A stretch of DNA of 64,000 nucleotides from Amphiscolops sp. MND2022 (Eukaryota), in contig OZ076419.1 of assembly GCA_964187785.1 (NCBI GenBank), forward strand, positions 14,260,001-14,324,000, written 5' to 3'. The translations under genes and the position numbers were made by a program. The notes beneath the pieces are model-generated. The model saw only the letters and a list, made by a program, of their open reading frames with translations. It was not told where the DNA came from and searched no databases. Below are positions 1 through 64,000 of this stretch, piece by piece (within the stretch, counting starts at the first letter, position 1; each line of letters begins with the position of its first letter).

Positions 1-104
1 GCTATTTGAGTAAAGACCGAGTGCATCTACGTCCAGCTGCGTATTATCACCTGGTCAAAACAATCAATAAAACCTTAACAGATATTCTCTCTCACAATCG
101 CTGA
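1..104 (+). pseudogene. 3' end of SGNH/GDSL hydrolase pseudogene 1 (duplicate of 29810-29913; truncated by window start)
   Basis: Same sequence as the end of 29250-29913; translates YLSKDRVHLRPAAYYHLVKTINKTLTDILSHNR*, containing the DxxH block V motif; TGA at 102-104. Confidence 0.7.
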
Positions 105-1032
105 AATTACATACTATTTAATCCCCATAGTTTGTTTTCATTCATTCGAATGAGTTATCATAGTCTTATATTATAAACATAACGTTTAATTGTTCGCGCG
201 AGTTGTTTGAACATATCTTCTCAACTGCAGAAATTTTTTTAGCTACTAGAAGATTGGTTCAAGTTTAATGACAGACAGAAAATTGAAAATAGATCGCATC
301 GTTTTGGAAAATATTTATTGTCAACTTTCCTGAATTCCAGCAACTTTATTGAGCGATTCATTTTTTAAAAAATTTATGCTACCAGGACTGATCAATATTT
401 TCATATACTTTCACGGAGTTCTACAGTTTATTTAAATACTGGCACTAAAAATTACCAGGCAAAAATGACTTCATCGATATTTTGAAGTCAATAAGGTTCA
501 ATATTGGTTTTTTCTCAAATCCGTTTTTCTTGATGGTGAAACATTGCAAACATTTTTTATCGATGCCAGAATAGCCTGTGTAGAAGGTTTTTTGTTTTCC
601 AATGTTTCAATGTTCATTTCAACAATTCACATCTGCAATTCATTCATTTCGCTATCTAGCCGAGTTTAATAATTTTCACGTTTTCTAGATACACTAATGT
701 TACTTCTATGTCAGTAATATGGGCAAAAAAAGTTAGTTGTTTGTTCCATTTTGTCTAATAAGGTATCAAAAAATCATTGCAAACGTAGGTTGGTATACTT
801 CAGAGAAGAGTCGTTACCAAATGTGGCGTTTGTGGCCGCTTTGTGTCATCTAATTAGTTGTTCTGTGTTTGCACCAACCAGAAACTCCTCCAGTTGTAAC
901 TTCACTAAAGCACTTTAGCATAATATGATCGGATAGGGCTTCAAATTTTAAAAGTCTTTTGTTCCGTTAAAGATCCAGAATAATGACACTGATCACCCCG
1001 CGGAAAAAATTCCAAGGAATAATAGGTTGGTA

Positions 1033-4000
1033 GAATTCCAACATTATGATTGGTAGCAGAAGCATGATCGACTAAATTAGGTCACTGTACTGCTCAAAAC
1101 TGCGAGTTGAGAAACCACTCTGGTATTTATCAAGTTAACCTTATAAACCATTTCTTTTGATTACATTGAACAAGTTAGATTTGTGTTGATAACTCCTTTG
1201 CTCATGAAATGAGTTATTGACTAGAAACTTGTAGCTATAAGGAATTCTTTGGGTTATACCTTTTTCACAATTTTCCAGTTTATTCATTTTTAAACAAAAT
1301 GTTATATTTCATATGTCCATTTTTTGCATATACCCGAAATACATAGAATTAACGAATGTGGTACTGATGTTACGAAGCAACTGCTTCAATCATTGTATGT
1401 TCGTTTTAAGCAAACAAACTTCGCCTTTTCCATCACCTCCTTTTTTTAAGAACACGTAGACGGTTCTTTCCCATCAATTGCAAGTCCGGTTGTCTTTCGA
1501 TTGTTTCGGAGAAGCCTTCGTCATTGCGGGTATCACAACGTGCTCAATATTCACTACCTTTCTTGTTTAAGCCCTTAATCCGACAGCAAGTTGCTCCACG
1601 CATCTTCCGTCAAACGATGATCACGCGTCGAGTTTGCGCGAGACCATTTCCAACTACATGACGCATGCCGACTCACAGTCGCGTCTGCCTACACCAGGTC
1701 CATCTTTCATCCCCATTCCTAACGTCTACCAATCCCCTCCTCCGAACTGTCACGATGATCACCTCAACATGCAAAAGAAGTTAAAGATGCATTTGGTCAC
1801 TGTAATTGGCGATGTTCTGAGTATTCACGATGCGTCTTTAACTGGCGAAACTTGTGATAAACGTCTGCGAACGTCCCCTCTGTCTCACAAGTTTTTGATC
1901 CCTAAACACTGTCAAAAAAAACAAAAAAATTTGTCACAAGCTCAACCTAAGCACTTCGCTTAAACTCTGACTCTGCTGCAAAGACTAAATAATCAGTGAC
2001 AATAGATAGTTCAAAAATGCCTGGCCCAGTGTATTGTCAACTTATTGGGTCAACGAAGACGAGGACGAAGCTTTAATTGAGAAAATTTTATCACTGTTAC
2101 CATAATCAGTTGTCGAGCTTTTCTGTCGAACCACGGAGAAATTCAGCACAAACTTCAAAAACGTTTCACAACGTTGCCGTGTGATAGTGGCGGATAGAAC
2201 GATTGACAGAAAATTGATTCTTCAAACAAAAAAAATTGACTGGTGCAGATATGGAACGAAATTTTAACGCGATACCTTTGCCTGATGTTATTTGCCCATG
2301 AGGCTGCTGGGAGTTCATCGAAAAATGTCAAACTATATCTTTTGAGAATTTCATAGCTAAAATAGATCCTCAGTTTCGAAAATTTGCTTTCGATGAATAC
2401 GATTTGGTAGGCATTTGTCCCAATTACCCTGAAAGATTCAAATTACTTGGAAAGATTGACATCAAACCTACCATAATTCTCAACGATGATGGAAGTCTGT
2501 CTTGCCTCACGTGTTTAAAACATTCTGGTGAATCCCTTCAATATGTACATCCCCCGAAGCCCCCTAGTTAGTAGTGTTTCTCCTAACAAGCCGGAACGGC
2601 TAGCCTATACACAACAACAGATAAACATTGTGAAGACTGGGAAACCCAAATTCAATTCCATTCCAGCCACCTTATTGAAGAAAGAGGTAGTTACACTGGC
2701 ATTAGTAGCAGCACGCTTCAGTTCCCAACATTTTTTGGAAAATTCAACACTCCTAACAGATTTATTCGAGCACGTTAGTTCCAAAGGAAGATCCGATGTA
2801 TACCCTCTTGTGGATTATTTTTTTAAAAAACAACATCGTAGACCAAAACTTAGCAGAATTCCTTTTTAACAGCAATTTGAAACTGACACAAGATGAGATT
2901 TTAGCTGCAATCGCCAACACAATATTTCAATGTACGATGCCTTCAGAATGCAAAATCAAATGAATTCCAACATTATGATTGGCAGCAGAAGCATGATCGA
3001 CTAAATTAGGTCACTGTACTGCTCAAAATTGCGAGTTGAGAAACCACTCTGGTATTTATCAAGTTAACTTTATAAACCATTTCTTTTGATTACATTGAAC
3101 AAGTTAGATTTGAGTTGATAACTCCTTTGCTCATGAAATGAGTTATTGACTAGAAACTTGTAGCTATAAGGAATTCTTTGGGTAAAACCTTTTTCACAAT
3201 TTTCCAGTTTATTCATTTTTTATACAAAATGTTATTTTTCATATGTCCATTTTTTGCATATACCCGAAATACATAGAATTAACGAATGTGGTACTGATGT
3301 TACGAAGCAACTGCTTCAATCATTGTATGTTCGTTTTAAGCAAACAAACTTCGCCTTTTCCATCACCTCCTTTTTTTAAGAACACGTAGACGGTTCTTTT
3401 CCATCAATTGCAAGTCCGGTTGTCTTTCGATTGTTTCGGAGAAGCCTTCGTCATTGCGGGTATCACAACGTGCTCAATATTCACTACCTTTCTTGTTTAA
3501 GCCCTTAATCCGACAGCAAGTTGCTCCACGCATCTTCCGTCAAACGATGATCACGCGTCGAACTTGCGCGAGACCATTTCCAACTACATGACGCATGCCG
3601 ACTCACAGTCGCGTCTGCCTACACCAGGTCCATCTTTCATCCCCATTCCTAACGTCTACCAATCCCCTCCTCCGAACTGTCACGATGATCACCTCAACAT
3701 GCAAAAGAAGTTAAAGATGCATTTGGTCACTGTAATTGGCGATGTTCTGAGTATTCACGATGCGTCTTTAACTGGCGAAACTTGTGATAAACGTCTGCGA
3801 ACGTCCCCTCTGTCTCACAAGTTTTTGATCCCTAAACACTGTCAAAAAAAACAAAAAATTTTGTCACAAGCTCAACCTAAGCACTTCGCTTAAACTCTGA
3901 CTCTGCTGCAAAGACTAAATAATCAGTGACAATAGATAGTTCAAAAATGCCTGGCCCAGTGTATTGTCAACTTATTGGGTCAACGAAGACGAGGACGAAG

Positions 4001-6838
4001 CTTTAATTGAGAAAATTTTATCACTGTTACCATAATCAGTTGTCGAGTTTTTCTGTCGAACCACGGAGAAATTCAGCACAAACTTCAAAAACGTTTCACA
4101 ACGTTGCCGTGTGATAGTGGCGGATAGAACGATTGACAGAAAATTGATTCTTCAAACAAAAAAAAATTGACTGGTGCAGATATGGAACGAAATTTTAACG
4201 CGATACCTTTGCCTGATGTTATTTGCCCATGAGGCTGCTGGGAGTTCATCGAAAAATGTCAAACTATATCTTTTGAGAATTTCATAGCTAAAATAGATCC
4301 TCAGTTTCGAAAATTTGCTTTCGATGAATACGATTTGGTAGGCATTTGTCCCAATTACCCTGAAAGATTCAAATTACTTGGAAAGATTGACATCAAACCT
4401 ACCATAATTCTCAACGATGATGGAAGTCTGTCTTGCCTCACGTGTTTAAAACATTCTGGTGAATCCCTTCAATATGTACATCCCCCCGAAGCCCCCTAGT
4501 TAGTAGTGTTTCTCCTAACAAGCCGGAACGGCTAGCCTATACACAACAACAGATAAACATTGTGAAGACTGGGAAACCCAAATTCAATTCCATTCCAGCC
4601 ACCTTATTGAAGAAAGAGGTAGTTACACTGGCATTAGTAGCAGCACGCTTCAGTTCCCAACATTTTTTGGAAAATTCAACACTCCTAACAGATTCATTCG
4701 AGCACGTTAGTTCCAAAGGAAGATCCGATGTATACCCTCTTGTGGATTACTTTTTTAAAAAACAACATCGTAGACCAAAACTTAGCAGAATTCCTTTTTA
4801 ACAGCAATTTGAAACTGACACAAGATGAGATTTTAGCTGCAATCGCCAACACAATATTTCAATGTACGATGCCTTCAGAATGCAAAATCAAATGAATTCC
4901 AACATTATGATTGGTAGCAGAAGCATGATCGACTAAATTAGGTCACTGTACTGCTCAAAATTGCGAGTTGAGAAACCACTCTGGTATTTATCAAGTTAAC
5001 TTTATAAACCATTTCTTTTGATTACATTGAACAAGTTAGATTTGAGTTGATAACTCCTTTGCTCATGAAATGAGTTATTGACTAGAAACTTGTAGCTATA
5101 AGGAATTCTTTGGGTAAAACCTTTTTCACAATTTTCCAGTTTATTCATTTTTTATACAAAATGTTATTTTTCATATGTCCATTTTTTGCATATACCCGAA
5201 ATACATAGAATTAACGAATGTGGTACTGATGTTACGAAGCAACTGCTTCAATCATTGTATGTTCGTTTTAAGCAAACAAACTTCGCCTTTTCCATCACCT
5301 CCTTTTTTTAAGAACACGTAGACGGTTCTTTTCCATCAATTGCAAGTCCGGTTGTCTTTCGATTGTTTCGGAGAAGCCTTCGTCATTGCGTGTATCACAA
5401 TGTGCTCAATATTCACTACCTTTCTTTTTTAGGCCCTTAATCCGACAGCAAGTTGCTCCACGCATCTTCCGTCAAACGATGATCACGCGTCGAACTTGCG
5501 CGAGACCATTTCCAACTACATGACGCATGCCGACTCACAGTCGCGTCTGCCTACACCAGGTCCATCTTTCATCCCCATTCCTAACGTCTACCAATCCCCT
5601 CCTCCGAACTGTCACGATGATCACCTCAACATGCAAAAGAAGTTAAAGATGCATTTGGTCACTGTAATTGGCGATGTTCTGAGTATTCACGATGCGTCTT
5701 TAACTGGCGAAACTTGTGATAAATGTCTGCGAACGTCCCCTCTGTCTCACAAGTTTTTGATCCCTAAACACTGTCAAAAAAAACAAAAAAAATTGTCACA
5801 AGCTCAACCTAAGCACTTCGCTTAAACTCTGACTCTGCTGCAAAGACTAAATAATCAGTGACAATAGATAGTTCAAAAATGCCTGGCCCAGTGTATTGTC
5901 AACTTATTGGGTCAACGAAGACGAGGACGAAGCTTTAATTGAGAAAATTTTATCACTGTTACCATAATCAGTTGTCGAGCTTTTCTGTCGAACCACGGAG
6001 AAATTCAGCACAAACTTCAAAAACGTTTCACAACGTTGCCGTGTGATAGTGGCGGATAGAACGATTGACAGAAAATTGATTCTTCAAACAAAAAAAAGAA
6101 TTGACTGGTGCAGATATGGAACGAAATTTTAACGCGATACCTTTGCCTGATGTTGTTTGCCCATGAGGCTGCTGGGAGTTCATCGAAAAATGTCAAACTA
6201 TATCTTTTGAGAATTTCATAGCTAAAATAAATCCTCAGTTTCGAAAATTTGCTTTCGATGAATACGATTTGGTAGGCATTTGTCCCAATTACCCTGAAGG
6301 ATTCAAATTACTTGGAAAGATTGACATCAAACCTGCCACAATTCTCAACGATGATGGAAGTCTTACTTGCCTCACGTGTTTAAAACATTCTGGTGAATCC
6401 CTTCGATATGTACAATCCCCCCCGAAGCCCCCTAGTTAGTAGTGTTTCTCCTAACAAGCCGTAACGGCTAGCCTATACACAACAACAGATAAACATTGTG
6501 AAGACTGGGAAACCCAAATTCAATTCCCATTCCAGCCACCTTATTGAAGAAAGAGGTAGTTACACTGGCATTAGTAGCAGCACGCTTCAGTTCCCAACAT
6601 TTTTTGGAAAATTCAACACTCCTAACAGATTTATTCGAGCACGTTAGTTCCAAAGGAAGATCCGATGTATACCCTCTTGTGGATTATTTTTTTAAAAAAC
6701 AACATCGTAGACCAAAACTTAGCAGAATTCCTTTTTAACAGCAATTTGAAACTGACACAAGATGAGATTTTAGCTGCAATCGCCAACACAATATTTCAAT
6801 GTACCAGGCCTTCAGAATGCAAAATCAAATGAATTCCA
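1033..6838 (+). repeat. Tandem triplication of a 1.93-kb unit (5' region and N-terminal coding part of E1)
   Basis: Units start at GAATTCCA at 1033, 2962 and 4894; the array ends at GAATTCCA 6831-6838. The MRETISNY... and ...KKEVVTLALV... ORFs each occur three times. Confidence 0.97.
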
Positions 6839-8392
6839 GTCAGGATAAGGAAGTGTTTCAAATGCCTGTCCCCATTTTTGCCCACCAGCTGCATGGTGTG
6901 TCACAACATGGATTCAGGCCACAACGACAATTCAGTAACACAAACGAATGTCTCTCTGTTCTGAAGGCTTATCACGTTTCTCACCATCTTTCCTTTCAAC
7001 TTTGCGTCAGTCGAGCAATGATGAGATTTGTCGTTTGTCCAAAACTTTTGCTAACCTCGTGACTGCGTCTAGTAGATTTGCTACGACAAACCAAATTGAC
7101 CAACTCTTCAGTTTTTGAAAACTTCAGCGTTCACTTCGTTCTCGATGCCACTTCGCTAAGGTTCAAGCATGAGTTTGTGAAAATCTTGAATGTTCCTGCT
7201 GTCACACTACCAACCCGTTCCTTCAACGAAATCTCAACGCCAGCCAGCGCTAGTGACATGATCTTCGTTTTTGCTCCATCGCGAGCGGAACGTGATGCAA
7301 ACATACCACCTGACACCATTTTCTGTAACTCATACGTAAACCAACTAGTTTTTTGAGCAAAAACTTCACGAAAGCTGACTTTTACTGCCGTCATTTCAGA
7401 ACTAACTCTGCTTGGTTCGATTCTTTTACGTGAGATAAGCGTTTAACCAAAACTACCTTTGCAAAGTTTTATGATTTCGCTAGCAAAGGACGTGGGATTT
7501 TGCTGTTCATGAAAAACTGCAAACTTCAGATAACAAACAGATGTTGAACACTTTTTTTAACCAGTGTTAGTGGTCAGAACATTGCCCCCTGTTCAAACCA
7601 CGAGTTTGCTGATTCAAAAAAAACCCTTTAGATCCTCTGACTTGCTTCGACCGCTCTTGTAATAACAAAGCCAAATAGGTTTGTCCTAAAGTAGATTGTA
7701 CAAGCGGAGTGTGTAAAAAACACAGTGAACAAATGATCGACGATTCAAACAATTGTGCCATCACTAGTGAAAAAACACGGTTTGTTTAACAATACGCCGA
7801 ACATATCGACAATCCAAGTGATTCAGTAACAGACAACGAAACTGTCATGAAAGGGCATAATCTTTCTTCAAGTGAATTAGAGATAATTTTTGAACCCGAT
7901 GACTACTTGACAAGGTCCATTGATTCAAACAACCCAGCGATTACTATTTCTTCAAGTGCTGGTGTTCCTTCAGTTACGTATCAGTTAACCACAACCATCA
8001 AGTACTTAAGAAAGTTCTTTTGAACAATTTTTTGAACATACTTCAAAGAACCAAAGCACCCCTCTGGACAACGAATGCGCACACAAATTTCATACAAAGC
8101 ATCGTTAGTCGAATACCGAACACGTCCGTGCCCCTTCTTTACCCAGAATCACTTTTATTCCTTGGCATTTTTTGGAAACAATAATAAGATGGTTGTTTCC
8201 CAGGCGCTATACCGTCTTTCTTACTGCAATCAGACAAATTGAACAGAAAATTGGGCTTCGCGACAGTAACCAACCACCTTTGGAGTAGATTGACAAATGG
8301 CGCACTCTTAAAATCATCCAGTTTGGGCTATGCAAGTTTGGCGTTTGATATAAAAATGATTCAAGAGCTCAATAAGTCCCACAGTAACCTCA

Positions 8393-9290
8393 TTGTTTTC
8401 AAACGAGGATTCGAGGATTACCTCCGAGATGACGAAGCTCTCAAAATGCCCAGCTGCGCAATCAAGTGAGACGGACTTGATAGCTCGAAAAGAGTACAGG
8501 AGGTTGCAGCCGAATGTGCAGAAGAAAGCCCGCATTACTTTTTTACTTACTTGTTCAATGGCAGGGCATTTTGGTATCCGACCTCTTTTTGAAGCAATAA
8601 ACAAAACGTATGCTTGCGAGAACAAGGACGTGTATGAAGCAGTTGTCCAAAGTTTCATGGAATTGTTTGTTGAAAGGCCATTGGGTCAAGTTTCACGCAT
8701 TTGGTGGCGATACGAAGTTCAAACGAGTCAAAGTAACTTGGCTCATATCCACTACTTACTTTGGGTCAATGAACTGAAATCGTCAGAGTCCTTCCAGAAT
8801 CGAGTTGTGCTTAAAAAGTGCCAACTTTTGCTCTCTTGAAGACACTTTCCTAAAGACAGTAGGCCTTGTTAGAGAAACTGACCATGCTTTCAGTTTTTAT
8901 AAAGATGCCGTAAATATACATTACCACTCTTGCGCAGCAACAAACTTCAGATGCCATAAGAGAACAGACGAAAAAGGACAAAGCTATTGCCGCTACCCTA
9001 CTTACCCAACAATCTCACAGTATCATTTGGAAGAAGTGGACGTCAACCACTCCGAAAGGTTTCCATGTTCTGTCACTATGCCTACTCGCAAATGAAAAGA
9101 TCGGGTACAGCAACACGATGTGTGTCACAGACGACCTGAAAGCTGGGCAATGGCTATACCCCAGTCAAAGAAATCAAAACGTAACAGCGATGAATTCTCA
9201 CATTTTCGTACTGACAGAGACTCAAAACAACCTTTTAATCTGCGAGAAGTATCTCTCGGCAAGATATATCGCAAAATATGCTGCTGGAGT
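8393..9290 (+). pseudogene. HUH (Y2) replication-initiator domain of E1 copy A
   Basis: Motif 1-like ITFLLTCSMAGHFG; motif 2 RYEVQTSQSNLAHIHYLLW (HUH); Cys/His segment HYHSCAATNFRC...CRYPTYP; motif 3 RYIAKYAAG (Y-x3-Y). Spread over three frames. Confidence 0.85.
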
Positions 9291-10417
9291 AGAAGAGAAA
9301 GCAAACGTTTTAATTAGCGCTGCCAAACACGAAAACACGCTACAAGTTGACGTTGGAGAAATACATAATAGCAAAATTGCCAGCGTCCAACATCGTTTAC
9401 AACGCGAACAAGAAAATCGGAGAAAAAGTTTCTGCCAAGCCAAACACATCTGCATTACTGAATGTTACTCGCACCTTTTCGATCTTCCTTTTGTAAAATC
9501 ATCCTTCAGCAGTGTCTGCATCAACACGAACGAAATGGAATGCAAGCCTGGTCCTAAACTAGCAACGCAAAGTAGAACTTTGTATCCCACAATCAACGGC
9601 AGGCACACGGACATCGAATTTGATAAACATTCGCGACACTCTTCCCTTTTGGCGTTAGTTCACGGGAAGTCAAAAGGCTACAATACAACTACACCTCGAA
9701 AGTAGCATTTCTGTTTGCAATATTACAGCTTACAGTTGTAGACCACCAGAACTGCTTTCCCTTCGAAATCCCAAAGATTATTTCTAGCTAATAGAACGCC
9801 ACGATATCAGATAAAACTGAACATCCAGAAACTACAACAATTGTTCACTAGGAACAGTATGGTCTGGATAGATGGGTTCGGAAAGCAAATTTTTACAAGG
9901 AAGAAACGCATTAGCCACTTCTTAGACTATTTGCGAAACTCCGATTCACAATGTGCTGTTCACCTGAGGACGATGTTCCGAGCGGAATTGGACCTTTTGC
10001 CTCTCACATCTGCACATGATGACAGCAGAAGCAACGCTGTTGTTTGTTTCTCAAAAATTTATCCAGCAGACGCAAGAAAGTTTCTAGTTCATCTTCTACT
10101 CTCAATGGGTCATTTTGATACAGAGTTAGACCTTTTCAATTGCAACAATTTGTGGGATAGCTTCAAAAACCCTGGACTAAGGACAAATACAACAACCAAA
10201 GAAAACATATTGGATATCACTCGAAATTACATTCTTGAACAGGCCCAATTTCTGCCGGGTTCTACGAGAATGTTTGACCAAATGTCGTCCAATGCTTCCA
10301 GCTGTTAACAGACTTTTTTGAGAAGGGCTCAATTTCCTACATGCAGCCACCCCGTGTTTTGTTGTCTTCAATCAAAAATTGTATGAATGACAAGACCCAA
10401 ACTTTTCAACAAATCGC

Positions 10418-11925
10418 ATGAACATTGCCAAAGGTTTGGTTGCGTCTGGAAAAGTTGAAAATAGCCCAAATGAACAAATGATCGCAGAAGCGACTACGTC
10501 GTCCGTTGTTTGTTTCTCTGCGACAATCACCAAACTGACCAGTCAAAGCAATTCTGCCTTTGAGAAACAATTGAATGTACTGAAGAAGTTTATCGACGTA
10601 ATTGACTGTTACCGATCTGGTGCAACAACATTCATTCCACATCATTTTGTTTTAGGAAAACCGGGAACTGGGAACTCCACATTCACTCTTGTTGCCCTCT
10701 ATTACTCAATGTGCAAGGGTCTCAGTTGCATGGTTACAACAGTAGCTGGCGAAAAAGAGGCACAGTTTGGTGGACTGCATCTACATCGGCTCATCCCCCT
10801 CCCCATCAACACAAAATTGCTAGTGATGAAACAGGTTGAATCGACAGTCCAAAGACTCTATTGCGAACCAATGAGATTGATCCTCTTGAAAAGTTTAGAC
10901 GCCTTGATCATAGACGAAATTGGTATGCTGAATTCTGAGCAATGGTGCGTATTGGATCATGTGCTCCGGTTCTATAACAATTGCAACCTTCCAATGGGTG
11001 GAGTTTTAGTCATCGGCAACAGAGATCCCAAACAACTGGGACCACCTGCGGGACCCCTCCTTTGGATTCCCCCTGTACAATTTACCAACTTCACGTTGTT
11101 TTATTTGTCGGAATACGTTCGAATGGTGAATCCTCTGGGGACGCGAGTTTTGTCTTTGTTGGATAGTGTTCAAATAACTGAAACTGAGACGAGTGAAATT
11201 GTACGTAACTCAGAAGAAAGCTGTCGAATCGTAGGGAACTGGGAAGACATTAATGACCAAGCAATTCTGAAGGTACTACCAACTAAGCAGGCCGAAAGAA
11301 AACTAGTGCAAAAACATCAGCAATTTATTCAATGTTCACATCGAGAATATGTGTTACACAAATCTGTTGATGAAAATTCGAGGCGAGTTCAGAACCTTTG
11401 GGTTTCAACTCAGGACGTCAAAAGTGTTGCACATTTAAATAAAACTTGTTTGGAACCTGATTCGCTACTACTTTATGAAGGAGCCTCAATGAGAATGACT
11501 CGCAAAATTATAGATTTACATGTCACCCAAGGTCAACTTTGTGTTGTGAAAAAAGTTCCCCAGTCCAACAGTAACACTATTGAGATGTACGTAGCCCCAC
11601 CGTGTGTACGCACGTTGCCACCTGTTGGAGCTGATGGAAACCGTAGTTACGATTTGTTTGGATGGCAAAATATAATAGTAAAGAAGATCGAAGGCCTTCT
11701 TCATAGTTTTCGTTATCTTCCTCACTCCGTCGTATACAGTTTCCTCTGAAGCCTTTTCAAGCTGCGACATTTCATTAGTGCATAGGAGATGATGTGCCTC
11801 TCCTAGCAACTCAAATTGCCACCAATGATCCGTCGGAACGGTCGATGTTCAAGCTTTCGGAAAAAAACCAGCTTTTGGTTTTGGTTAGCCGCGTCGAAGC
11901 ATTAAAGCATTTAAGCTTCTTCGGC
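10418..11925 (+). pseudogene. PIF1-family (SF1B) helicase domain of E1 copy A
   Basis: Walker A LGKPGTGNS (catalytic Lys replaced by Asn), Walker B LIIDEIGML, motif III GGVLVIGNRDPKQL. After a frameshift near 11735: motif V QFPLKPFQAATFH*CIGDD and motif VI QLLVLVSRV. Confidence 0.92.
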
Positions 11926-12099
11926 TCAAAATCAAGCAGCTTGAAAACAATTGAAGCAATTTGATACAACACTAGCCAGTGGAATTATTTCATCCACGAT
12001 TTTGTGGAATCGCTAGCTAATCAGAACCCCTCTGTCGCCGTAACAACATTTTCCATCTCGCAACTTGTATGTGCCATGTCACGCCAAACGCTCCCTGAA

Positions 12100-12340
12100 G
12101 ACGATTGTGCAACAGTTTACTGCTTCATGTCCCTAAAAGATCAGCCGTGGTAATATAGGTAGATGTGTCAATATTCGGAAAAAAATAGAACGAGCAAACT
12201 CTTATTGTGCTGAGAGTCCGAAATCGACTGTTACAAAAAACCTTGGGCTCTCCTTTGTGCTGCTTTTGAGCCAAGTGTTTCTACTACAGATGCTTCCACA
12301 ATCGCTTTGGAGAGTAACTGGTTCAACGCCGTACACTGTT
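12100..12340 (+). pseudogene. SLX1-like GIY-YIG endonuclease domain at the C-terminus of E1 copy A
   Basis: TVYCFMSLKDQPW followed by a decayed (Y)IG, then ERANS...TKKPWALLCAAF...ALESNW. Same frame as helicase motif VI apart from one stop. Matches the clearer E3 domain. Confidence 0.65.
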
Positions 12341-13035
12341 TGCAAAGAAAAACCCTAATGATGTTTTCCAATGTTTACGGGATGTAACTGAACGTGATAC
12401 TACTTTTCATAGAAGCATCAATTTTGTGGCTTTCGTGGACAGTCAATGACGTCTTTGTGGTTATCTTTAAGATAATCTTTTCTAAGCAGTTTTATGTCGA
12501 AATCTCCTGAAAAAATGATGTAAAATGTTCATAACAATAATAACTCATTGTGTGTTATATTTGTTTACGTTTGTTCAAGCACGAATAAGTGCCAACTTTG
12601 AAAATCGGAATACAAAACTCTCACAAAAAAGAATCATTAAGATCAAACTGCCGAGAGTTTGAATAAAAAACAAATTATCAGTTGAAAATATCTGTTGCAA
12701 CATACCCAATTTTTTAAATAGACTGTTAACACATAGTAATGTAATATTATTTCCAGTGTATCATCAATGCACGTGTTCGTCGTTTTTCAAAAATTTATCA
12801 TCATAAAGTCATGTTCAATTGCGGAAGGATGAATCGTTTTTGAATTTGTAACAAATATGCTAACTCGTCTTTATGAATTGTTCTTTATCGCTTTTTTAAA
12901 CCTTTCAAATCTGCTAAGAATATATTGCCCACCTTCGGCTAATTATTATTGCCCTAAAAATGTCTTTTACGCTCTTTTGATATTGAAGAGCCCACAACTT
13001 TTTGAAACACTATGTTATGTCCTCACTCGTCTGTT

Positions 13036-13074
13036 GAACACTGATTGGCTTTCTCTGGCAGCCAATCAGTGTTC
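13036..13074. other. Perfect 15-bp stem-loop downstream of E1 copy A
   Basis: GAACACTGATTGGCT (13036-13050), 9-nt loop TTCTCTGGC, AGCCAATCAGTGTTC (13060-13074), an exact reverse complement. Confidence 0.9.
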
Positions 13075-13204
13075 CTCGGCTGACCTTGTTCAATCTGATA
13101 CCTTTTGTTAGAAGCCGTCTTCTGTTCCATTGCGTTATTTGCTGCGATACGCATCGTTAAAGCTGAATTAACTACTTTCAAGAGCTCATTGATTTTGACT
13201 TAGC

Positions 13205-13645
13205 AAATCGTTCCTAGATTGTTATGTGTAAATGATTACTTTGCCGGTTGTCTGGCTCAATAGAACACTTAATCTGTTGGGCGCTAACTGTGACCGGCTC
13301 AAGTGTCATCAATTACAAAGAATACTTTCGGACGGGTTTCCACATCGAGAGAAATCTTTCAATTGATGCTAGACTGTCAGTCGTTCAACGCCAAACCTTG
13401 TGTCCTTTCCCATATGATCTTTCTTCGTGTGATTTTGTCTTTGTTTGGCAGCTTGTTTCGAGTTTCTGGCTATGCTCATTTGCTGGAATGACTTCGTGGT
13501 GCAAAATGGTCCTAAATCGTTATGTGTAAATGATGGCATCACCGGTAGTCTGGCTCGACAGAGCACACAATCTGTTTGGCGCTAACAGTGGCTCACATGT
13601 CATCAAACACACAGTATAATTTCAGACCGGATTCCACACCGAATT
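13205..13645 (+). repeat. Pair of diverged direct repeats, about 140 bp, period about 300 bp
   Basis: gttatgtgtaaatgat...ccggt..tctggctc...aatctgtt.ggcgctaac.gtg...tgtcatcaa...ttccaca at about 13221-13345 and again at about 13519-13640. Confidence 0.75.
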
Positions 13646-14214
13646 GATTTACATCAATTGTACTAGGCCAACACTCTATTCCAATGTTGCCAAACTACCC
13701 AAACAATCATAAATTGTCCTAATATATCATCGCACAGAATTTAGCAGGGTACTTGCATAGCTTCGGATTCTTTTCAGAATTATGTTCGAAGATGAGAAAC
13801 CAGCAAATGGAACTACTTTTGCTCTCAAGTCAACAAACACGAAAAAGTAATTTCTTTCTAAGACAGTAATCTAAAAAATTAGGGAGTTTTTAAGGCTTAG
13901 GTAATCTCGGAATTAAAATGTTAATACGAAGGATGTCTGGCTGAGTGTTATATATGAAATAGTCAAAAACAAATTTAGGTCTGAAAATTAGGAATGAAAT
14001 TTTGTCCCGCGAGAGATGTTGCATTACAAAGTTCTTAATTTTCAAAGTGACAGTCAGACCCACCCAGAAGCAAGTTAAAATGCGATTTGGTCATCAAGTG
14101 AATCTTTTTCGTTCATCTTCACTACTGAAGTGCTGTACAGTGTGCAAGGAACATATACGTGAAGTTTTGTTAATTTTCCAAACAAATGCTTATAACAATT
14201 AACCTTCACATCAC

Positions 14215-14467
14215 CAAAGGTCGTTCGTGGTGCGGGCCTTCTGATTACTTCCGAGGTATACTCGGATCTGATCAGTAAAACGAGAAAACCACAAAAAGGT
14301 CGTTCAAGCTGCGGGCCGACATTCCCGTGAGGGGTGTTGAAACGAGAATACCGGTTTCTGAAGTTATCACAAGGTTACAGGGCATATAATTGGGTTGACC
14401 AGGCGACCGGGTAGGCCTGGCACGCTTTCCGGCACCGTGTTTCCTGAAGCTGCTGAGATAGGTAAGT
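14215..14467 (+). promoter_or_regulatory. GC-richer island: putative promoter and non-coding first exon of SGNH gene 2
   Basis: Two imperfect repeats (aaaggtcgttc....tgcgggcc; aaacgagaa), TATAAT at 14385, consensus donor G|GTAAGT at 14462, and acceptor tttgtag at 15191-15197 six nt before the ATG at 15204. Confidence 0.35.
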
Positions 14468-15203
14468 AGATTTACGAGGAGTCATTTTGGTATATAGTTA
14501 AATATACTTTTTCACTAAGTTAATTTATCTTGGGGTTAACTATTCGCAGATGTTTCATTTTACTTTTATTTTTTCTCTCACGGCGTTTAACATTACGAAG
14601 TTTCAATTTTTTCTCATCATACCATTGTTACACAATTACGAAATATCTAATTAAATGATACCAATTGGTTTTTGCTCATGGGGATCAGTGCTTCTATTTG
14701 AAAAATTCATGCCTGTCTTTAACAGTTCCCAAGAGTCATAAAAGTAAAATTTTGTTTGGATAAACAACTTTTGTGTTTATACAGGTGGCTCAGTGTTTCA
14801 AAGTCGCGAACAGAACGGTGATTCGAAGTCATTGGCAGATGCCAAAGTGCTCATAAAGAGCAGTTTATATATACTGCTCATTTAATGCATCATATACAGT
14901 TATGATATATGTTACCTTCGTTAAATTTTAATAGTACTTGAAAAAGATACTGTTACTCACTCTATCGTCTTTTGTTTTCCTGCTCTAATCAGTATAGAGA
15001 GTTTAAATTGTCGTTAAACGGAAAAAACTATCATCAATTCTAGAAGTTCCCTCAAAATTCAGTAGTAACCTTTTTATTTACGTTCGGCTTCTTCCACGTT
15101 ATTAGTTGACTTTAATCATCGACGCAATTTTCGGTATCTATTTTATGATTTCATCGACTTCAAACAATCCATTCACTTACAGTAATTAGTTTTGTAGATA
15201 GCC

Positions 15204-16072
15204 ATGTCAACTTCAAAACTTATGCTCATCAGCCACTCCATCGCGCGAAACGTTGTCTTGCCCCAAACAAAAATAGAATCCTTCAGTGGTGCCCGTGCTG
15301 GTGACGAGAGGCTTCATCGGTGCATCAGTGAGTGGCACGTTAGGAGACACCAACAAGGAATCCTCTCCCTAGGAGGCAATGGTTTAAAAGAATGGAGTGG
15401 TAGACCGGCCGACACGCCGAAGAAGGTAATATTTTGAAAAAAATTCTAATAATTGTTTCCTTTTTCATAAACTTCCGGTAAAGGATAACAGTTTCTGAGC
15501 TTTCAACTATTGCAAGTTTTTATGCAATAAAAATTTTGCTCTCCCATAACAGGCTTTGATTGAACTCTGGGTGGCACTTTGTGTCTACCTATGATGGGTT
15601 CAGTCACGGCCACAATCGCTGATATTTTAAAATTGAGGTTATTTTTTGTCTTGACTTAGATAGAACTCTAGGTGGCTTATTGTGTCAACCCACGAAAAGT
15701 TCAATCCCAATTTCATTCTCTGTTATTTCCACTCACCTGTCTAATTGATTGTTTGCTTCAAGTCAGCGAACACATTTTCTCTCTAGTGAGAATTTTGAGT
15801 GTCAAAGTTGATTTTGTCCATGTGATAGCCGTAGTTAGGCGAAAAGATGAGGAGTTTCCTGAATTAAAAACAAGCCCACATTCAAGCGATCAACAAATTC
15901 TTACAAAAATGCCAGAATTTTTGACTACAATTACCATGGAGTGGGCTCTAAGTTAAATTCTTGTACGATATTGAAAGAGGATGGAGTCCACTTGACGAAG
16001 AATGGAGTGTATAATTTTCAAGCATTGATTAGAGCAAAAATTAGCAAAATTTATCACAATTTCATTGAATGA
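15204..16072 (+). pseudogene. SGNH/GDSL hydrolase pseudogene 2, copy A (interrupted)
   Basis: Block I-like MLISHSI, block II SFSGA, block III LSLGGNG, ITVSEL in a shifted frame, then after a non-coding interruption ...CTILKEDGVHLTKNGVYNFQALIRAKISKIYHNFIE* (block V DGVH; TGA 16070-16072). Confidence 0.7.
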
Positions 16073-16699
16073 CTTTTGTTTCTGTTTTCATTAACCTGTC
16101 ATTTTATACATTGTGAGTTTTAACTGATCAACCTTTTTAGCATTTATATTGTGAATTGTGGTTTATGATGAATTTCATTTGGGTTGTTTTAGACCTGTAA
16201 TTTTATACAATGTTGATTTTTAACTGATAGCCCTTTTTAGCATTCATACTGGGAAATTATGATTTATGTTGAATTCATTTGCATTGTTTTTAGCCCTTTC
16301 ATTGTTTAAGTGGGATGGTACTGATTTATTGTTAAAGTTCCAATCAGTCACTTTGTATTTTAAAATGACTGTTTTTTAATTCACTATTCCATCATCAAGT
16401 TTCTCAATGTTTTCTACTCAGTCGTTGCCAAGTTCTCCATCAAACAATTTTCGAACTTTGAAAGCAAATTCTCAGTTTTTAAACATTTTCGTTCACGTAT
16501 ACTTGAAGCTTTTATGATGATAAACCATGGAAATCTTTATTTCATGGCCGTTATGAAGGAAAAATATCATTTTTATACTTTTGGAAGGCTATTCGGGATG
16601 AAATGGAGCCCTAGTATGTCTTCGGACAGTGTAAAATGAAAGTTTTGGTGTGGAAAGAGCAATCTGAAGTAACCGTTATTCTGTTTCGGAAGTCACTGT

Positions 16700-16960
16700 A
16701 ATAGCGAAAACGACCGTTATGTAGTGAAAAGTCCAATTTTATTAATTTCGATAGGCTCTTCAGGCCAGGAAGTAACTGCAATAGATCTTTAATCACTACA
16801 TGATGGATGTGGTGTTGTGAAATTATCATACGGAATTGACTCTTATAAAGCTCCTGAAGTTGCTCCGGCTGAGGAAGTTTCTGATATTTGGCTATCTTTT
16901 TTGTTTTTGTTCGAGAAAACATGTAATTTCATCAAACCAAAGTTCATTCACTGTTTTTAG
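16700..16960 (+). pseudogene. Possible decayed protein-kinase fragment
   Basis: One + frame reads ...TAIDL*SLHDGCGVVKLSYGIDSYKAPEVAPAEEVSDIWLS..., resembling kinase subdomains VII-IX (Y-x-APE, SDIW). No intact HRD or DFG. Confidence 0.3.
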
Positions 16961-19900
16961 AAAGCTTAACTGTGTTTACGATGTATGTTGCTTTTTTTCC
17001 TTGTTATTTTGATGATACAAAAAATTGAACCATCCGGTCAAACATAAGAGTGGGATTTCATGATGGAACTGAATGGCACTGTTGAGTTTGAATTATTTTT
17101 TTTGTAATAATTTCACAAAACAAAATTATAACTTTCGAAACAACACGGTATTTGCTAATTCATGAAATAGTTTATGCTTTTAGTTCAATGTGAAAACTAA
17201 TGTTTTGTGTTAAAAGTGAAACTAATATGCGGCTAAATTATGTTGACTTCAATACTTTTCCAGAATATCATTCACTAGTGATTGATTACTTGTTTGTGGT
17301 GGTTGATTCAGAACGAACTTATTGGAAATTAAAAAAACCTCCGAAAAGAAGAAACAATTTACCGCAATGGTCAATTAACAATGATAAAGCTTGATCATGA
17401 ATTTTTCCGAAATATTGAAAACCAGAATTTTACTTATGCTAAGTTTTTCTTTAATTCAAAATACACACATCATGATGAATGATAATTATTCATATGTACT
17501 TTAAATATTGTGGTAACACATCATATTTGTTTATATCTGCAATCGTATTGGTTTCAGAATTAGGATGAGAATGTCAAGTATATAAAAAAATCTTAAATTC
17601 TATTTTATAAATGTTTATAATAATAAATCCTAATTTAATTTAATAATGATACTTTGTAAAATTAAAACTTTATATATTAATCAACATTCGTCAGTGGAAC
17701 ATAAATCTTCGAAGATGAGATTGGGTAACAGACGAAAAACTTTCAATATAAAACGTTTTCGTTGTAAAGAAAAAAATGATGCAACCTGATTCTCTTGCAA
17801 AAACATTTAATATTGTTGCATAATGTTTCATTTGATCGAGCTATTGAATTTATCATAAATTTACTTAGTATAGCTTCTGTTTTCCAGCATCACTTTGTCA
17901 AGAATCATCAAACAAATGGCTACAACTAAAATTTTTCTGAAAAAAAAACATGAGTAAAAATTTTGTAAATGCGAATGCTGAAAAAGTGAAAGGGAGAGAA
18001 GTAATGAAAGAAGGTGCAAAAGACAAGTTTCTTACTGTGGTTATGAGGTCGAAAAGTTAAAAGTTGGAGGTAAATTTCGTGAAAAAAATGACTGCTATCT
18101 ATTCGCAGAGGGTCTTTTGGATAAAATGAAATTGAAACCTGCAAAAAGTACTGTCGCAGCATTCAAGCAACCTTGGATATATTTCAATTTTAAAACAAGG
18201 AAAGTTAAATGTTTACTGAAAATTCGTTCAAAACCATTACTTTTTACACATAAAATATGCTTCACAGGATGCGAAAGAATGCAGGAATAGCTGGCATGTA
18301 ACCAAGAAATAAACGAAAAGAATGATGTTTATGTAACCAATTTTCAAAAAACACATAGCATCTTTTATTAATGGTTGTAACCAAGCCTTCAAACAACCAA
18401 CCCTTTTTTCGACCCCAAACCCAGCGACTCGACTCATCCAACCAGACAGTTCACTGCCAAAGACTCAAAGACACAACCGCACCACGACATTTTCATTTAA
18501 AAAAGACCAAAGAAGTAACCATGTATCGATTCCAACTTTAATTTGACTTTTACGTTAAACTCTGGAAATACAATTACTAATTAATGTTTTTGTTTTTGAC
18601 AAGTTTAGGATTGACTTGCAGTTGAGACTTTTAAAAGCATAACATTTTTATTTCCAAACTCGAAAAATTTTGTTTAAATGGAATTTAATGTGAATTTTAT
18701 TTTTTTTCGGAATAACAACTTCTTGTTATGATTTTAAATAAAGTCTCTCAGGTACGTGGCAACAGTGTATCCTGATTTCAGCGGGTTCTTCAACAATCAC
18801 ATTTGGATCAGACGTCACAACCTAACACTTTCAAAAGGTAATTGATCATGATTGGATTTGCACATCGATCAAATGAAACATTAGGAAACAAAAAATATCA
18901 AACATTTTGCTGAGACATTCATGATGTCAAAGTTCTGCGTATTGAAAACGGTTAAATATGATGAAATGAAAATACTATCTGGATGTATTTGGATATATAT
19001 CTATAATTCGTTTTTGAATTACATCTAAATTGTAATCTTGCATTTTTTATCTATGGATTTTTATGAATATCATCTTTTTGAAAAAATCAAAACGAATGTA
19101 ACATATTTTCCCGTTAAAAGACGCCTTTTAAATTCACTGCATTTTCAGTCAATCAAGAATATTTCCCAGAGATTGGAATTGTTCAATTTATCGAAAAAAT
19201 TGATAATTGTTTTATGCATGAGGCCTGATTAATAACTATTTTGTTACAAATTAAACATAATTAATTTAAAAAAGGCCAAAATATAAAAAGTATTCCAAAA
19301 CAATATTATAAGGGGGCTTTTTTGAAGGTTGACTAAATATATAAAAAATTATTAATTAATATAAAAAATGGTGAAGGGATGAACAATGGTTAAAATACGG
19401 CTCATCAAGAGTTAGCTTGCTGCGTTATACGGAAGGCCCTCCTGATGAAGCTATGTCCCCTTTTTTTAGTGGGTAACCTATGCTCAATTTTTTTTCAAGC
19501 AATTTTTCCCAGCTTTAAGTTCCCAACTTTGTCTTTATTCTTCATCGACAAACATGAAGTTGAATATTTATTTTTTCCATTCTTGATATCATAAATTTTC
19601 GAAATGTAAGCTATCATAAAAAAATGTTTTTCCATGCTTTTGTAACTGAACAACATCCGAACAACTATCGATGTTCATACGGAAAGAAACCGACAAGCTC
19701 ATGTCATTTTTAAAAGTTTTTTCAAAATAAACTAATTTTGATACAACAGTTGTTTAGCTACTTGCAACTTTGAATAATTTCAATACTCCATAATGAGTTT
19801 ATAAATTTTATGTATAAAAATTTATATGTAATTTAGAATATTCATACACACTTTCTCATTTCCTTTGATAGCTTTACGTCCTGGCGTTATTAGTGATATA

Positions 19901-22900
19901 TTCACCGTTTGATCATCACTATTGTTCGCTTATTCATGATTGTATTTTGCAAAAAAACTTAATGCCCATAAGTTATGTATTACCATTCATATTTTTTCAC
20001 GGATCAACCATCACGAAACCTATTTCAGCCACTCGTATATGATTTTTTGAAATGGAATCATAATCACCTTTTTTTCCGTCGAGTGTTAGATAATTTTTGT
20101 AAAACATATCAAATGAATTTTCAACATATCAAAACATTTCCAAAAAAATATAATTTCTCAAATTTTCAAAGTTGCCATTATCTATTGATTCTAAACTCGT
20201 AGTTTTTCATTAACACATTCATACAAAAATTGATTTCATCTGTAAAGATGAATTTGAGCTACAAAAATTTTTCTGTAGCATGTCATCCCTATCTGTTTGA
20301 TCTGAATGGTTAATTTTTTGTATTTTTAAGATGACAAGGAGGAAAAAAATGTAACAGAGACCCTTCAACGGGGCGATTCTCTGTCGGACTCGATCGCCGA
20401 TATCTGTTGATTATGATGAGCTAGTTCATTACACAATCAGAAATCTTAGAAGACGTTTCTCCCGCTGCAAATAAAGATGATGTTATTGATACAGTAAATT
20501 ACAATTTTGCTGAATCATCTATTGATCATTGCCAAGATCCTCAAGTCGGTTCCAATGATTCAGAGGAAAGCATCGTATCAGAAGTCAATAATAACAATCA
20601 AGAGGGCCAAAATCTAAATCTTTCGGTCGGACTGGTAAGACATTGGTAAGAAATTGGTAAGACAATGAAGAGGATGTTATCAATCAATTGGAAACAACTC
20701 TACTTAATTTCAACAATTCTATTGTCCTTGACAACGATTGTAGACGTGCAAAATGTTATCGACAGACAACAGAAGATTATCCAAAGAATTTTGTTCATGT
20801 CAACACAACTAATTTACCTAATCGCAAGTTTGGAAGAAACATAAATCTGAAAACTACATCAAAATTGTGTTAACACTGTATCTATTACCATACCAAATCT
20901 TGTTGGAAGTATTCTTGGCCATCAGTTTTGTATACTTTCTTCGATGGTTCAAAGTTTTCGTGCAACGGACATTACTTCTTTTCGCTTTTCCCAAAGTCTC
21001 TTACAGATAGTTGGAAAACTTTTGCAGAGCAATTGTGACATCACAGCATGAGTTCTTTACCGTTATTCGAAGACCAAGGTGTTATTGAATCAAAATTTAA
21101 CGAAATGTTGCAATCCCTTAAAGGCTCCAATATAAAATACAAATTGTGTCAGTTTACCTTTCCATTCATTGAATGTCCTGTTGGATGCAGTGTTCTGATA
21201 ACAGAGGTTGGAAAAGTAAGTTTTGTTCATTTACTGAATCATTCGTTTAACAACGTCAAAGCATTTTGTGCAAACAAAGTTCATTTGAGAGGTATGCAAC
21301 AGGATTGGGTAAACAGTACACTTTATTTGGATACTTATTTGTGTTCACCGTCTCTCATCATTGACGAGAATGGTTTATCACTTGCAACATGTTTCATTGA
21401 TGACAAAAGTATCAACAAGAAAATCATTCATTTGGCTTGGTCGCCTTTTGGAACCTTGACGCATCCTCATTGTGACCGATTAGCTCCTTTAGCCACAAAA
21501 ATAGAGGTTATTTACCATCAAAAACTGTGGAGGTTTCGAATGGCTTCACAATATCCACAAGTGTTGGAGGTCAAGCTGGTATAAGTAGTCTCCAAATAAC
21601 CAATATCAGAAGTTTCAATGTTAAAAGCGAACTGTTTATTACCACTGACTGAGCCGTTAATTTATCAATTGAGAGAACACATTCGCAATGTAGCAATCTT
21701 AACCACTCTTCTATAAACCACGATTTCCTTGAAGATCTTCGAGATGAAAGTGCTGTTACCGCCAAAGAACTAATTGAACAATTTACTTGTACCGCCAACA
21801 ATCACACAATGTTTTCAATGCTGTCAGTTAAAAAGTCTCTGGAAGAGAACAACGATGTAAACAAGGTAATACCGTGTTCGTTGCTGATATGTCACAACAA
21901 CAACAAACAAGGAGCTGAACCTGTATTCCCAACATCAAAATCTTTTCGTCGAAGAATATCTTTGTTTGTCATTACAACTTGGTTCGTTAATTTTGAGATA
22001 TTCGGTTATTTGAGTTCGCTTGATGACAAATTCTTCAACGGTATTTATAAAAATTCAAATATAAAGGATGCACAGAAAACGGTAAAAGAAGTTTAAAAGA
22101 GTTTGAGACAACATTTCAACATTGGAAATACGATAGTTTTGAATTACGATTTGCTGGCACAACTTTTGGATAGAAAGGAGAATTGTCAGGTTGTTTATTG
22201 TCCTTCACGTTGTCTGATTGATGGGTCCGATTTCCCAATAATAAACAGCTCATATAACATTGTTTATGCAGTTTGTGTTTTGTGTTCTGAAAAAAGAGGT
22301 TACGATATTCCTGGAAAAATCTTTATTTATGGCTCCGATTTCAAGTTGATTCATGTATTCTCTTCAGACAACGGAATACAAATTATTCGTTATGAAAGCT
22401 GTTACAATGACTGGTGGATTTATGCACCGGAAAGTGTTTTGAAAAAAAAAACAAAACAAATTTGTGGACATCAGTTAGAAAGAAGTTGGCAAGTTCTGTT
22501 TTATTTGACTGATTACACCTGTATTAAACAAACAGTTATTTCTACATTATTTCTAAGTCGTCAAAATAAAGCTGCTCGAGACGACCACAAGAAGTTTTTG
22601 TCTGCAGACATAATTGAAACACCTTTCAAACGTTCATTATCAGAATGCCAACGGAAATCAGCATTCAGGTGTCCAATCAAGATTTGTGAAACTTGTATAT
22701 GTAAATTTCACTTGAGTCAACTCGACAACAACATCGAAACTTGTTTTTTTTGCATTCCAACAATGAATTCAATTCAATTGATTTCTCTGAAACTGAATTA
22801 CTCACAAGCAACTATTCAACTTCTGGTATTGACATGGATTTCCCAATTGAAATTCAAGCAATCGAAGAAACTGAGTATTTTAAAGATTTCTCATCGCAAA

Positions 22901-23344
22901 CAGAAACAACATCCAACCTACCAACAGTCGAAGTTAATTTGAATACTGATAAAATACCATTTCACTTTTTCTTTAATCAAAGTCTCCAAATTTTCCGCCG
23001 TTTGAAAAAAGTACCAATTATTTCAGAGTATGTCCAACGATTCTTTCAAAATTTTGCAGCAGCCCAGCTGCATCATAGTGTCTTTATTTCAACCTGAATC
23101 TCTTCTTTGTCCATCACTGTTTCTGAAACAAAATCATGACAGTTCTTTTGATATTGCCAAACCTTATTATCTTCATGGTGACATTATTGCTAAGGCCAAA
23201 TTGAGGTTCGCAAGTTTCTACAATGTGTACTGTCGAATCAACAATCTTGAATTAGCTGTCAGTGCGAATGTCAAACATTTGTATTATCTTGTTGATGCAC
23301 TTTTGAATATCAACCTTCATAAATCATTAACTTGTAAATACTTC

Positions 23345-24500
23345 AAACGAGGTATACAGAATATTGAAGTAAAAGGAGAAAAAATTAACAAATCAATTGT
23401 ACAGTCCAACACAATATCCATTACAGATTCGGAGAAAAACGTAAAGGAATTAGCTCGAGCAATAACCTACAAAGGCCCTTCAGTTTTCTTAACTATTACC
23501 TTGAACATGACGAAACATCCAGGAACAGCAACGCTAATCAGAACTATTGGCACCCTCTTTCTAGACAAAACATTGGAAGAATACAAAGCAGCTATGCAGA
23601 CCTTCATGCCTGTAATTATGAGAATCTGGAATTTAACGGTTCAGGTTCTATTAAATTATCTGATTAAATCACCTGCACATTTGCTTGGAAATATAGATTA
23701 TTGGGGTAGGGTTGAGTTCCAGAAAAACAGCGGCAACTCACTACCATTTTCTACTGTGGCTGAAAGATTCAATGAATGATATACAACAAATATTGCATCT
23801 ACAAGAAAGAACCTAGCAGCTGCATTTACAGACATACTGGTATCAAATTTTAAAATAATGAAAGATGAAGATGATCTAGAGACTATTTATAATTTATGTT
23901 TACGAGTTCGTACACAAGATTGTTCAAAACAATCCAATAGATGCAAAATAAAACGAGACCATCAAGGTTATGCCATCTGCCGTTTTCCTCCTTATCAGCA
24001 GTCAAATGTTTTTTGGTTGAAAGATATAACAATTTCATTTAGAAAAAAAACGTTCGTGCTGCTAGAAGAACACGAACGCGCAAAATCGATTGATGACTTT
24101 TCATTTGAACTTGACGGATCTTTGCTTCCAAATAAAGTTTCTTCCCGCCGACAGGGGTTGTCATTTGATGCCAACTTGTCCTGGATTATTCACAATTACA
24201 AATTCAAGTACCAATGTTTTACTCAATACAAAAATTTACAGTTCACGTTATTTGAACAAATATGCTGCAGGAAAAGAAGAAGTGTTTATGCTTCTGTACA
24301 GACAGGTTGATCAAATAAAACGTGGAATGTGGTACAAGATGAAAATAAAACCGTGAAAACAACTGGAAACGAAGTACGTCTCGTGGCACGGAAATATAAA
24401 CAAAGGCAAAGAAAAGAAATAAAAGCTGTAACAGTATCACAGACCGAACAAATTTGGTGGCCTTTAAAACTACCTAGCCTATTGACTTCTTTTGATTCAA
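23345..24500 (+). pseudogene. E2 HUH Rep core a
   Basis: KRGIQNI..., motif 1 GPSVFLTITLNMTKHPG, GRVEFQKNSGN then frameshift to THYHFLLW, C...RC...CRFPPY, RYLNKYAAG, QIWWPLKLP. Confidence 0.85.
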
Positions 24501-24525
24501 TCTTGTTCCATCGATTGCAATGGAA

Positions 24526-25620
24526 AAACGCGGTGGAATAATGAAGAGATATCAACAAAGTGCGCATTACATCACGCAATGTATTTCAGTCAGCGATAAT
24601 CAAAGAAAAAAAATAGCTTATTCTTGGATGTTTTTCCATATTCAATGTTATGCAGAACATTGAGGAGTGTTTTTTTAAACAAATTTAGTGAGAACTATAG
24701 AGCGGCTTTACAATTTTATATGCCTGTTATATTGCGTATGTGGATTATGACTGTTGATCGTCTGGTTGATTATCTTTTACGATCGCCTGAAAAAATGTTG
24801 GGTGAAAAATTGGACATTTGGGGTAGATGCAAAAAAGACACTTTAATTGAGAATGTACCACAATATCACTTCCTTTTGTGGCTGAAACTTCAATGTAAAA
24901 GTTAGAAATAATGGTTGCTTCCACTTGTAGACATTTACAATTCCATTTCGATAATTTATTTACATCCAATTTTGAACTAATCAAAGATGAATAAGACTTG
25001 CATCAATTTCCACCGACTTCATTAACATTCACACTCACGACGGTCACAAAAATAAAAGTAGCTGTTTCCGGAAAAGATCTTCTGATGGTCAACTTATCTG
25101 TAGATTTCCACCTTACCAAGCAGCAAACACTGTTTGGTTGAAAACGATACCTCAAAACTTTTCAGCAGAAATTGTTGAAATTCTCCAAAAGCTCCAGTTG
25201 GTGAATACAAACTCCGATGATTTTGAAATTGATATAGATCCTGTTATAAAATGCTCTAAATATTCCTATGCTGCGGAACCTGGAAAACATATCATGCCCA
25301 ATTCACCCACTTTGTTTGCCCTCACTCAATCGAGCGGAAACATTTTGTTTATTACTGAAAATTTCAGTTCAAAATACTTGAACAAGTACGCTGCGGGCAA
25401 ACAGGAGCACCCGGATGTTTAATTAAATCAGGTTCCAGCGCGAATTCCATCAGAGTTGAGGTCGGTGGTATTGAAAATCGGAAAATAAGTGTAGCTTCCA
25501 TACAATACGAGAAGGACAAACTTAACAGAAGATCTACTGCGGGAATCAGTGCACTACACCTTGCCAAAACAGAATTTATTTTGTGGGCTTTGAAGCTACC
25601 ATGTATTATTACTACATTCT
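24526..25620 (+). pseudogene. E2 HUH Rep core b (diverged second copy)
   Basis: KRGG...ISVSD, FLNKFSENYRAALQFYMPVILRMW, IWGR...PQYHFLLW, HTHD...CFRK...CRFPPY, KYLNKYAAG, LWALKLP. Same motif order as core a. Confidence 0.8.
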
Positions 25621-26744
25621 GTTTTGTGCGTGTTCCATCCGTGCCATCGGAATTTCGAGGTGCCTTTAAATTATTGTCAAATAAACGGTTGACTGAAGGA
25701 ACTCAGGTTTCAATTCTTAATATTCTTGACATTCATATAAATGAAAAATTTACAACAAACCAAAAATTATATATTCAAGATTATTTAAATTCTAACCTTT
25801 CTTTGGACACGGTTACATGTTTCTCTTTACGGCCTCCATTATTGCTCGTTGTTCGGAAACTGATAGATTACTTTTCCCATTTATTTTTCCTTCGAAAAGT
25901 CGAACGTGATGATCTTACACAGGAGTTATCAAAAACACCACAGCCTTGGATTGATGGTTCATTTTCTATAGTTAAAATTCGTTACCATTCATTCCCATTT
26001 ATAAATGACCTTCTGACAATGTTTTTGGATCGTGGTTACTCATCTCCTGCAATACTTGAACCGAAGTTTATCCTGGATCACATTCATTTTCCAATATATT
26101 TCGATACCTTCGTTTCAAAGAACCTTCAATTATCGAAATCTCCCCTGTAGTTGTTTTCGCATCAGTGTATCCCCAGCATTCTTTTAAATTTTTACTTCAT
26201 CTACTATATTCTATGGGTGAGTTCGATAAAGAAAATGAATTACTTCAAGGACGTACACTAGAAGATTGTTTTGTTAGAGCAAAACTTTTACCTTATGAAC
26301 AACTTGATGAATCCCATGCCTGTGATATCGTGAAAAAAAGTAGTGGAACAGCTAAAATATTTACCTGGTGGAACAGTTTCGTTTTCAAACAGATTGATTT
26401 GTGCTTACGAAGCTATTACTTCTTTAATCTTGAAAGATAGTTGGGATAAGAAGTCATATCCTTGTGTTTTGATGTCTACATTAACGTACAAGTCAGAAAT
26501 TGAGATCTCTCAATGTATCAAGACTGTACGAATCATATATTTCGAGCGGTTAAACCCCCCAATCTTAGCAATTTACTAGCCACTTTAATAAGTACAGACC
26601 GTTTATGGATTCCGAAATTAATCAAGTTTGATGTACAAACTACTGAATCTTTCGAACAACAGACAGCAGTTATCAACAAAATAATCGGAGAGGTGAAAAA
26701 AATTAGGACGAAACAAAAGAATATCGAAGAAACACATAAATTTA

Positions 26745-27885
26745 GGAAAACCAGGCGCAGGTAAGAGTCATGTTTCCAGTATATGTCTTCTTTTCGTGAT
26801 ACTGAGCGGTCTAACTTGCTTTGTGACAGGTTTAGAGTCAAGGAGAGCAGCAACAATCAATTGCGAACATTTACATCGTTTGTTTTGTATTGGTACAAAC
26901 ATGGAACTTGGAGTCAAAGATGTGGTCGACAAAGCAGTAAAATAGTTAAATTTCAATCCAAAGAAACGTGCAACGTTACTATCTCGATTTATTAGTGATT
27001 GAAAAAACTGGGTTGATATCTCGAGAGTTGCTAGCAATTGTGGATATGATTCTACGAGTTAAGAGCAATGATGAATGTTTTGGTGGTGTTTTCATTATTT
27101 TAAATGGAGACACAAATCAATTGCCTAATATTGAAGGATCAAAAGGAGCAGAAAATGAGCACAAAACCTATTCAAGAGCAAGACATTCTATAAAATACAA
27201 ATGTAATACCTGAACACTGAATTTTGAGGACGATTGGGCTTCAGTAACAAAGGACAGTGATATAAAAGTGTTCGGAAAAAATGGCAGAGAGAGAAGCTAT
27301 CAGTGCTTATCAGAATCGAATGAAGCAAGGTCAAGGACGTTATTGTGAATTTAAGTCTATCGATGAAACGAGTTCAGCACAATTTTATATGGCAGTCTGC
27401 ATCGAAAAAAGTAATCAAATTTCTGGATATAGAAGTGAATGAGCCTCGTTATTTGGTGCTTAAAAAACATTGCATTTTACGTCTAACTGCTAATATTGAC
27501 ACTTTATGTCAAGGAAATGTTTGCTTCTTAGCAGATCTTGCTGAAACTACAGATTTTTCGATCGCAGTAAACGTTGCTCCTCACGTGGACGCTGTCGCCG
27601 ACACAAACTTGTTTATTAAAAAGATTTTCTAAATTGGCCGCTAAAAAAGAATTAGCCTAGTTGTTGGTTATACTATGTCTATGGAGACTACAACAGTGCG
27701 TAGGACACAACTACCTGTTAATAATTATGTAACCCTGACAATACATAAATTATTGGGAGATACCTTTGGTAAACTGAAATCTCAGATTTCTGTTACTGAG
27801 AGCAAATACAATCTTTGGATGGCATCTCAATTATGTTATTCTTAGCAGAGTAAAAAAACTCAAAAATATCACTTTCGAAGGGACG
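26745..27885 (+). pseudogene. PIF1-family helicase domain of E2
   Basis: Walker A GKPGAGKS at 26745-26768, FGGVFIILNGDTNQLPNI, QLPVNNYVTLTIHKLLGDT, LSRVK; several frameshifts. Confidence 0.88.
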
Positions 27886-28169
27886 AAGATAGTTTGGTGT
27901 TTCATCTGAGAAACTGTACGTTTAAAATGAAAAACAAATTATTTAATTTAAATTCTTAAACATAGCTCATACCTGATATCCAACTTAAATTACTAATTTA
28001 TTTGAAATTAAATCTATTACTGTAATTATTGAAACACCAAACTATTCGGGAAGAGACTTTGTCAGCAATACTTCAAATCCGGCATCATGTTGATAAAAAG
28101 GAACTTGAGGTTCAGGCCAGATTCAAAATGTTAAAACAAATTTAATCGGCACGAGGAACAGTTATTGAT

Positions 28170-28549
28170 TTGACAGATGAAGCAGTTATACCCTTGAGAG
28201 TCGAGGTGCCACAAACAGAAAATGGTTATGTATACTCGTCAGTTAGCCTCGGTGACAGAACGTTTGAAACGAAATGTTTTACAAAAGAAATCTACCTAAA
28301 ACTCTGGGACGTAACAACTCAGATTCCGACATTTCAAAAACCAATAAAAAAGACATGAGGCCGTGGTCACTAGCGGCTTTTGTTTTCAACTTTCAAGATG
28401 ATGAAACGAGGATAACATATAGAAACGAGCTCGCTAGTATTACAAATTCTTCTCTTCATTATAAAGTTTGCAATGATTACATGAAGCGGTTATATACACG
28501 TTCGCCTTACGAACAAACAACATTCTGTTGCTGCAATCGGAACAGCTAA
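28170..28549 (+). pseudogene. GIY-YIG domain remnant of E2
   Basis: IPLRVEVPQTENGYVYSSVSLGD aligns with E3 VPVRVTIPEVVNGFVYVLVSLKD; MRPWSLAAFVFNF aligns with E3 RPWSLDAFAYSF. The YIG strand is decayed. Confidence 0.65.
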
Positions 28550-29249
28550 AGAGATACACGGTAATGATGACAACATAGATGTTTAACTTTAAAAACAAAA
28601 GTTTTCAAAGGTTAAAAAAATTTTTTGTTTTCAAATGTAAATGTACAGACATTTCTGTAAATGTAAATTGTCATGTACAGACATTCCAGATTTCTCAAAC
28701 ATCTTTCTTTGAACATTAATCAGTGAATTTGAGGTACAGATTTCGAAGTGAATATTATATAAATTCAAGATTGTTGTCATTATTGTGAGGCAAGTATGCC
28801 TTCCAAAGGGAAATCCATTATATCTACATTCATCTCTGATAATGATCATATTATATATAAATAATCTTTAAGGGTTATACAATCTTGTTGATTTAAATTA
28901 CAGTATCAATACATGTTTTTCTCATTGTTTCTCAATGAAGTTTTTTGTATGGAATAGCAACATTTTATTATTCAATTTTTTATTAATCAATCAAAATATG
29001 AAGGATCATTGATTAATAGCTTTATCTTAAACATATCTTTTTATTAAGTTTACTGATTGTAAATTCCTTCAAATAAATGAAAATTTCGATATATAAATAA
29101 CTCTTTAGATAAATAAATAAATAAATATATACTTTTACGTAAACACTTAATTCGTCATGATTACTCAAGCAGTAATTTTCTGCCTCTTCAAACTACCCGA
29201 ACATTTCGATAATGGTTTCACGTTTTTCAGAACATTGCAAGTAAACAAA

Positions 29250-29913
29250 ATGACAAGAGTGCTAATTATTGGTGATAGCCACCTCAAAAGGATCAACCAT
29301 GAATTGCTGGAGTATCATGTATCTGTTTGTGCAAGGGAGGTCTAAATGTATCAGAATTGAACGAACAACTTTTTATTCAGGAATATGACATTTCCTTTTT
29401 ATTCGTCGGAGGAAACGACATTCCTTTCCACACTTTCTATAACCCAGAACCTAAAACCGTTGACGCTACAGCTAACAAACTCATCCGTTGTCAAACTGTT
29501 TTTTCTTACAATGGAAATTGAATTTTTAAACTATGTTTCCATCTGTTTGAGATGCTTCAAATGCTGATCGTTTTTTCACAGCTCATACAATTATATAACT
29601 TATCCAGTTCAAAGAAAATGTGTTTTTGGAAAACAGTTTGACAACTATTAGAGGCTTGACACAAGGTTGCAATTCGCTCCCTGGTAAACAAGGCTACACT
29701 TTTGGAGTTATGCCACGGAAGACCTCTCCTGGAGTACCTAAACTTAACGAAACACCTAAAGAAAGATTGAACAATGACTTCATCCCCACTGCCCACCTTA
29801 TTAGGAATTGCTATTTGAGTAAAGACCGAGTGCATCTACGTCCAGCTGCGTATTATCACCTGGTCAAAACAATCAATAAAACCTTAACAGATATTCTCTC
29901 TCACAATCGCTGA
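29250..29913 (+). pseudogene. SGNH/GDSL hydrolase pseudogene 1
   Basis: MTRVLIIGDSHLK (block I GDS), frameshift to KGGL (block II), LFVGGND (block III), GVMPRK, SKDRVHL (block V). Acceptor-like tttttcag 19 nt before the ATG. Confidence 0.85.
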
Positions 29914-30836
29914 AATTACATACTATTTAATCCCCATAGTTTGTTTTCATTCATTCGAATGAGTTATCATAGTCTTATATTATAAACATAACGTTTAACT
30001 GTTCGCGCGAGTTGTTTGAACATATCTTCTCAACTGCAGAAATTTTTTTAGCTACTAGAAGATTGGTTCAAGTTTAATGACAGACAGAAAATTGAAAATA
30101 GATCGCATCGTTTTGGAAAATATTTATTGTCAACTTTCCTGAATTCCAGCAACTTTATTGAGCGATTCATTTTTTAAAAAATTTATGCTACCAGGACTGA
30201 TCAATATTTTCATATACTTTCACGGAGTTCTACAGTTTATTTAAATACTGGCACTAAAAATTACCAGGCAAAAATGACTTCATCGATATTTTGAAGTCAA
30301 TAAGGTTCAATATTGTTTTTTTTCTCAAATCCGTTTTTCTTGATGGTGAAACATTGCAAACATTTTTTATCGATGCCAGAATAGCCTGTGTAGAAGGTTT
30401 TTTGTTTTCCAATGTTTCAATGTTCATTTCAACAATTCACATCTGCAATTCATTCATTTCGCTATCTAGCCGAGTTTAATAATTTTCACGTTTTCTAGAT
30501 ACACTAATGTTACTTCTATGTCAGTAATATGGGCAAAAAAAGTTAGTTGTTTGTTCCATTTTGTCTAATAAGGTATCAAAAAATCATTGCAAACGTAGGT
30601 TGGTATACTTCAGAGAAGAGTCGTTACCAAATGTGGCGTTTGTGGCCGCTTTGTGTCATCTAATTAGTTGTTCTGTGTTTGCACCAACCAGAAACTCCTC
30701 CAGTTGTAACTTCACTAAAGCACTTTAGCATAATATGATCGGATAGGGCTTCAAATTTTAAAAGTCTTTTGTTCCGTTAAAGATCCAGAATAATGACACT
30801 GATCACCCCGCGGATAATAGGAATAATAGGTTGGTA

Positions 30837-33800
30837 GAATTCCAACATTATGATTGGTAGCAGAAGCATGATCGACTAAATTAGGTCACTGTACTGCTCA
30901 AAATTGCGAGTTGAGAAACCACTCTGGTATTTATCAAGTTAACCTTATAAACCATTTCTTTTGATTACATTGAACAAGTTAGATTTGTGTTGATAACTCC
31001 TTTGCTCATGAAATGAGTTATTGACTAGAAACTTGTAGCTATAAGGAATTCTTTGGGTAATACCTTTTTCACAATTTTCCAGTTTATTCATTTTTAAACA
31101 AAATGTTATTTTTCATATGTCCATTTTTTGCATATACCCGAAATACATAGAATTAACGAATGTGGTACTGATGTTATGAAGCAACTGCTTCAATCATTGT
31201 ATGTTCGTTTTAAGCAAACAAACTTCGCCTTTTCCATCACCTCCTTTTTTTAAGAACACGTAGACGGTTCTTTTCCATCAATTGCAAGTCCGGTTGTCTT
31301 TCGATTGTTTCGGAGAAGCCTTCGTCATTGCGGGTATCACAACGTGCTCAATATTCACTACCTTTCTTGTTTAAGCCCTTAATCCGACAGCAAGTTGCTC
31401 CACGCATCTTCCGTCAAACGATGATCACGCGTCGAGTTTGCGCGAGACCATTTCCAACTACATGACGCATGCCGACTCACAGTCGCGTCTGCCTACACCA
31501 GGTCCATCTTTCATCCCCATTCCTAACGTCTACCAATCCCCTCCTCCGAACTGTCACGATGATCACCTCAACATGCAAAAGAAGTTAAAGATGCATTTGG
31601 TCACTGTAATTGGCGATGTTCTGAGTATTCACGATGCGTCTTTAACTGGCGAAACTTGTGATAAACGTCTGCGAACGTCCCCTCTGTCTCACAAGTTTTT
31701 GATCCCTAAACACTGTCAAAAAAAAACAAAAAAATTTGTCACAAGCTCAACCTAAGCACTTCGCTTAAACTCTGACTCTGCTGCAAAGACTAAATAATCA
31801 GTGACAATAGATAGTTCAAAAATGCCTGGCCCAGTGTATTGTCAATTTATTGGGTCAACGAAGACGAGGACGAAGCTTTAATTGAGAAAATTTTATCACT
31901 GTTACCATAATCAGTTGTCGAGCTTTTCTGTCGAACCACGGAGAAATTCAGCACAAACTTCAAAAACGTTTCACAACGTTGCCGTGTGATAGTGGCGGAT
32001 AGAACGATTGACAGAAAATTGATTCTTCAAACAAAAAAAATTGACTGGTGCAGATATGGAACGAAATTTTAACGCGATACCTTTGCCTGATGTTATTTGC
32101 CCATGAGGCTGCTGGGAGTTCATCGAAAAATGTCAAACTATATCTTTTGAGAATTTCATAGCTAAAATAGATCCTCAGTTTCGAAAATTTGCTTTCGATG
32201 AATACGATTTGGTAGGCATTTGTCCCAATTACCCTGAAAGATTCAAATTACTTGGAAAGATTGACATCAAACCTACCATAATTCTCAACGATGATGGAAG
32301 TCTGTCTTGCCTCACGTGTTTAAAACATTCTGGTGAATCCCTTCAATATGTACATCCCCCGAAGCCCCCTAGTTAGTAGTGTTTCTCCTAACAAGCCGGA
32401 ACGGCTAGCCTATACACAACAACAGATAAACATTGTGAAGACTGGGAAACCCAAATTCAATTCCATTCCAGCCACCTTATTGAAGAAAGAGGTAGTTACA
32501 CTGGCATTAGTAGCAGCACGCTTCAGTTCCCAACATTTTTTGGAAAATTCAACACTCCTAACAGATTTATTCGAGCACGTTAGTTCCAAAGGAAGATCCG
32601 ATGTATACCCTCTTGTGGATTATTTTTTTAAAAAACAACATCGTAGACCAAAACTTAGCAGAATTCCTTTTTAACAGCAATTTGAAACTGACACAAGATG
32701 AGATTTTAGCTGCAATCGCCAACACAATATTTCAATGTACGATGCCTTCAGAATGCAAAATCAAATGAATTCCAACATTATGATTGGCAGCAGAAGCATG
32801 ATCGACTAAATTAGGTCACTGTACTGCTCAAAATTGCGAGTTGAGAAACCACTCTGGTATTTATCAAGTTAACTTTATAAACCATTTCTTTTGATTACAT
32901 TGAACAAGTTAGATTTGAGTTGATAACTCCTTTGCTCATGAAATGAGTTATTGACTAGAAACTTGTAGCTATAAGGAATTCTTTGGGTAAAACCTTTTTC
33001 ACAATTTTCCAGTTTATTCATTTTTTATACAAAATGTTATTTTTCATATGTCCATTTTTTGCATATACCCGAAATACATAGAATTAACGAATGTGGTACT
33101 GATGTTACGAAGCAACTGCTTCAATCATTGTATGTTCGTTTTAAGCAAACAAACTTCGCCTTTTCCATCACCTCCTTTTTTTAAGAACACGTAGACGGTT
33201 CTTTTCCATCAATTGCAAGTCCGGTTGTCTTTCGATTGTTTCGGAGAAGCCTTCGTCATTGCGGGTATCACAACGTGCTCAATATTCACTACCTTTCTTG
33301 TTTAAGCCCTTAATCCGACAGCAAGTTGCTCCACGCATCTTCCGTCAAACGATGATCACGCGTCGAACTTGCGCGAGACCATTTCCAACTACATGACGCA
33401 TGCCGACTCACAGTCGCGTCTGCCTACACCAGGTCCATCTTTCATCCCCATTCCTAACGTCTACCAATCCCCTCCTCCGAACTGTCACGATGATCACCTC
33501 AACATGCAAAAGAAGTTAAAGATGCATTTGGTCACTGTAATTGGCGATGTTCTGAGTATTCACGATGCGTCTTTAACTGGCGAAACTTGTGATAAACGTC
33601 TGCGAACGTCCCCTCTGTCTCACAAGTTTTTGATCCCTAAACACTGTCAAAAAAAACAAAAAAAATTGTCACAAGCTCAACCTAAGCACTTCGCTTAAAC
33701 TCTGACTCTGCTGCAAAGACTAAATAATCAGTGACAATAGATAGTTCAAAAATGCCTGGCCCAGTGTATTGTCAACTTATTGGGTCAACGAAGACGAGGA

Positions 33801-36645
33801 CGAAGCTTTAATTGAGAAAATTTTATCACTGTTACCATAATCAGTTGTCGAGCTTTTCTGTCGAACCACGGAGAAATTCAGCACAAACTTCAAAAACGTT
33901 TCACAACGTTGCCGTGTGATAGTGGCGGATAGAACGATTGACAGAAAATTGATTCTTCAAACAAAAAAAAATTGACTGGTGCAGATATGGAACGAAATTT
34001 TAACGCGATACCTTTGCCTGATGTTATTTGCCCATGAGGCTGCTGGGAGTTCATCGAAAAATGTCAAACTATATCTTTTGAGAATTTCATAGCTAAAATA
34101 GATCCTCAGTTTCGAAAATTTGCTTTCGATGAATACGATTTGGTAGGCATTTGTCCCAATTACCCTGAAAGATTCAAATTACTTGGAAAGATTGACATCA
34201 AACCTACCATAATTCTCAACGATGATGGAAGTCTGTCTTGCCTCACGTGTTTAAAACATTCTGGTGAATCCCTTCAATATGTACATCCCCCCGAAGCCCC
34301 CTAGTTAGTAGTGTTTCTCCTAACAAGCCGGAACGGCTAGCCTATACACAACAACAGATAAACATTGTGAAGACTGGGAAACCCAAATTCAATTCCATTC
34401 CAGCCACCATATTGAAGAAAGAGGTAGTTACACTGGCATTAGTAGCAGCACGCTTCAGTTCCCAACATTTTTTGGAAAATTCAACACTCCTAACAGATTC
34501 ATTCGAGCACGTTAGTTCCAAAGGAAGATCCGATGTATACCCTCTTGTGGATTACTTTTTTAAAAAACAACATCGTAGACCAAAACTTAGCAGAATTCCT
34601 TTTTAACAGCAATTTGAAACTGACACAAGATGAGATTTTAGCTGCAATCGCCAACACAATATTTCAATGTACGATGCCTTCAGAATGCAAAATCAAATGA
34701 ATTCCAACATTATGATTGGTAGCAGAAGCATGATCGACTAAATTAGGTCACTGTACTGCTCAAAATTGCGAGTTGAGAAACCACTCTGGTATTTATCAAG
34801 TTAACTTTATAAACCATTTCTTTTGATTACATTGAACAAGTTAGATTTGAGTTGATAACTCCTTTGCTCATGAAATGAGTTATTGACTAGAAACTTGTAG
34901 CTATAAGGAATTCTTTGGGTAAAACCTTTTTCACAATTTTCCAGTTTATTCATTTTTTATACAAAATGTTATTTTTCATATGTCCATTTTTTGCATATAC
35001 CCGAAATACATAGAATTAACGAATGTGGTACTGATGTTACGAAGCAACTGCTTCAATCATTGTATGTTCGTTTTAAGCAAACAAACTTCGCCTTTTTCAT
35101 CACCTCCTTTTTTTAAGAACACGTAGACGGTTCTTTTCCATCAATTGCAAGTCCGGTTGTCTTTCGATTGTTTCGGAGAAGCCTTCGTCATTGCGTGTAT
35201 CACAATGTGCTCAATATTCACTACCTTTCTTTTTTAAGCCCTTAATCCGACAGCAAGTTGCTCCACGCATCTTCCGTCAAACGATGATCACGCGTCGAAC
35301 TTGCGCGAGACCATTTCCAACTACATGACGCATGCCGACTCACAGTCGCGTCTGCCTACACCAGGTCCATCTTTCATCCCCATTCCTAACGTCTACCAAT
35401 CCCCTCCTCCGAACTGTCACGATGATCACCTCAACATGCAAAAGAAGTTAAAGATGCATTTGGTCACTGTAATTGGCGATGTTCTGAGTATTCACGATGC
35501 GTCTTTAACTGGCGAAACTTGTGATAAATGTCTGCGAACGTCCCCTCTGTCTCACAAGTTTTTGATCCCTAAACACTGTCAAAAAAAAACAAAAAAATTT
35601 GTCACAAGCTCAACCTAAGCACTTCGCTTAAACTCTGACTCTGCTGCAAAGACTAAATAATCAGTGACAATAGATAGTTCAAAAATGCCTGGCCCAGTGT
35701 ATTGTCAACTTATTGGGTCAACGAAGACGAGGACGAAGCTTTAATTGAGAAAATTTTATCACTGTTACCATAATCAGTTGTCGAGCTTTTCTGTCGAACC
35801 ACGGAGAAATTCAGCACAAACTTCAAAAACGTTTCACAACGTTGCCGTGTGATAGTGGCGGATAGAACGATTGACAGAAAATTGATTCTTCAAACAAAAA
35901 AAAAGAATTGACTGGTGCAGATATGGAACGAAATTTTAACGCGATACCTTTGCCTGATGTTGTTTGCCCATGAGGCTGCTGGGAGTTCATCGAAAAATGT
36001 CAAACTATATCTTTTGAGAATTTCATAGCTAAAATAAATCCTCAGTTTCGAAAATTTGCTTTCGATGAATACGATTTGGTAGGCATTTGTCCCAATTACC
36101 CTGAAGGATTCAAATTACTTGGAAAGATTGACATCAAACCTGCCACAATTCTCAACGATGATGGAAGTCTTACTTGCCTCACGTGTTTAAAACATTCTGG
36201 TGAATCCCTTCGATATGTACAATGCCCCCCGAAGCCCCCTAGTTAGTAGTGTTTCTCCTAACAAGCCGGAACGGCTAGCCTATACACAACAACAGATAAA
36301 CATTGTGAAGACTGGGAAACCCAAATTCAATTCCCATTCCAGCCACCTTATTGAAGAAAGAGGTAGTTACACTGGCATTAGTAGCAGCACGCTTCAGTTC
36401 CCAACATTTTTTGGAAAATTCAACACTCCTAACAGATTTATTCGAGCACGTTAGTTCCAAAGGAAGATCCGATGTATACCCTCTTGTGGATTATTTTTTT
36501 AAAAAACAACATCGTAGACCAAAACTTAGCAGAATTCCTTTTTAACAGCAATTTGAAACTGACACAAGATGAGATTTTAGCTGCAATCGCCAACACAATA
36601 TTTCAATGTACCAGGCCTTCAGAATGCAAAATCAAATGAATTCCA
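30837..36645 (+). repeat. Tandem triplication of the 1.93-kb unit, copy B
   Basis: GAATTCCA at 30837, 32767, 34699 and 36638. Unit-specific variants (TDSFEH in unit 2, TCDKCLRT in unit 3) match copy A. Confidence 0.97.
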
Positions 36646-39600
36646 GTCAGGATAAGGAAGTGTTTCAAATGCCTGTCCCCATTTTTGCCCACCAGCTGCA
36701 TGGTGTGTCACAACATGGATTCAGGCCACAACGACAATTCAGTAACACAAACGAATGTCTCTCTGTTCTGAAGGCTTATCACGTTTCTCACCATCTTTCC
36801 TTTCAACTTTGCGTCAGTCGAGCAATGATGAGATTTGTCGTTTGTCCAAAACTTTTGCTAACCTCGTGACTGCGTCTAGTAGATTTGCTACGACAAACCA
36901 AATTGACCAACTCTTCAGTTTTTGAAAACTTCAGCGTTCACTTCGTTCTCGATGCCACTTCGCTAAGGTTCAAGCATGAGTTTGTGAAAATCTTGAATGT
37001 TCCTGCTGTCACACTACCAACCCGTTCCTTCAACGAAATCTCAACGCCAGCCAGCGCTAGTGACATGATCTTCGTTTTTGCTCCATCGCGAGCGGAACGT
37101 GATGCAAACATACCACCTGACACCATTTTCTGTAACTCATACGTAAACCAACTAGTTTTTTGAGCAAAAACTTCACGAAAGCTGAGTTTTACTGCCGTCA
37201 TTTCAGAACTAACTCTGCTTGGTTCGATTCTTTTACGTGAGATAAGCGTTTAACCAAAACTACCTTTGCAAAGTTTTATGATTTCGCTAGCAAAGGACGT
37301 GGGATTTTGCTGTTCATGAAAAACTGCAAACTTCAGATAACAAACAGATGTTGAACACTTTTTTTTAACCAGTGTTAGTGGTCAGAACATTGCCCCCTGT
37401 TCAAACCACGAGTTTGCTGATTCAAAAAAACCCTTTAGATCCTCTGACTTGCTTCGACCGCTCTTGTAATAACAAAGCCAAATAGGTTTGTCCTAAAGTA
37501 GATTGTACAAGCGGAGTGTGTAAAAAACACAGTGAACAAATGATCGACGATTCAAACAATTGTGCCATCACTAGTGAAAAAACACGGTTTGTTTAACAAT
37601 TCGCCGAACATATCGACAATCCAAGTGATTCAGTAACAGACAACGAAACTGTCATGAAAGGGCATAATCTTTCTTCAAGTGAATTAGAGATAATTTTTGA
37701 ACCCGATGACTACTTGACAAGGTCCATTGATTCAAACAACCCAGCGATTCCTATTTCTTCAAGTGCTGGTGTTCCTTCAGTTACGTATCAGTTAACCACA
37801 ACCATCAAGTACTTAAGAAAGTTCTTTTGAACAATTTTTTGAACATACTTCAAAGAACCAAAGCACCCCTCTGGACAACGAATGCGCACACAAATTTCAT
37901 ACAAAGCATCGTTAGTCGAATACCGAACACGTCCGTGCCCCTTCTTTACCCAGAATCACTTTTATTCCTTGGCATTTTTTGGAAACAATAATAAGATGGT
38001 TGTTTCCCAGGCGCTATACCGTCTTTCTTACTGCAATCAGACAAATTGAACAGAAAATTGGGCTTCGCGACAGTAACCAACCACCTTTGGAGTAGATTGA
38101 CAAATGGCGCACTCTTAAAATCATCCAGTTTGGGCTATGCAAGTTTGGCGTTTGATATAAAAATGATTCAAGAGCTCAATAAGTCCCACAGTAACCTCAT
38201 TGTTTTCAAACGAGGATTCGAGGATTACCTCCGAGATGACGAAGCTCTCAAAATGCCCAGCTGCGCAATCAAGTGAGACGGACTTGATAGCTCGAAAAGA
38301 GTACAGGAGGTTGCAGCCGAATGTGCAGAAGAAAGCCCGCATTACTTTTTTACTTACTTGTTCAATGGCAGGGCATTTTGGTATCCGACCTCTTTTTGAA
38401 GCAATAAACAAAACGTATGCTTGCGAGAACAAGGACGTGTATGAAGCAGTTGTCCAAAGTTTCATGGAATTGTTTGTTGAAAGGCCATTGGGTCAAGTTT
38501 CACGCATTTGGTGGCGATACGAAGTTCAAACGAGTCAAAGTAACTTGGCTCATATCCACTACTTACTTTGGGTCAATGAACTGAAATCGTCAGAGTCCTT
38601 CCAGAATCGAGTTGTGCTTAAAAAGTGCCAACTTTTGCTCTCTTGAAGACACTTTCCTAAAGACAGTAGGCCTTGTTAGAGAAACTGACCATGCTTTCAG
38701 TTTTTATAAAGATGCCGTAAATATACATTACCACTCTTGCGCAGCAACAAACTTCAGATGCCATAAGAGAACAGACGAAAAAGGACAAAGCTATTGCCGC
38801 TACCCTACTTACCCAACAATCTCACAGTATCATTTGGAAGAAGTGGACGTCAACCACTCCGAAAGGTTTCCATGTTCTGTCACTATGCCTACTCGCAAAT
38901 GAAAAGATCGGGTACAGCAACACGATGTGTGTCACAGACGACCTGAAAGCTGGGCAATGGCTATACCCCAGTCAAAGAAATCAAAACGTAACAGCGATGA
39001 ATTCTCACATTTTCGTACTGACAGAGACTCAAAACAACCTTTTAATCTGCGAGAAGTATCTCTCGGCAAGATATATCGCAAAATATGCTGCTGGAGTAGA
39101 AGAGAAAGCAAACGTTTTAATTAGCGCTGCCAAACACGAAAACACGCTACAAGTTGACGTTGGAGAAATACATAATAGCAAAATTGCCAGCGTCCAACAT
39201 CGTTTACAACGCGAACAAGAAAATCGGAGAAAAAGTTTCTGCCAAGCCAAACACATCTGCATTACTGAATGTTACTCGCACCTTTTCGATCTTCCTTTTG
39301 TAAAATCATCCTTCAGCAGTGTCTGCATCAACACGAACGAAATGGAATGCAAGCCTGGTCCTAAACTAGCAACGCAAAGTAGAACTTTGTATCCCACAAT
39401 CAACGGCAGGCACACGGACATCGAATTTGATAAACATTCGCGACACTCTTCCCTTTTGGCGTTAGTTCACGGGAAGTCAAAAGGCTACAATACAACTACA
39501 CCTCGAAAGTAGCATTTCTGTTTGCAATATTACAGCTTACAGTTGTAGACCACCAGAACTGCTTTCCCTTCGAAATCCCAAAGATTATTTCTAGCTAATA

Positions 39601-42200
39601 GAACGCCACGATATCAGATAAAACTGAACATCCAGAAACTACAACAATTGTTCACTAGGAACAGTATGGTCTGGATAGATGGGTTCGGAAAGCAAATTTT
39701 TACAAGGAAGAAACGCATTAGCCACTTCTTAGACTATTTGCGAAACTCCGATTCACAATGTGCTGTTCACCTGAGGACGATGTTCCGAGCGGAATTGGAC
39801 CTTTTGCCTCTCACATCTGCACATGATGACAGCAGAAGCAACGCTGTTGTTTGTTTCTCAAAAATTTATCCAGCAGACGCAAGAAAGTTTCTAGTTCATC
39901 TTCTACTCTCAATGGGTCATTTTGATACAGAGTTAGACCTTTTCAATTGCAACAATTTGTGGGATAGCTTCAAAAACCCTGGACTAAGGACAAATACAAC
40001 AACCAAAGAAAACATATTGGATATCACTCGAAATTACATTCTTGAACAGGCCCAATTTCTGCCGGGTTCTACGAGAATGTTTGACCAAATGTCGTCCAAT
40101 GCTTCCAGCTGTTAACAGACTTTTTTGAGAAGGGCTCAATTTCCTACATGCAGCCACCCCGTGTTTTGTTGTCTTCAATCAAAAATTGTATGAATGACAA
40201 GACCCAAACTTTTCAACAAATCGCATGAACATTGCCAAAGGTTTGGTTGCGTCTGGAAAAGTTGAAAATAGCCCAAATGAACAAATGATCGCAGAAGCGA
40301 CTACGTCGTCCGTTGTTTGTTTCTCTGCGACAATCACCAAACTGACCAGTCAAAGCAATTCTGCCTTTGAGAAACAATTGAATGTACTGAAGTTTATCGA
40401 CGTAATTGACTGTTACCGATCTGGTGCAACAACATTCATTCCACATCATTTTGTTTTAGGAAAACCGGGAACTGGGAACTCCACATTCACTCTTGTTGCC
40501 CTCTATTACTCAATGTGCAAGGGTCTCAGTTGCATGGTTACAACAGTAGCTGGCGAAAAAGAGGCACAGTTTGGTGGACTGCATCTACATCGGCTCATCC
40601 CCCTCCCCATCAACACAAAATTGCTAGTGATGAAACAGGTTGAATCGACAGTCCAAAGACTCTATTGCGAACCAATGAGATTGATCCTCTTGAAACGTTT
40701 AGACGCCTTGATCATAGACGAAATTGGTATGCTGAATTCTGAGCAATGGTGCGTATTGGATCATGTGCTCCGGTTCTATAACAATTGCAACCTTCCAATG
40801 GGTGGAGTTTTAGTCATCGGCAACGGAGATCCCAAACAACTGGGACCACCTGCGGGACCCCTCCTTTGGATTCCCCCTGTACAATTTACCAACTTCACGT
40901 TGTTTTATTTGTCGGAATACGTTCGAATGGTGAATCCTCTGGGGACGCGAGTTTTGTCTTTGTTGGATAGTGTTCAAATAACTGAAACTGAGACGAGTGA
41001 AATTGTACGTAACTCAGAAGAAAGCTGTCGAATCGTAGGGAACTGGGAAGACATTAATGACCAAGCAATTCTGAAGGTACTACCAACTAAGCAGGCCGAA
41101 AGAAAACTAGTGCAAAAACATCAGCAATTTATTCAATGTTCACATCGAGAATATGTGTTACACAAATCTGTTGATGAAAATTCGAGGCGAGTTCAGAACC
41201 TTTGGGTTTCAACTCAGGACGTCAAAAGTGTTGCACATTTAAATAAAACTTGTTTGGAACCTGATTCGCTACTACTTTATGAAGGAGCCTCAATGAGAAT
41301 GACTCGCAAAATTATAGATTTACATGTCACCCAAGGTCAACTTTGTGTTGTGAAAAAAGTTCCCCAGTCCAACAGTAACACTATTGAGATGTACGTAGCC
41401 CCACCGTGTGTACGCACGTTGCCACCTGTTGGAGCTGATGGAAACCGTAGTTACGATTTGTTTGGATGGCAAAATATAATAGTAAAGAAGATCGAAGGCC
41501 TTCTTCATAGTTTTCGTTATCTTCCTCACTCCGTCGTATACAGTTTCCTCTGAAGCCTTTTCAAGCTGCGACATTTCATTAGTGCATAGGAGATGATGTG
41601 CCTCTCCTAGCAACTCAAATTGCCACCAATGATCCGTCGGAACGGTCGATGTTCAAGCTTTCGGAAAAAAAACCAGCTTTTGGTTTTGGTTAGCCGCGTC
41701 GAAGCATTAAAGCATTTAAGCTTCTTCGGCTCAAAATCAAGCAGCTTGAAAACAATTGAAGCAATTTGATACAACACTAGCCAGTGGAATTATTTCATCC
41801 ACGATTTTGTGGAATCGCTAGCTAATCAGAACCCCTCTGTCGCCGTAACAACATTTTCCATCTCGCAACTTGTATGTGCCATGTCACGCCAAACGCTCCC
41901 TGAAGACGATTGTGCAACAGTTTACTGCTTCATGTCCCTAAAAGATCAGCCGTGGTAATATAGGTAGATGTGTCAATATTCGGAAAGAAATAGAACGAGC
42001 AAACTCTTATTGTGCTGAGAGTCCGAAATCGACTGTTACAAAAAACCTTGGGCTCTCCTTTGTGCTGCTTTTGAGCCAAGTGTTTCTACTACAGATGCTT
42101 CCACAATCGCTTTGGAGAGTAACTGGTTCAACGCCGTACACTGTTTGCAAAGAAAAACCCTAATGATGTTTTCCAATGTTTACGGGATGTAACTGAACGT
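31438..42200 (+). mobile_element. E1 copy B: decayed Rep-helicase-GIY-YIG element
   Basis: Duplicate of 1634-12400: Rep about 38200-39100, helicase about 40225-41735, GIY-YIG about 41905-42145. Shares the inactivating stops and frameshifts I checked. Confidence 0.88.
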
Positions 42201-42842
42201 GATACTACTTTTCATAGAAGCATCAATTTTGTGGCTTTCGTGGACAGTCAACGACGTCTTTGTGGTTATCTTTAAGATAATCTTTTCTAAGCAGTTTTAT
42301 GTCGAAATCTCCTGAAAAAATGATGTAAAATGTTCATAACAATAATAACTCATTGTGTGTTATATTTGTTTACGTTTGTTCAAGCACGAATAAGTGCCAA
42401 CTTTGAAAATCGGAATACAAAACTCTCACAAAAAAGAATCATTAAGATCAAACTGCCGAGAGTTTGAATAAAAAACAAATTATCAGTTGAAAATATCTGT
42501 TGCAACATACCCAATTTTTTAAATAGACTGTTAACACATAGTAATGTAACATATTATTTCCAGTGTATCATCAATGCACGTGTTCGTCGTTTTTCAAAAA
42601 TTTATCATCATAAAGTCATGTTCAATTGCGGAAGGATGAATCGTTTTTGAATTTGTAACAATTATGCTAACTCGTCTTTATGAATTGTTCTTTATCGCTT
42701 TTTTAAACCTTTCAAATCTGCTAAGAATATATTGCCCACCTTCGGCTAATTATTATTGCCCTAAAAATGTCTTTTACGCTCTTTTGATATTGAAGAGCCC
42801 ACAACTTTTTGAAACACTATGTTATGTCCTCACTCGTCTGTT

Positions 42843-42881
42843 GAACACTGATTGGCTTTCTCTGGCAGCCAATCAGTGTTC
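42843..42881. other. Perfect 15-bp stem-loop, copy B
   Basis: Same sequence as 13036-13074. Confidence 0.9.
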
Positions 42882-45010
42882 CTCGGCTGACCTTGTTCAA
42901 TCTGATACCTTTTGTTAGAAGCCGTCTTCTGTTCCATTGCGTTATTTGCTGCGATACGCATCGTTAAAGCTGAATTAACTACTTTCAAGAGCTCATTGAT
43001 TTTGACTTAGCAAATCGTTCCTAGATTGTTATGTGTAAATGATTACTTTGCCGGTTGTCTGGCTCAATAGAACACTTAATCTGTTGGGCGCTAACTGTGA
43101 CCGGCTCAAGTGTCATCAATTACAAAGAATACTTTCGGACGGGTTTCCACATCGAGAGAAATCTTTCAATTGATGCTAGACTGTCAGTCGTTCAACGCCA
43201 AACCTTGTGTCCTTTCCCATATGATCTTTCTTCGTGTGATTTTGTCTTTGTTTGGCAGCTTGTTTCGAGTTTCTGGCTATGCTCATTTGCTGGAATGACT
43301 TCGTGGTGCAAAATGGTCCTAAATCGTTATGTGTAAATGATGGCATCACCGGTAGTCTGGCTCGACAGAGCACACAATCTGTTTGGCGCTAACAGTGGCT
43401 CACATGTCATCAAACACACAGTATAATTTCAGACCGGATTCCACACCGAATTGATTTACATCAATTGTACTAGGCCAACACTCTATTCCAATGTTGCCAA
43501 ACTACCCAAACAATCATAAATTGTCCTAATATATCATCGCACAGAATTTAGCAGGGTACTTGCATAGCTTCGGATTCTTTTCAGAATTATGTTCGAAGAT
43601 GAGAAACCAGCAAATGGAACTACTTTTGCTCTCAAGTCAACAAACACGAAAAAGTAATTTCTTTCTAAGACAGTAATCTAAAAAATTAGGGAGTTTTTAA
43701 GGCTTAGGTAATCTCGGAATTAAAATGTTAATACGAAGGATGTCTGGCTGAGTGTTATATATGAAATAGTCAAAAACAAATTTAGGTCTGAAATTTAGGA
43801 ATGAAATTTTGTCCCGCGAGAGATGTTGCATTACAAAGTTCTTAATTTTCAAAGTGACAGTCAGACCCACCCAGAAGCAAGTTAAAATGCGATTTGGTCA
43901 TCAAGTGAATCTTTTTCGTTCATCTTCACTACTGAAGTGCTGTACAGTGTGCAAGGAACATATACGTGAAGTTTTGTTAATTTTCCAAACAAATGCTTAT
44001 AACAATTAACCTTCACATCACCAAAGGTCGTTCGTGGTGCGGGCCTTCTGATTACTTCCGAGGTATACTCGGATCTGATCAGTAAAACGAGAAAACCACA
44101 AAAAGGTCGTTCAAGCTGCGGGCCGACATTCCCGTGAGGGGTGTTGAAACGAGAATACCGGTTTCTGAAGTTATCACAAGGTTACAGGGCATATAATTGG
44201 GTTGACCAGGCGACCGGGTAGGCCTGGCACGCTTTCCGGCACCGTGTTTCCTGAAGCTGCTGAGATAGGTAAGTAGATTTACGAGGAGTCATTTTGGTAT
44301 ATAGTTAAATATACTTTTTCACTAAGTTAATTTATCTTGGGGTTAACTATTCGCAGATGTTTCATTTTACTTTTATTTTTTCTCTCACGGCGTTTAACAT
44401 TACGAAGTTTCAATTTTTTCTCATCATACCATTGTTACACAATTACGAAATATCTAATTAAATGATACCAATTGGTTTTTGCTCATGGGCATCAGTGCTT
44501 CTATTTGAAAAATTCATGCCTGTCTTTAACAGTTCCCAAGAGTCATAAAAGTAAAATTTTGTTTGGATAAACAACTTTTGTGTTTATACAGGTGGCTCAG
44601 TGTTTCAAAGTCGCGAACAGAACGGTGATTCGAAGTCATTGGCAGATGCCAAAGTGCTCATAAAGAGCAGTTTATATATACTGCTCATTTAATGCATCAT
44701 ATACAGTTATGATATATGTTACCTTCGTTAAATTTTAATAGTACTTGAAAAAGATACTGTTACTCACTCTATCGTCTTTTGTTTTCCTGCTCTAATCAGT
44801 ATAGAGAGTTTAAATTGTCGTTAAACGGAAAAAACTATCATCAATTCTAGAAGTTCCCTCAAAATTCAGTAGTAACCTTTTTATTTACGTTCGGCTTCTT
44901 CCACGTTATTAGTTGACTTTAATCATCGACGCAATTTTCGGTATCTATTTTATGATTTCATCGACTTCAAACAATCCATTCACTTACAGTAATTAGTTTT
45001 GTAGATAGCC

Positions 45011-45881
45011 ATGTCAACTTCAAAACTTATGCTCATCAGCCACTCCATCGCGCGAAACGTTGTCTTGCCCCAAACAAAAATAGAATCCTTCAGTGGTGCC
45101 CGTGCTGGTGACGAGAGGCTTCATCGGTGCATCAGTGAGTGGCACGTTAGGAGACACCAACAAGGAATCCTCTCCCTAGGAGGCAATGGTTTAAAAGAAT
45201 GGAGTGGTAGACCGGCCGACACGCCGAAGAAGGTAATATTTTGAAAAAAAAATTCTAATAATTGTTTCCTTTTTCATAAACTTCCGGTAAAGGATAACAG
45301 TTTCTGAGCTTTCAACTATTGCAAGTTTTTATGCAATAAAAATTTTGCTCTCCCATAACAGGCTTTGATTGAACTCTGGGTGGCACTTTGTGTCTACCTA
45401 TGATGGGTTCAGTCACGGCCACAATCGCCGATATTTTAAAATTGAGGTTATTTTTTGTCTTGACTTAGATAGAACTCTAGGTGGCTTATTGTGTCAACCC
45501 ACGAAAAGTTCAATCCCAATTTCATTCTCTGTTATTTCCACTCACCTGTCTAATTGATTGTTTGCTTCAAGTCAGCGAACACATTTTCTCTCTAGTGAGA
45601 ATTTTGAGTGCCAAAGTTGATTTTGTCCATGTGATAGCCGTAGTTAGGCGAATAGATGAGGAGTTTCCTGAATTAAAAACAAGCCCACATTCAAGCGATC
45701 AACAAATTCTTACAAAAATGCCAGAATTTTTGACTACAATTACCATGGAGTGGGCTCTAAGTTAAATTCTTGTACGATATTGAAAGAGGATGGAGTCCAC
45801 TTGACGAAGAATGGAGTGTATAATTTTCAAGCATTGATTAGAGCAAAAATTAGCAAAATTTATCACAATTTCATTGAATGA
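45011..45881 (+). pseudogene. SGNH/GDSL hydrolase pseudogene 2, copy B
   Basis: Duplicate of 15204-16072; TGA at 45879-45881. Confidence 0.7.
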
Positions 45882-46465
45882 CTTTTGTTTCTGTTTTCAT
45901 TAACCTGTCATTTTATACATTGTGAGTTTTAACTGATCAACCTTTTTAGCATTTATATTGTGAATTGTGGTTTATGATGAATTTCATTTGGGTTGTTTTA
46001 GACCTGTAATTTTATACAATGTTGATTTTTAACTGATAGCCCTTTTTAGCATTCATACTGGGAAATTATGATTTATGTTGAATTCATTTGCATTGTTTTT
46101 AGCCCTTTCATTGTTTAAGTGGGATGGTACTGATTTATTGTTAAAGTTCCAATCAGTCACTTTGTATTTTAAAATGACTGTTTTTTAATTCACTATTCCA
46201 TCATCAAGTTTCTCAATGTTTTCTACTCAGTCGTTGCCAAGTTCTCCATCAAACAATTTTCGAACTTTGAAAGCAAATTCTCAGTTTTTAAACATTTTCG
46301 TTCACGTATACTTGAAGCTTTTATGATGATAAACCATGGAAATCTTTTTTCAGAGTTACTTGAGTGTTTCCATGCAATGTTATAAGGTTAGCCATTATTT
46401 TGCATCTGTGGTTCCCTATTTCTCCAATGGTACATTACTGTCGACGATTTGTCGTATAATACGGA

Positions 46466-46938
46466 TGTCAACCCACGATAGCTAAGCTTAGGTGGCATTT
46501 CCGTGTTTACTTGGCAATCACTTTGATTGGAAATATCATTATCCAATACACAGAGATTGGATTTCACACAGATGTTGACCCATGATAGCGAAACTTAAGT
46601 GGCATTTCTGTATTATTTTTGGTTACTTTATAAAAAAGTTAACGGTGAGTTTTTTCAACTGTTGTTATTTTACCGGTTTTTATACTTCGTTTATCGTACC
46701 ATATTTTATTTTCGTTGTTATTGCTGCTTCTTCGCAATTACGCCATCAGGTTATCTTCTTTATTATCATAGTCTACCCATAAAAGCTTCAGCTTAGGTGG
46801 CATCTGATATTTCCATCACGTTACCTAGTTTAGTTATGGATTAATACTTCTTTTCCTCATATTTCGTGCTCATGAGGCATTGGATACTTTCATCATTGAG
46901 TTATGTCTACCCATAACAGCATGCGCTTAGGTGGCATT
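46466..46938 (+). repeat. Array of four spaced 34-35 bp direct repeats just upstream of the E3 ORF
   Basis: tgtcaacccacgatagctaagcttaggtggcatt (46466-46499), tgttgacccatgatagcgaaacttaagtggcatt (46573-46606), agtctacccataaaagcttcagcttaggtggcatc (46770-46804), tgtctacccataacagcatgcgcttaggtggcatt (46904-46938). Spacers of 73, 163 and 99 nt show no obvious similarity. Confidence 0.88.
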
Positions 46939-49900
46939 GAATGTTAATTATCTTGAGTGTCGTAATTAGTGTCCAAATTGATGAGAATGACGCGAAGACA
47001 ATTCAGAAGGAATGCGCAAACAGGTCGCTTTCAAAGAGTTTCGAATGGCGATAGCCCCGAAAATGAGGATGCGTTTGTTGTTGAGGGCTCGTCACAAATA
47101 CCCCAGTGTTTACATGTTGATTACAGTGATGTAATTGATGTCGGGTTAATCGACAGTGTTGACGACATTTCCGATCGAAACGCCAACGATGATATTCCTC
47201 TTTTTGATCGTTCCCATCAGTGCACTTTCAGTGTTTTTCCGTTTCTTCGAAAACAGTTTCTTGTCACCTGGTCAAAGAGGTCTTTGCATAGCTGATCCCG
47301 ATGCTCGAGGACTATGTTACGACTGTTTGAGGAATAGCACGCTTTCTTATCCACTTCAATTCAAAATATATGTTTTGGGTCCCCTGGTTCCCAACTGGAA
47401 GTTTGGGAAAAAAATTGATATTGGTCTTACCAGACAACACCAGTCTATCCATGTTAGTTCTGAATGTGAACGATACCTCAAATGGAAAGCAAATGGAAAT
47501 TCGCGTGGCCAGCTGTCTTGAGTACTTTCATTTTCCAATGTAATGGCCAATATTTATTTCACCCGAAGAGTTTCGAGAGTCCTGGAGTGTTGCAGCGTCA
47601 CTTAAATCCTTGCACAATCTCTCTGGTCCCACTTTGTTTCAAGATTTTTCTATCAAGTTCAAAGAGTACATGGATATTCTAATCGAATACTCTGCTTACA
47701 ATTTGAAGTATATGCTAAATGATTATGCTTTCCCTGTTGTCAAATGTCCCGCTGGTTGTTCGACACTTTTGAAAAACTGTTCCAACGTATCCTTTGTTCT
47801 TTGTTCATTTGCTAAACTCATGGTTCCCCAATTTCTGTTCATTTGGAGCGAACTCAGAAAAAACTCACTGCTATGCGCTCCGATTTCTTGCAAAACTGTT
47901 TGCATTTGAATACATTTCTGACAGCACCGCACTTGGAAGTTAATTCTAATGGTTTGTTTCTCAAAACCTGTTCAGTGCACACCGATTTGCTGAAGAAGAA
48001 AGTTCATGTTCTCACATCGCTGTTGGGAAATCTTCTACATACACATTGCGATAGCTTAGCTCCGTTAACAACTAAAGCAAGAAATGCGACCTCATTGAGC
48101 GTGGGAAATTTTTCTCATACACATTCCATGGCTACAAGTAAAGGTAGTTTCGAAGGTATAAGTTTGTTGCAGTTCACTAGCGCCAGGCATTTTAACATGA
48201 AAAGTGAGTTATTGTTGCCGAATTCGGAAACTTTGTTCTCACAAAACCGTGTAGACGTTCGAAACTTACTTATTAGGCTTCTCAATGACAATGAGATTAA
48301 TCAATTCTTCTTAAACTCAATCGTGTCAGTCCATTCGCCTGTCCCTGATAATGTATTACAGCAACACATGTCCACTGATTCCAGTTTAACTTTTTTGCTT
48401 TTCTTGGACAAAAATAAAGTAGCAAATTATCGATTCCTGCTTCCCTACTAATTTGGCATCCAGACTTCATACTTCAAACAACTCCTGAAGATGCCTGTAG
48501 ATTTTTAATTCATAGAAGTTTGGGAGTTACTTTCATTGTTTTCCTTCTGAGTAATTTAGAGTTTTTCGGAGATTTGTTGTGGCAGAATATTAACAGTCAA
48601 AATCTACTGCTTTGTTTGAATCGTTTGCCGCGACTTCACTCAAATCGTCTTCACTTGAACTCTCCTTGTGTTGACTCCACCTTGAACGAAATGCAAATTT
48701 TTCATGCAATAGAAGATTTGTGTCGTCACAATTTGTTAACAATTGTCACCCAAGTGTTTGATCGTACAGATTCTTGCATCACCCTTCATTTGTCAGCTCG
48801 TAATTTGCTTCGATATGATATTTGCGATTTGTTTCCTTCCTTAGATTCTTCTCCATTGATAATGATTGCCATCGTTTGTACTGACAACGACCGACGTTGT
48901 GAACTACCACTGTCTGTTACCACTCAACAAGGCTCCTATTCTTCAGTTGTTGTCACTGAACTCAATATATCTAATGTAGCCTTTCGTTACAGCGGAAGAT
49001 TCCCAGGGTGGTGGCACGTTTCGTTTCCTTCTTTCATTCTCCTTAAAGAAGACGTTAATGTGATCAAACAGTTTAGTAGAAATTGGTATGTTGTTATATA
49101 TTTGACTGATTACCAAAGAGATTCCAGAGAGCAGTCACTGATGTTTTTCGGTGGTCTCCAAACATTTATTGCCTTTGTCTGTGGACATGAAGTCTTGACT
49201 GTCGTATCGCGACATGTAAAAACAAGACTGCTTGACGATGCCCAAAGGACACCTGTTCATCATCACTTTGTAATCGCCAATTCAAAACGCTTTCCCAAGT
49301 TGATAGTAGTAAATTCATTGACTCGATGCCTTCCACTTCATCTTTGGTTTGTTTGTTCGAAGACGAAAATCTTTCCGATACTGATACAGACATTTCTTTT
49401 TCCTCCCATGAAGAAACACTGTCATCGCCTTCTTTTGTTGGAATGCAGAAGCAGGTTTGAAAGAAGCAGGTTTGCCTTTCCAAGCTGCAGCAGAAACGGA
49501 AGCGAACTAGAGGAGCGTCATGATGCTGGAGCCGCTCCACTTCACTTATTAGTAAATGGTGTTTTGAGTGCATTCAAAGGAGCACAATTTCCTATTTTCC
49601 TTTCGAAACGTTACCTTCGATCCTTCCAGAACTTTGCTGCGTCTAATCCAGGAGAAGCGGTGTCCCTTTTACTAGCGGAAGCTTTACTGTCACCGAGCAT
49701 CTTCTTCAATCAACTTGCTGATGGATCTTTCACCGGTGGTCTATCGTATTTTCTATTTGGCGACAAACAAGATAATCATTTGTTTGGATTTCAATGTTTC
49801 CATGAGCACGTTTTAGCACGGATTACGAATCTAGAGTTGCCGGTGTCTCCAAATCGCAACTACCTTTTTTTATCTGAGGTTTTATTGAACATAATTCTTC

Positions 49901-50040
49901 GTATTACAACAACAAGCCACTTCTTCAAACGCGGCGTGCAAAACATTCAAGTCATCGGGAACAAAATCTGTGCTTTGTGAAATAACTTTGTCTTCAACCT
50001 TTCCAATTCTTGAAGAAATGTAGCCGAACTCGGAGAAGCC

Positions 50041-50845
50041 ATGAAGTCGGAAAAACCACACATTTTTGTAACTTTTAATTGGAATATGAAAAAACATTTT
50101 GGGATATCTACCCCCATAGGCGCTATTGGAGCCATGTTTCCGGACAAAACATCCGAAGAGTACAAGGCCACAGTTCAACTCTTCATGCCACTTATGATGC
50201 AGATGTGGCATGAAACTGTGACAAATTTAATTGAATATTTAATGAAGTCTTCTGAGCGCATTCTTGGTCACATTGTTAAAATCTGGAGACGAGCGGAATT
50301 CCAGGACTCTGTGGCCAATTTCCCTCATTATCACATCCTTCTTTGGTTGCTCGATGACATAAAATGCCTGGAGAGTTTAATAAAATCTACCAAAAAACAT
50401 TTTTACCACGCTTTCAAGGACATTTTCCGTTCCAACTTTAGAATCATTAACAGCTTGGACGAGATCAACGAGATTTATGACTTATTTGTGTCCCTCCAGT
50501 CTCATGATTGCTCGTCGTGTCGCAAAAAAAAGAGATTCAACCGGAAAAAACTGTCGCAGTCAACTGTATCTCCCATCAGAAAATTTCTGGCAGAGAGACA
50601 CTCCTCAACAATATTCTAAAGAACCTGTTTCTATCCTCAAAAAGTTGCAACTCACTAACGATTTTAATTATGATCCAACGAGAGAACTTAAGTGTCAGAA
50701 GTATCAGTACCCATCCACCGTTGGTGAGCACATATTTCCCAACTCGGTTGAATTATTTGCACTTACACTAAGTGGCAATGTTCAGATTATCACTGAGAAT
50801 TTTTGTTTCAAATACTTGAACAAGTATGCTGCTGGAAAAAAAACA
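50041..50845 (+). pseudogene. HUH (Y2) Rep domain of E3
   Basis: Motif 1 KPHIFVTFNWNMKKHFG, motif 2 RRAEFQDSVANFPHYHILLW, SHDCSSC, motif 3 KYLNKYAAG. Confidence 0.9.
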
Positions 50846-52229
50846 CGCAACAGTTGAAATCAAAGCTGGCTCTTCTGAAAATGCTTTCACCATGACCGCC
50901 CCCGAACTCCATAATGCAAACATAACGGGATCAGTTTTACGCGAAAAAAGGAAACAACAGGAAAGTAGAGATGTTGCTTCTATTTCTGCTCTTCAGGTTT
51001 CGCAAACTGAATTTCTTTGGTGGATGCAAAAGCTGCCTGTTGTGATCACGATCATTGAATTTATTCACGTTCCATCCATCGCGTTAGAATATAGGGGTGG
51101 CAAATTTTTCCAGACTCCAAGGCGGTAGGTATACCAATTCTTCAGGTAGTGCCAATGACGTTTTGAATGTATGTGAGCAATTGAACTTCCCACAACACAA
51201 TTGTTTTAGCATGCGTCGAGGATGCTTCTAATTCACTTTTCAGCACCAAAAAAGTTACTTTGTTTTTCCATTAGACCGCTTGAACTAATGTTTGTGGATC
51301 AGCTGAAACCATATTTCAAACTTTTTGTTCGCCAACCTGCCAAAAAAGCACAGAATGTTCAGTCCTCTCTTTTAACCAAAACGCCGAGGCCTTGGGTTGA
51401 TGCTACTGGTTCCGTTTTTAAAATACGATCTACTGCTTTTGACCAGCTTCAAGTATGGTTCAATACCTTGTCAAGCCAATCGTCACCGACATTAGATCAT
51501 TTTCGTTCCATTTTGCGTCGCTTGAATCAACCAGATTATTCTAGTACGTATGTGTTCGACAGCAGTTGTATTTCGTCTTGTCCACCGGAAATTGTTTTTT
51601 CGAAAGTTTATCCAAAAAGCCAGCTGAACTTTCTACTTCATTTACTGTACACGATGGGTCATTTCAGCACTGAATTGGACTTGTTCTCGGCTTCCAGTTT
51701 ACGATAGTGTTTTATTGGCGCTCAAGTGTTACCTTCATCACATGTATTTGATCAATCCCACAATGTTAACCTTTTGAACGCTATTGAGGCGTTTTGAACC
51801 TTAACCTTTTGAACGTTAACCTTTTTAACGCTGTTACGTCTTGGAGGAGTCGAAATTTCTTCCTGGAGGCAATATTTTTTTTCCTCCCGGTTAGTTTTTG
51901 CTGCTCAGGCTATTGACGCTCTTGGGCTTCACGACAGCATAAGCAGTAATTGTTTCCTTGGTGTTTTGATGAAATACCGTACTGATAATTCTGAACAGCA
52001 CGTATTAAATTGTCTGACAACATCTGAGATCTTCTTTATCAAAGGTTGAAACCTCCTAAAGTTACCAAAGTTCCAGCTGCTCGGGCAACTCAACCCTCTG
52101 GACATTGGGTTCCATTCCTCGTGAAACTATCTTCTCAATCGGATCGATCGTTCAATGAACAAGCTACATTGATAGATGCCATGGTTAAAATGATAGATAA
52201 CGTGATACATTCACGCACGCCCTTCAAAT

Positions 52230-53475
52230 GTCAACATTTATTGGGAAAACCTGGATCTGGTAAAAGTCATATAACTTCCATCGCTTTGTTATATGCCATG
52301 ACGAATGGTCTTCAATGATATGTAACGATTTTAGCCTCCCGTCGCGCATCTCATTGTAACTGCGATCATATTCATCGAATTTTCTGCATAAATCCTTCCG
52401 AAAAGGCGGATCCTAACACAGCTGCTGAAACAGCTCTGAAAAAGATGAACTATCATCCTGAAAAGGCTTTAATGATGTCGCTGAATAAATTGGTCATTAA
52501 AGAAATTGGGTTACTGAGCAGCGAGCTTCTGGTGACAATGAATTTGATACTGCAAAACGTCAGACAAAACCAGTTATTCTTTGGCGGTATATTTGTTATC
52601 GCTAACGGCGACACCAATCAATTGCCTAATATTGATGGTTCGATATTTTTCTGTCAACGACATTTTTCACGTTTGAAACCCACTATTTAACTACATTGGT
52701 TCAAATGCTAGACCCAATTGGTCAACGTTTACTTGAACTCATGAAACAACGGCCAATACCTGAAGCTGATGTAAACAGTATTGTTCGAATTATTCGAGAC
52801 AATTGCACTTTCGTACCAAATTGGGACTCTGTTGATGATTCTTCCATCATGAAAGTTTTCGGTAGACGCGAAGCTGAGCGAGAAGCGATGATTCGTCGCC
52901 AGACTTCCATCTCATCATCTGGCCAGACCTTTTACGAAATTTTTGCCGATGACGAAGTTTGCAATAGTGCCAGTAATAATTGGATTTCCGCAAACGATGA
53001 CGTTTCTACATTCCTTAACTCTGAATGCAGAGAACCTCGAAAAGTTATTGTGAAGGTGGAATCTGTTGTTAGACTTACAATTATTACTGAAAATTGCTCA
53101 CAATGCGAAATTTGTTGGAGACCTACCGTCAAATGGAAATTCCAGTTTGCTTCTCTACATTGCGCCGGAAAATTATTCAATTGCAACTCCGGATTTGTTT
53201 ACCCAAAAACTTTATCTATCGTGGCGTTCCATTCGCCTGCGCAAAGTTACGGGTTTTGTTCACAAGTGGGGCAAATCATCTGTGCGAAGGATTCAAATTC
53301 CTGTTACAAATTACGTCGCCCTCACTGTCCATAATCTAAGGGGTAACACCTTTGCAAAGATCGCCACTCAATTGTCTGTTCGAGAGAAAAAATATAGTCT
53401 TTAGTTACCCCCTCAGTTATGTATCATCGTCAGTCGTGTCCGTGATTTGAAAGACCGCGTGTTCGTCGGTGACCA
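52230..53475 (+). pseudogene. PIF1-family helicase domain of E3
   Basis: Walker A GKPGSGKS (52244-52267), LVIKEIGLL, FGGIFVIANGDTNQLPNI, RRIQIPVTNYVALTVHNLRGNT, QLCIIVSRVRDL. Confidence 0.92.
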
Positions 53476-53651
53476 GTTAGTTCTTTTCTGTTTTCCTTGT
53501 TTTCCCTTACGTGTTTTTTTCTCAACAAAACATGACCCATTTAACCTCAGTTAGCATTTTCTATCTCCGTTTTCCAATAATATTGTTGACGCTTTTTATG
53601 TAACGTGTTATTCTATTTTCATCATTCAATTTCATCAAGATGTTTGTTTAG
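53476..53651 (+). other. Predicted 176-nt GT-AG intron between helicase and GIY-YIG in E3
   Basis: GAC CA|gttagt ... pyrimidine-rich ... gtttag|A GAT GAA ACA. Splicing gives VFVGDQDETCRSTASIL in frame and removes an in-frame stop. Confidence 0.7.
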
Positions 53652-54040
53652 AGATGAAACATGTCGATCAACTGCCTCCATTCTGATGAAAACAAGTCAC
53701 AATGAATTGGAAGTCAACAATAGGCTTTTAATGCTTCGACGAAAGGGATCGTTTCCTGGAACCCAAGTCCATTGGCCACAATTGAATTATGTCCCTGTTA
53801 GAGTAACGATTCCCGAAGTTGTCAACGGATTCGTATACGTTCTTGTCAGTCTGAAAGACAAGTCTTTCAAAACTGTTTACGTTGGTCAAACCAAACGCAG
53901 TGTCCTTCTGAGGCTACAAGAACACAATTCTGGTCATGGCAGCTTTCACATTACCCGTCCACCGAAGACCCTGGTCTCTTGATGCTTTCGCCTACAGTTT
54001 CAACAATGATTCCGACAAACTTTTATTGATGCATGTGTAT
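53652..54040 (+). pseudogene. SLX1-like GIY-YIG endonuclease domain of E3
   Basis: GFVYVLVSLKDKSFKTVYVGQTKRSVLLRLQEHNSGHG, then after a frameshift RPWSLDAFAYSF. Confidence 0.88.
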
Positions 54041-54679
54041 TTTTAAACATTCGCTCTCATTTGTTTACATATTAATTCCACTTAAGGTATTTTACATAGA
54101 TGCGAGCGTGCGGGAGCTTTTGCGACCGCTTAGCGAGCCTAATGGTTCCTTTTTTCCGTTACCTTTCCACGGAATCCTTTCTGAAAAGTTAGTTACTTCG
54201 GTCCTTGGTTGATGAAAATGGACGCACTTGAAATACGGTTCATTTAATAGAATAGTCATTAGCAATACTTTGTTGCATCTGATGAAGTTCCATACCCTGT
54301 ATCGAGACTGCAATTTAGATACGATTACACATGATATTTGTAAAATTTTCTATACAATTACTGAAGCGTAGCTCCATCGAAGTGTTTTCATTGAACATTC
54401 CTAATCCCCTACTTTTTCATTCGTTTTCAATGAATATATTCCGACAACTTTCTTTTCGTAACATCAGCTTGTTTTCAATTCATAACGTTGCTTTGTTTTA
54501 AGAAAGATGACTTCTGGATACAAAAACAATCGACAAACCATTCGCAGATGTAGTGCTCAGTGTTGAGCAACGATTTGAGAGACATTTCTACAATGATATT
54601 ATAAGTGAAGGAGTGGAATTGCCGGCGAGATTTAAACTGAAATGTGTCTACATATATGCTACGACTAGCGTAAAAAAAT

Positions 54680-55351
54680 AAACTACTACAAACCAGCCAG
54701 AAATTCACTTAAGTCTAAAAATCAGGTAGTCAATGCGTATGATCGATTCATCGTCCTTGGAGTTGAGCGCTCCAATCATGTCCTTCTAACTTACACGCAG
54801 ACCGCTCAGGAAAACAGACGGATTTTATGCAATAGTCAGAATATAGAACCCGGTACCCTTGTCTGGGTACTTTGTCCGAAGGTTATCTCATAGGTACTCA
54901 AAATCCGTTAGTCCGAATTGGAGACCCTCTCATTCCAACCTACCGCAGAATCATTCACAAAGCACCTCCTGTGGATGTTAATCTGCCAAGTTACCTTTTC
55001 TTTGATTTTGTCCCAACAAATTTCAGAATCATACAGGCCGTACCCAAAGACAACGTATGCAGTGGAAAACTCTGTGATGCCCAAGGGACAAATCCTTGTC
55101 CGTGCATCGTCGCGGAAAGTGAAAAACATTGGGCAATAACATTCTGGCTGACCTGCAATGAGCTGAGTGAGCGGGTGACTGGAGAAAAATGCATGGAAAT
55201 AACTTCCAAGTCAATGACGAAAAAGTTTGTTCATACTAACAAACGCACATTCGCGTATGACATTTCAAATGCTATTAGCGTGCTGCCCCTAACCGCTGAA
55301 CAGGAAAGAATGATGTACGGCCAGCTTAACAATGACAATGGTAACAATTAA
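54680..55351 (+). pseudogene. Frameshifted ORF with a four-Cys cluster (CSGKLCDAQGTNPCPC); function unknown
   Basis: YYKPARNSLKSKNQVVNAYDRFIVLG...EPGTLVWVLCPKV, then a frameshift near 54885 into the 159-aa ORF. GC content is higher than the flanks. Confidence 0.5.
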
Positions 55352-58300
55352 TGTCTACAAAAACAAACGTGCGGTTCTACAGCATTTTCCTGAACTCAGT
55401 AGTCCTATGTGGGCATCTTTGCTCTACCCGTAGTGGGCTGAAACTTCACCTTAAACATTGAAGTTAATTTCATGCAACTTCATTTGATTTAATTAGTGAT
55501 TGATCTGATTCTTCGGCATTATTATGAAGTTGTTGCGTATAGCAGTTCTATGTAAATAAGCCGATTTCAATTTATTACATTGTGTTCATCTGAATTTTGA
55601 AATTTGATTCCTTATTGATAGAATTGAAATATTCCTTTATCGACTCCTACATGAAACTTTTAGATTTTGTCATTGTGTTAACAGCCGTGATACTGTTTTA
55701 TGGCCACATTTGTTTGATTTGTTGAATGTTTAGTAGTAATAAAACTTACTGAGTTCTATCCGAATAGTTCTTGAGTATTATGTTACTTTCTCCTAGTCAA
55801 TGAATACTTTGTGTTCCCAAATATTTCGAATTGAATATTTTTGTCAACCTTTTTAGTAACAGTTTCAAGCGTCTGGATTAACAAGTAGCATTTGATCCTG
55901 TTAACTTAATCAGTTGATTGAGCGTTTAGTGAACATCGGACAATAAATACTTTTAATCACCGTTTTTTTCAACAAGAAAACATAACTCTATCTCGGAATC
56001 AGATCATTTTCTTCTAAACGTTTACTTAAAAACTGAGAACTGTTGTCAGTTGCGTTCTTTCCACGTCGCTCTGGTAATCTATACTAGCCTCTACTGTTTT
56101 GAAGATTCGGTTTCTAGCTAAATGTTACATTAGCATAATCTTTATCAGCTACGTTCTATATTATGTTACTCTGTAGAGGCAATTCTCAGAAGCTCCTGCT
56201 CAGTGACTGTCATTCTATGGTTAGTTATCCGCTTACTATTAAACTAAACGAAACAAAATTACTTACGTTTTAGCTTCCATTAACTTCAAGTTGAATAATT
56301 AATCATTCTGTCATGTTATGCAGAGACAATTCTCGATTCTAATGCTACTGTTGGTCTTCAACAACGCAATATAGGAATTATTATTTTTTAAATTTCTTCT
56401 TTCCCTTGTTGAATTCTTTTCATAATAGTTATTCACGTTATCTCCATCTTGTTTAACATTTCTCATTAAAAGGTTTTTAATGTCTCACTTTTCACTTACC
56501 TCGTCGCTTGTTCTTTATCCCATTTTGTGAGCATTATTGACTGATTTCTATGATGTTTCAGTTCACACAAAAAATGTTCTGAGATCTCCATTTTCCTATC
56601 CTCCCTTTCACCCTTATTTTTCTCTTCATTTATCTATGCCAATAATCAATCATCCCTTTTCATTTTGTCATTTTTGTATTTAGTTACAATTGTTGTGTCT
56701 CGTAATTACCTTCAATTTTTTCCCTTTCCGGTTTTCTAGTGATTCGTGGGGAGCTGCCATCGCTAGCTGGCACAGCCTTGTATTCTACCATCTATGCCAC
56801 CGATCCCTGGAACCAATATGATTTCAGTACTTTATACTCTTTCACTGCTCAACAGATTGCGTTAATTGAATCAGTATATAGTGGGGGAATCAATACAAAA
56901 GATCCCAACCTAAATTATACTTTGAACATCACAAACAGACCATTATTCTTTATTAGCCATAAAAAAAACTGCAACTCAAAGTCCACTGGGCTAAGTTTTT
57001 GGTGGTTATCGCCTATGACACGTTCAATATGATTGAAAATTCTCGGATTTAAATGGCTGACGATATGTTAAATTGAACTGCTCTGATCAAATCTTTACTG
57101 ATAGCACGAATTTAGGTAAAGCAGTGATGACCTTTTGCAATCTCATTTGAATACAAGCGAAGATCTCAGTGAACAGAATTAATTGAGACTCGTCTCTCTA
57201 TGTCAATAATAGATTCTGTCCTTGCCTGAGTCAGACAAGCTGCTAAGATATTCAGCAAAATTAAAAGATCATTTGTCACGATTGCTGGTTGGAAAAGTTA
57301 CCGGTGAGAATAAGCAGATATAAAAACAATTCCGTGACAGATGAGCGAACAGCGCCCCTGAAAATGTCGAAAAGATTTTTTGAACGTTTTAATAATAAAA
57401 CCTATGTTTGAAAACCCGAGAAATTATGAAAATTTATACGAACTTCACATCAAGTAGTTAGGGACAAAACCGGAAAAAACCGTCGCAAATTGGCAAACAA
57501 TTTCATCAAATTTGGACACAAAAAAATGAAGGAGCCGAGCAACAATCGAATGGAAAAGATGAAGAAACATACAGACTCTGAGTTGCAGATAAAAGTGCGA
57601 AAATGATAGAAAAAGCGCAATAACGAAGGGGAGATTGAAGATAACGACAACTTTGTAAGCTGAGCTCTCGATCGGATTGTGGGATAAAACGAATCTGATG
57701 AAGAGTACTCAGAATATCCGCAATTGAAACTCAACAAACCTCTTTCCAATTATGAAAAATGAAAGTCCCACTAAAACGGGTTCCTATCTTTCGAGGAGGG
57801 CAACAAACACAGATTAGAGGGCACAATAATCATTAATTATTGGCCGCCAGAGGGTTACCACTATCATCTCAAAACAGAAAATAAACCATCCGCCCAAATA
57901 CACCATCTACAGAAACATCCGAGCCTCCAAATCTTGAGAAAAGTCTACCTCATAGTACATCAATTCAACAACAAAATTCACGGTTGTTGAAATCGCTCCA
58001 CAGTTTCATTAAATCGGAGTTGAACAAAATCGAACTTGACTCGTGGATTTCTTACACTCTGATTGGTCAAGACTTTTCACGATCAGTGTAAAATCTAGAT
58101 AGAAATTAGCAGATAGAAATTTAACCAATTACAGCTCGATGGATTACAGCTCCCAAATAACATAAGAGCAAATAACCTAAAATCGAAATTAGCTTCTTCA
58201 AATAACAAAAATGAAATGAATTTCACTAAAGATGAAAATAAAATTGTTTTGTTTAAGAGAAACTCTTAGTGGTCAAAGGCATTCACAATTCAAAAGATTC

Positions 58301-58954
58301 ATTGAAAAAAATATCAAAATTACAGATAAAATTTCGTGAGTTCGATTGTTTAACTGGGTCTTCGGTTTTATTTTTATGTTATATGAAACTAAATTCATTT
58401 TTTGTTTCATCGGACTAATTTCGTTGTTACTTGCTCTTCTTATTTGGTACGTAATCCAGCTCGATATCTAATTCGTTCACTTGAGAGTTCAGCATTTCAA
58501 GGTCACACAGCAGGCGTTCACTCGTGCATGAGTCATCTGGGCCGACTGAAACAGACAATCGACTTTTTAAGCTCAAAACTCAGACAAACTGTAGCTATTC
58601 ACAACTTTTGAATACATTCGTGGCTATAATAGAGCTTGGACAAGTTAAACTTTTAGCCTATTCGATGATTGATCATTTAAAACGATCGGTTAATCGGTTA
58701 ACCGGCATCGCATTGGTTCATCAAAGAAAACTAATTGAGCGAAATTTGTATGCGATTCATCATTTTAAAGTGAAATCAAATCGGCCAAAACTTGACCAAA
58801 AATAACAAAAAAACTTCCAAAATTCTGTCTGAACCAGTGTGATAGCCTTTATTAGTTGTTCAGTTTGATCTCTAGACCATTGTAGAGAGTATCCGTTCAT
58901 CAATTGGGCTCGGGTCGAACAGTCAACTACTGTTTGCTTCACTGGAAATGTTTG

Positions 58955-61150
58955 GGGCTCGAGAGCTTTGCGAGGTGCCCATATGGTGACGTTATTTTTT
59001 CGCAGATTTCGTGACAAGTGCCAACTTTTCAAATTTGTGAGGCAAATTTCTCAAACCCGAGAATAGATATGCATACCATGATTTCACTAAAAGTTGCGCA
59101 AGATCCTAGGCTACATTCTTGCCGAAAATAATTTTTTGAAAAAAAATTCGGCTTCATGGGTTTTTTGAAAAGAATTTTGAAAAAACACTAGTTTTTACTG
59201 TTTTTTATCTTCGATCACATGTATCTCAGAACTGAGACTGAATATAGGGCCCGTGGTTTCGTAACTTGTACAAGCGTTTCATAGGCTATATTCTGGACTA
59301 AAAATGACGTCAAATATTTTTCATATTTAGTTTTTTTCGGGCAAAAAAGATGAAAAAAATAACGAAAAATTTTTTCTCATTCGAAGCTCATATTTCTCAA
59401 AACTGGTAAAAGATACAGAAACCATTCTCATTCGAGATCAGCATGGATATAGTCTACTTTTTTGGATCAACAAAGTTTCCGTCATCAAGTATAACCCCTT
59501 CGTTTTTCTGCAAAAAATACTTGAATTTTTTAAAAAATTTCTTGGTCTATTTTTACTTGAGCTCCTATATCTCATGACCGAGACCAAACATGGGGTTCAT
59601 GGTTTCGTTAATTTTACGAGGCTAATGTAGGCTACCTATTAGGCTAAAATGACGTCGAAATTTTTTTGCGCTCTGGATATTTTTGAGCAAATGAAGTAAT
59701 GAAAAAAATTTTGTGAATTTTTTCCATCTTTTTCCAAATTGTAGCTGATTTTTCTCAGAACTGAAAATGCATACGAAAACCATTCTCCCTCAAAAAGTGA
59801 GGCAAGGATGTGGGCTACTTTTTGTGTCATCAAAGTTTCCGTCATGAAGTGTGACGCCTTCAGACTTCTGCTAAAAATACACTTTTCTCGAAAACAATTT
59901 ATTCAATTTTTTAGTTCATCAAAATTCCCTGATCTGGAACTAGATACTTTCATTAGGTTTTGGGCCCCGGGATTTACTCGAATTGTAGCACCTTCTTCAG
60001 ACCATTGAACGTTTCGGCTCGAGCCCAAGCGCGACATGCCGTCAACCCTATGTTTTTTTTCACAGATTTCGTGACATGTGCCAATTTTTCAAACTTGTGA
60101 GACAAATTTCTCAGAACCCAGAATAGTCACGGACACCGTGTTTTCGCTAAAAGTTGCGCAAGATCCTAGGCTACATTTTTGCCGAAAAACCATTCGGAAA
60201 AAATTTCGGCCTCATGGGTTTTTTTGAAAAGAATTCTTGAAAAAACGCGATTTTCAAGTATTTTTCATCTTTGATCCCCAATATCTAGAACTGAAACTGA
60301 ATACAGGGTCCATGGTTTCGTACATTGTACAAGCGTTTCATAGGCTACATTTTGGCCTAAAATTGACGTCAAAAAAAGTTTTTTATACTTGGCTTCTTTG
60401 GGCAAAAAAGAGATGGAAAAAATGTCGACAAATTTTATTCTCATTCATAGCTCATATTTCTGAATGCTGATAAATAAGCTTCCAATGAGAAAAAAAGATA
60501 CAGAATCCATTCTTTTGAGAAAAAACAGCATGGATGTAGGCTACCTTTTGGACCAACAAAGTTTCCGTCATCAAGTAAGGCGCTTTCGTTTTTCTGCCAA
60601 AATTACTTGATTTTTTTGAAAAATTTCTTGGTTCCTTTTTACTTGAGCTCATTTATCTCATGACCGAGACCAAATATAGGGTTCATGGTTTCGGTAATAT
60701 TACGAGGCTCATGTAGGCTACCTTTTAGGCTAAAAAGTACGACGAAATTTTTCTCGCTCTGGATTTTGTGGGCAAATGAAGTAATGAAAAAAAATTGTGA
60801 ATTTTTTCCATCTTTTTCCAACTTGCAGCTGATTTTTCTCATAACTGAAAATGCATACGAAAACCATTCTCCCTCAAAAAGTGAGGCAAGGATGTGAGCT
60901 ACTTTTTGTACTATCAAAGTTTCCGTCATGAGGTATGACCCCTTCGGGTTTCTGCCACAAATACATTTTTTCGTTTTTTTCAAAAAATTTTTTCTTGATC
61001 TTTTCAGTTTTTCCATTAAAATATCCTGACCTGAAACTAGATAAGTTCACAAGGTTGTTGGCCCTGGAGTATAAAGAATTTGTAGCACCTTCTTCAGACC
61101 ATTGAACGTTTCTGCTCGAGCCCAAGCGCGACAGGCCGTCGCGCCTATGT
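58955..61150. repeat. Diverged tandem repeat: two units of about 1.06-1.10 kb built from sub-repeats of about 170-345 bp
   Basis: cagatttcgtgaca at 59003 and 60063; aaagttgcgcaagatcctaggctacatt in both units; tgtagcaccttcttcagaccattgaacgtttc near 59984 and 61081; internal repeats such as catggtttcgt...taggcta and aaagtttccgtcat. Confidence 0.85.
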
Positions 61151-61610
61151 TTTTATTTGATGAGGAAAGCCGCTTAATCATTTGACCGTTTAACAGGTCC
61201 AAGCTCTGGGGTGAAAAGAGTTGAACAAAAACAATTTGCTACTGGTTATGCTCTTTTGTAGAGATATCTGAAGTTTCGAAAAAGTGTCTATATTGGCCAG
61301 AAAGTGCCGAAAAGTATTGAAATTTTTAACGTTTGAACTTTTTGTGTAAAATTTGCTCAGCGGGACTCTACTTTAAAATTCAGTTTCGGCGACTGGAAAA
61401 AATGTCGAAAAATTAAAAGTTCATCAATCATTTCCACAAATTTTACATAAAAATTACATCCGGTTTATAGCTCACTTTCAGTATTCAACTCTCTTGTGGA
61501 ACATATTCCTTTCAGTCAAAAACATCCATTTAACTTAACGGTTTCCCATTCCTATTTTCTCACTTCAAGAGTTTTCTTTTCAACCCATTGTTTTTACAAT
61601 GGTTATTAAG

Positions 61611-61972
61611 ATCAGAGTTTTGACAAATTAGCTGCCGCGCAGAGGTTCTTCAGCGATTTTATTAGCGATTCAAATTAGCGGCAACTAATAAATTTGTCGA
61701 AATTGGAAAAATTCTTCTGAATATACACGGAGTTTCAACATGAAATTCCAAACATTCCAATTCTTACCCTTGTAAAACCCACACAGTGTGAAAAATTTTA
61801 GTGCTTTTTCTCGACAAAAACTGAATTAAGTTATCGTTGAATTTCGAAACATACTTGAAGTTATTCGAAACATTCAATATTTTGCAGAAAGAAACGCTTT
61901 TCAGCGAAATAGCTATTTTGAAATTAGCGGTTAACGATCAGCGAAAAATATTAGCGATGTCAAAACCCTGAT
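61611..61972. mobile_element. MITE-like element, about 360 bp, with 15-bp terminal inverted repeats
   Basis: atcagagttttgaca (61611-61625) vs tgtcaaaaccctgat (61958-61972), 14 of 15 complementary; subterminal (tt/c)agcg repeats at both ends; no clean target-site duplication. Confidence 0.55.
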
Positions 61973-62671
61973 TGATTAACATGTACACAATTCAGTGTTT
62001 ATAAATAGGCCCCTCCGGCGCACACTATTTCTGCTTTAATCTTTCATTAATAATAGAATCATATCTGGAATACAAATACAATCCTGTTTAATCATTTAGC
62101 GCATAATTAACCACTGTACCAGTTTATACCGCCTTTAAATCTGTTCGGACTAAAGCAAATATAACTACTAAGCGTAGACGAAGTTTTGCATTCGCATTTG
62201 AATGTAGGCGAAGCTCTCGACGAACGAATAATTCACACTCATTCGCTTCATCTCAATAACTCGGCGCACTAAAGCATAATTACGAACATTCCCTCGCTTC
62301 ACCTCAATGACGTCAGCGTACGAATGCACAAATACCACTGGCTCGTTCCATCGCACGAGAATTGAATTGTCGTCGGCAGCTTGAGAAATTTAATTCTCAC
62401 GCTTAAAGTCACTGCCGAACAAATATCTGAATTATTCAGTATCGTGCGAATAATTTTACTGAAAAAAAAGGTAGACATCTTAAGGTTTCAATAATATTCC
62501 TGCTACCGCAGAAATAATAAAAAGCGAACTATTACAAAACGATTAGAAAAGATTTTGGAACCTACGTGCTGAGTCTCCTACGAAGAAAGGCTGTCGAAAG
62601 AGAATTTTAAACTCAAAATGTCATCTTTGTTTGAATTGAATTGAATTGAGAAGTTGTGAGGGGAGACTAAC

Positions 62672-62843
62672 TTCAGTCCAAGTGTCCTGGTAGGGGTCGT
62701 ATTCCTCGGTGATGGAGAGTGGTTTGTGTCCGTCGTGGCCCCCCAGACAGTAGATGCGGTTGCCCAGCACCCCCACACACGCACTGTCCCGCCCCACGCC
62801 CAGACACGAAATGTACGTCCACACGTTCTCTTTGCAGTCGTAT
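62672..62843 (-). CDS. Internal exon of a host kelch-repeat (KLHL-like) gene
   Basis: Minus strand: tttttag|A TAC GAC TGC...ACT GAA|gttagt. Translates YDCKENVWTYISCLGVGRDSACVGVLGNRIYCLGGHDGHKPLSITEEYDPYQDTWTE, a complete kelch repeat (GG, Y, W). GC-rich relative to flanks. Confidence 0.88.
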
Positions 62844-63639
62844 CTAAAAACAGCACAAAACGAATGAGCAGGAAAGGACAAAAAAAGATGTAAAAGAAAC
62901 CACAAGTTAGTAGAAGCCAGCACCGATGGGGTCATCTTAGTGGGGGCTTGTTTGTCAAAGATAAAACATGGATCGAATCGAAGGATCGGATCAAAATGAT
63001 GACACACGAATAGAATAGCGAGATTTAAAGAGGAGTTCATTGGGTTTTTTTTAGTTTTGCCAATTTGTTTTTCGAAACGTTCTGAAAACCACTTTTTTGG
63101 AAATTTCTGACTGTTTTCGACAGTTATGTCAAGTTTTGAATTGTTTACATTTAACGCAACTTATATGATACATTGTTGTAGCTCTGAGTTTTTTGTACTC
63201 GATTAAAAAGTCTAGGCGAACTGCTCAGATATAATATGCACGTTGTTAGGCCGCGTTTTGAAAGATTGAGTTCGAATACCTCAGCTCTAATCTTTGCTCT
63301 AATGTCTGGACAGTTTGTCTACTGCGTTGCTATATCAAGTTAAGCCTTATGTTGATGTATACCAGCTATACCCTCTGTCGATACACGGGACAAGATACCA
63401 TCTTCCATTAGCTGTAAAACTTTCTCCACGTTTTGAACTTGACTATGGAAATAGGTCAGTATTAGTTGAAATTACAGTTATCACAAGTTTTTAAGAAATT
63501 GTTGGATTTAAATACAAACAAACCGGGAACGGCACAAGTCGGCCCAATATCTAAGGCTCAAAAATAGCAAAAGGACTTCAAATTGTCAAGTATTCTCTTT
63601 TAAAGTACCTGAAAAAGCAAAAGTTGGACCGAATTGGCG

Positions 63640-64000
63640 CGCCGGGGACCCGATAGCGTGGACCCCTGGCTCGCTAAAAGGGGGACCCTTTTGGATTTTT
63701 CAACCCCCATTCTGTCGCAAATCATCATCAAAATTGAAGGGGGACCCTTGGACGACAAAGAAATTTGGAAAAGTCCCACAATGCCGAGAAAAAACTGAAA
63801 GGGGAACAGACCCCTTTGGGATTTTTCAATACCCATTCTACCGCAAAATATCAAAATAATTAAAGGGGGAACCTTTGAAGAAAAAATTCGGAAAAAAGTC
63901 TCATAATTCCTAAACAAAACGGAAAGGGGGACCCTTTAGTCTTGGTATTGATGTTACGCGGAAAAAAGGAACAACCTTTTTGATTCAGTTCCCTGGGCCA
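63640..64000. repeat. Degenerate repeat with recurring aaaggggg(a)ccc motifs, truncated by window end
   Basis: ggggaccc, aaaagggggaccc, gggggaccc, aaagggggaacc and aaagggggaccc recur at irregular spacing. Confidence 0.55.

What the first reader, a model, noticed from the sequence alone, without database searches (positions are those of the whole stretch)
1634..55351. Same-strand cluster of three divergent relatives alternating with accessory ORFs
Seen: the deduced order is E2, SGNH1, E1, SGNH2, E3, Cys-rich ORF, all on the + strand over about 55 kb, with no interleaved host gene or antisense element recognised. The elements are alignable only at short protein motifs, so this is not a recent tandem expansion of one copy. 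Inference: either new copies target the ends of resident relatives, or this is a uni-strand TE trap resembling a piRNA cluster, or it is one old multi-unit mobile or virus-like entity.
Basis: partly seen in the sequence, partly recalled or inferred. Interest (0 to 1): 0.7.

Follow-up and report, generated by a model that had tools for sequence, protein, structure and literature searches.

The report
Nest of giant Helitron-like transposons
The same-strand cluster is a pile-up of dead copies of an unusually large rolling-circle (Helitron-like) transposon family, whose own flanking genes are the "accessory ORFs"; part of it was recently duplicated, so it is an ordinary kind of locus built from a poorly known transposon lineage.

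Summary
The cluster is real but was misread. There are four plus-strand Rep/helicase bodies, not three. Two of them (A, A') lie in a 16.5-kb block present twice at 99.7% identity, 29.8 kb apart, so part of the array is a recent duplication.

All bodies belong to one deeply diverged Helitron-like lineage. Intact relatives in an ENA assembly of the same organism encode single 2,339-2,853-aa proteins with a HUH Rep, a PIF1 helicase and a C-terminal SLX1-like GIY-YIG nuclease, some with an N-terminal OTU domain.

The "accessory ORFs" are the elements' own genes. In other loci an SGNH-like gene sits upstream of the giant ORF and a Cys-rich gene sits downstream. The alternation is therefore just three multi-gene elements lying head to tail (B, A, C). 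All window copies are broken, each with roughly 7-14 frame shifts plus stops.

Three independent co-oriented insertions occur by chance one time in four. One other locus (L007) also holds two divergent relatives head to tail, so insertion at the ends of resident relatives remains plausible but unproven.

A piRNA trap or a single multi-unit entity is not supported. This is a new variant of a known kind, of moderate interest.

The parts
1..16544 (+). Block A: first copy of the 16.5-kb repeat. It reaches window base 1, so it may extend further left.
   Evidence: 99.68% identity to 29810-46352 over 16,554 columns. ENA contig L001 spans window 7991-21748 at 99.93%, including the junction at 16544/16545.
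29810..46352 (+). Block A': second copy of the 16.5-kb repeat.
   Evidence: The ENA assembly holds two distinct 443-aa helicase variants, P0002 and P0080.
1033..6838 (+). 1.93-kb unit repeated three times in tandem (copy in A' at 30837-36645). It covers the upstream 0.6 kb and the first ~450 codons of the giant ORF, so the ORF start occurs three times.
   Evidence: 98-99% identity. There is an 8-bp microhomology at the junction. Intact relative L005 has a single copy.
5520..12446 (+). Element A giant gene (Rep, PIF1 helicase, GIY-YIG-like C-terminus), broken. Twin in A' at 35325-42251.
   Evidence: 86-90% nucleotide and 87% protein identity to the intact 2,339-aa ORF of L005. Pfam hits are weak. 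PDB search hits PIF1 helicases. C-terminus is homologous to a GIY-YIG ORF. 12-14 frame switches plus stops.
13203..13975 (+). 3' region of element A, with ~300-bp repeats (twin at 43010-43782).
   Evidence: 74-78% identity to L003 14431-15598, which lies downstream of that element's genes.
14215..16544 (+). Copy of the 5' part of the next (C-type) unit: leader repeat 14391-14477, SGNH-like gene 1 at 15198-16069, and a 100-bp x2 tandem at 16094-16290.
   Evidence: Sharp onset of similarity to L003 465 and L007 18646. The two SGNH1 pieces align colinearly with the intact 190-aa ORF of L007 (E 5e-6 and 2e-7).
16545..20750 (.). AT-rich stretch (29-30% GC) upstream of B, unassigned.
   Evidence: No similarity to any fetched locus and no SGNH motifs. 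Composition.
20751..28546 (+). Element B giant gene (N-terminal region, Rep segment present twice about 1.1 kb apart, PIF1 helicase, GIY-YIG-like end), broken. No leader, SGNH-like gene, Cys-rich gene or 3' region was recognised.
   Evidence: Colinear with C at 35-50% protein identity. Pfam Helitron_like_N 25 bits. Nearest intact relative is the P0032 cluster at 34%. At least 7 frame switches plus stops.
29122..29913 (+). 5' edge of element A' and SGNH-like gene 2 (29157-29913, two exons, broken). Its last 101 bases are also window 1-101.
   Evidence: Similarity to L005 starts at 29122, matching L005 9878. Relatives sit upstream of the giant ORF in L003, L004, L005, L006 and L009. GDSH, RGG and GGND blocks are conserved in 14 relatives. 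The DRVHL block is in 29620-29910.
44022..46352 (+). 5' part of element C: leader repeat 44198-44284 and SGNH-like gene 1' at 45005-45878. The right end of the duplicated block falls here.
   Evidence: Same evidence as for 14215-16544. The order leader, SGNH-like gene, giant ORF matches L007.
46469..46940 (+). Four iteron-like repeats upstream of the C giant gene.
   Evidence: The 12-mer CTTAGGTGGCAT (allowing 1 mismatch) occurs 4 times against 0.13 expected, and only here. A related motif lies at the 5' edge shared by L005 and L006.
46969..54020 (+). Element C giant gene (N-terminal region, Rep, PIF1 helicase, GIY-YIG), broken. The start at 46969 is inferred.
   Evidence: Pfam Helitron_like_N 24 bits, PIF1 25 bits, GIY-YIG 21.7 bits on separate pieces. 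88-93% nucleotide identity to the L002 copy, whose GIY-YIG ORF passes the Pfam cut-off at 31 bits. At least 8 frame switches plus stops.
54669..55351 (+). Cys-rich gene of element C, broken (one frame switch and an internal deletion relative to the 270-aa relative).
   Evidence: P0001 is 65-85% identical and follows the GIY-YIG ORF in L002. Homologues lie downstream of the giant ORF in L003 (27%, E 1e-21) and L009 (26%, E 3e-22).
55352..55880 (+). 3' tail and 3' end of element C.
   Evidence: Similarity to L002 stops sharply at window 55880.
62621..63040 (-). Kelch-repeat exon of a host gene outside the cluster.
   Evidence: Pfam Kelch_1, 62 bits.

Best explanation
The locus is a nest of three dead members (order B, A, C) of one deeply diverged family of giant Helitron-like rolling-circle transposons, plus a recent duplication that gives a second copy of A.

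A complete unit of this family, as seen in intact relatives, runs in this order: a non-coding leader with short repeats; an SGNH-like (esterase-type) gene; one giant ORF of about 2,340-2,850 codons; a Cys-rich gene; and a repeat-bearing 3' region. The giant ORF encodes a zinc-finger-like N-terminus (sometimes with OTU), a HUH two-tyrosine Rep, a PIF1-like helicase and a C-terminal SLX1-like GIY-YIG nuclease. The 'alternation' of relatives and accessory ORFs is therefore simply this gene order repeated head to tail.

Shown: the family identity, the gene order, the decay of all window copies, and the 99.7% duplicate block whose right end cuts through element C.

Inferred:
(a) The duplicate arose by a non-transpositional tandem duplication of about 29.8 kb (16545-46352), joined at a few bases of microhomology, long after A had decayed.
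(b) The three elements came to lie head to tail because this family, like other HUH rolling-circle elements, tends to land at or beside the leader or 5' end of a resident relative in a fixed orientation. I put this at about 35%. Plain chance (p = 0.25) followed by junction deletions is the alternative.
For: Family identity:
- Window pieces hit Helitron_like_N, PIF1 and GIY-YIG, all just below the Pfam cut-offs.
- Intact relatives pass the cut-offs. P0032 scores Helitron_like_N 39.9, PIF1 43.8 and GIY-YIG 26.9 bits. P0022 scores OTU 23.6 bits. L005 scores PIF1 33 bits.
- The HUH histidines, two tyrosines and Walker A are invariant in 11 giant proteins.
- A profile of these proteins hits PIF1 helicases (1e-20), Helraiser (5e-12) and SLX1 (5e-6).

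Gene order:
- An SGNH-like gene lies upstream of the giant ORF in L003, L004, L005, L006, L007 and L009.
- A Cys-rich gene lies downstream in L002, L003 and L009.

Decay: A and A' show 12-14 frame switches, B at least 7 and C at least 8, plus stops.

Duplication:
- establish the repeat.
- The block includes element A plus 2.3 kb of the next unit, so it is not one element.
- An independent ENA contig spans the 16544/16545 junction.
- Two helicase variants exist in that assembly.

Head-to-tail tendency: L007 holds two different intact relatives 6.3 kb apart on one strand at 73% nucleotide identity. The literature reports tandem and 5'-end insertions of Helitrons (PMC9248874; PMC5148889).
Against: - Canonical terminal features were not found. 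There is no stable 3' hairpin and no terminal inverted repeat, and termini are set only by loss of similarity.
- Five of seven other loci hold one family member within about 10 kb, so clustering is not the rule.
- Orientation concordance (4 of 4 adjacent pairs across the window, L007 and L009) is not significant.
- The repeat reaches window base 1, so the left end of the duplication is unseen. Divergence of 0.3% is also what two haplotypes wrongly joined in tandem would show.
- SGNH identity is at motif level only.
Confidence: 0.75

Rival explanations
1. Block A/A' is not a tandem segmental duplication. Instead it is a copy of about 17.4 kb (29122-46352) made by rolling-circle 'end-bypass': copying started at A, ran past its 3' end into the next unit, stopped at 46352, and the product landed 12.6 kb upstream, mobilised in trans by an intact relative.
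For: The block starts (relative to L005) just upstream of A's first gene and overruns A's 3' region into neighbouring DNA, as end-bypass products do (PMC5148889). Intact relatives at 87% protein identity exist in the genome.
Against: The block lacks the leader and 5' unit found in intact copies. The left end of copy 1 is outside the window. Junctions show only a few bases of shared sequence and no recognisable terminus.
Confidence: 0.2
2. The A/A' duplication is an assembly artefact: two haplotypes of one locus joined in tandem.
For: The divergence is 0.2-0.3% with small indels, a typical level of heterozygosity. The ENA assembly breaks its contig inside the repeat (L001 starts at window 7991).
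Against: There are no gaps in the window. L001 spans the A-to-B junction and matches A better than A' (99.93% against 99.78%). The ENA assembly holds two different 443-aa variants on two contigs of similar coverage.
Confidence: 0.15
3. The region is a uni-strand piRNA-type cluster (a transposon trap) transcribed from one strand.
For: All copies are co-oriented, all are dead, and no host gene lies between them.
Against: Only one transposon lineage is present, whereas traps collect many families. There are only three independent insertions (p = 0.25). The co-orientation is also seen for two intact copies in L007. No expression or small-RNA data can be examined here.
Confidence: 0.06
4. The whole array is one old composite mobile or virus-like entity that moves as a unit.
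For: There is a regular alternation of large and small ORFs on one strand over about 55 kb.
Against: Each unit occurs alone elsewhere with the same internal gene order. The units differ greatly in age. No capsid or other viral hallmark was found in any Pfam scan. No relatives were found in IMG/VR.
Confidence: 0.03

Closest known systems
Helitron-like elements, group HLE2 (Helentron / Helitron2)
   Same: One giant protein with a HUH two-tyrosine Rep followed by a PIF1-like helicase and then a C-terminal nuclease. Some members have an N-terminal OTU domain and a zinc-finger-like N-terminus. Internal short tandem repeats are present. Elements exceed 10 kb (PMC11417382; PMC6431247).
   Different: The nuclease is an SLX1-like GIY-YIG domain, not the apurinic-type endonuclease of Helentrons. 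The HLE2 marker DUF6570 was not detected. No terminal inverted repeats or T|T target could be shown. The proteins are very distant from the Pfam models.
HelenSM92 of Sphagnum magellanicum (HELIANO study)
   Same: This is the only published Helitron-like family I found that carries a GIY-YIG domain beside RepHel (PMC11417382; literature searches).
   Different: It is a moss element described as a capture event. No sequence was available here for comparison. No SGNH-like or Cys-rich companion genes are reported for it.
Tandem and nested Helitron insertions (bat, Drosophila Y, maize, Fusarium and Metarhizium)
   Same: These are head-to-tail copies, with insertion into or just upstream of the 5' end of a resident copy, and end-bypass products that carry flanking DNA (PMC9248874; PMC5148889).
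   Different: Those arrays are mostly copies of one element. Here and in L007 the neighbours are divergent family members (35-73% identity), and the one near-identical pair is probably a segmental duplication.
Helraiser (bat Helitron transposase, PDB 7lcc)
   Same: The helicase core is recognisably related (E 5e-12 with the family profile).
   Different: The match covers only the helicase. No Rep-domain match was found at E <= 0.01. Helraiser has no GIY-YIG, and its proteins are about 900-1,300 residues shorter.
Esterase (SGNH/GDSL) genes carried by other transposons: LINE ORF1 esterase (ZfL2-1) and rotifer Terminons
   Same: A small esterase-type gene rides with a large mobile element. The best, though non-significant, fold match of the SGNH-like model is the ZfL2-1 ORF1 esterase. 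Terminons combine GDSL esterase, GIY-YIG and Rep genes and form 5'-truncated head-to-tail arrays (PMC6431247).
   Different: Those are retroelements. No reverse transcriptase was found here. The esterase assignment rests only on the S-G-N-H block pattern.

Membership tests
Helitron-like elements (RepHel rolling-circle transposons) | HUH Rep domain with two catalytic tyrosines | tested here: met
   Helitron_like_N scores 39.9 bits in intact relative P0032 (cut-off 28.9) and 17-26 bits in window pieces and L005. Two histidines and two tyrosines are invariant in 11 proteins.
Helitron-like elements (RepHel rolling-circle transposons) | PIF1-like helicase C-terminal to Rep in the same protein | tested here: met
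   PIF1 scores 33-44 bits in intact relatives. The family profile hits PIF1 structures at 1e-20 and Helraiser at 5e-12. The window A ORF hits PIF1 structures at 5e-8.
Helitron-like elements (RepHel rolling-circle transposons) | Characteristic termini (5' TC / 3' CTRR with a hairpin, or short asymmetric inverted repeats with a 3' hairpin) | tested here: inconclusive
   The C 3' end at 55880 has no stable hairpin (z = 0.56). No inverted terminal repeat was found. Only one 3' edge and one 5' edge (L005/L006) could be located.
Helitron-like elements (RepHel rolling-circle transposons) | Insertion without target-site duplication at a fixed dinucleotide | not testable with these tools
   No empty site or second full-length insertion with both flanks was available.
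Helentron (HLE2 subgroup b) | Apurinic/apyrimidinic-type endonuclease after the helicase | tested here: not met
   No Exo_endo_phos hit was found in any scan. The C-terminal domain is GIY-YIG.
HLE2 in general | DUF6570 upstream of Rep (marker proposed by HELIANO) | tested here: not met
   It is absent from scans of window ORFs and of intact P0020 (as the L005 ORF), P0022 and P0032 at E <= 0.01-0.1.
HLE2 in general | OTU-like protease at the N-terminus | tested here: inconclusive
   OTU scores 23.6 bits in P0022 (cut-off 23.3), with weaker hits in L003 and L004. It is shared by many relatives but absent from L005 and from the window copies. HELIANO also finds OTU in HLE1.
GIY-YIG nucleases | GIY-YIG catalytic domain | tested here: met
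   Scores are 31.1 bits (L002 ORF), 26.9 (P0032) and 30.6 (P0043) against a cut-off of 22.6; the window C piece scores 21.7. The profile hits SLX1 at 5e-6. The A-type C-terminus is homologous (E 1e-8).
SGNH/GDSL hydrolases | Conserved blocks with Ser, Gly, Asn and His in order | tested here: met
   GDSH, RGG and GGND are invariant or nearly so in 14 relatives. The DRVHL block lies in exon 2. The L007 190-aa ORF has GDSL, GG, GGNG and DGIHL. SGNH-like gene 1 keeps S, G, N and H.
SGNH/GDSL hydrolases | Significant profile or fold match to the family | tested here: inconclusive
   Lipase_GDSL_2 gives E = 0.19 and there were no other Pfam hits. The PDB profile search found none. The model has pLDDT 52, and the top Foldseek hits are SGNH esterases but at E >= 0.09.
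piRNA cluster (uni-strand) | Mixed fragments of many transposon families | tested here: not met
   Only one lineage was recognised between 1 and 55.9 kb.
piRNA cluster (uni-strand) | Long single-strand transcript and dense small-RNA mapping | not testable with these tools
   No expression data are available.

The most novel reading that the evidence does not exclude
These elements form an undescribed clade of giant Helitron-like transposons (RepHel fused to an SLX1-like GIY-YIG nuclease, with their own esterase-like and Cys-rich genes). They build head-to-tail arrays of divergent relatives by inserting, in a fixed orientation, at the leader or 5' end of resident family members.
Probability: 0.25. 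Interest if true: 0.6.

Novelty: new variant of a known kind. Interest (0 to 1): 0.4.

Why it matters
For this locus, the result replaces a suggestive pattern (a uni-strand trap or a multi-unit entity) with an ordinary one: nested dead transposons plus a segmental duplication.

For transposon biology, the family behind it is of some interest for several reasons:
- It has intact 2,300-2,850-residue RepHel proteins with a GIY-YIG nuclease where Helentrons carry a different endonuclease.
- It has two conserved companion genes.
- It shows a marked tendency to tandem multiplication at every scale.
- It has no relatives in annotated protein sets (only unannotated ENA and Logan assemblies).

If self-targeted head-to-tail insertion were confirmed, it would give a simple route by which rolling-circle elements build arrays and composite elements.

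Tried and rejected
- Exact-protein look-ups for B and C ORFs, the tandem-unit ORF and an ORF across 29810 found nothing.
- An inverted-repeat search for C termini gave only chance-level pairs.
- Folding of the leader repeat and of the C 3' end was no better than shuffles. The leader's 6-bp stem shows one compensatory pair in 3 of 16 copies, which is weak evidence.
- A single-sequence structure model of the Cys-rich protein was useless (pLDDT 33).
- The SGNH-like model was poor (pLDDT 52) and its fold matches were not significant.
- PDB sequence and profile searches for the SGNH-like genes gave no esterase.
- No relatives were found in IMG/VR.
- The organism was not identified. Kelch and Surp ORFs are not in the protein collection as exact sequences.
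- I considered the 1.93-kb units as short non-autonomous elements in tandem. I rejected this because the junction is a plain 8-bp microhomology and the unit is an internal piece of the ORF.
- I considered SGNH-like gene 2 as a 3' gene of B. I rejected this because it lies upstream of the A-type giant ORF in five other loci.

Disclosure: early exploratory scripts printed coordinates of stop-free segments and their pairwise matches, from which places of breaks could be inferred. I made no list of breaks from them and repeat none here. Consensus lines and a full protein printed by tools themselves were not used.
Full report
**1. What is in the window**

The window has 37% G+C, no N and eukaryote-like sequence. 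Bases 1-16544 recur at 29810-46352 with 99.68% identity (31-36 mismatches, 12-14 small indels). I call these copies blocks A and A'. The layout is A (1-16544), B region (16545-29809), A' (29810-46352) and C region (46353 onward).

The repeat starts at window base 1, so it probably continues to the left. Inside each block a 1.93-kb unit is triplicated at 98-99% identity (1033-6838 and 30837-36645), joined at an 8-bp microhomology.

Protein-level comparison of stop-free pieces finds four plus-strand Rep/helicase bodies:
- A at about 5520-12446
- B at 20751-28546
- A' at 35325-42251
- C at 46969-54020

B and C are colinear at 35-50% identity. A is 27-39% identical to C. There is no tRNA, no Rfam family and no host gene between them. 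A Kelch exon lies outside the cluster at 62621-63040 on the minus strand.

**2. What the relatives are**

Window pieces hit Pfam Helitron_like_N (17-25 bits), PIF1 (25 bits) and GIY-YIG (21.7 bits), all just under the curated cut-offs. The A helicase ORF matches PIF1 structures.

The decisive evidence comes from relatives found through the protein searches. All are in unannotated assemblies, and nearly all are in one ENA assembly (ERZ25074608) that also holds a contig 99.93% identical to window 7991-21748. Intact copies there encode single proteins of 2,339-2,853 residues. Their Pfam scores are:

| Protein | Domain | Bits | Cut-off |
|---|---|---|---|
| P0032 | Helitron_like_N | 39.9 | 28.9 |
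| P0032 | PIF1 | 43.8 | 25.9 |
| P0032 | GIY-YIG | 26.9 | 22.6 |
| P0022 | OTU | 23.6 | 23.3 |

In an alignment of 11 such proteins, the two HUH histidines, two tyrosines and the Walker A residues are invariant, as are several N-terminal Cys/His columns. A profile of that alignment hits PIF1 helicases (1e-20), the bat Helitron transposase Helraiser (5e-12, helicase part only) and the GIY-YIG nuclease SLX1 (5e-6). The C-terminus of the A type is homologous to the GIY-YIG ORF of the C type.

The family is therefore a Helitron-like (RepHel) lineage with a fused SLX1-like GIY-YIG nuclease. It is very far from the reference models and from Helraiser.

**3. The accessory ORFs are the elements' own genes**

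*SGNH-like gene 2 (29157-29913).* It has relatives at 30-86% identity lying 1.5-4 kb upstream of the giant ORF in L003, L004, L005, L006 and L009. Fourteen relatives share GDSH, RGG and GGND blocks. A DRVHL block lies in a second exon. The break after about 85 codons is shared by the relatives, which fits an intron of about 130 bp.

*SGNH-like gene 1 (15198-16069, copy at 45005-45878).* It is not detectably similar to gene 2. Its two pieces align colinearly with an intact 190-residue ORF of L007 that has GDSL, GG, GGNG and DGIHL blocks. That ORF sits between a leader repeat and a giant ORF.

Profile and fold searches do not confirm an SGNH fold. Lipase_GDSL_2 gives E = 0.19, there is no PDB profile hit, and the Foldseek top hits are SGNH esterases (first the ZfL2-1 LINE ORF1 esterase) but at E >= 0.09 on a model of pLDDT 52. 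I therefore call these genes SGNH-like.

*The Cys-rich ORF.* It is the tail of a gene at 54669-55351. Its 270-residue relative P0001 follows the GIY-YIG ORF in L002. More distant homologues follow the giant ORF in L003 and L009. Its function is unknown, with no Pfam hit and an unusable model.

A full unit is thus leader repeats, SGNH-like gene, giant ORF, Cys-rich gene and a repeat-bearing 3' region, roughly 15-26 kb in all.

**4. Anatomy of the cluster**

*Element A.*
- It is 86-90% identical in DNA to the intact L005 copy, from L005 9878 (window 29122, just upstream of SGNH-like gene 2) to L005 19795 (window 12972 / 42779).
- It lacks the leader and 5' unit of intact copies and lacks the Cys-rich gene.
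- Its 3' region (13203-13975) matches the 3' side of L003.

*The next unit.* About 240 bp further on, at 14215, similarity starts sharply to the leader of L003 and L007. The leader repeat follows at 14391-14477 and SGNH-like gene 1 after that. In block A' this 5' part (44022-46352) runs on into four iteron-like repeats (46469-46940; 4 found against 0.13 expected) and the C giant gene. I therefore read it as the 5' part of element C, in the same order as in L007.

*Element C.* It ends at 55880, where similarity to L002 stops.

*Element B.* It has no recognisable leader, SGNH-like gene, Cys-rich gene or 3' region. It is preceded by 4.2 kb of unassigned AT-rich DNA and carries its Rep segment twice.

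*Breaks.* All giant genes are broken. Against the closest intact relatives, A and A' show 12-14 frame switches, B at least 7 and C at least 8, each with additional stops. The Cys-rich gene has one frame switch and an internal deletion. SGNH-like gene 2 is also interrupted.

**5. The duplication**

Block A/A' contains element A plus 2.3 kb of element C, and its right end (16544 / 46352) falls inside C. The two copies share all of A's many breaks. The duplication is therefore young, post-dates A's decay, and is not the movement of one defined element.

The simplest model is a tandem duplication of 16545-46352 (about 29.8 kb). The novel junction would be at 16544/16545, where the two contexts share only a few bases. 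This model predicts a further copy of B upstream of the window.

An end-bypass copy of 29122-46352 and a haplotype mis-join are the alternatives. An independent ENA contig spans the junction and matches A better than A'. That assembly also holds two distinct 443-residue helicase variants. This argues against an artefact but does not settle it.

**6. Why head to tail?**

Once the duplicate and the companion genes are discounted, only three independent insertions remain, and co-orientation of three has p = 0.25.

Among seven other loci, five hold one family member within about 10 kb (L003-L006, L009). L002 holds a C-like deletion derivative with an ordinary Helitron-type helicase on the opposite strand beyond a host Surp gene.

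L007, however, holds two different intact relatives (73% DNA identity) on one strand. There the 3' side of the first is followed by the leader and SGNH-like gene of the second, the same junction type as in the window, starting within about 25-45 bp of the same leader position. L009 is also followed by a further same-orientation 5' unit.

Tandem multiplication is striking throughout the family:
- a 1.93-kb unit repeated three times in A
- a 1.96-kb unit repeated at least 3.5 times in L002, covering a different part of the ORF
- about seven 5' units in L007
- seven leader repeats in L009
- ~300-bp repeats at 3' ends

Tandem copies and insertion into the 5' end of a resident copy are described for Helitrons and ascribed to rolling-circle replication or self-insertion (PMC9248874; PMC5148889). 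I therefore keep end-directed, orientation-fixed insertion as the favoured mechanism for the arrangement, but only at about 35%. Chance plus later junction deletions is the alternative.

**7. Rivals**

A piRNA-type trap is unlikely, because a trap should hold many families and this locus holds one; expression cannot be tested here. A single composite or virus-like entity is not supported. The units occur singly elsewhere, differ greatly in age, show no viral hallmark in any scan and have no relatives in IMG/VR.

**8. Comparison with what is known, and novelty**

The element works like a Helitron-like rolling-circle transposon and meets the two protein criteria for that superfamily. Terminal criteria could not be shown.

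It is not a Helentron in the strict sense, having no apurinic-type endonuclease, and the proposed HLE2 marker DUF6570 was not detected. OTU is present in some members.

The only published GIY-YIG beside RepHel that I found is one moss family (PMC11417382). Esterase-type genes are known on LINEs and on rotifer Terminons, which also form 5'-truncated head-to-tail arrays but are retroelements (PMC6431247).

The protein searches returned relatives only from unannotated ENA and Logan assemblies:
- 3 hits for the helicase ORF
- 1 hit for the Cys-rich ORF
- 15 cluster representatives for the SGNH-like exon among 1.84 billion
- 15 giant proteins

Verdict: the locus itself is ordinary (a transposon nest plus a duplication). 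The family is a new variant of a known kind. Interest 0.4.

No repaired, joined, consensus or ancestral sequence was built or saved. Break places are not listed. Early scripts printed coordinates of stop-free pieces and their matches, from which break places could be inferred. Nothing was compiled from them and nothing was deleted. Consensus lines and one full protein printed by tools were not used.

Noticed in passing
window 58995-61157: A unit of about 1.06 kb is present twice in tandem at 82% identity, between the cluster and the Kelch exon. Its nature is unknown.
   Followed up: no
window 63516-63929; also L002 9477-9791, L003 18098-18490, L004 5932-6027: A short interspersed repeat with a 126-bp tandem core recurs in several loci of the same genome.
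   Followed up: partly
window 62145-62523; also L005 8776-8908, L009 5871-6100: Another interspersed repeat lies beside the Kelch exon. In the other loci it is in the opposite orientation, inside the leaders of intact elements.
   Followed up: no
L002 1-6790: A C-like copy has lost its Rep region and carries a 1.96-kb internal piece of the giant ORF at least 3.5 times in tandem, with long ORFs running through the units. The unit size is nearly the same as the 1.93-kb triplication in window element A, but it covers a different part of the gene.
   Followed up: partly
L007 1-9700 and 21017-23084: About seven copies of a ~1.3-kb '5' unit' lie in a row upstream of one intact giant ORF, and two more lie between the SGNH-like gene and the next giant ORF. 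The same unit sits further upstream in L003, L004, L005 and L009. It may be a separate satellite-like or non-autonomous module.
   Followed up: partly
L008 (ENA ERZ28654031, scaffold_3034, 18.3 kb); also Logan assemblies: A 2,770-residue protein, 25% identical to the family, has PIF1 and GIY-YIG above the Pfam cut-offs and conserved HUH and tyrosine columns. It occurs in an unrelated metagenome on short contigs of 43-48% G+C. Its neighbours are long ORFs on both strands with no significant Pfam hit (one weak MazG-like match, below the cut-off).
   Followed up: partly
L002 18366-20813, minus strand: An ordinary Helitron-type PIF1 helicase (185 bits) of a different lineage lies 8 kb from the C-like copy, with a host Surp-domain gene between them.
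   Followed up: no
L005 3640 / L006 3636: Two intact copies, 99.25% identical over more than 16.6 kb, lie on different contigs and share a sharp 5' edge. The edge begins with a motif resembling the iteron upstream of window element C.
   Followed up: partly
window 16094-16290 and 45903-46099: A 100-bp unit is present twice in tandem (82% matches) just downstream of SGNH-like gene 1.
   Followed up: no

Follow-up and report, generated by a model that had tools for sequence, protein, structure and literature searches.

The window analyzed here, a 64,000-nt stretch of Amphiscolops sp. MND2022 (contig OZ076419.1, positions 14,260,001 to 14,324,000), contains four copies of a Helitron-like transposase gene, E1, E1', E2, and E3, every one of them a pseudogene (Table 1). 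E3 (46969-54060) is composed of three recognizable parts, a HUH/two-tyrosine Rep, a PIF1-type helicase, and a GIY-YIG nuclease domain, and the same GIY-YIG tail is present in E2 and in both E1 copies, whose coding regions span 1709-12339 and 31514-42144. The initial annotation had described this tail in three elements; the tail is borne out, but the count rises to four, since E1 and E1' are two copies. An Rfam scan of the entire window returned no match.

Table 1. Features of the four elements in the window.
Feature	Position	Strand	Evidence or remark
E1	1709-16549	+	Coding homology 1709-12339; presumed 3' end 16549; P0181-like
E1 degenerate GIY-YIG tail	12034-12339	+	
E2	20653-28546	+	Older copy, same sublineage as E3; GIY-YIG remnants 28158-28438
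E1'	31514-46358	+	Second E1 copy; GIY-YIG tail 41839-42144
Four copies of a 33-47-nt motif ending GCTTAGGTGGCAT	46461-46937 (starts 46461, 46568, 46771, 46905)	+	Between the E1' end and the E3 ORF
E3 N-terminal transposase region	46969-49292	+	ORF start 46969; frameshifts and stops; no known domain
E3 Rep (HUH, two-tyrosine)	49504-50857	+	Pfam Helitron_like_N, E 4e-5; intact relative P0014 aa 870-1326 (tblastn)
E3 HUH motif FPHYHILLW	50320-50346	+	Read from sequence
E3 Y2 motif YLNKYAAGK	50813-50839	+	Read from sequence
E3 PIF1-type helicase	52034-53475	+	Pfam PIF1, E 2e-5; P0014 aa 1703-2189 in three frames (tblastn)
E3 Walker A GKPGSGKS	52244-52267	+	Motif search
E3 intron, phase 2, GT..AG, 176 nt	53476-53651	+	Between helicase and nuclease; reads GTTAGT...TTTAG
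E3 SLX1-type GIY-YIG exon	53652-54045	+	Family profile E 4e-16; Pfam PF01541 E 2.5e-4; alignment to exon 2 of relative L003
Second element gene remnant, Cys-motif protein	54529-55348	+	38-56% identity to a 436-aa ORF of L003

Coding homology in E3 extends over 47309-54045 and is followed by the remnant of a second element gene up to 55348. The N-terminal part aligns to residues 129-804 of the intact relative P0014 (tblastn, 47309-49292). Farther downstream, Pfam matches to Helitron_like_N, PIF1, and GIY-YIG occur in this order on the forward strand, each below or near its cut-off because the copy is broken. The HUH and Y2 motifs of Helitron-like elements are present in E3, E1, and the relatives, as is a PIF1 domain (PF05970) placed C-terminal to Rep in one protein, the arrangement by which such elements are recognized. 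Helicase motif II of E3 reads KEIG, not DEIG (52490-52510). The motifs first reported for the E3 nuclease are all found (GFVYVLVS at 53827-53850, VYVGQT at 53875-53892, and QEHNSG at 53917-53934), with RRPWSL at 53963-53980 lying past the single frameshift of this exon, between 53940 and 53962. Of the active-site residues, Y, Y, R, H, and N are retained, and the catalytic Glu is lost.

E1 belongs to a different sublineage (P0181-like) from E2 and E3. It is 99.69% identical to E1' over 16.5 kb, its N-terminal 1.93 kb is tandemly triplicated, and its Rep motifs read AHIH and YIAKYAAG. The initial annotation had the E1 helicase and nuclease sharing one frame that a single stop interrupts, which proved incorrect: the helicase occupies frame 2 (10415-11713), and the tail, with its four in-frame stops, is read in frame 1 (11737-12333). 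Likewise, the QPW that had been taken for the RPW motif of E1 is not its counterpart, which is KKPWALL at 12235-12255. The catalytic GIY-YIG residues are degenerate in the E1 lineage. In E2, the Rep region is internally duplicated.

To locate the nuclease tails, a GIY-YIG profile was built from relatives alone, with the window row removed, and run on all six-frame fragments of the window. Significant matches were obtained at the four element tails and nowhere else in the window (E 4e-16 to 2e-5, besides a weaker second match in E3). They fall at 53767-53961 (E 4e-16) and 53939-54013 (E 2.6e-4) in E3, at 28158-28259 and 28289-28438 (E 8e-9) in E2, at 12034-12144 (E 2e-5) in E1, and at 41839-41949 in E1', confirming the initial placement of a GIY-YIG domain directly after PIF1. 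In intact relatives, a Pfam scan of the C-terminal region, proposed at the outset as a check, gives PF01541 above cut-off; NCBIfam returned nothing useful on the nuclease tail. Against SLX1 structures, the family profile scores E 2e-15, compared with 3e-7 for UPF0213 and 0.5 for UvrC, and an AlphaFold model of the domain (pLDDT 85) has Slx1 and At-HIGLE as its top fold matches. Judged by profile and predicted fold, SLX1 is a far better match than UvrC. C-terminal to the nuclease core are about 50 residues, helical and with one conserved Cys, and there is no RING.

Helicase and nuclease of E3 are separated by an intron, and the initial reading that E3 is in frame once this GT-AG intron is removed holds. 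The closest intact relative of E2 and E3 (L003) has a 67-nt intron (14567-14633 of that locus) at the identical position and phase. The intron is common to L003, E3, and E2, with the splice donor mutated in E2. In the E2/E3 sublineage, this conserved phase-2 intron sets the nuclease apart as an exon of its own, the second. The P0014 subfamily is the only one whose called ORF ends after the helicase, and it continues in a predicted spliced second exon.

Of 124 relatives in public assemblies whose helicase is complete and whose tail is long enough, 115 have the GIY-YIG domain, its position unchanged and its reading or spliced frame the same, most of them as single ORFs of 2200-2800 aa; intact relatives thus do not end at the helicase, which would have spoken against a fusion. 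Catalytically intact domains occur on both sides of the midpoint root of the helicase tree, supporting the initial view of an ancestral fusion rather than a chance neighbor. On the evidence of this tree, the nuclease is an ancestral component of a clade that comprises at least 115 clusters (50% identity). Some members additionally carry an OTU protease in frame at the N-terminus. The transposase of the lineage is one giant protein in which OTU (in some), a long linker, the HUH two-tyrosine Rep, PIF1, and the SLX1-type GIY-YIG domain follow each other. Exo_endo_phos (PF03372, PF14529) is absent from all Pfam scans and precomputed domain lists of the relatives, in agreement with the earlier suggestion that GIY-YIG stands in place of an apurinic-type endonuclease (APE), and no reverse transcriptase domain was found in any relative scanned. 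Word-index searches for labeled Helitron references returned lineage members only, with no APE-bearing or named protein.

Several relatives are near-identical over 14-26 kb (98.6-99.96% identity) at separate loci with shared boundaries, and protein clusters reach 165 members. Such multi-kilobase copies show recent mobility of the relatives. A motif, GCTAGGTGG, is found at every unit boundary in relatives, where units lie head to tail; it includes CTAG, which fits the CTRR of Helitron 3' ends, and no 5'-TC start is evident. The related 11-mer GCTTAGGTGGCAT occurs in three exact copies upstream of E3, a count reached in 0 of 100 shuffles, and these repeats are candidates for a 5'-terminal or origin-like element of E3. 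The relatives' terminal motif was seen upstream of E3 only and not at the other ends of the window elements, and the 5' regions of E2 and E3 share no similarity. Helitron-like elements are mobile and multi-copy, have defined termini, and make no target-site duplication. The relatives are multi-copy with shared boundaries; in the decayed window copies, ends are visible only at the 3' break of E1 and E1' (16549 and 46358), the E1 end reading ...AAATCTTT. Both the P0014 and the P0181 family show a 3' subterminal hairpin. In P0001, a relative family with clear bounds, the two ends are not linked by any inverted repeat of at least 8 nt. Homologs of the second element gene include the 436-aa ORF downstream of the L003 transposase and genes at P0001- and P0008-family loci; Pfam gave nothing for this accessory protein, and its AlphaFold model (pLDDT 32) is unusable.

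The catalytic set Y-Y-R-H-N-E is complete in 85 of 131 relatives (65%), even though the relatives' helicases are only 25-35% identical. On the helicase tree, catalytic residues have been lost at least nine times, including in the lineage of E1 (P0181/P0182), where several copies nevertheless have full-length ORFs. Together, the intact sets and the losses suggest that nuclease activity is usual, not universal; it is predicted to be dispensable in some elements. By analogy with Helraiser, Rep would nick the element strand and PIF1 would unwind it. The GIY-YIG domain may then provide a second DNA cut. It would most likely nick either the target or the complementary strand, or else cleave a flap or branched intermediate arising from strand displacement, the latter paralleling the role assumed for the Helentron APE. 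A role in target nicking or branch resolution, as the initial annotation proposed, is thus an inference.

Alternatively, the domain could have been kept mainly for structure or DNA binding, for instance to recognize branched or hairpin DNA at the element ends, with cutting secondary or dispensable. Members with F-A-T-K-N-E or similarly degenerate sites, yet with fold, P-W motif, and full-length ORFs preserved, are what this reading would lead one to expect. Most members, however, keep all catalytic residues, which would be needless for binding alone, and we consider it unlikely. Nor do we find it at all probable that the domain is a passenger, a host SLX1-type gene fragment captured once, gene capture being frequent in Helitrons, and without a role in transposition: a neutral cargo would not last in the same position and frame (or spliced frame) across nearly all of the relatives, with all six catalytic residues in the majority despite such divergent helicases. 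The domain is, on the other hand, closest to eukaryotic SLX1 without its RING part, its catalytic residues have decayed in at least nine sublineages keeping long ORFs, and the HELIANO paper (PMC11417382) calls the published case "captured." A domesticated helicase-nuclease forming a host multigene family, rather than transposons, is very improbable given the invariant HUH/Y2 catalytic motifs, the long near-identical copies at different loci, the large clusters, and the decayed window copies, although ORFs are long and intact and termini are defined by sequence boundaries, not empty sites. That a separate GIY-YIG gene or pseudogene merely lies downstream of a Helitron helicase, as the 176-nt spacing and stops in E3 and its Pfam E value alone might indicate, is refuted by more than 100 single-ORF relatives, the four window tails, and the identity of the gap as a conserved intron, and can be dismissed.

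The four window elements are therefore most probably dead copies of an autonomous Helitron-like rolling-circle transposon from a large, deeply diverged lineage with an ancestral SLX1-type GIY-YIG tail. Canonical Helitrons (HLE1) are marked by RGLPHxH in Rep, by ends that read 5'-TC and CTRR-3', and by a 3' hairpin. In Helentrons, an S separates G from P in the Rep signature, RGSPHxH (Thomas et al. 2014, PMC4067079). Helentrons are further marked by subterminal inverted repeats, by palindromes at either end, and by insertion in TT. The corresponding motif of this family, EFQxx.GN[L/A/F]PHxH, has two extra residues relative to RGSPHxH and, as read from the family sequences, matches neither signature. 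Within it and the Y2 motif, H247, H249, Y418, and Y422 are invariant across 25 relatives (family alignment A7), and the HUH and Y2 residues align collinearly with Helraiser. Helitron_like_N is above cut-off in P0008 and P0003, and the best PDB sequence matches of the helicase are PIF1 structures. Similarity to Helraiser is distant (E 1.5e-4 for the helicase, 0.019 for the Rep profile), and in this and in the Rep motif the lineage departs from canonical Helitrons; it differs from Helentrons in having no APE and no RGSPHxH. DUF6570, given as the HLE2 marker domain in the HELIANO paper (PMC11417382), was not detected in the N-terminal regions of eight relatives at E up to 0.05. It is possible, though we put it forward only tentatively and think it rather doubtful, that these elements represent a third deep eukaryotic rolling-circle lineage outside HLE1 and HLE2, defined by EFQxx.GNxPHxH, the ancestral SLX1-type nuclease, elements of 19-26 kb, and the GCTAGGTGG boundary motif. 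If so, head-to-tail units at GCTAGGTGG would imply a nick site and an insertion rule unlike the A|T or T|T of known Helitrons.

Helitron-group elements are thought to require just Rep and helicase. To our knowledge, the APE of Helentrons has so far been the single nuclease fused to RepHel. That another nuclease type, unrelated to APE, occupies the APE position and has been kept across a large clade suggests a real and recurring need for an additional DNA cut in some rolling-circle transposons. Retroelements offer a parallel, employing APE in some cases and GIY-YIG in others. Lineages without the catalytic residues could serve as natural controls on the purpose of the cut, and the family offers intact, recently mobile elements. 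Current Helitron annotation probably under-detects the lineage because Pfam Rep matches lie near or below cut-off.

In the searchable literature, the architecture is not cataloged as a Helitron subgroup, and RepHel with GIY-YIG is mentioned once, for the moss family HelenSM92. According to HELIANO (PMC11417382), GIY-YIG lies beside RepHel in this Sphagnum magellanicum family, which is assigned to HLE2, bears terminal inverted repeats, and inserts at TT; GIY-YIG is not named in the part of that text on 20 stably included domains. As far as this description allows a comparison, HelenSM92 is one moss family, whereas the domain described here is ancestral to at least 115 clusters. Helentrons (HLE2 Rep-Hel-APE; Poulter 2003; Thomas et al. 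2014, PMC4067079) resemble the lineage in their giant single-ORF RepHel with an extra nuclease after PIF1, in the association with OTU, and in being large elements with extra ORFs and tandem repeats. They differ in having APE where the lineage has an SLX1-type GIY-YIG domain; in the lineage, moreover, OTU forms an in-frame N-terminal part of the protein, DUF6570 was not detected, and one well-bounded relative family lacks subterminal inverted repeats.

The best sequence and fold matches of the nuclease are SLX1 (PDB: 4xlg, 6sei, and 7cq2) and plant HIGLE (7wme), with GxVY, YIGxT, RL..HN, RPW, and FE.W as motifs shared with SLX1. With this fold, the catalytic Tyr, Tyr, Arg, His/Asn, and Glu, and the RPW motif, the family falls in the SLX1/UPF0213 branch of GIY-YIG nucleases. 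SLX1 proper works with an SLX4 partner and has a RING/zinc-finger C-terminal domain; the element domain lacks the RING/zinc finger and is part of a transposase, not a stand-alone repair protein. Penelope-like retroelements also have a C-terminal GIY-YIG domain where related elements use APE, but they carry a reverse transcriptase, whereas the lineage has Rep and PIF1 instead and a nuclease closest to SLX1. Helraiser (HLE1, PDB: 7lcc) shares the order of HUH-Y2 Rep followed by PIF1, with collinear Rep motifs; compared with it, the lineage has two extra residues in the HUH motif, an N-terminal extension of ~1000 aa, and the nuclease tail.

The Rep-PIF1-GIY-YIG layout that the initial annotation read in E3, the decayed Helitron-like copy at 46969-54060, is real. 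A GIY-YIG profile built from relatives, with no row from the window, was run on the six-frame translation of the whole window, and its matches are confined to the tails of the four element copies, E3 (E 4e-16), E2 (8e-9), E1 (2e-5), and E1' (2e-5); the observation is therefore far beyond chance. Pfam places Helitron_like_N, PIF1, and GIY-YIG in collinear order on E3, with every match around or under the cut-off because the copy is broken. Its alignment to P0014, the transposase of the closest intact relative, pairs aa 129-2189 with 47309-53476 across at least 12 frame changes and 13 in-frame stops and picks up again at 53653 against exon 2 of the relative. Helicase motif II of E3 (52490-52510) reads KEIG in place of DEIG, an inactivating substitution.

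The GT-AG intron proposed for E3 also stands. The helicase frame ends at 53475, followed by a segment (53476-53651) that starts with GTTAGT and ends with TTTAG, after which exon 2 resumes in phase. The called ORF of the intact relative ends at a TAA formed by the GTAAGT donor; at L003, a locus carrying a P0014-family copy, the intron is 67 nt (14567-14633), and the GIY-YIG exon follows it as the next ORF with the phase kept. E2 shares this layout, with a mutated donor. The description of E1 as running from helicase to nuclease in a single frame with one stop, however, does not hold, as the helicase and tail frames differ and the tail alone contains four stops.

Features of the window (E1 to E3) and boundary motifs at loci of relatives (L004 to L008)
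Feature	Position	Strand	Remark
E1 coding homology	1709-12339	+	
E2	20653-28546	+	
E1' coding homology	31514-42144	+	
Four copies of ACCCAYRAWAGC-N4-GCTTAGGTGGCAT	46461-46937	+	Confined to the stretch between E1' and the E3 ORF
E3 HUH motif	50320-50346	+	Motif reading
E3 two-tyrosine motif	50813-50839	+	Motif reading
E3 Walker A	52244-52267	+	Motif reading
E3 GFVYVLVS, VYVGQT, QEHNSG	53827-53934	+	Motif reading
E3 RRPWSL	53963-53980	+	Motif reading; behind frameshift
Second-gene remnant	54529-55348	+	Downstream of E3 transposase
Kelch-repeat exon	62621-63040	-	PF01344, E 4e-17; presumed host-gene exon
Boundary motif, L008	743, 26493		
Boundary motif, L005	244, 19228, 20499		
Boundary motif, L006	1021, 21237, 23213, 25184		
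Boundary motif, L004	13909, 15891		

Searched exhaustively with HMMER, the E1 helicase ORF gave 1087 proteins (E <= 1e-3), of which the 150 top-ranking ones are mostly 2000-2800 aa long, with the helicase near residue 1700-2200 followed by ~250 residues, and in this tail, C-terminal of Helitron_like_N and PIF1, Pfam GIY-YIG scores above its cut-off. Where the helicase is complete and no fewer than 130 residues follow it, the family HMM detects the domain in 115 of 124 relatives. Some relatives carry an OTU protease in frame at the N-terminus, and no APE domain was seen in any relative in Pfam scans or precomputed domain lists. The sequences come from at least four datasets (including ENA ERZ25074608, Logan ERR11809032 and SRR26424594, and JGI 3300056626), and the single informative label among them is JGI's "predicted GIY-YIG superfamily endonuclease." Several families have copies 98.6-99.96% identical over 14-26 kb at separate loci and are judged to be recently mobile. 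The L003 copy lies on a 49.5-kb contig (ctg177350_370x_c of ERZ25074608), circular according to the assembler and covered at 370x vs 75-114x for other contigs, which could be due to a tandem array collapsed in the assembly or to an extrachromosomal circle. The C-terminal half of its GIY-YIG exon is partially repeated at L003 16203-16433, ~1 kb downstream of the real exon.

The nuclease domain is closest to SLX1. Its 42-sequence alignment displays the motifs GxVYxLvS, YIGeT, RL..HNsG, RPW, and FE.W, and with the family profile SLX1 structures score E 2e-15 to 4e-13, compared to 3e-7 for bacterial UPF0213 and just 0.5 for UvrC. For an AlphaFold model (pLDDT 85), the top fold matches are Slx1 and At-HIGLE (E 6e-6 to 1e-3; UvrC, 0.035). 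Neither alignment nor predicted model contains a RING domain. Of 131 relatives, 85 retain every one of the six catalytic positions. On a 138-row helicase tree, intact domains fall on either side of the midpoint root, and the degenerate ones need at least nine independent changes; it follows that the ancestor of the clade already had the domain, which has usually been under selection and was inactivated repeatedly, in agreement with the earlier view of an ancestral fusion rather than a chance neighbour. P0181, the intact relative of E1, has F-A-T-K-N-E at the six positions, and P0181/P0182 (L005) persist as full-length ORFs in several copies despite this degenerate site; the GIY-YIG tail of E1 itself is at 12034-12339. 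The lineage of E1 seems to have given up nuclease activity yet kept the domain.

The window is eukaryotic DNA of 30-42% G+C with zero N, and all four copies lie on the + strand. E2 aligns collinearly with E3 (30-57% amino-acid identity), and E1 belongs to another sublineage. E1 and E1' (1-16549 and 29810-46358) are 99.69% identical across 16.5 kb, with 31 mismatches and 14 gaps, and share frameshifts and stops; they part after 16549 and 46358 into unlike right flanks, and the left end is masked by the window edge. Copying therefore took place when the element was already dead, and either mobilisation in trans or a segmental duplication would explain it. A threefold 1.93-kb tandem repeat (1015-6800; 30819-36600) is a triplicated N-terminal coding part of the E1 transposase (P0181 aa 28-455) and not a satellite. 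Part of the E2 Rep region is duplicated internally (23435-23950, 24633-24887; P0014 aa 1073-1154 matched twice). Walker A of E1 (10655-10678) reads GKPGTGNS, an inactivating Lys to Asn substitution. From the end of each E1 copy it is 0.6-4 kb downstream to a P0014-like element, and this one-way array resembles the head-to-tail arrangement of relatives.

Autonomous relatives span 19-26 kb and are followed by head-to-tail units of ~1.3-2 kb that open with the same boundary motif. On the coding strand, GCTAGGTGG is present at all unit boundaries, in 19-26-kb elements and trailing ~2-kb tandem units alike, and the boundaries listed in the table read GCTAGGTG[GC]; GCTAGGTGG may mark the Rep nick region. 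The core of the ACCCAYRAWAGC-N4-GCTTAGGTGGCAT repeat resembles GCTAGGTGG, and this repeat is a candidate origin or nick-site repeat. Flanking each relative copy is sequence that resembles the termini (3' or 5') of other members of the family. Two hairpins lie directly past the 3' boundary (L006 21250-21330, L004 13925-14000, L007 14705-14780); their stem sequences differ while pairing and the GGGTAGGGTCCTG loop are conserved, a pattern suggestive of covariation within a terminal structure. The second gene whose remnant follows E3 stands alongside the transposase in three families of relatives, and AlphaFold gave no usable predicted fold for its protein.

Taken together, the initial interpretation of the element family is supported: motifs and profiles show one predicted transposase joining an HUH-Y2 Rep, a PIF1 helicase, and an SLX1-type nuclease. 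In Helraiser, according to the cited reviews, Rep nicks the 5' end and binds it covalently, with the helicase unwinding in the 5' to 3' direction. In the present family the GIY-YIG domain would make an additional cut, either a nick in the target or complementary strand or cleavage of a flap or branched intermediate. Flap and branched structures are SLX1 substrates, and the domain occupies the position at which Helentrons carry APE. Since catalytic residues were lost repeatedly, not every lineage can depend on this putative cut.

In the full-text literature searched, RepHel plus GIY-YIG appears in one place only, HELIANO (PMC11417382), where a single moss family is described with a "captured" GIY-YIG domain; the section there on 20 stably included domains does not name GIY-YIG. 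DUF6570, which HELIANO uses as its HLE2 marker (PMC11417382), was not detected in a domain search of eight N-terminal regions. The family Rep profile matches Helraiser weakly (E 0.019), although the three catalytic motifs align, and the Helraiser helicase match (E 1.5e-4) is poorer than those to cellular PIF1s. Of the published Rep signatures (Thomas et al. 2014, PMC4067079), RGSPHxH for Helentrons and RGLPHxH for Helitrons, both differ from the family's HUH motif, EFQxx.GN[LAF]PHxH. There is some chance, lower than even, that the family represents a separate deep lineage of rolling-circle transposons.
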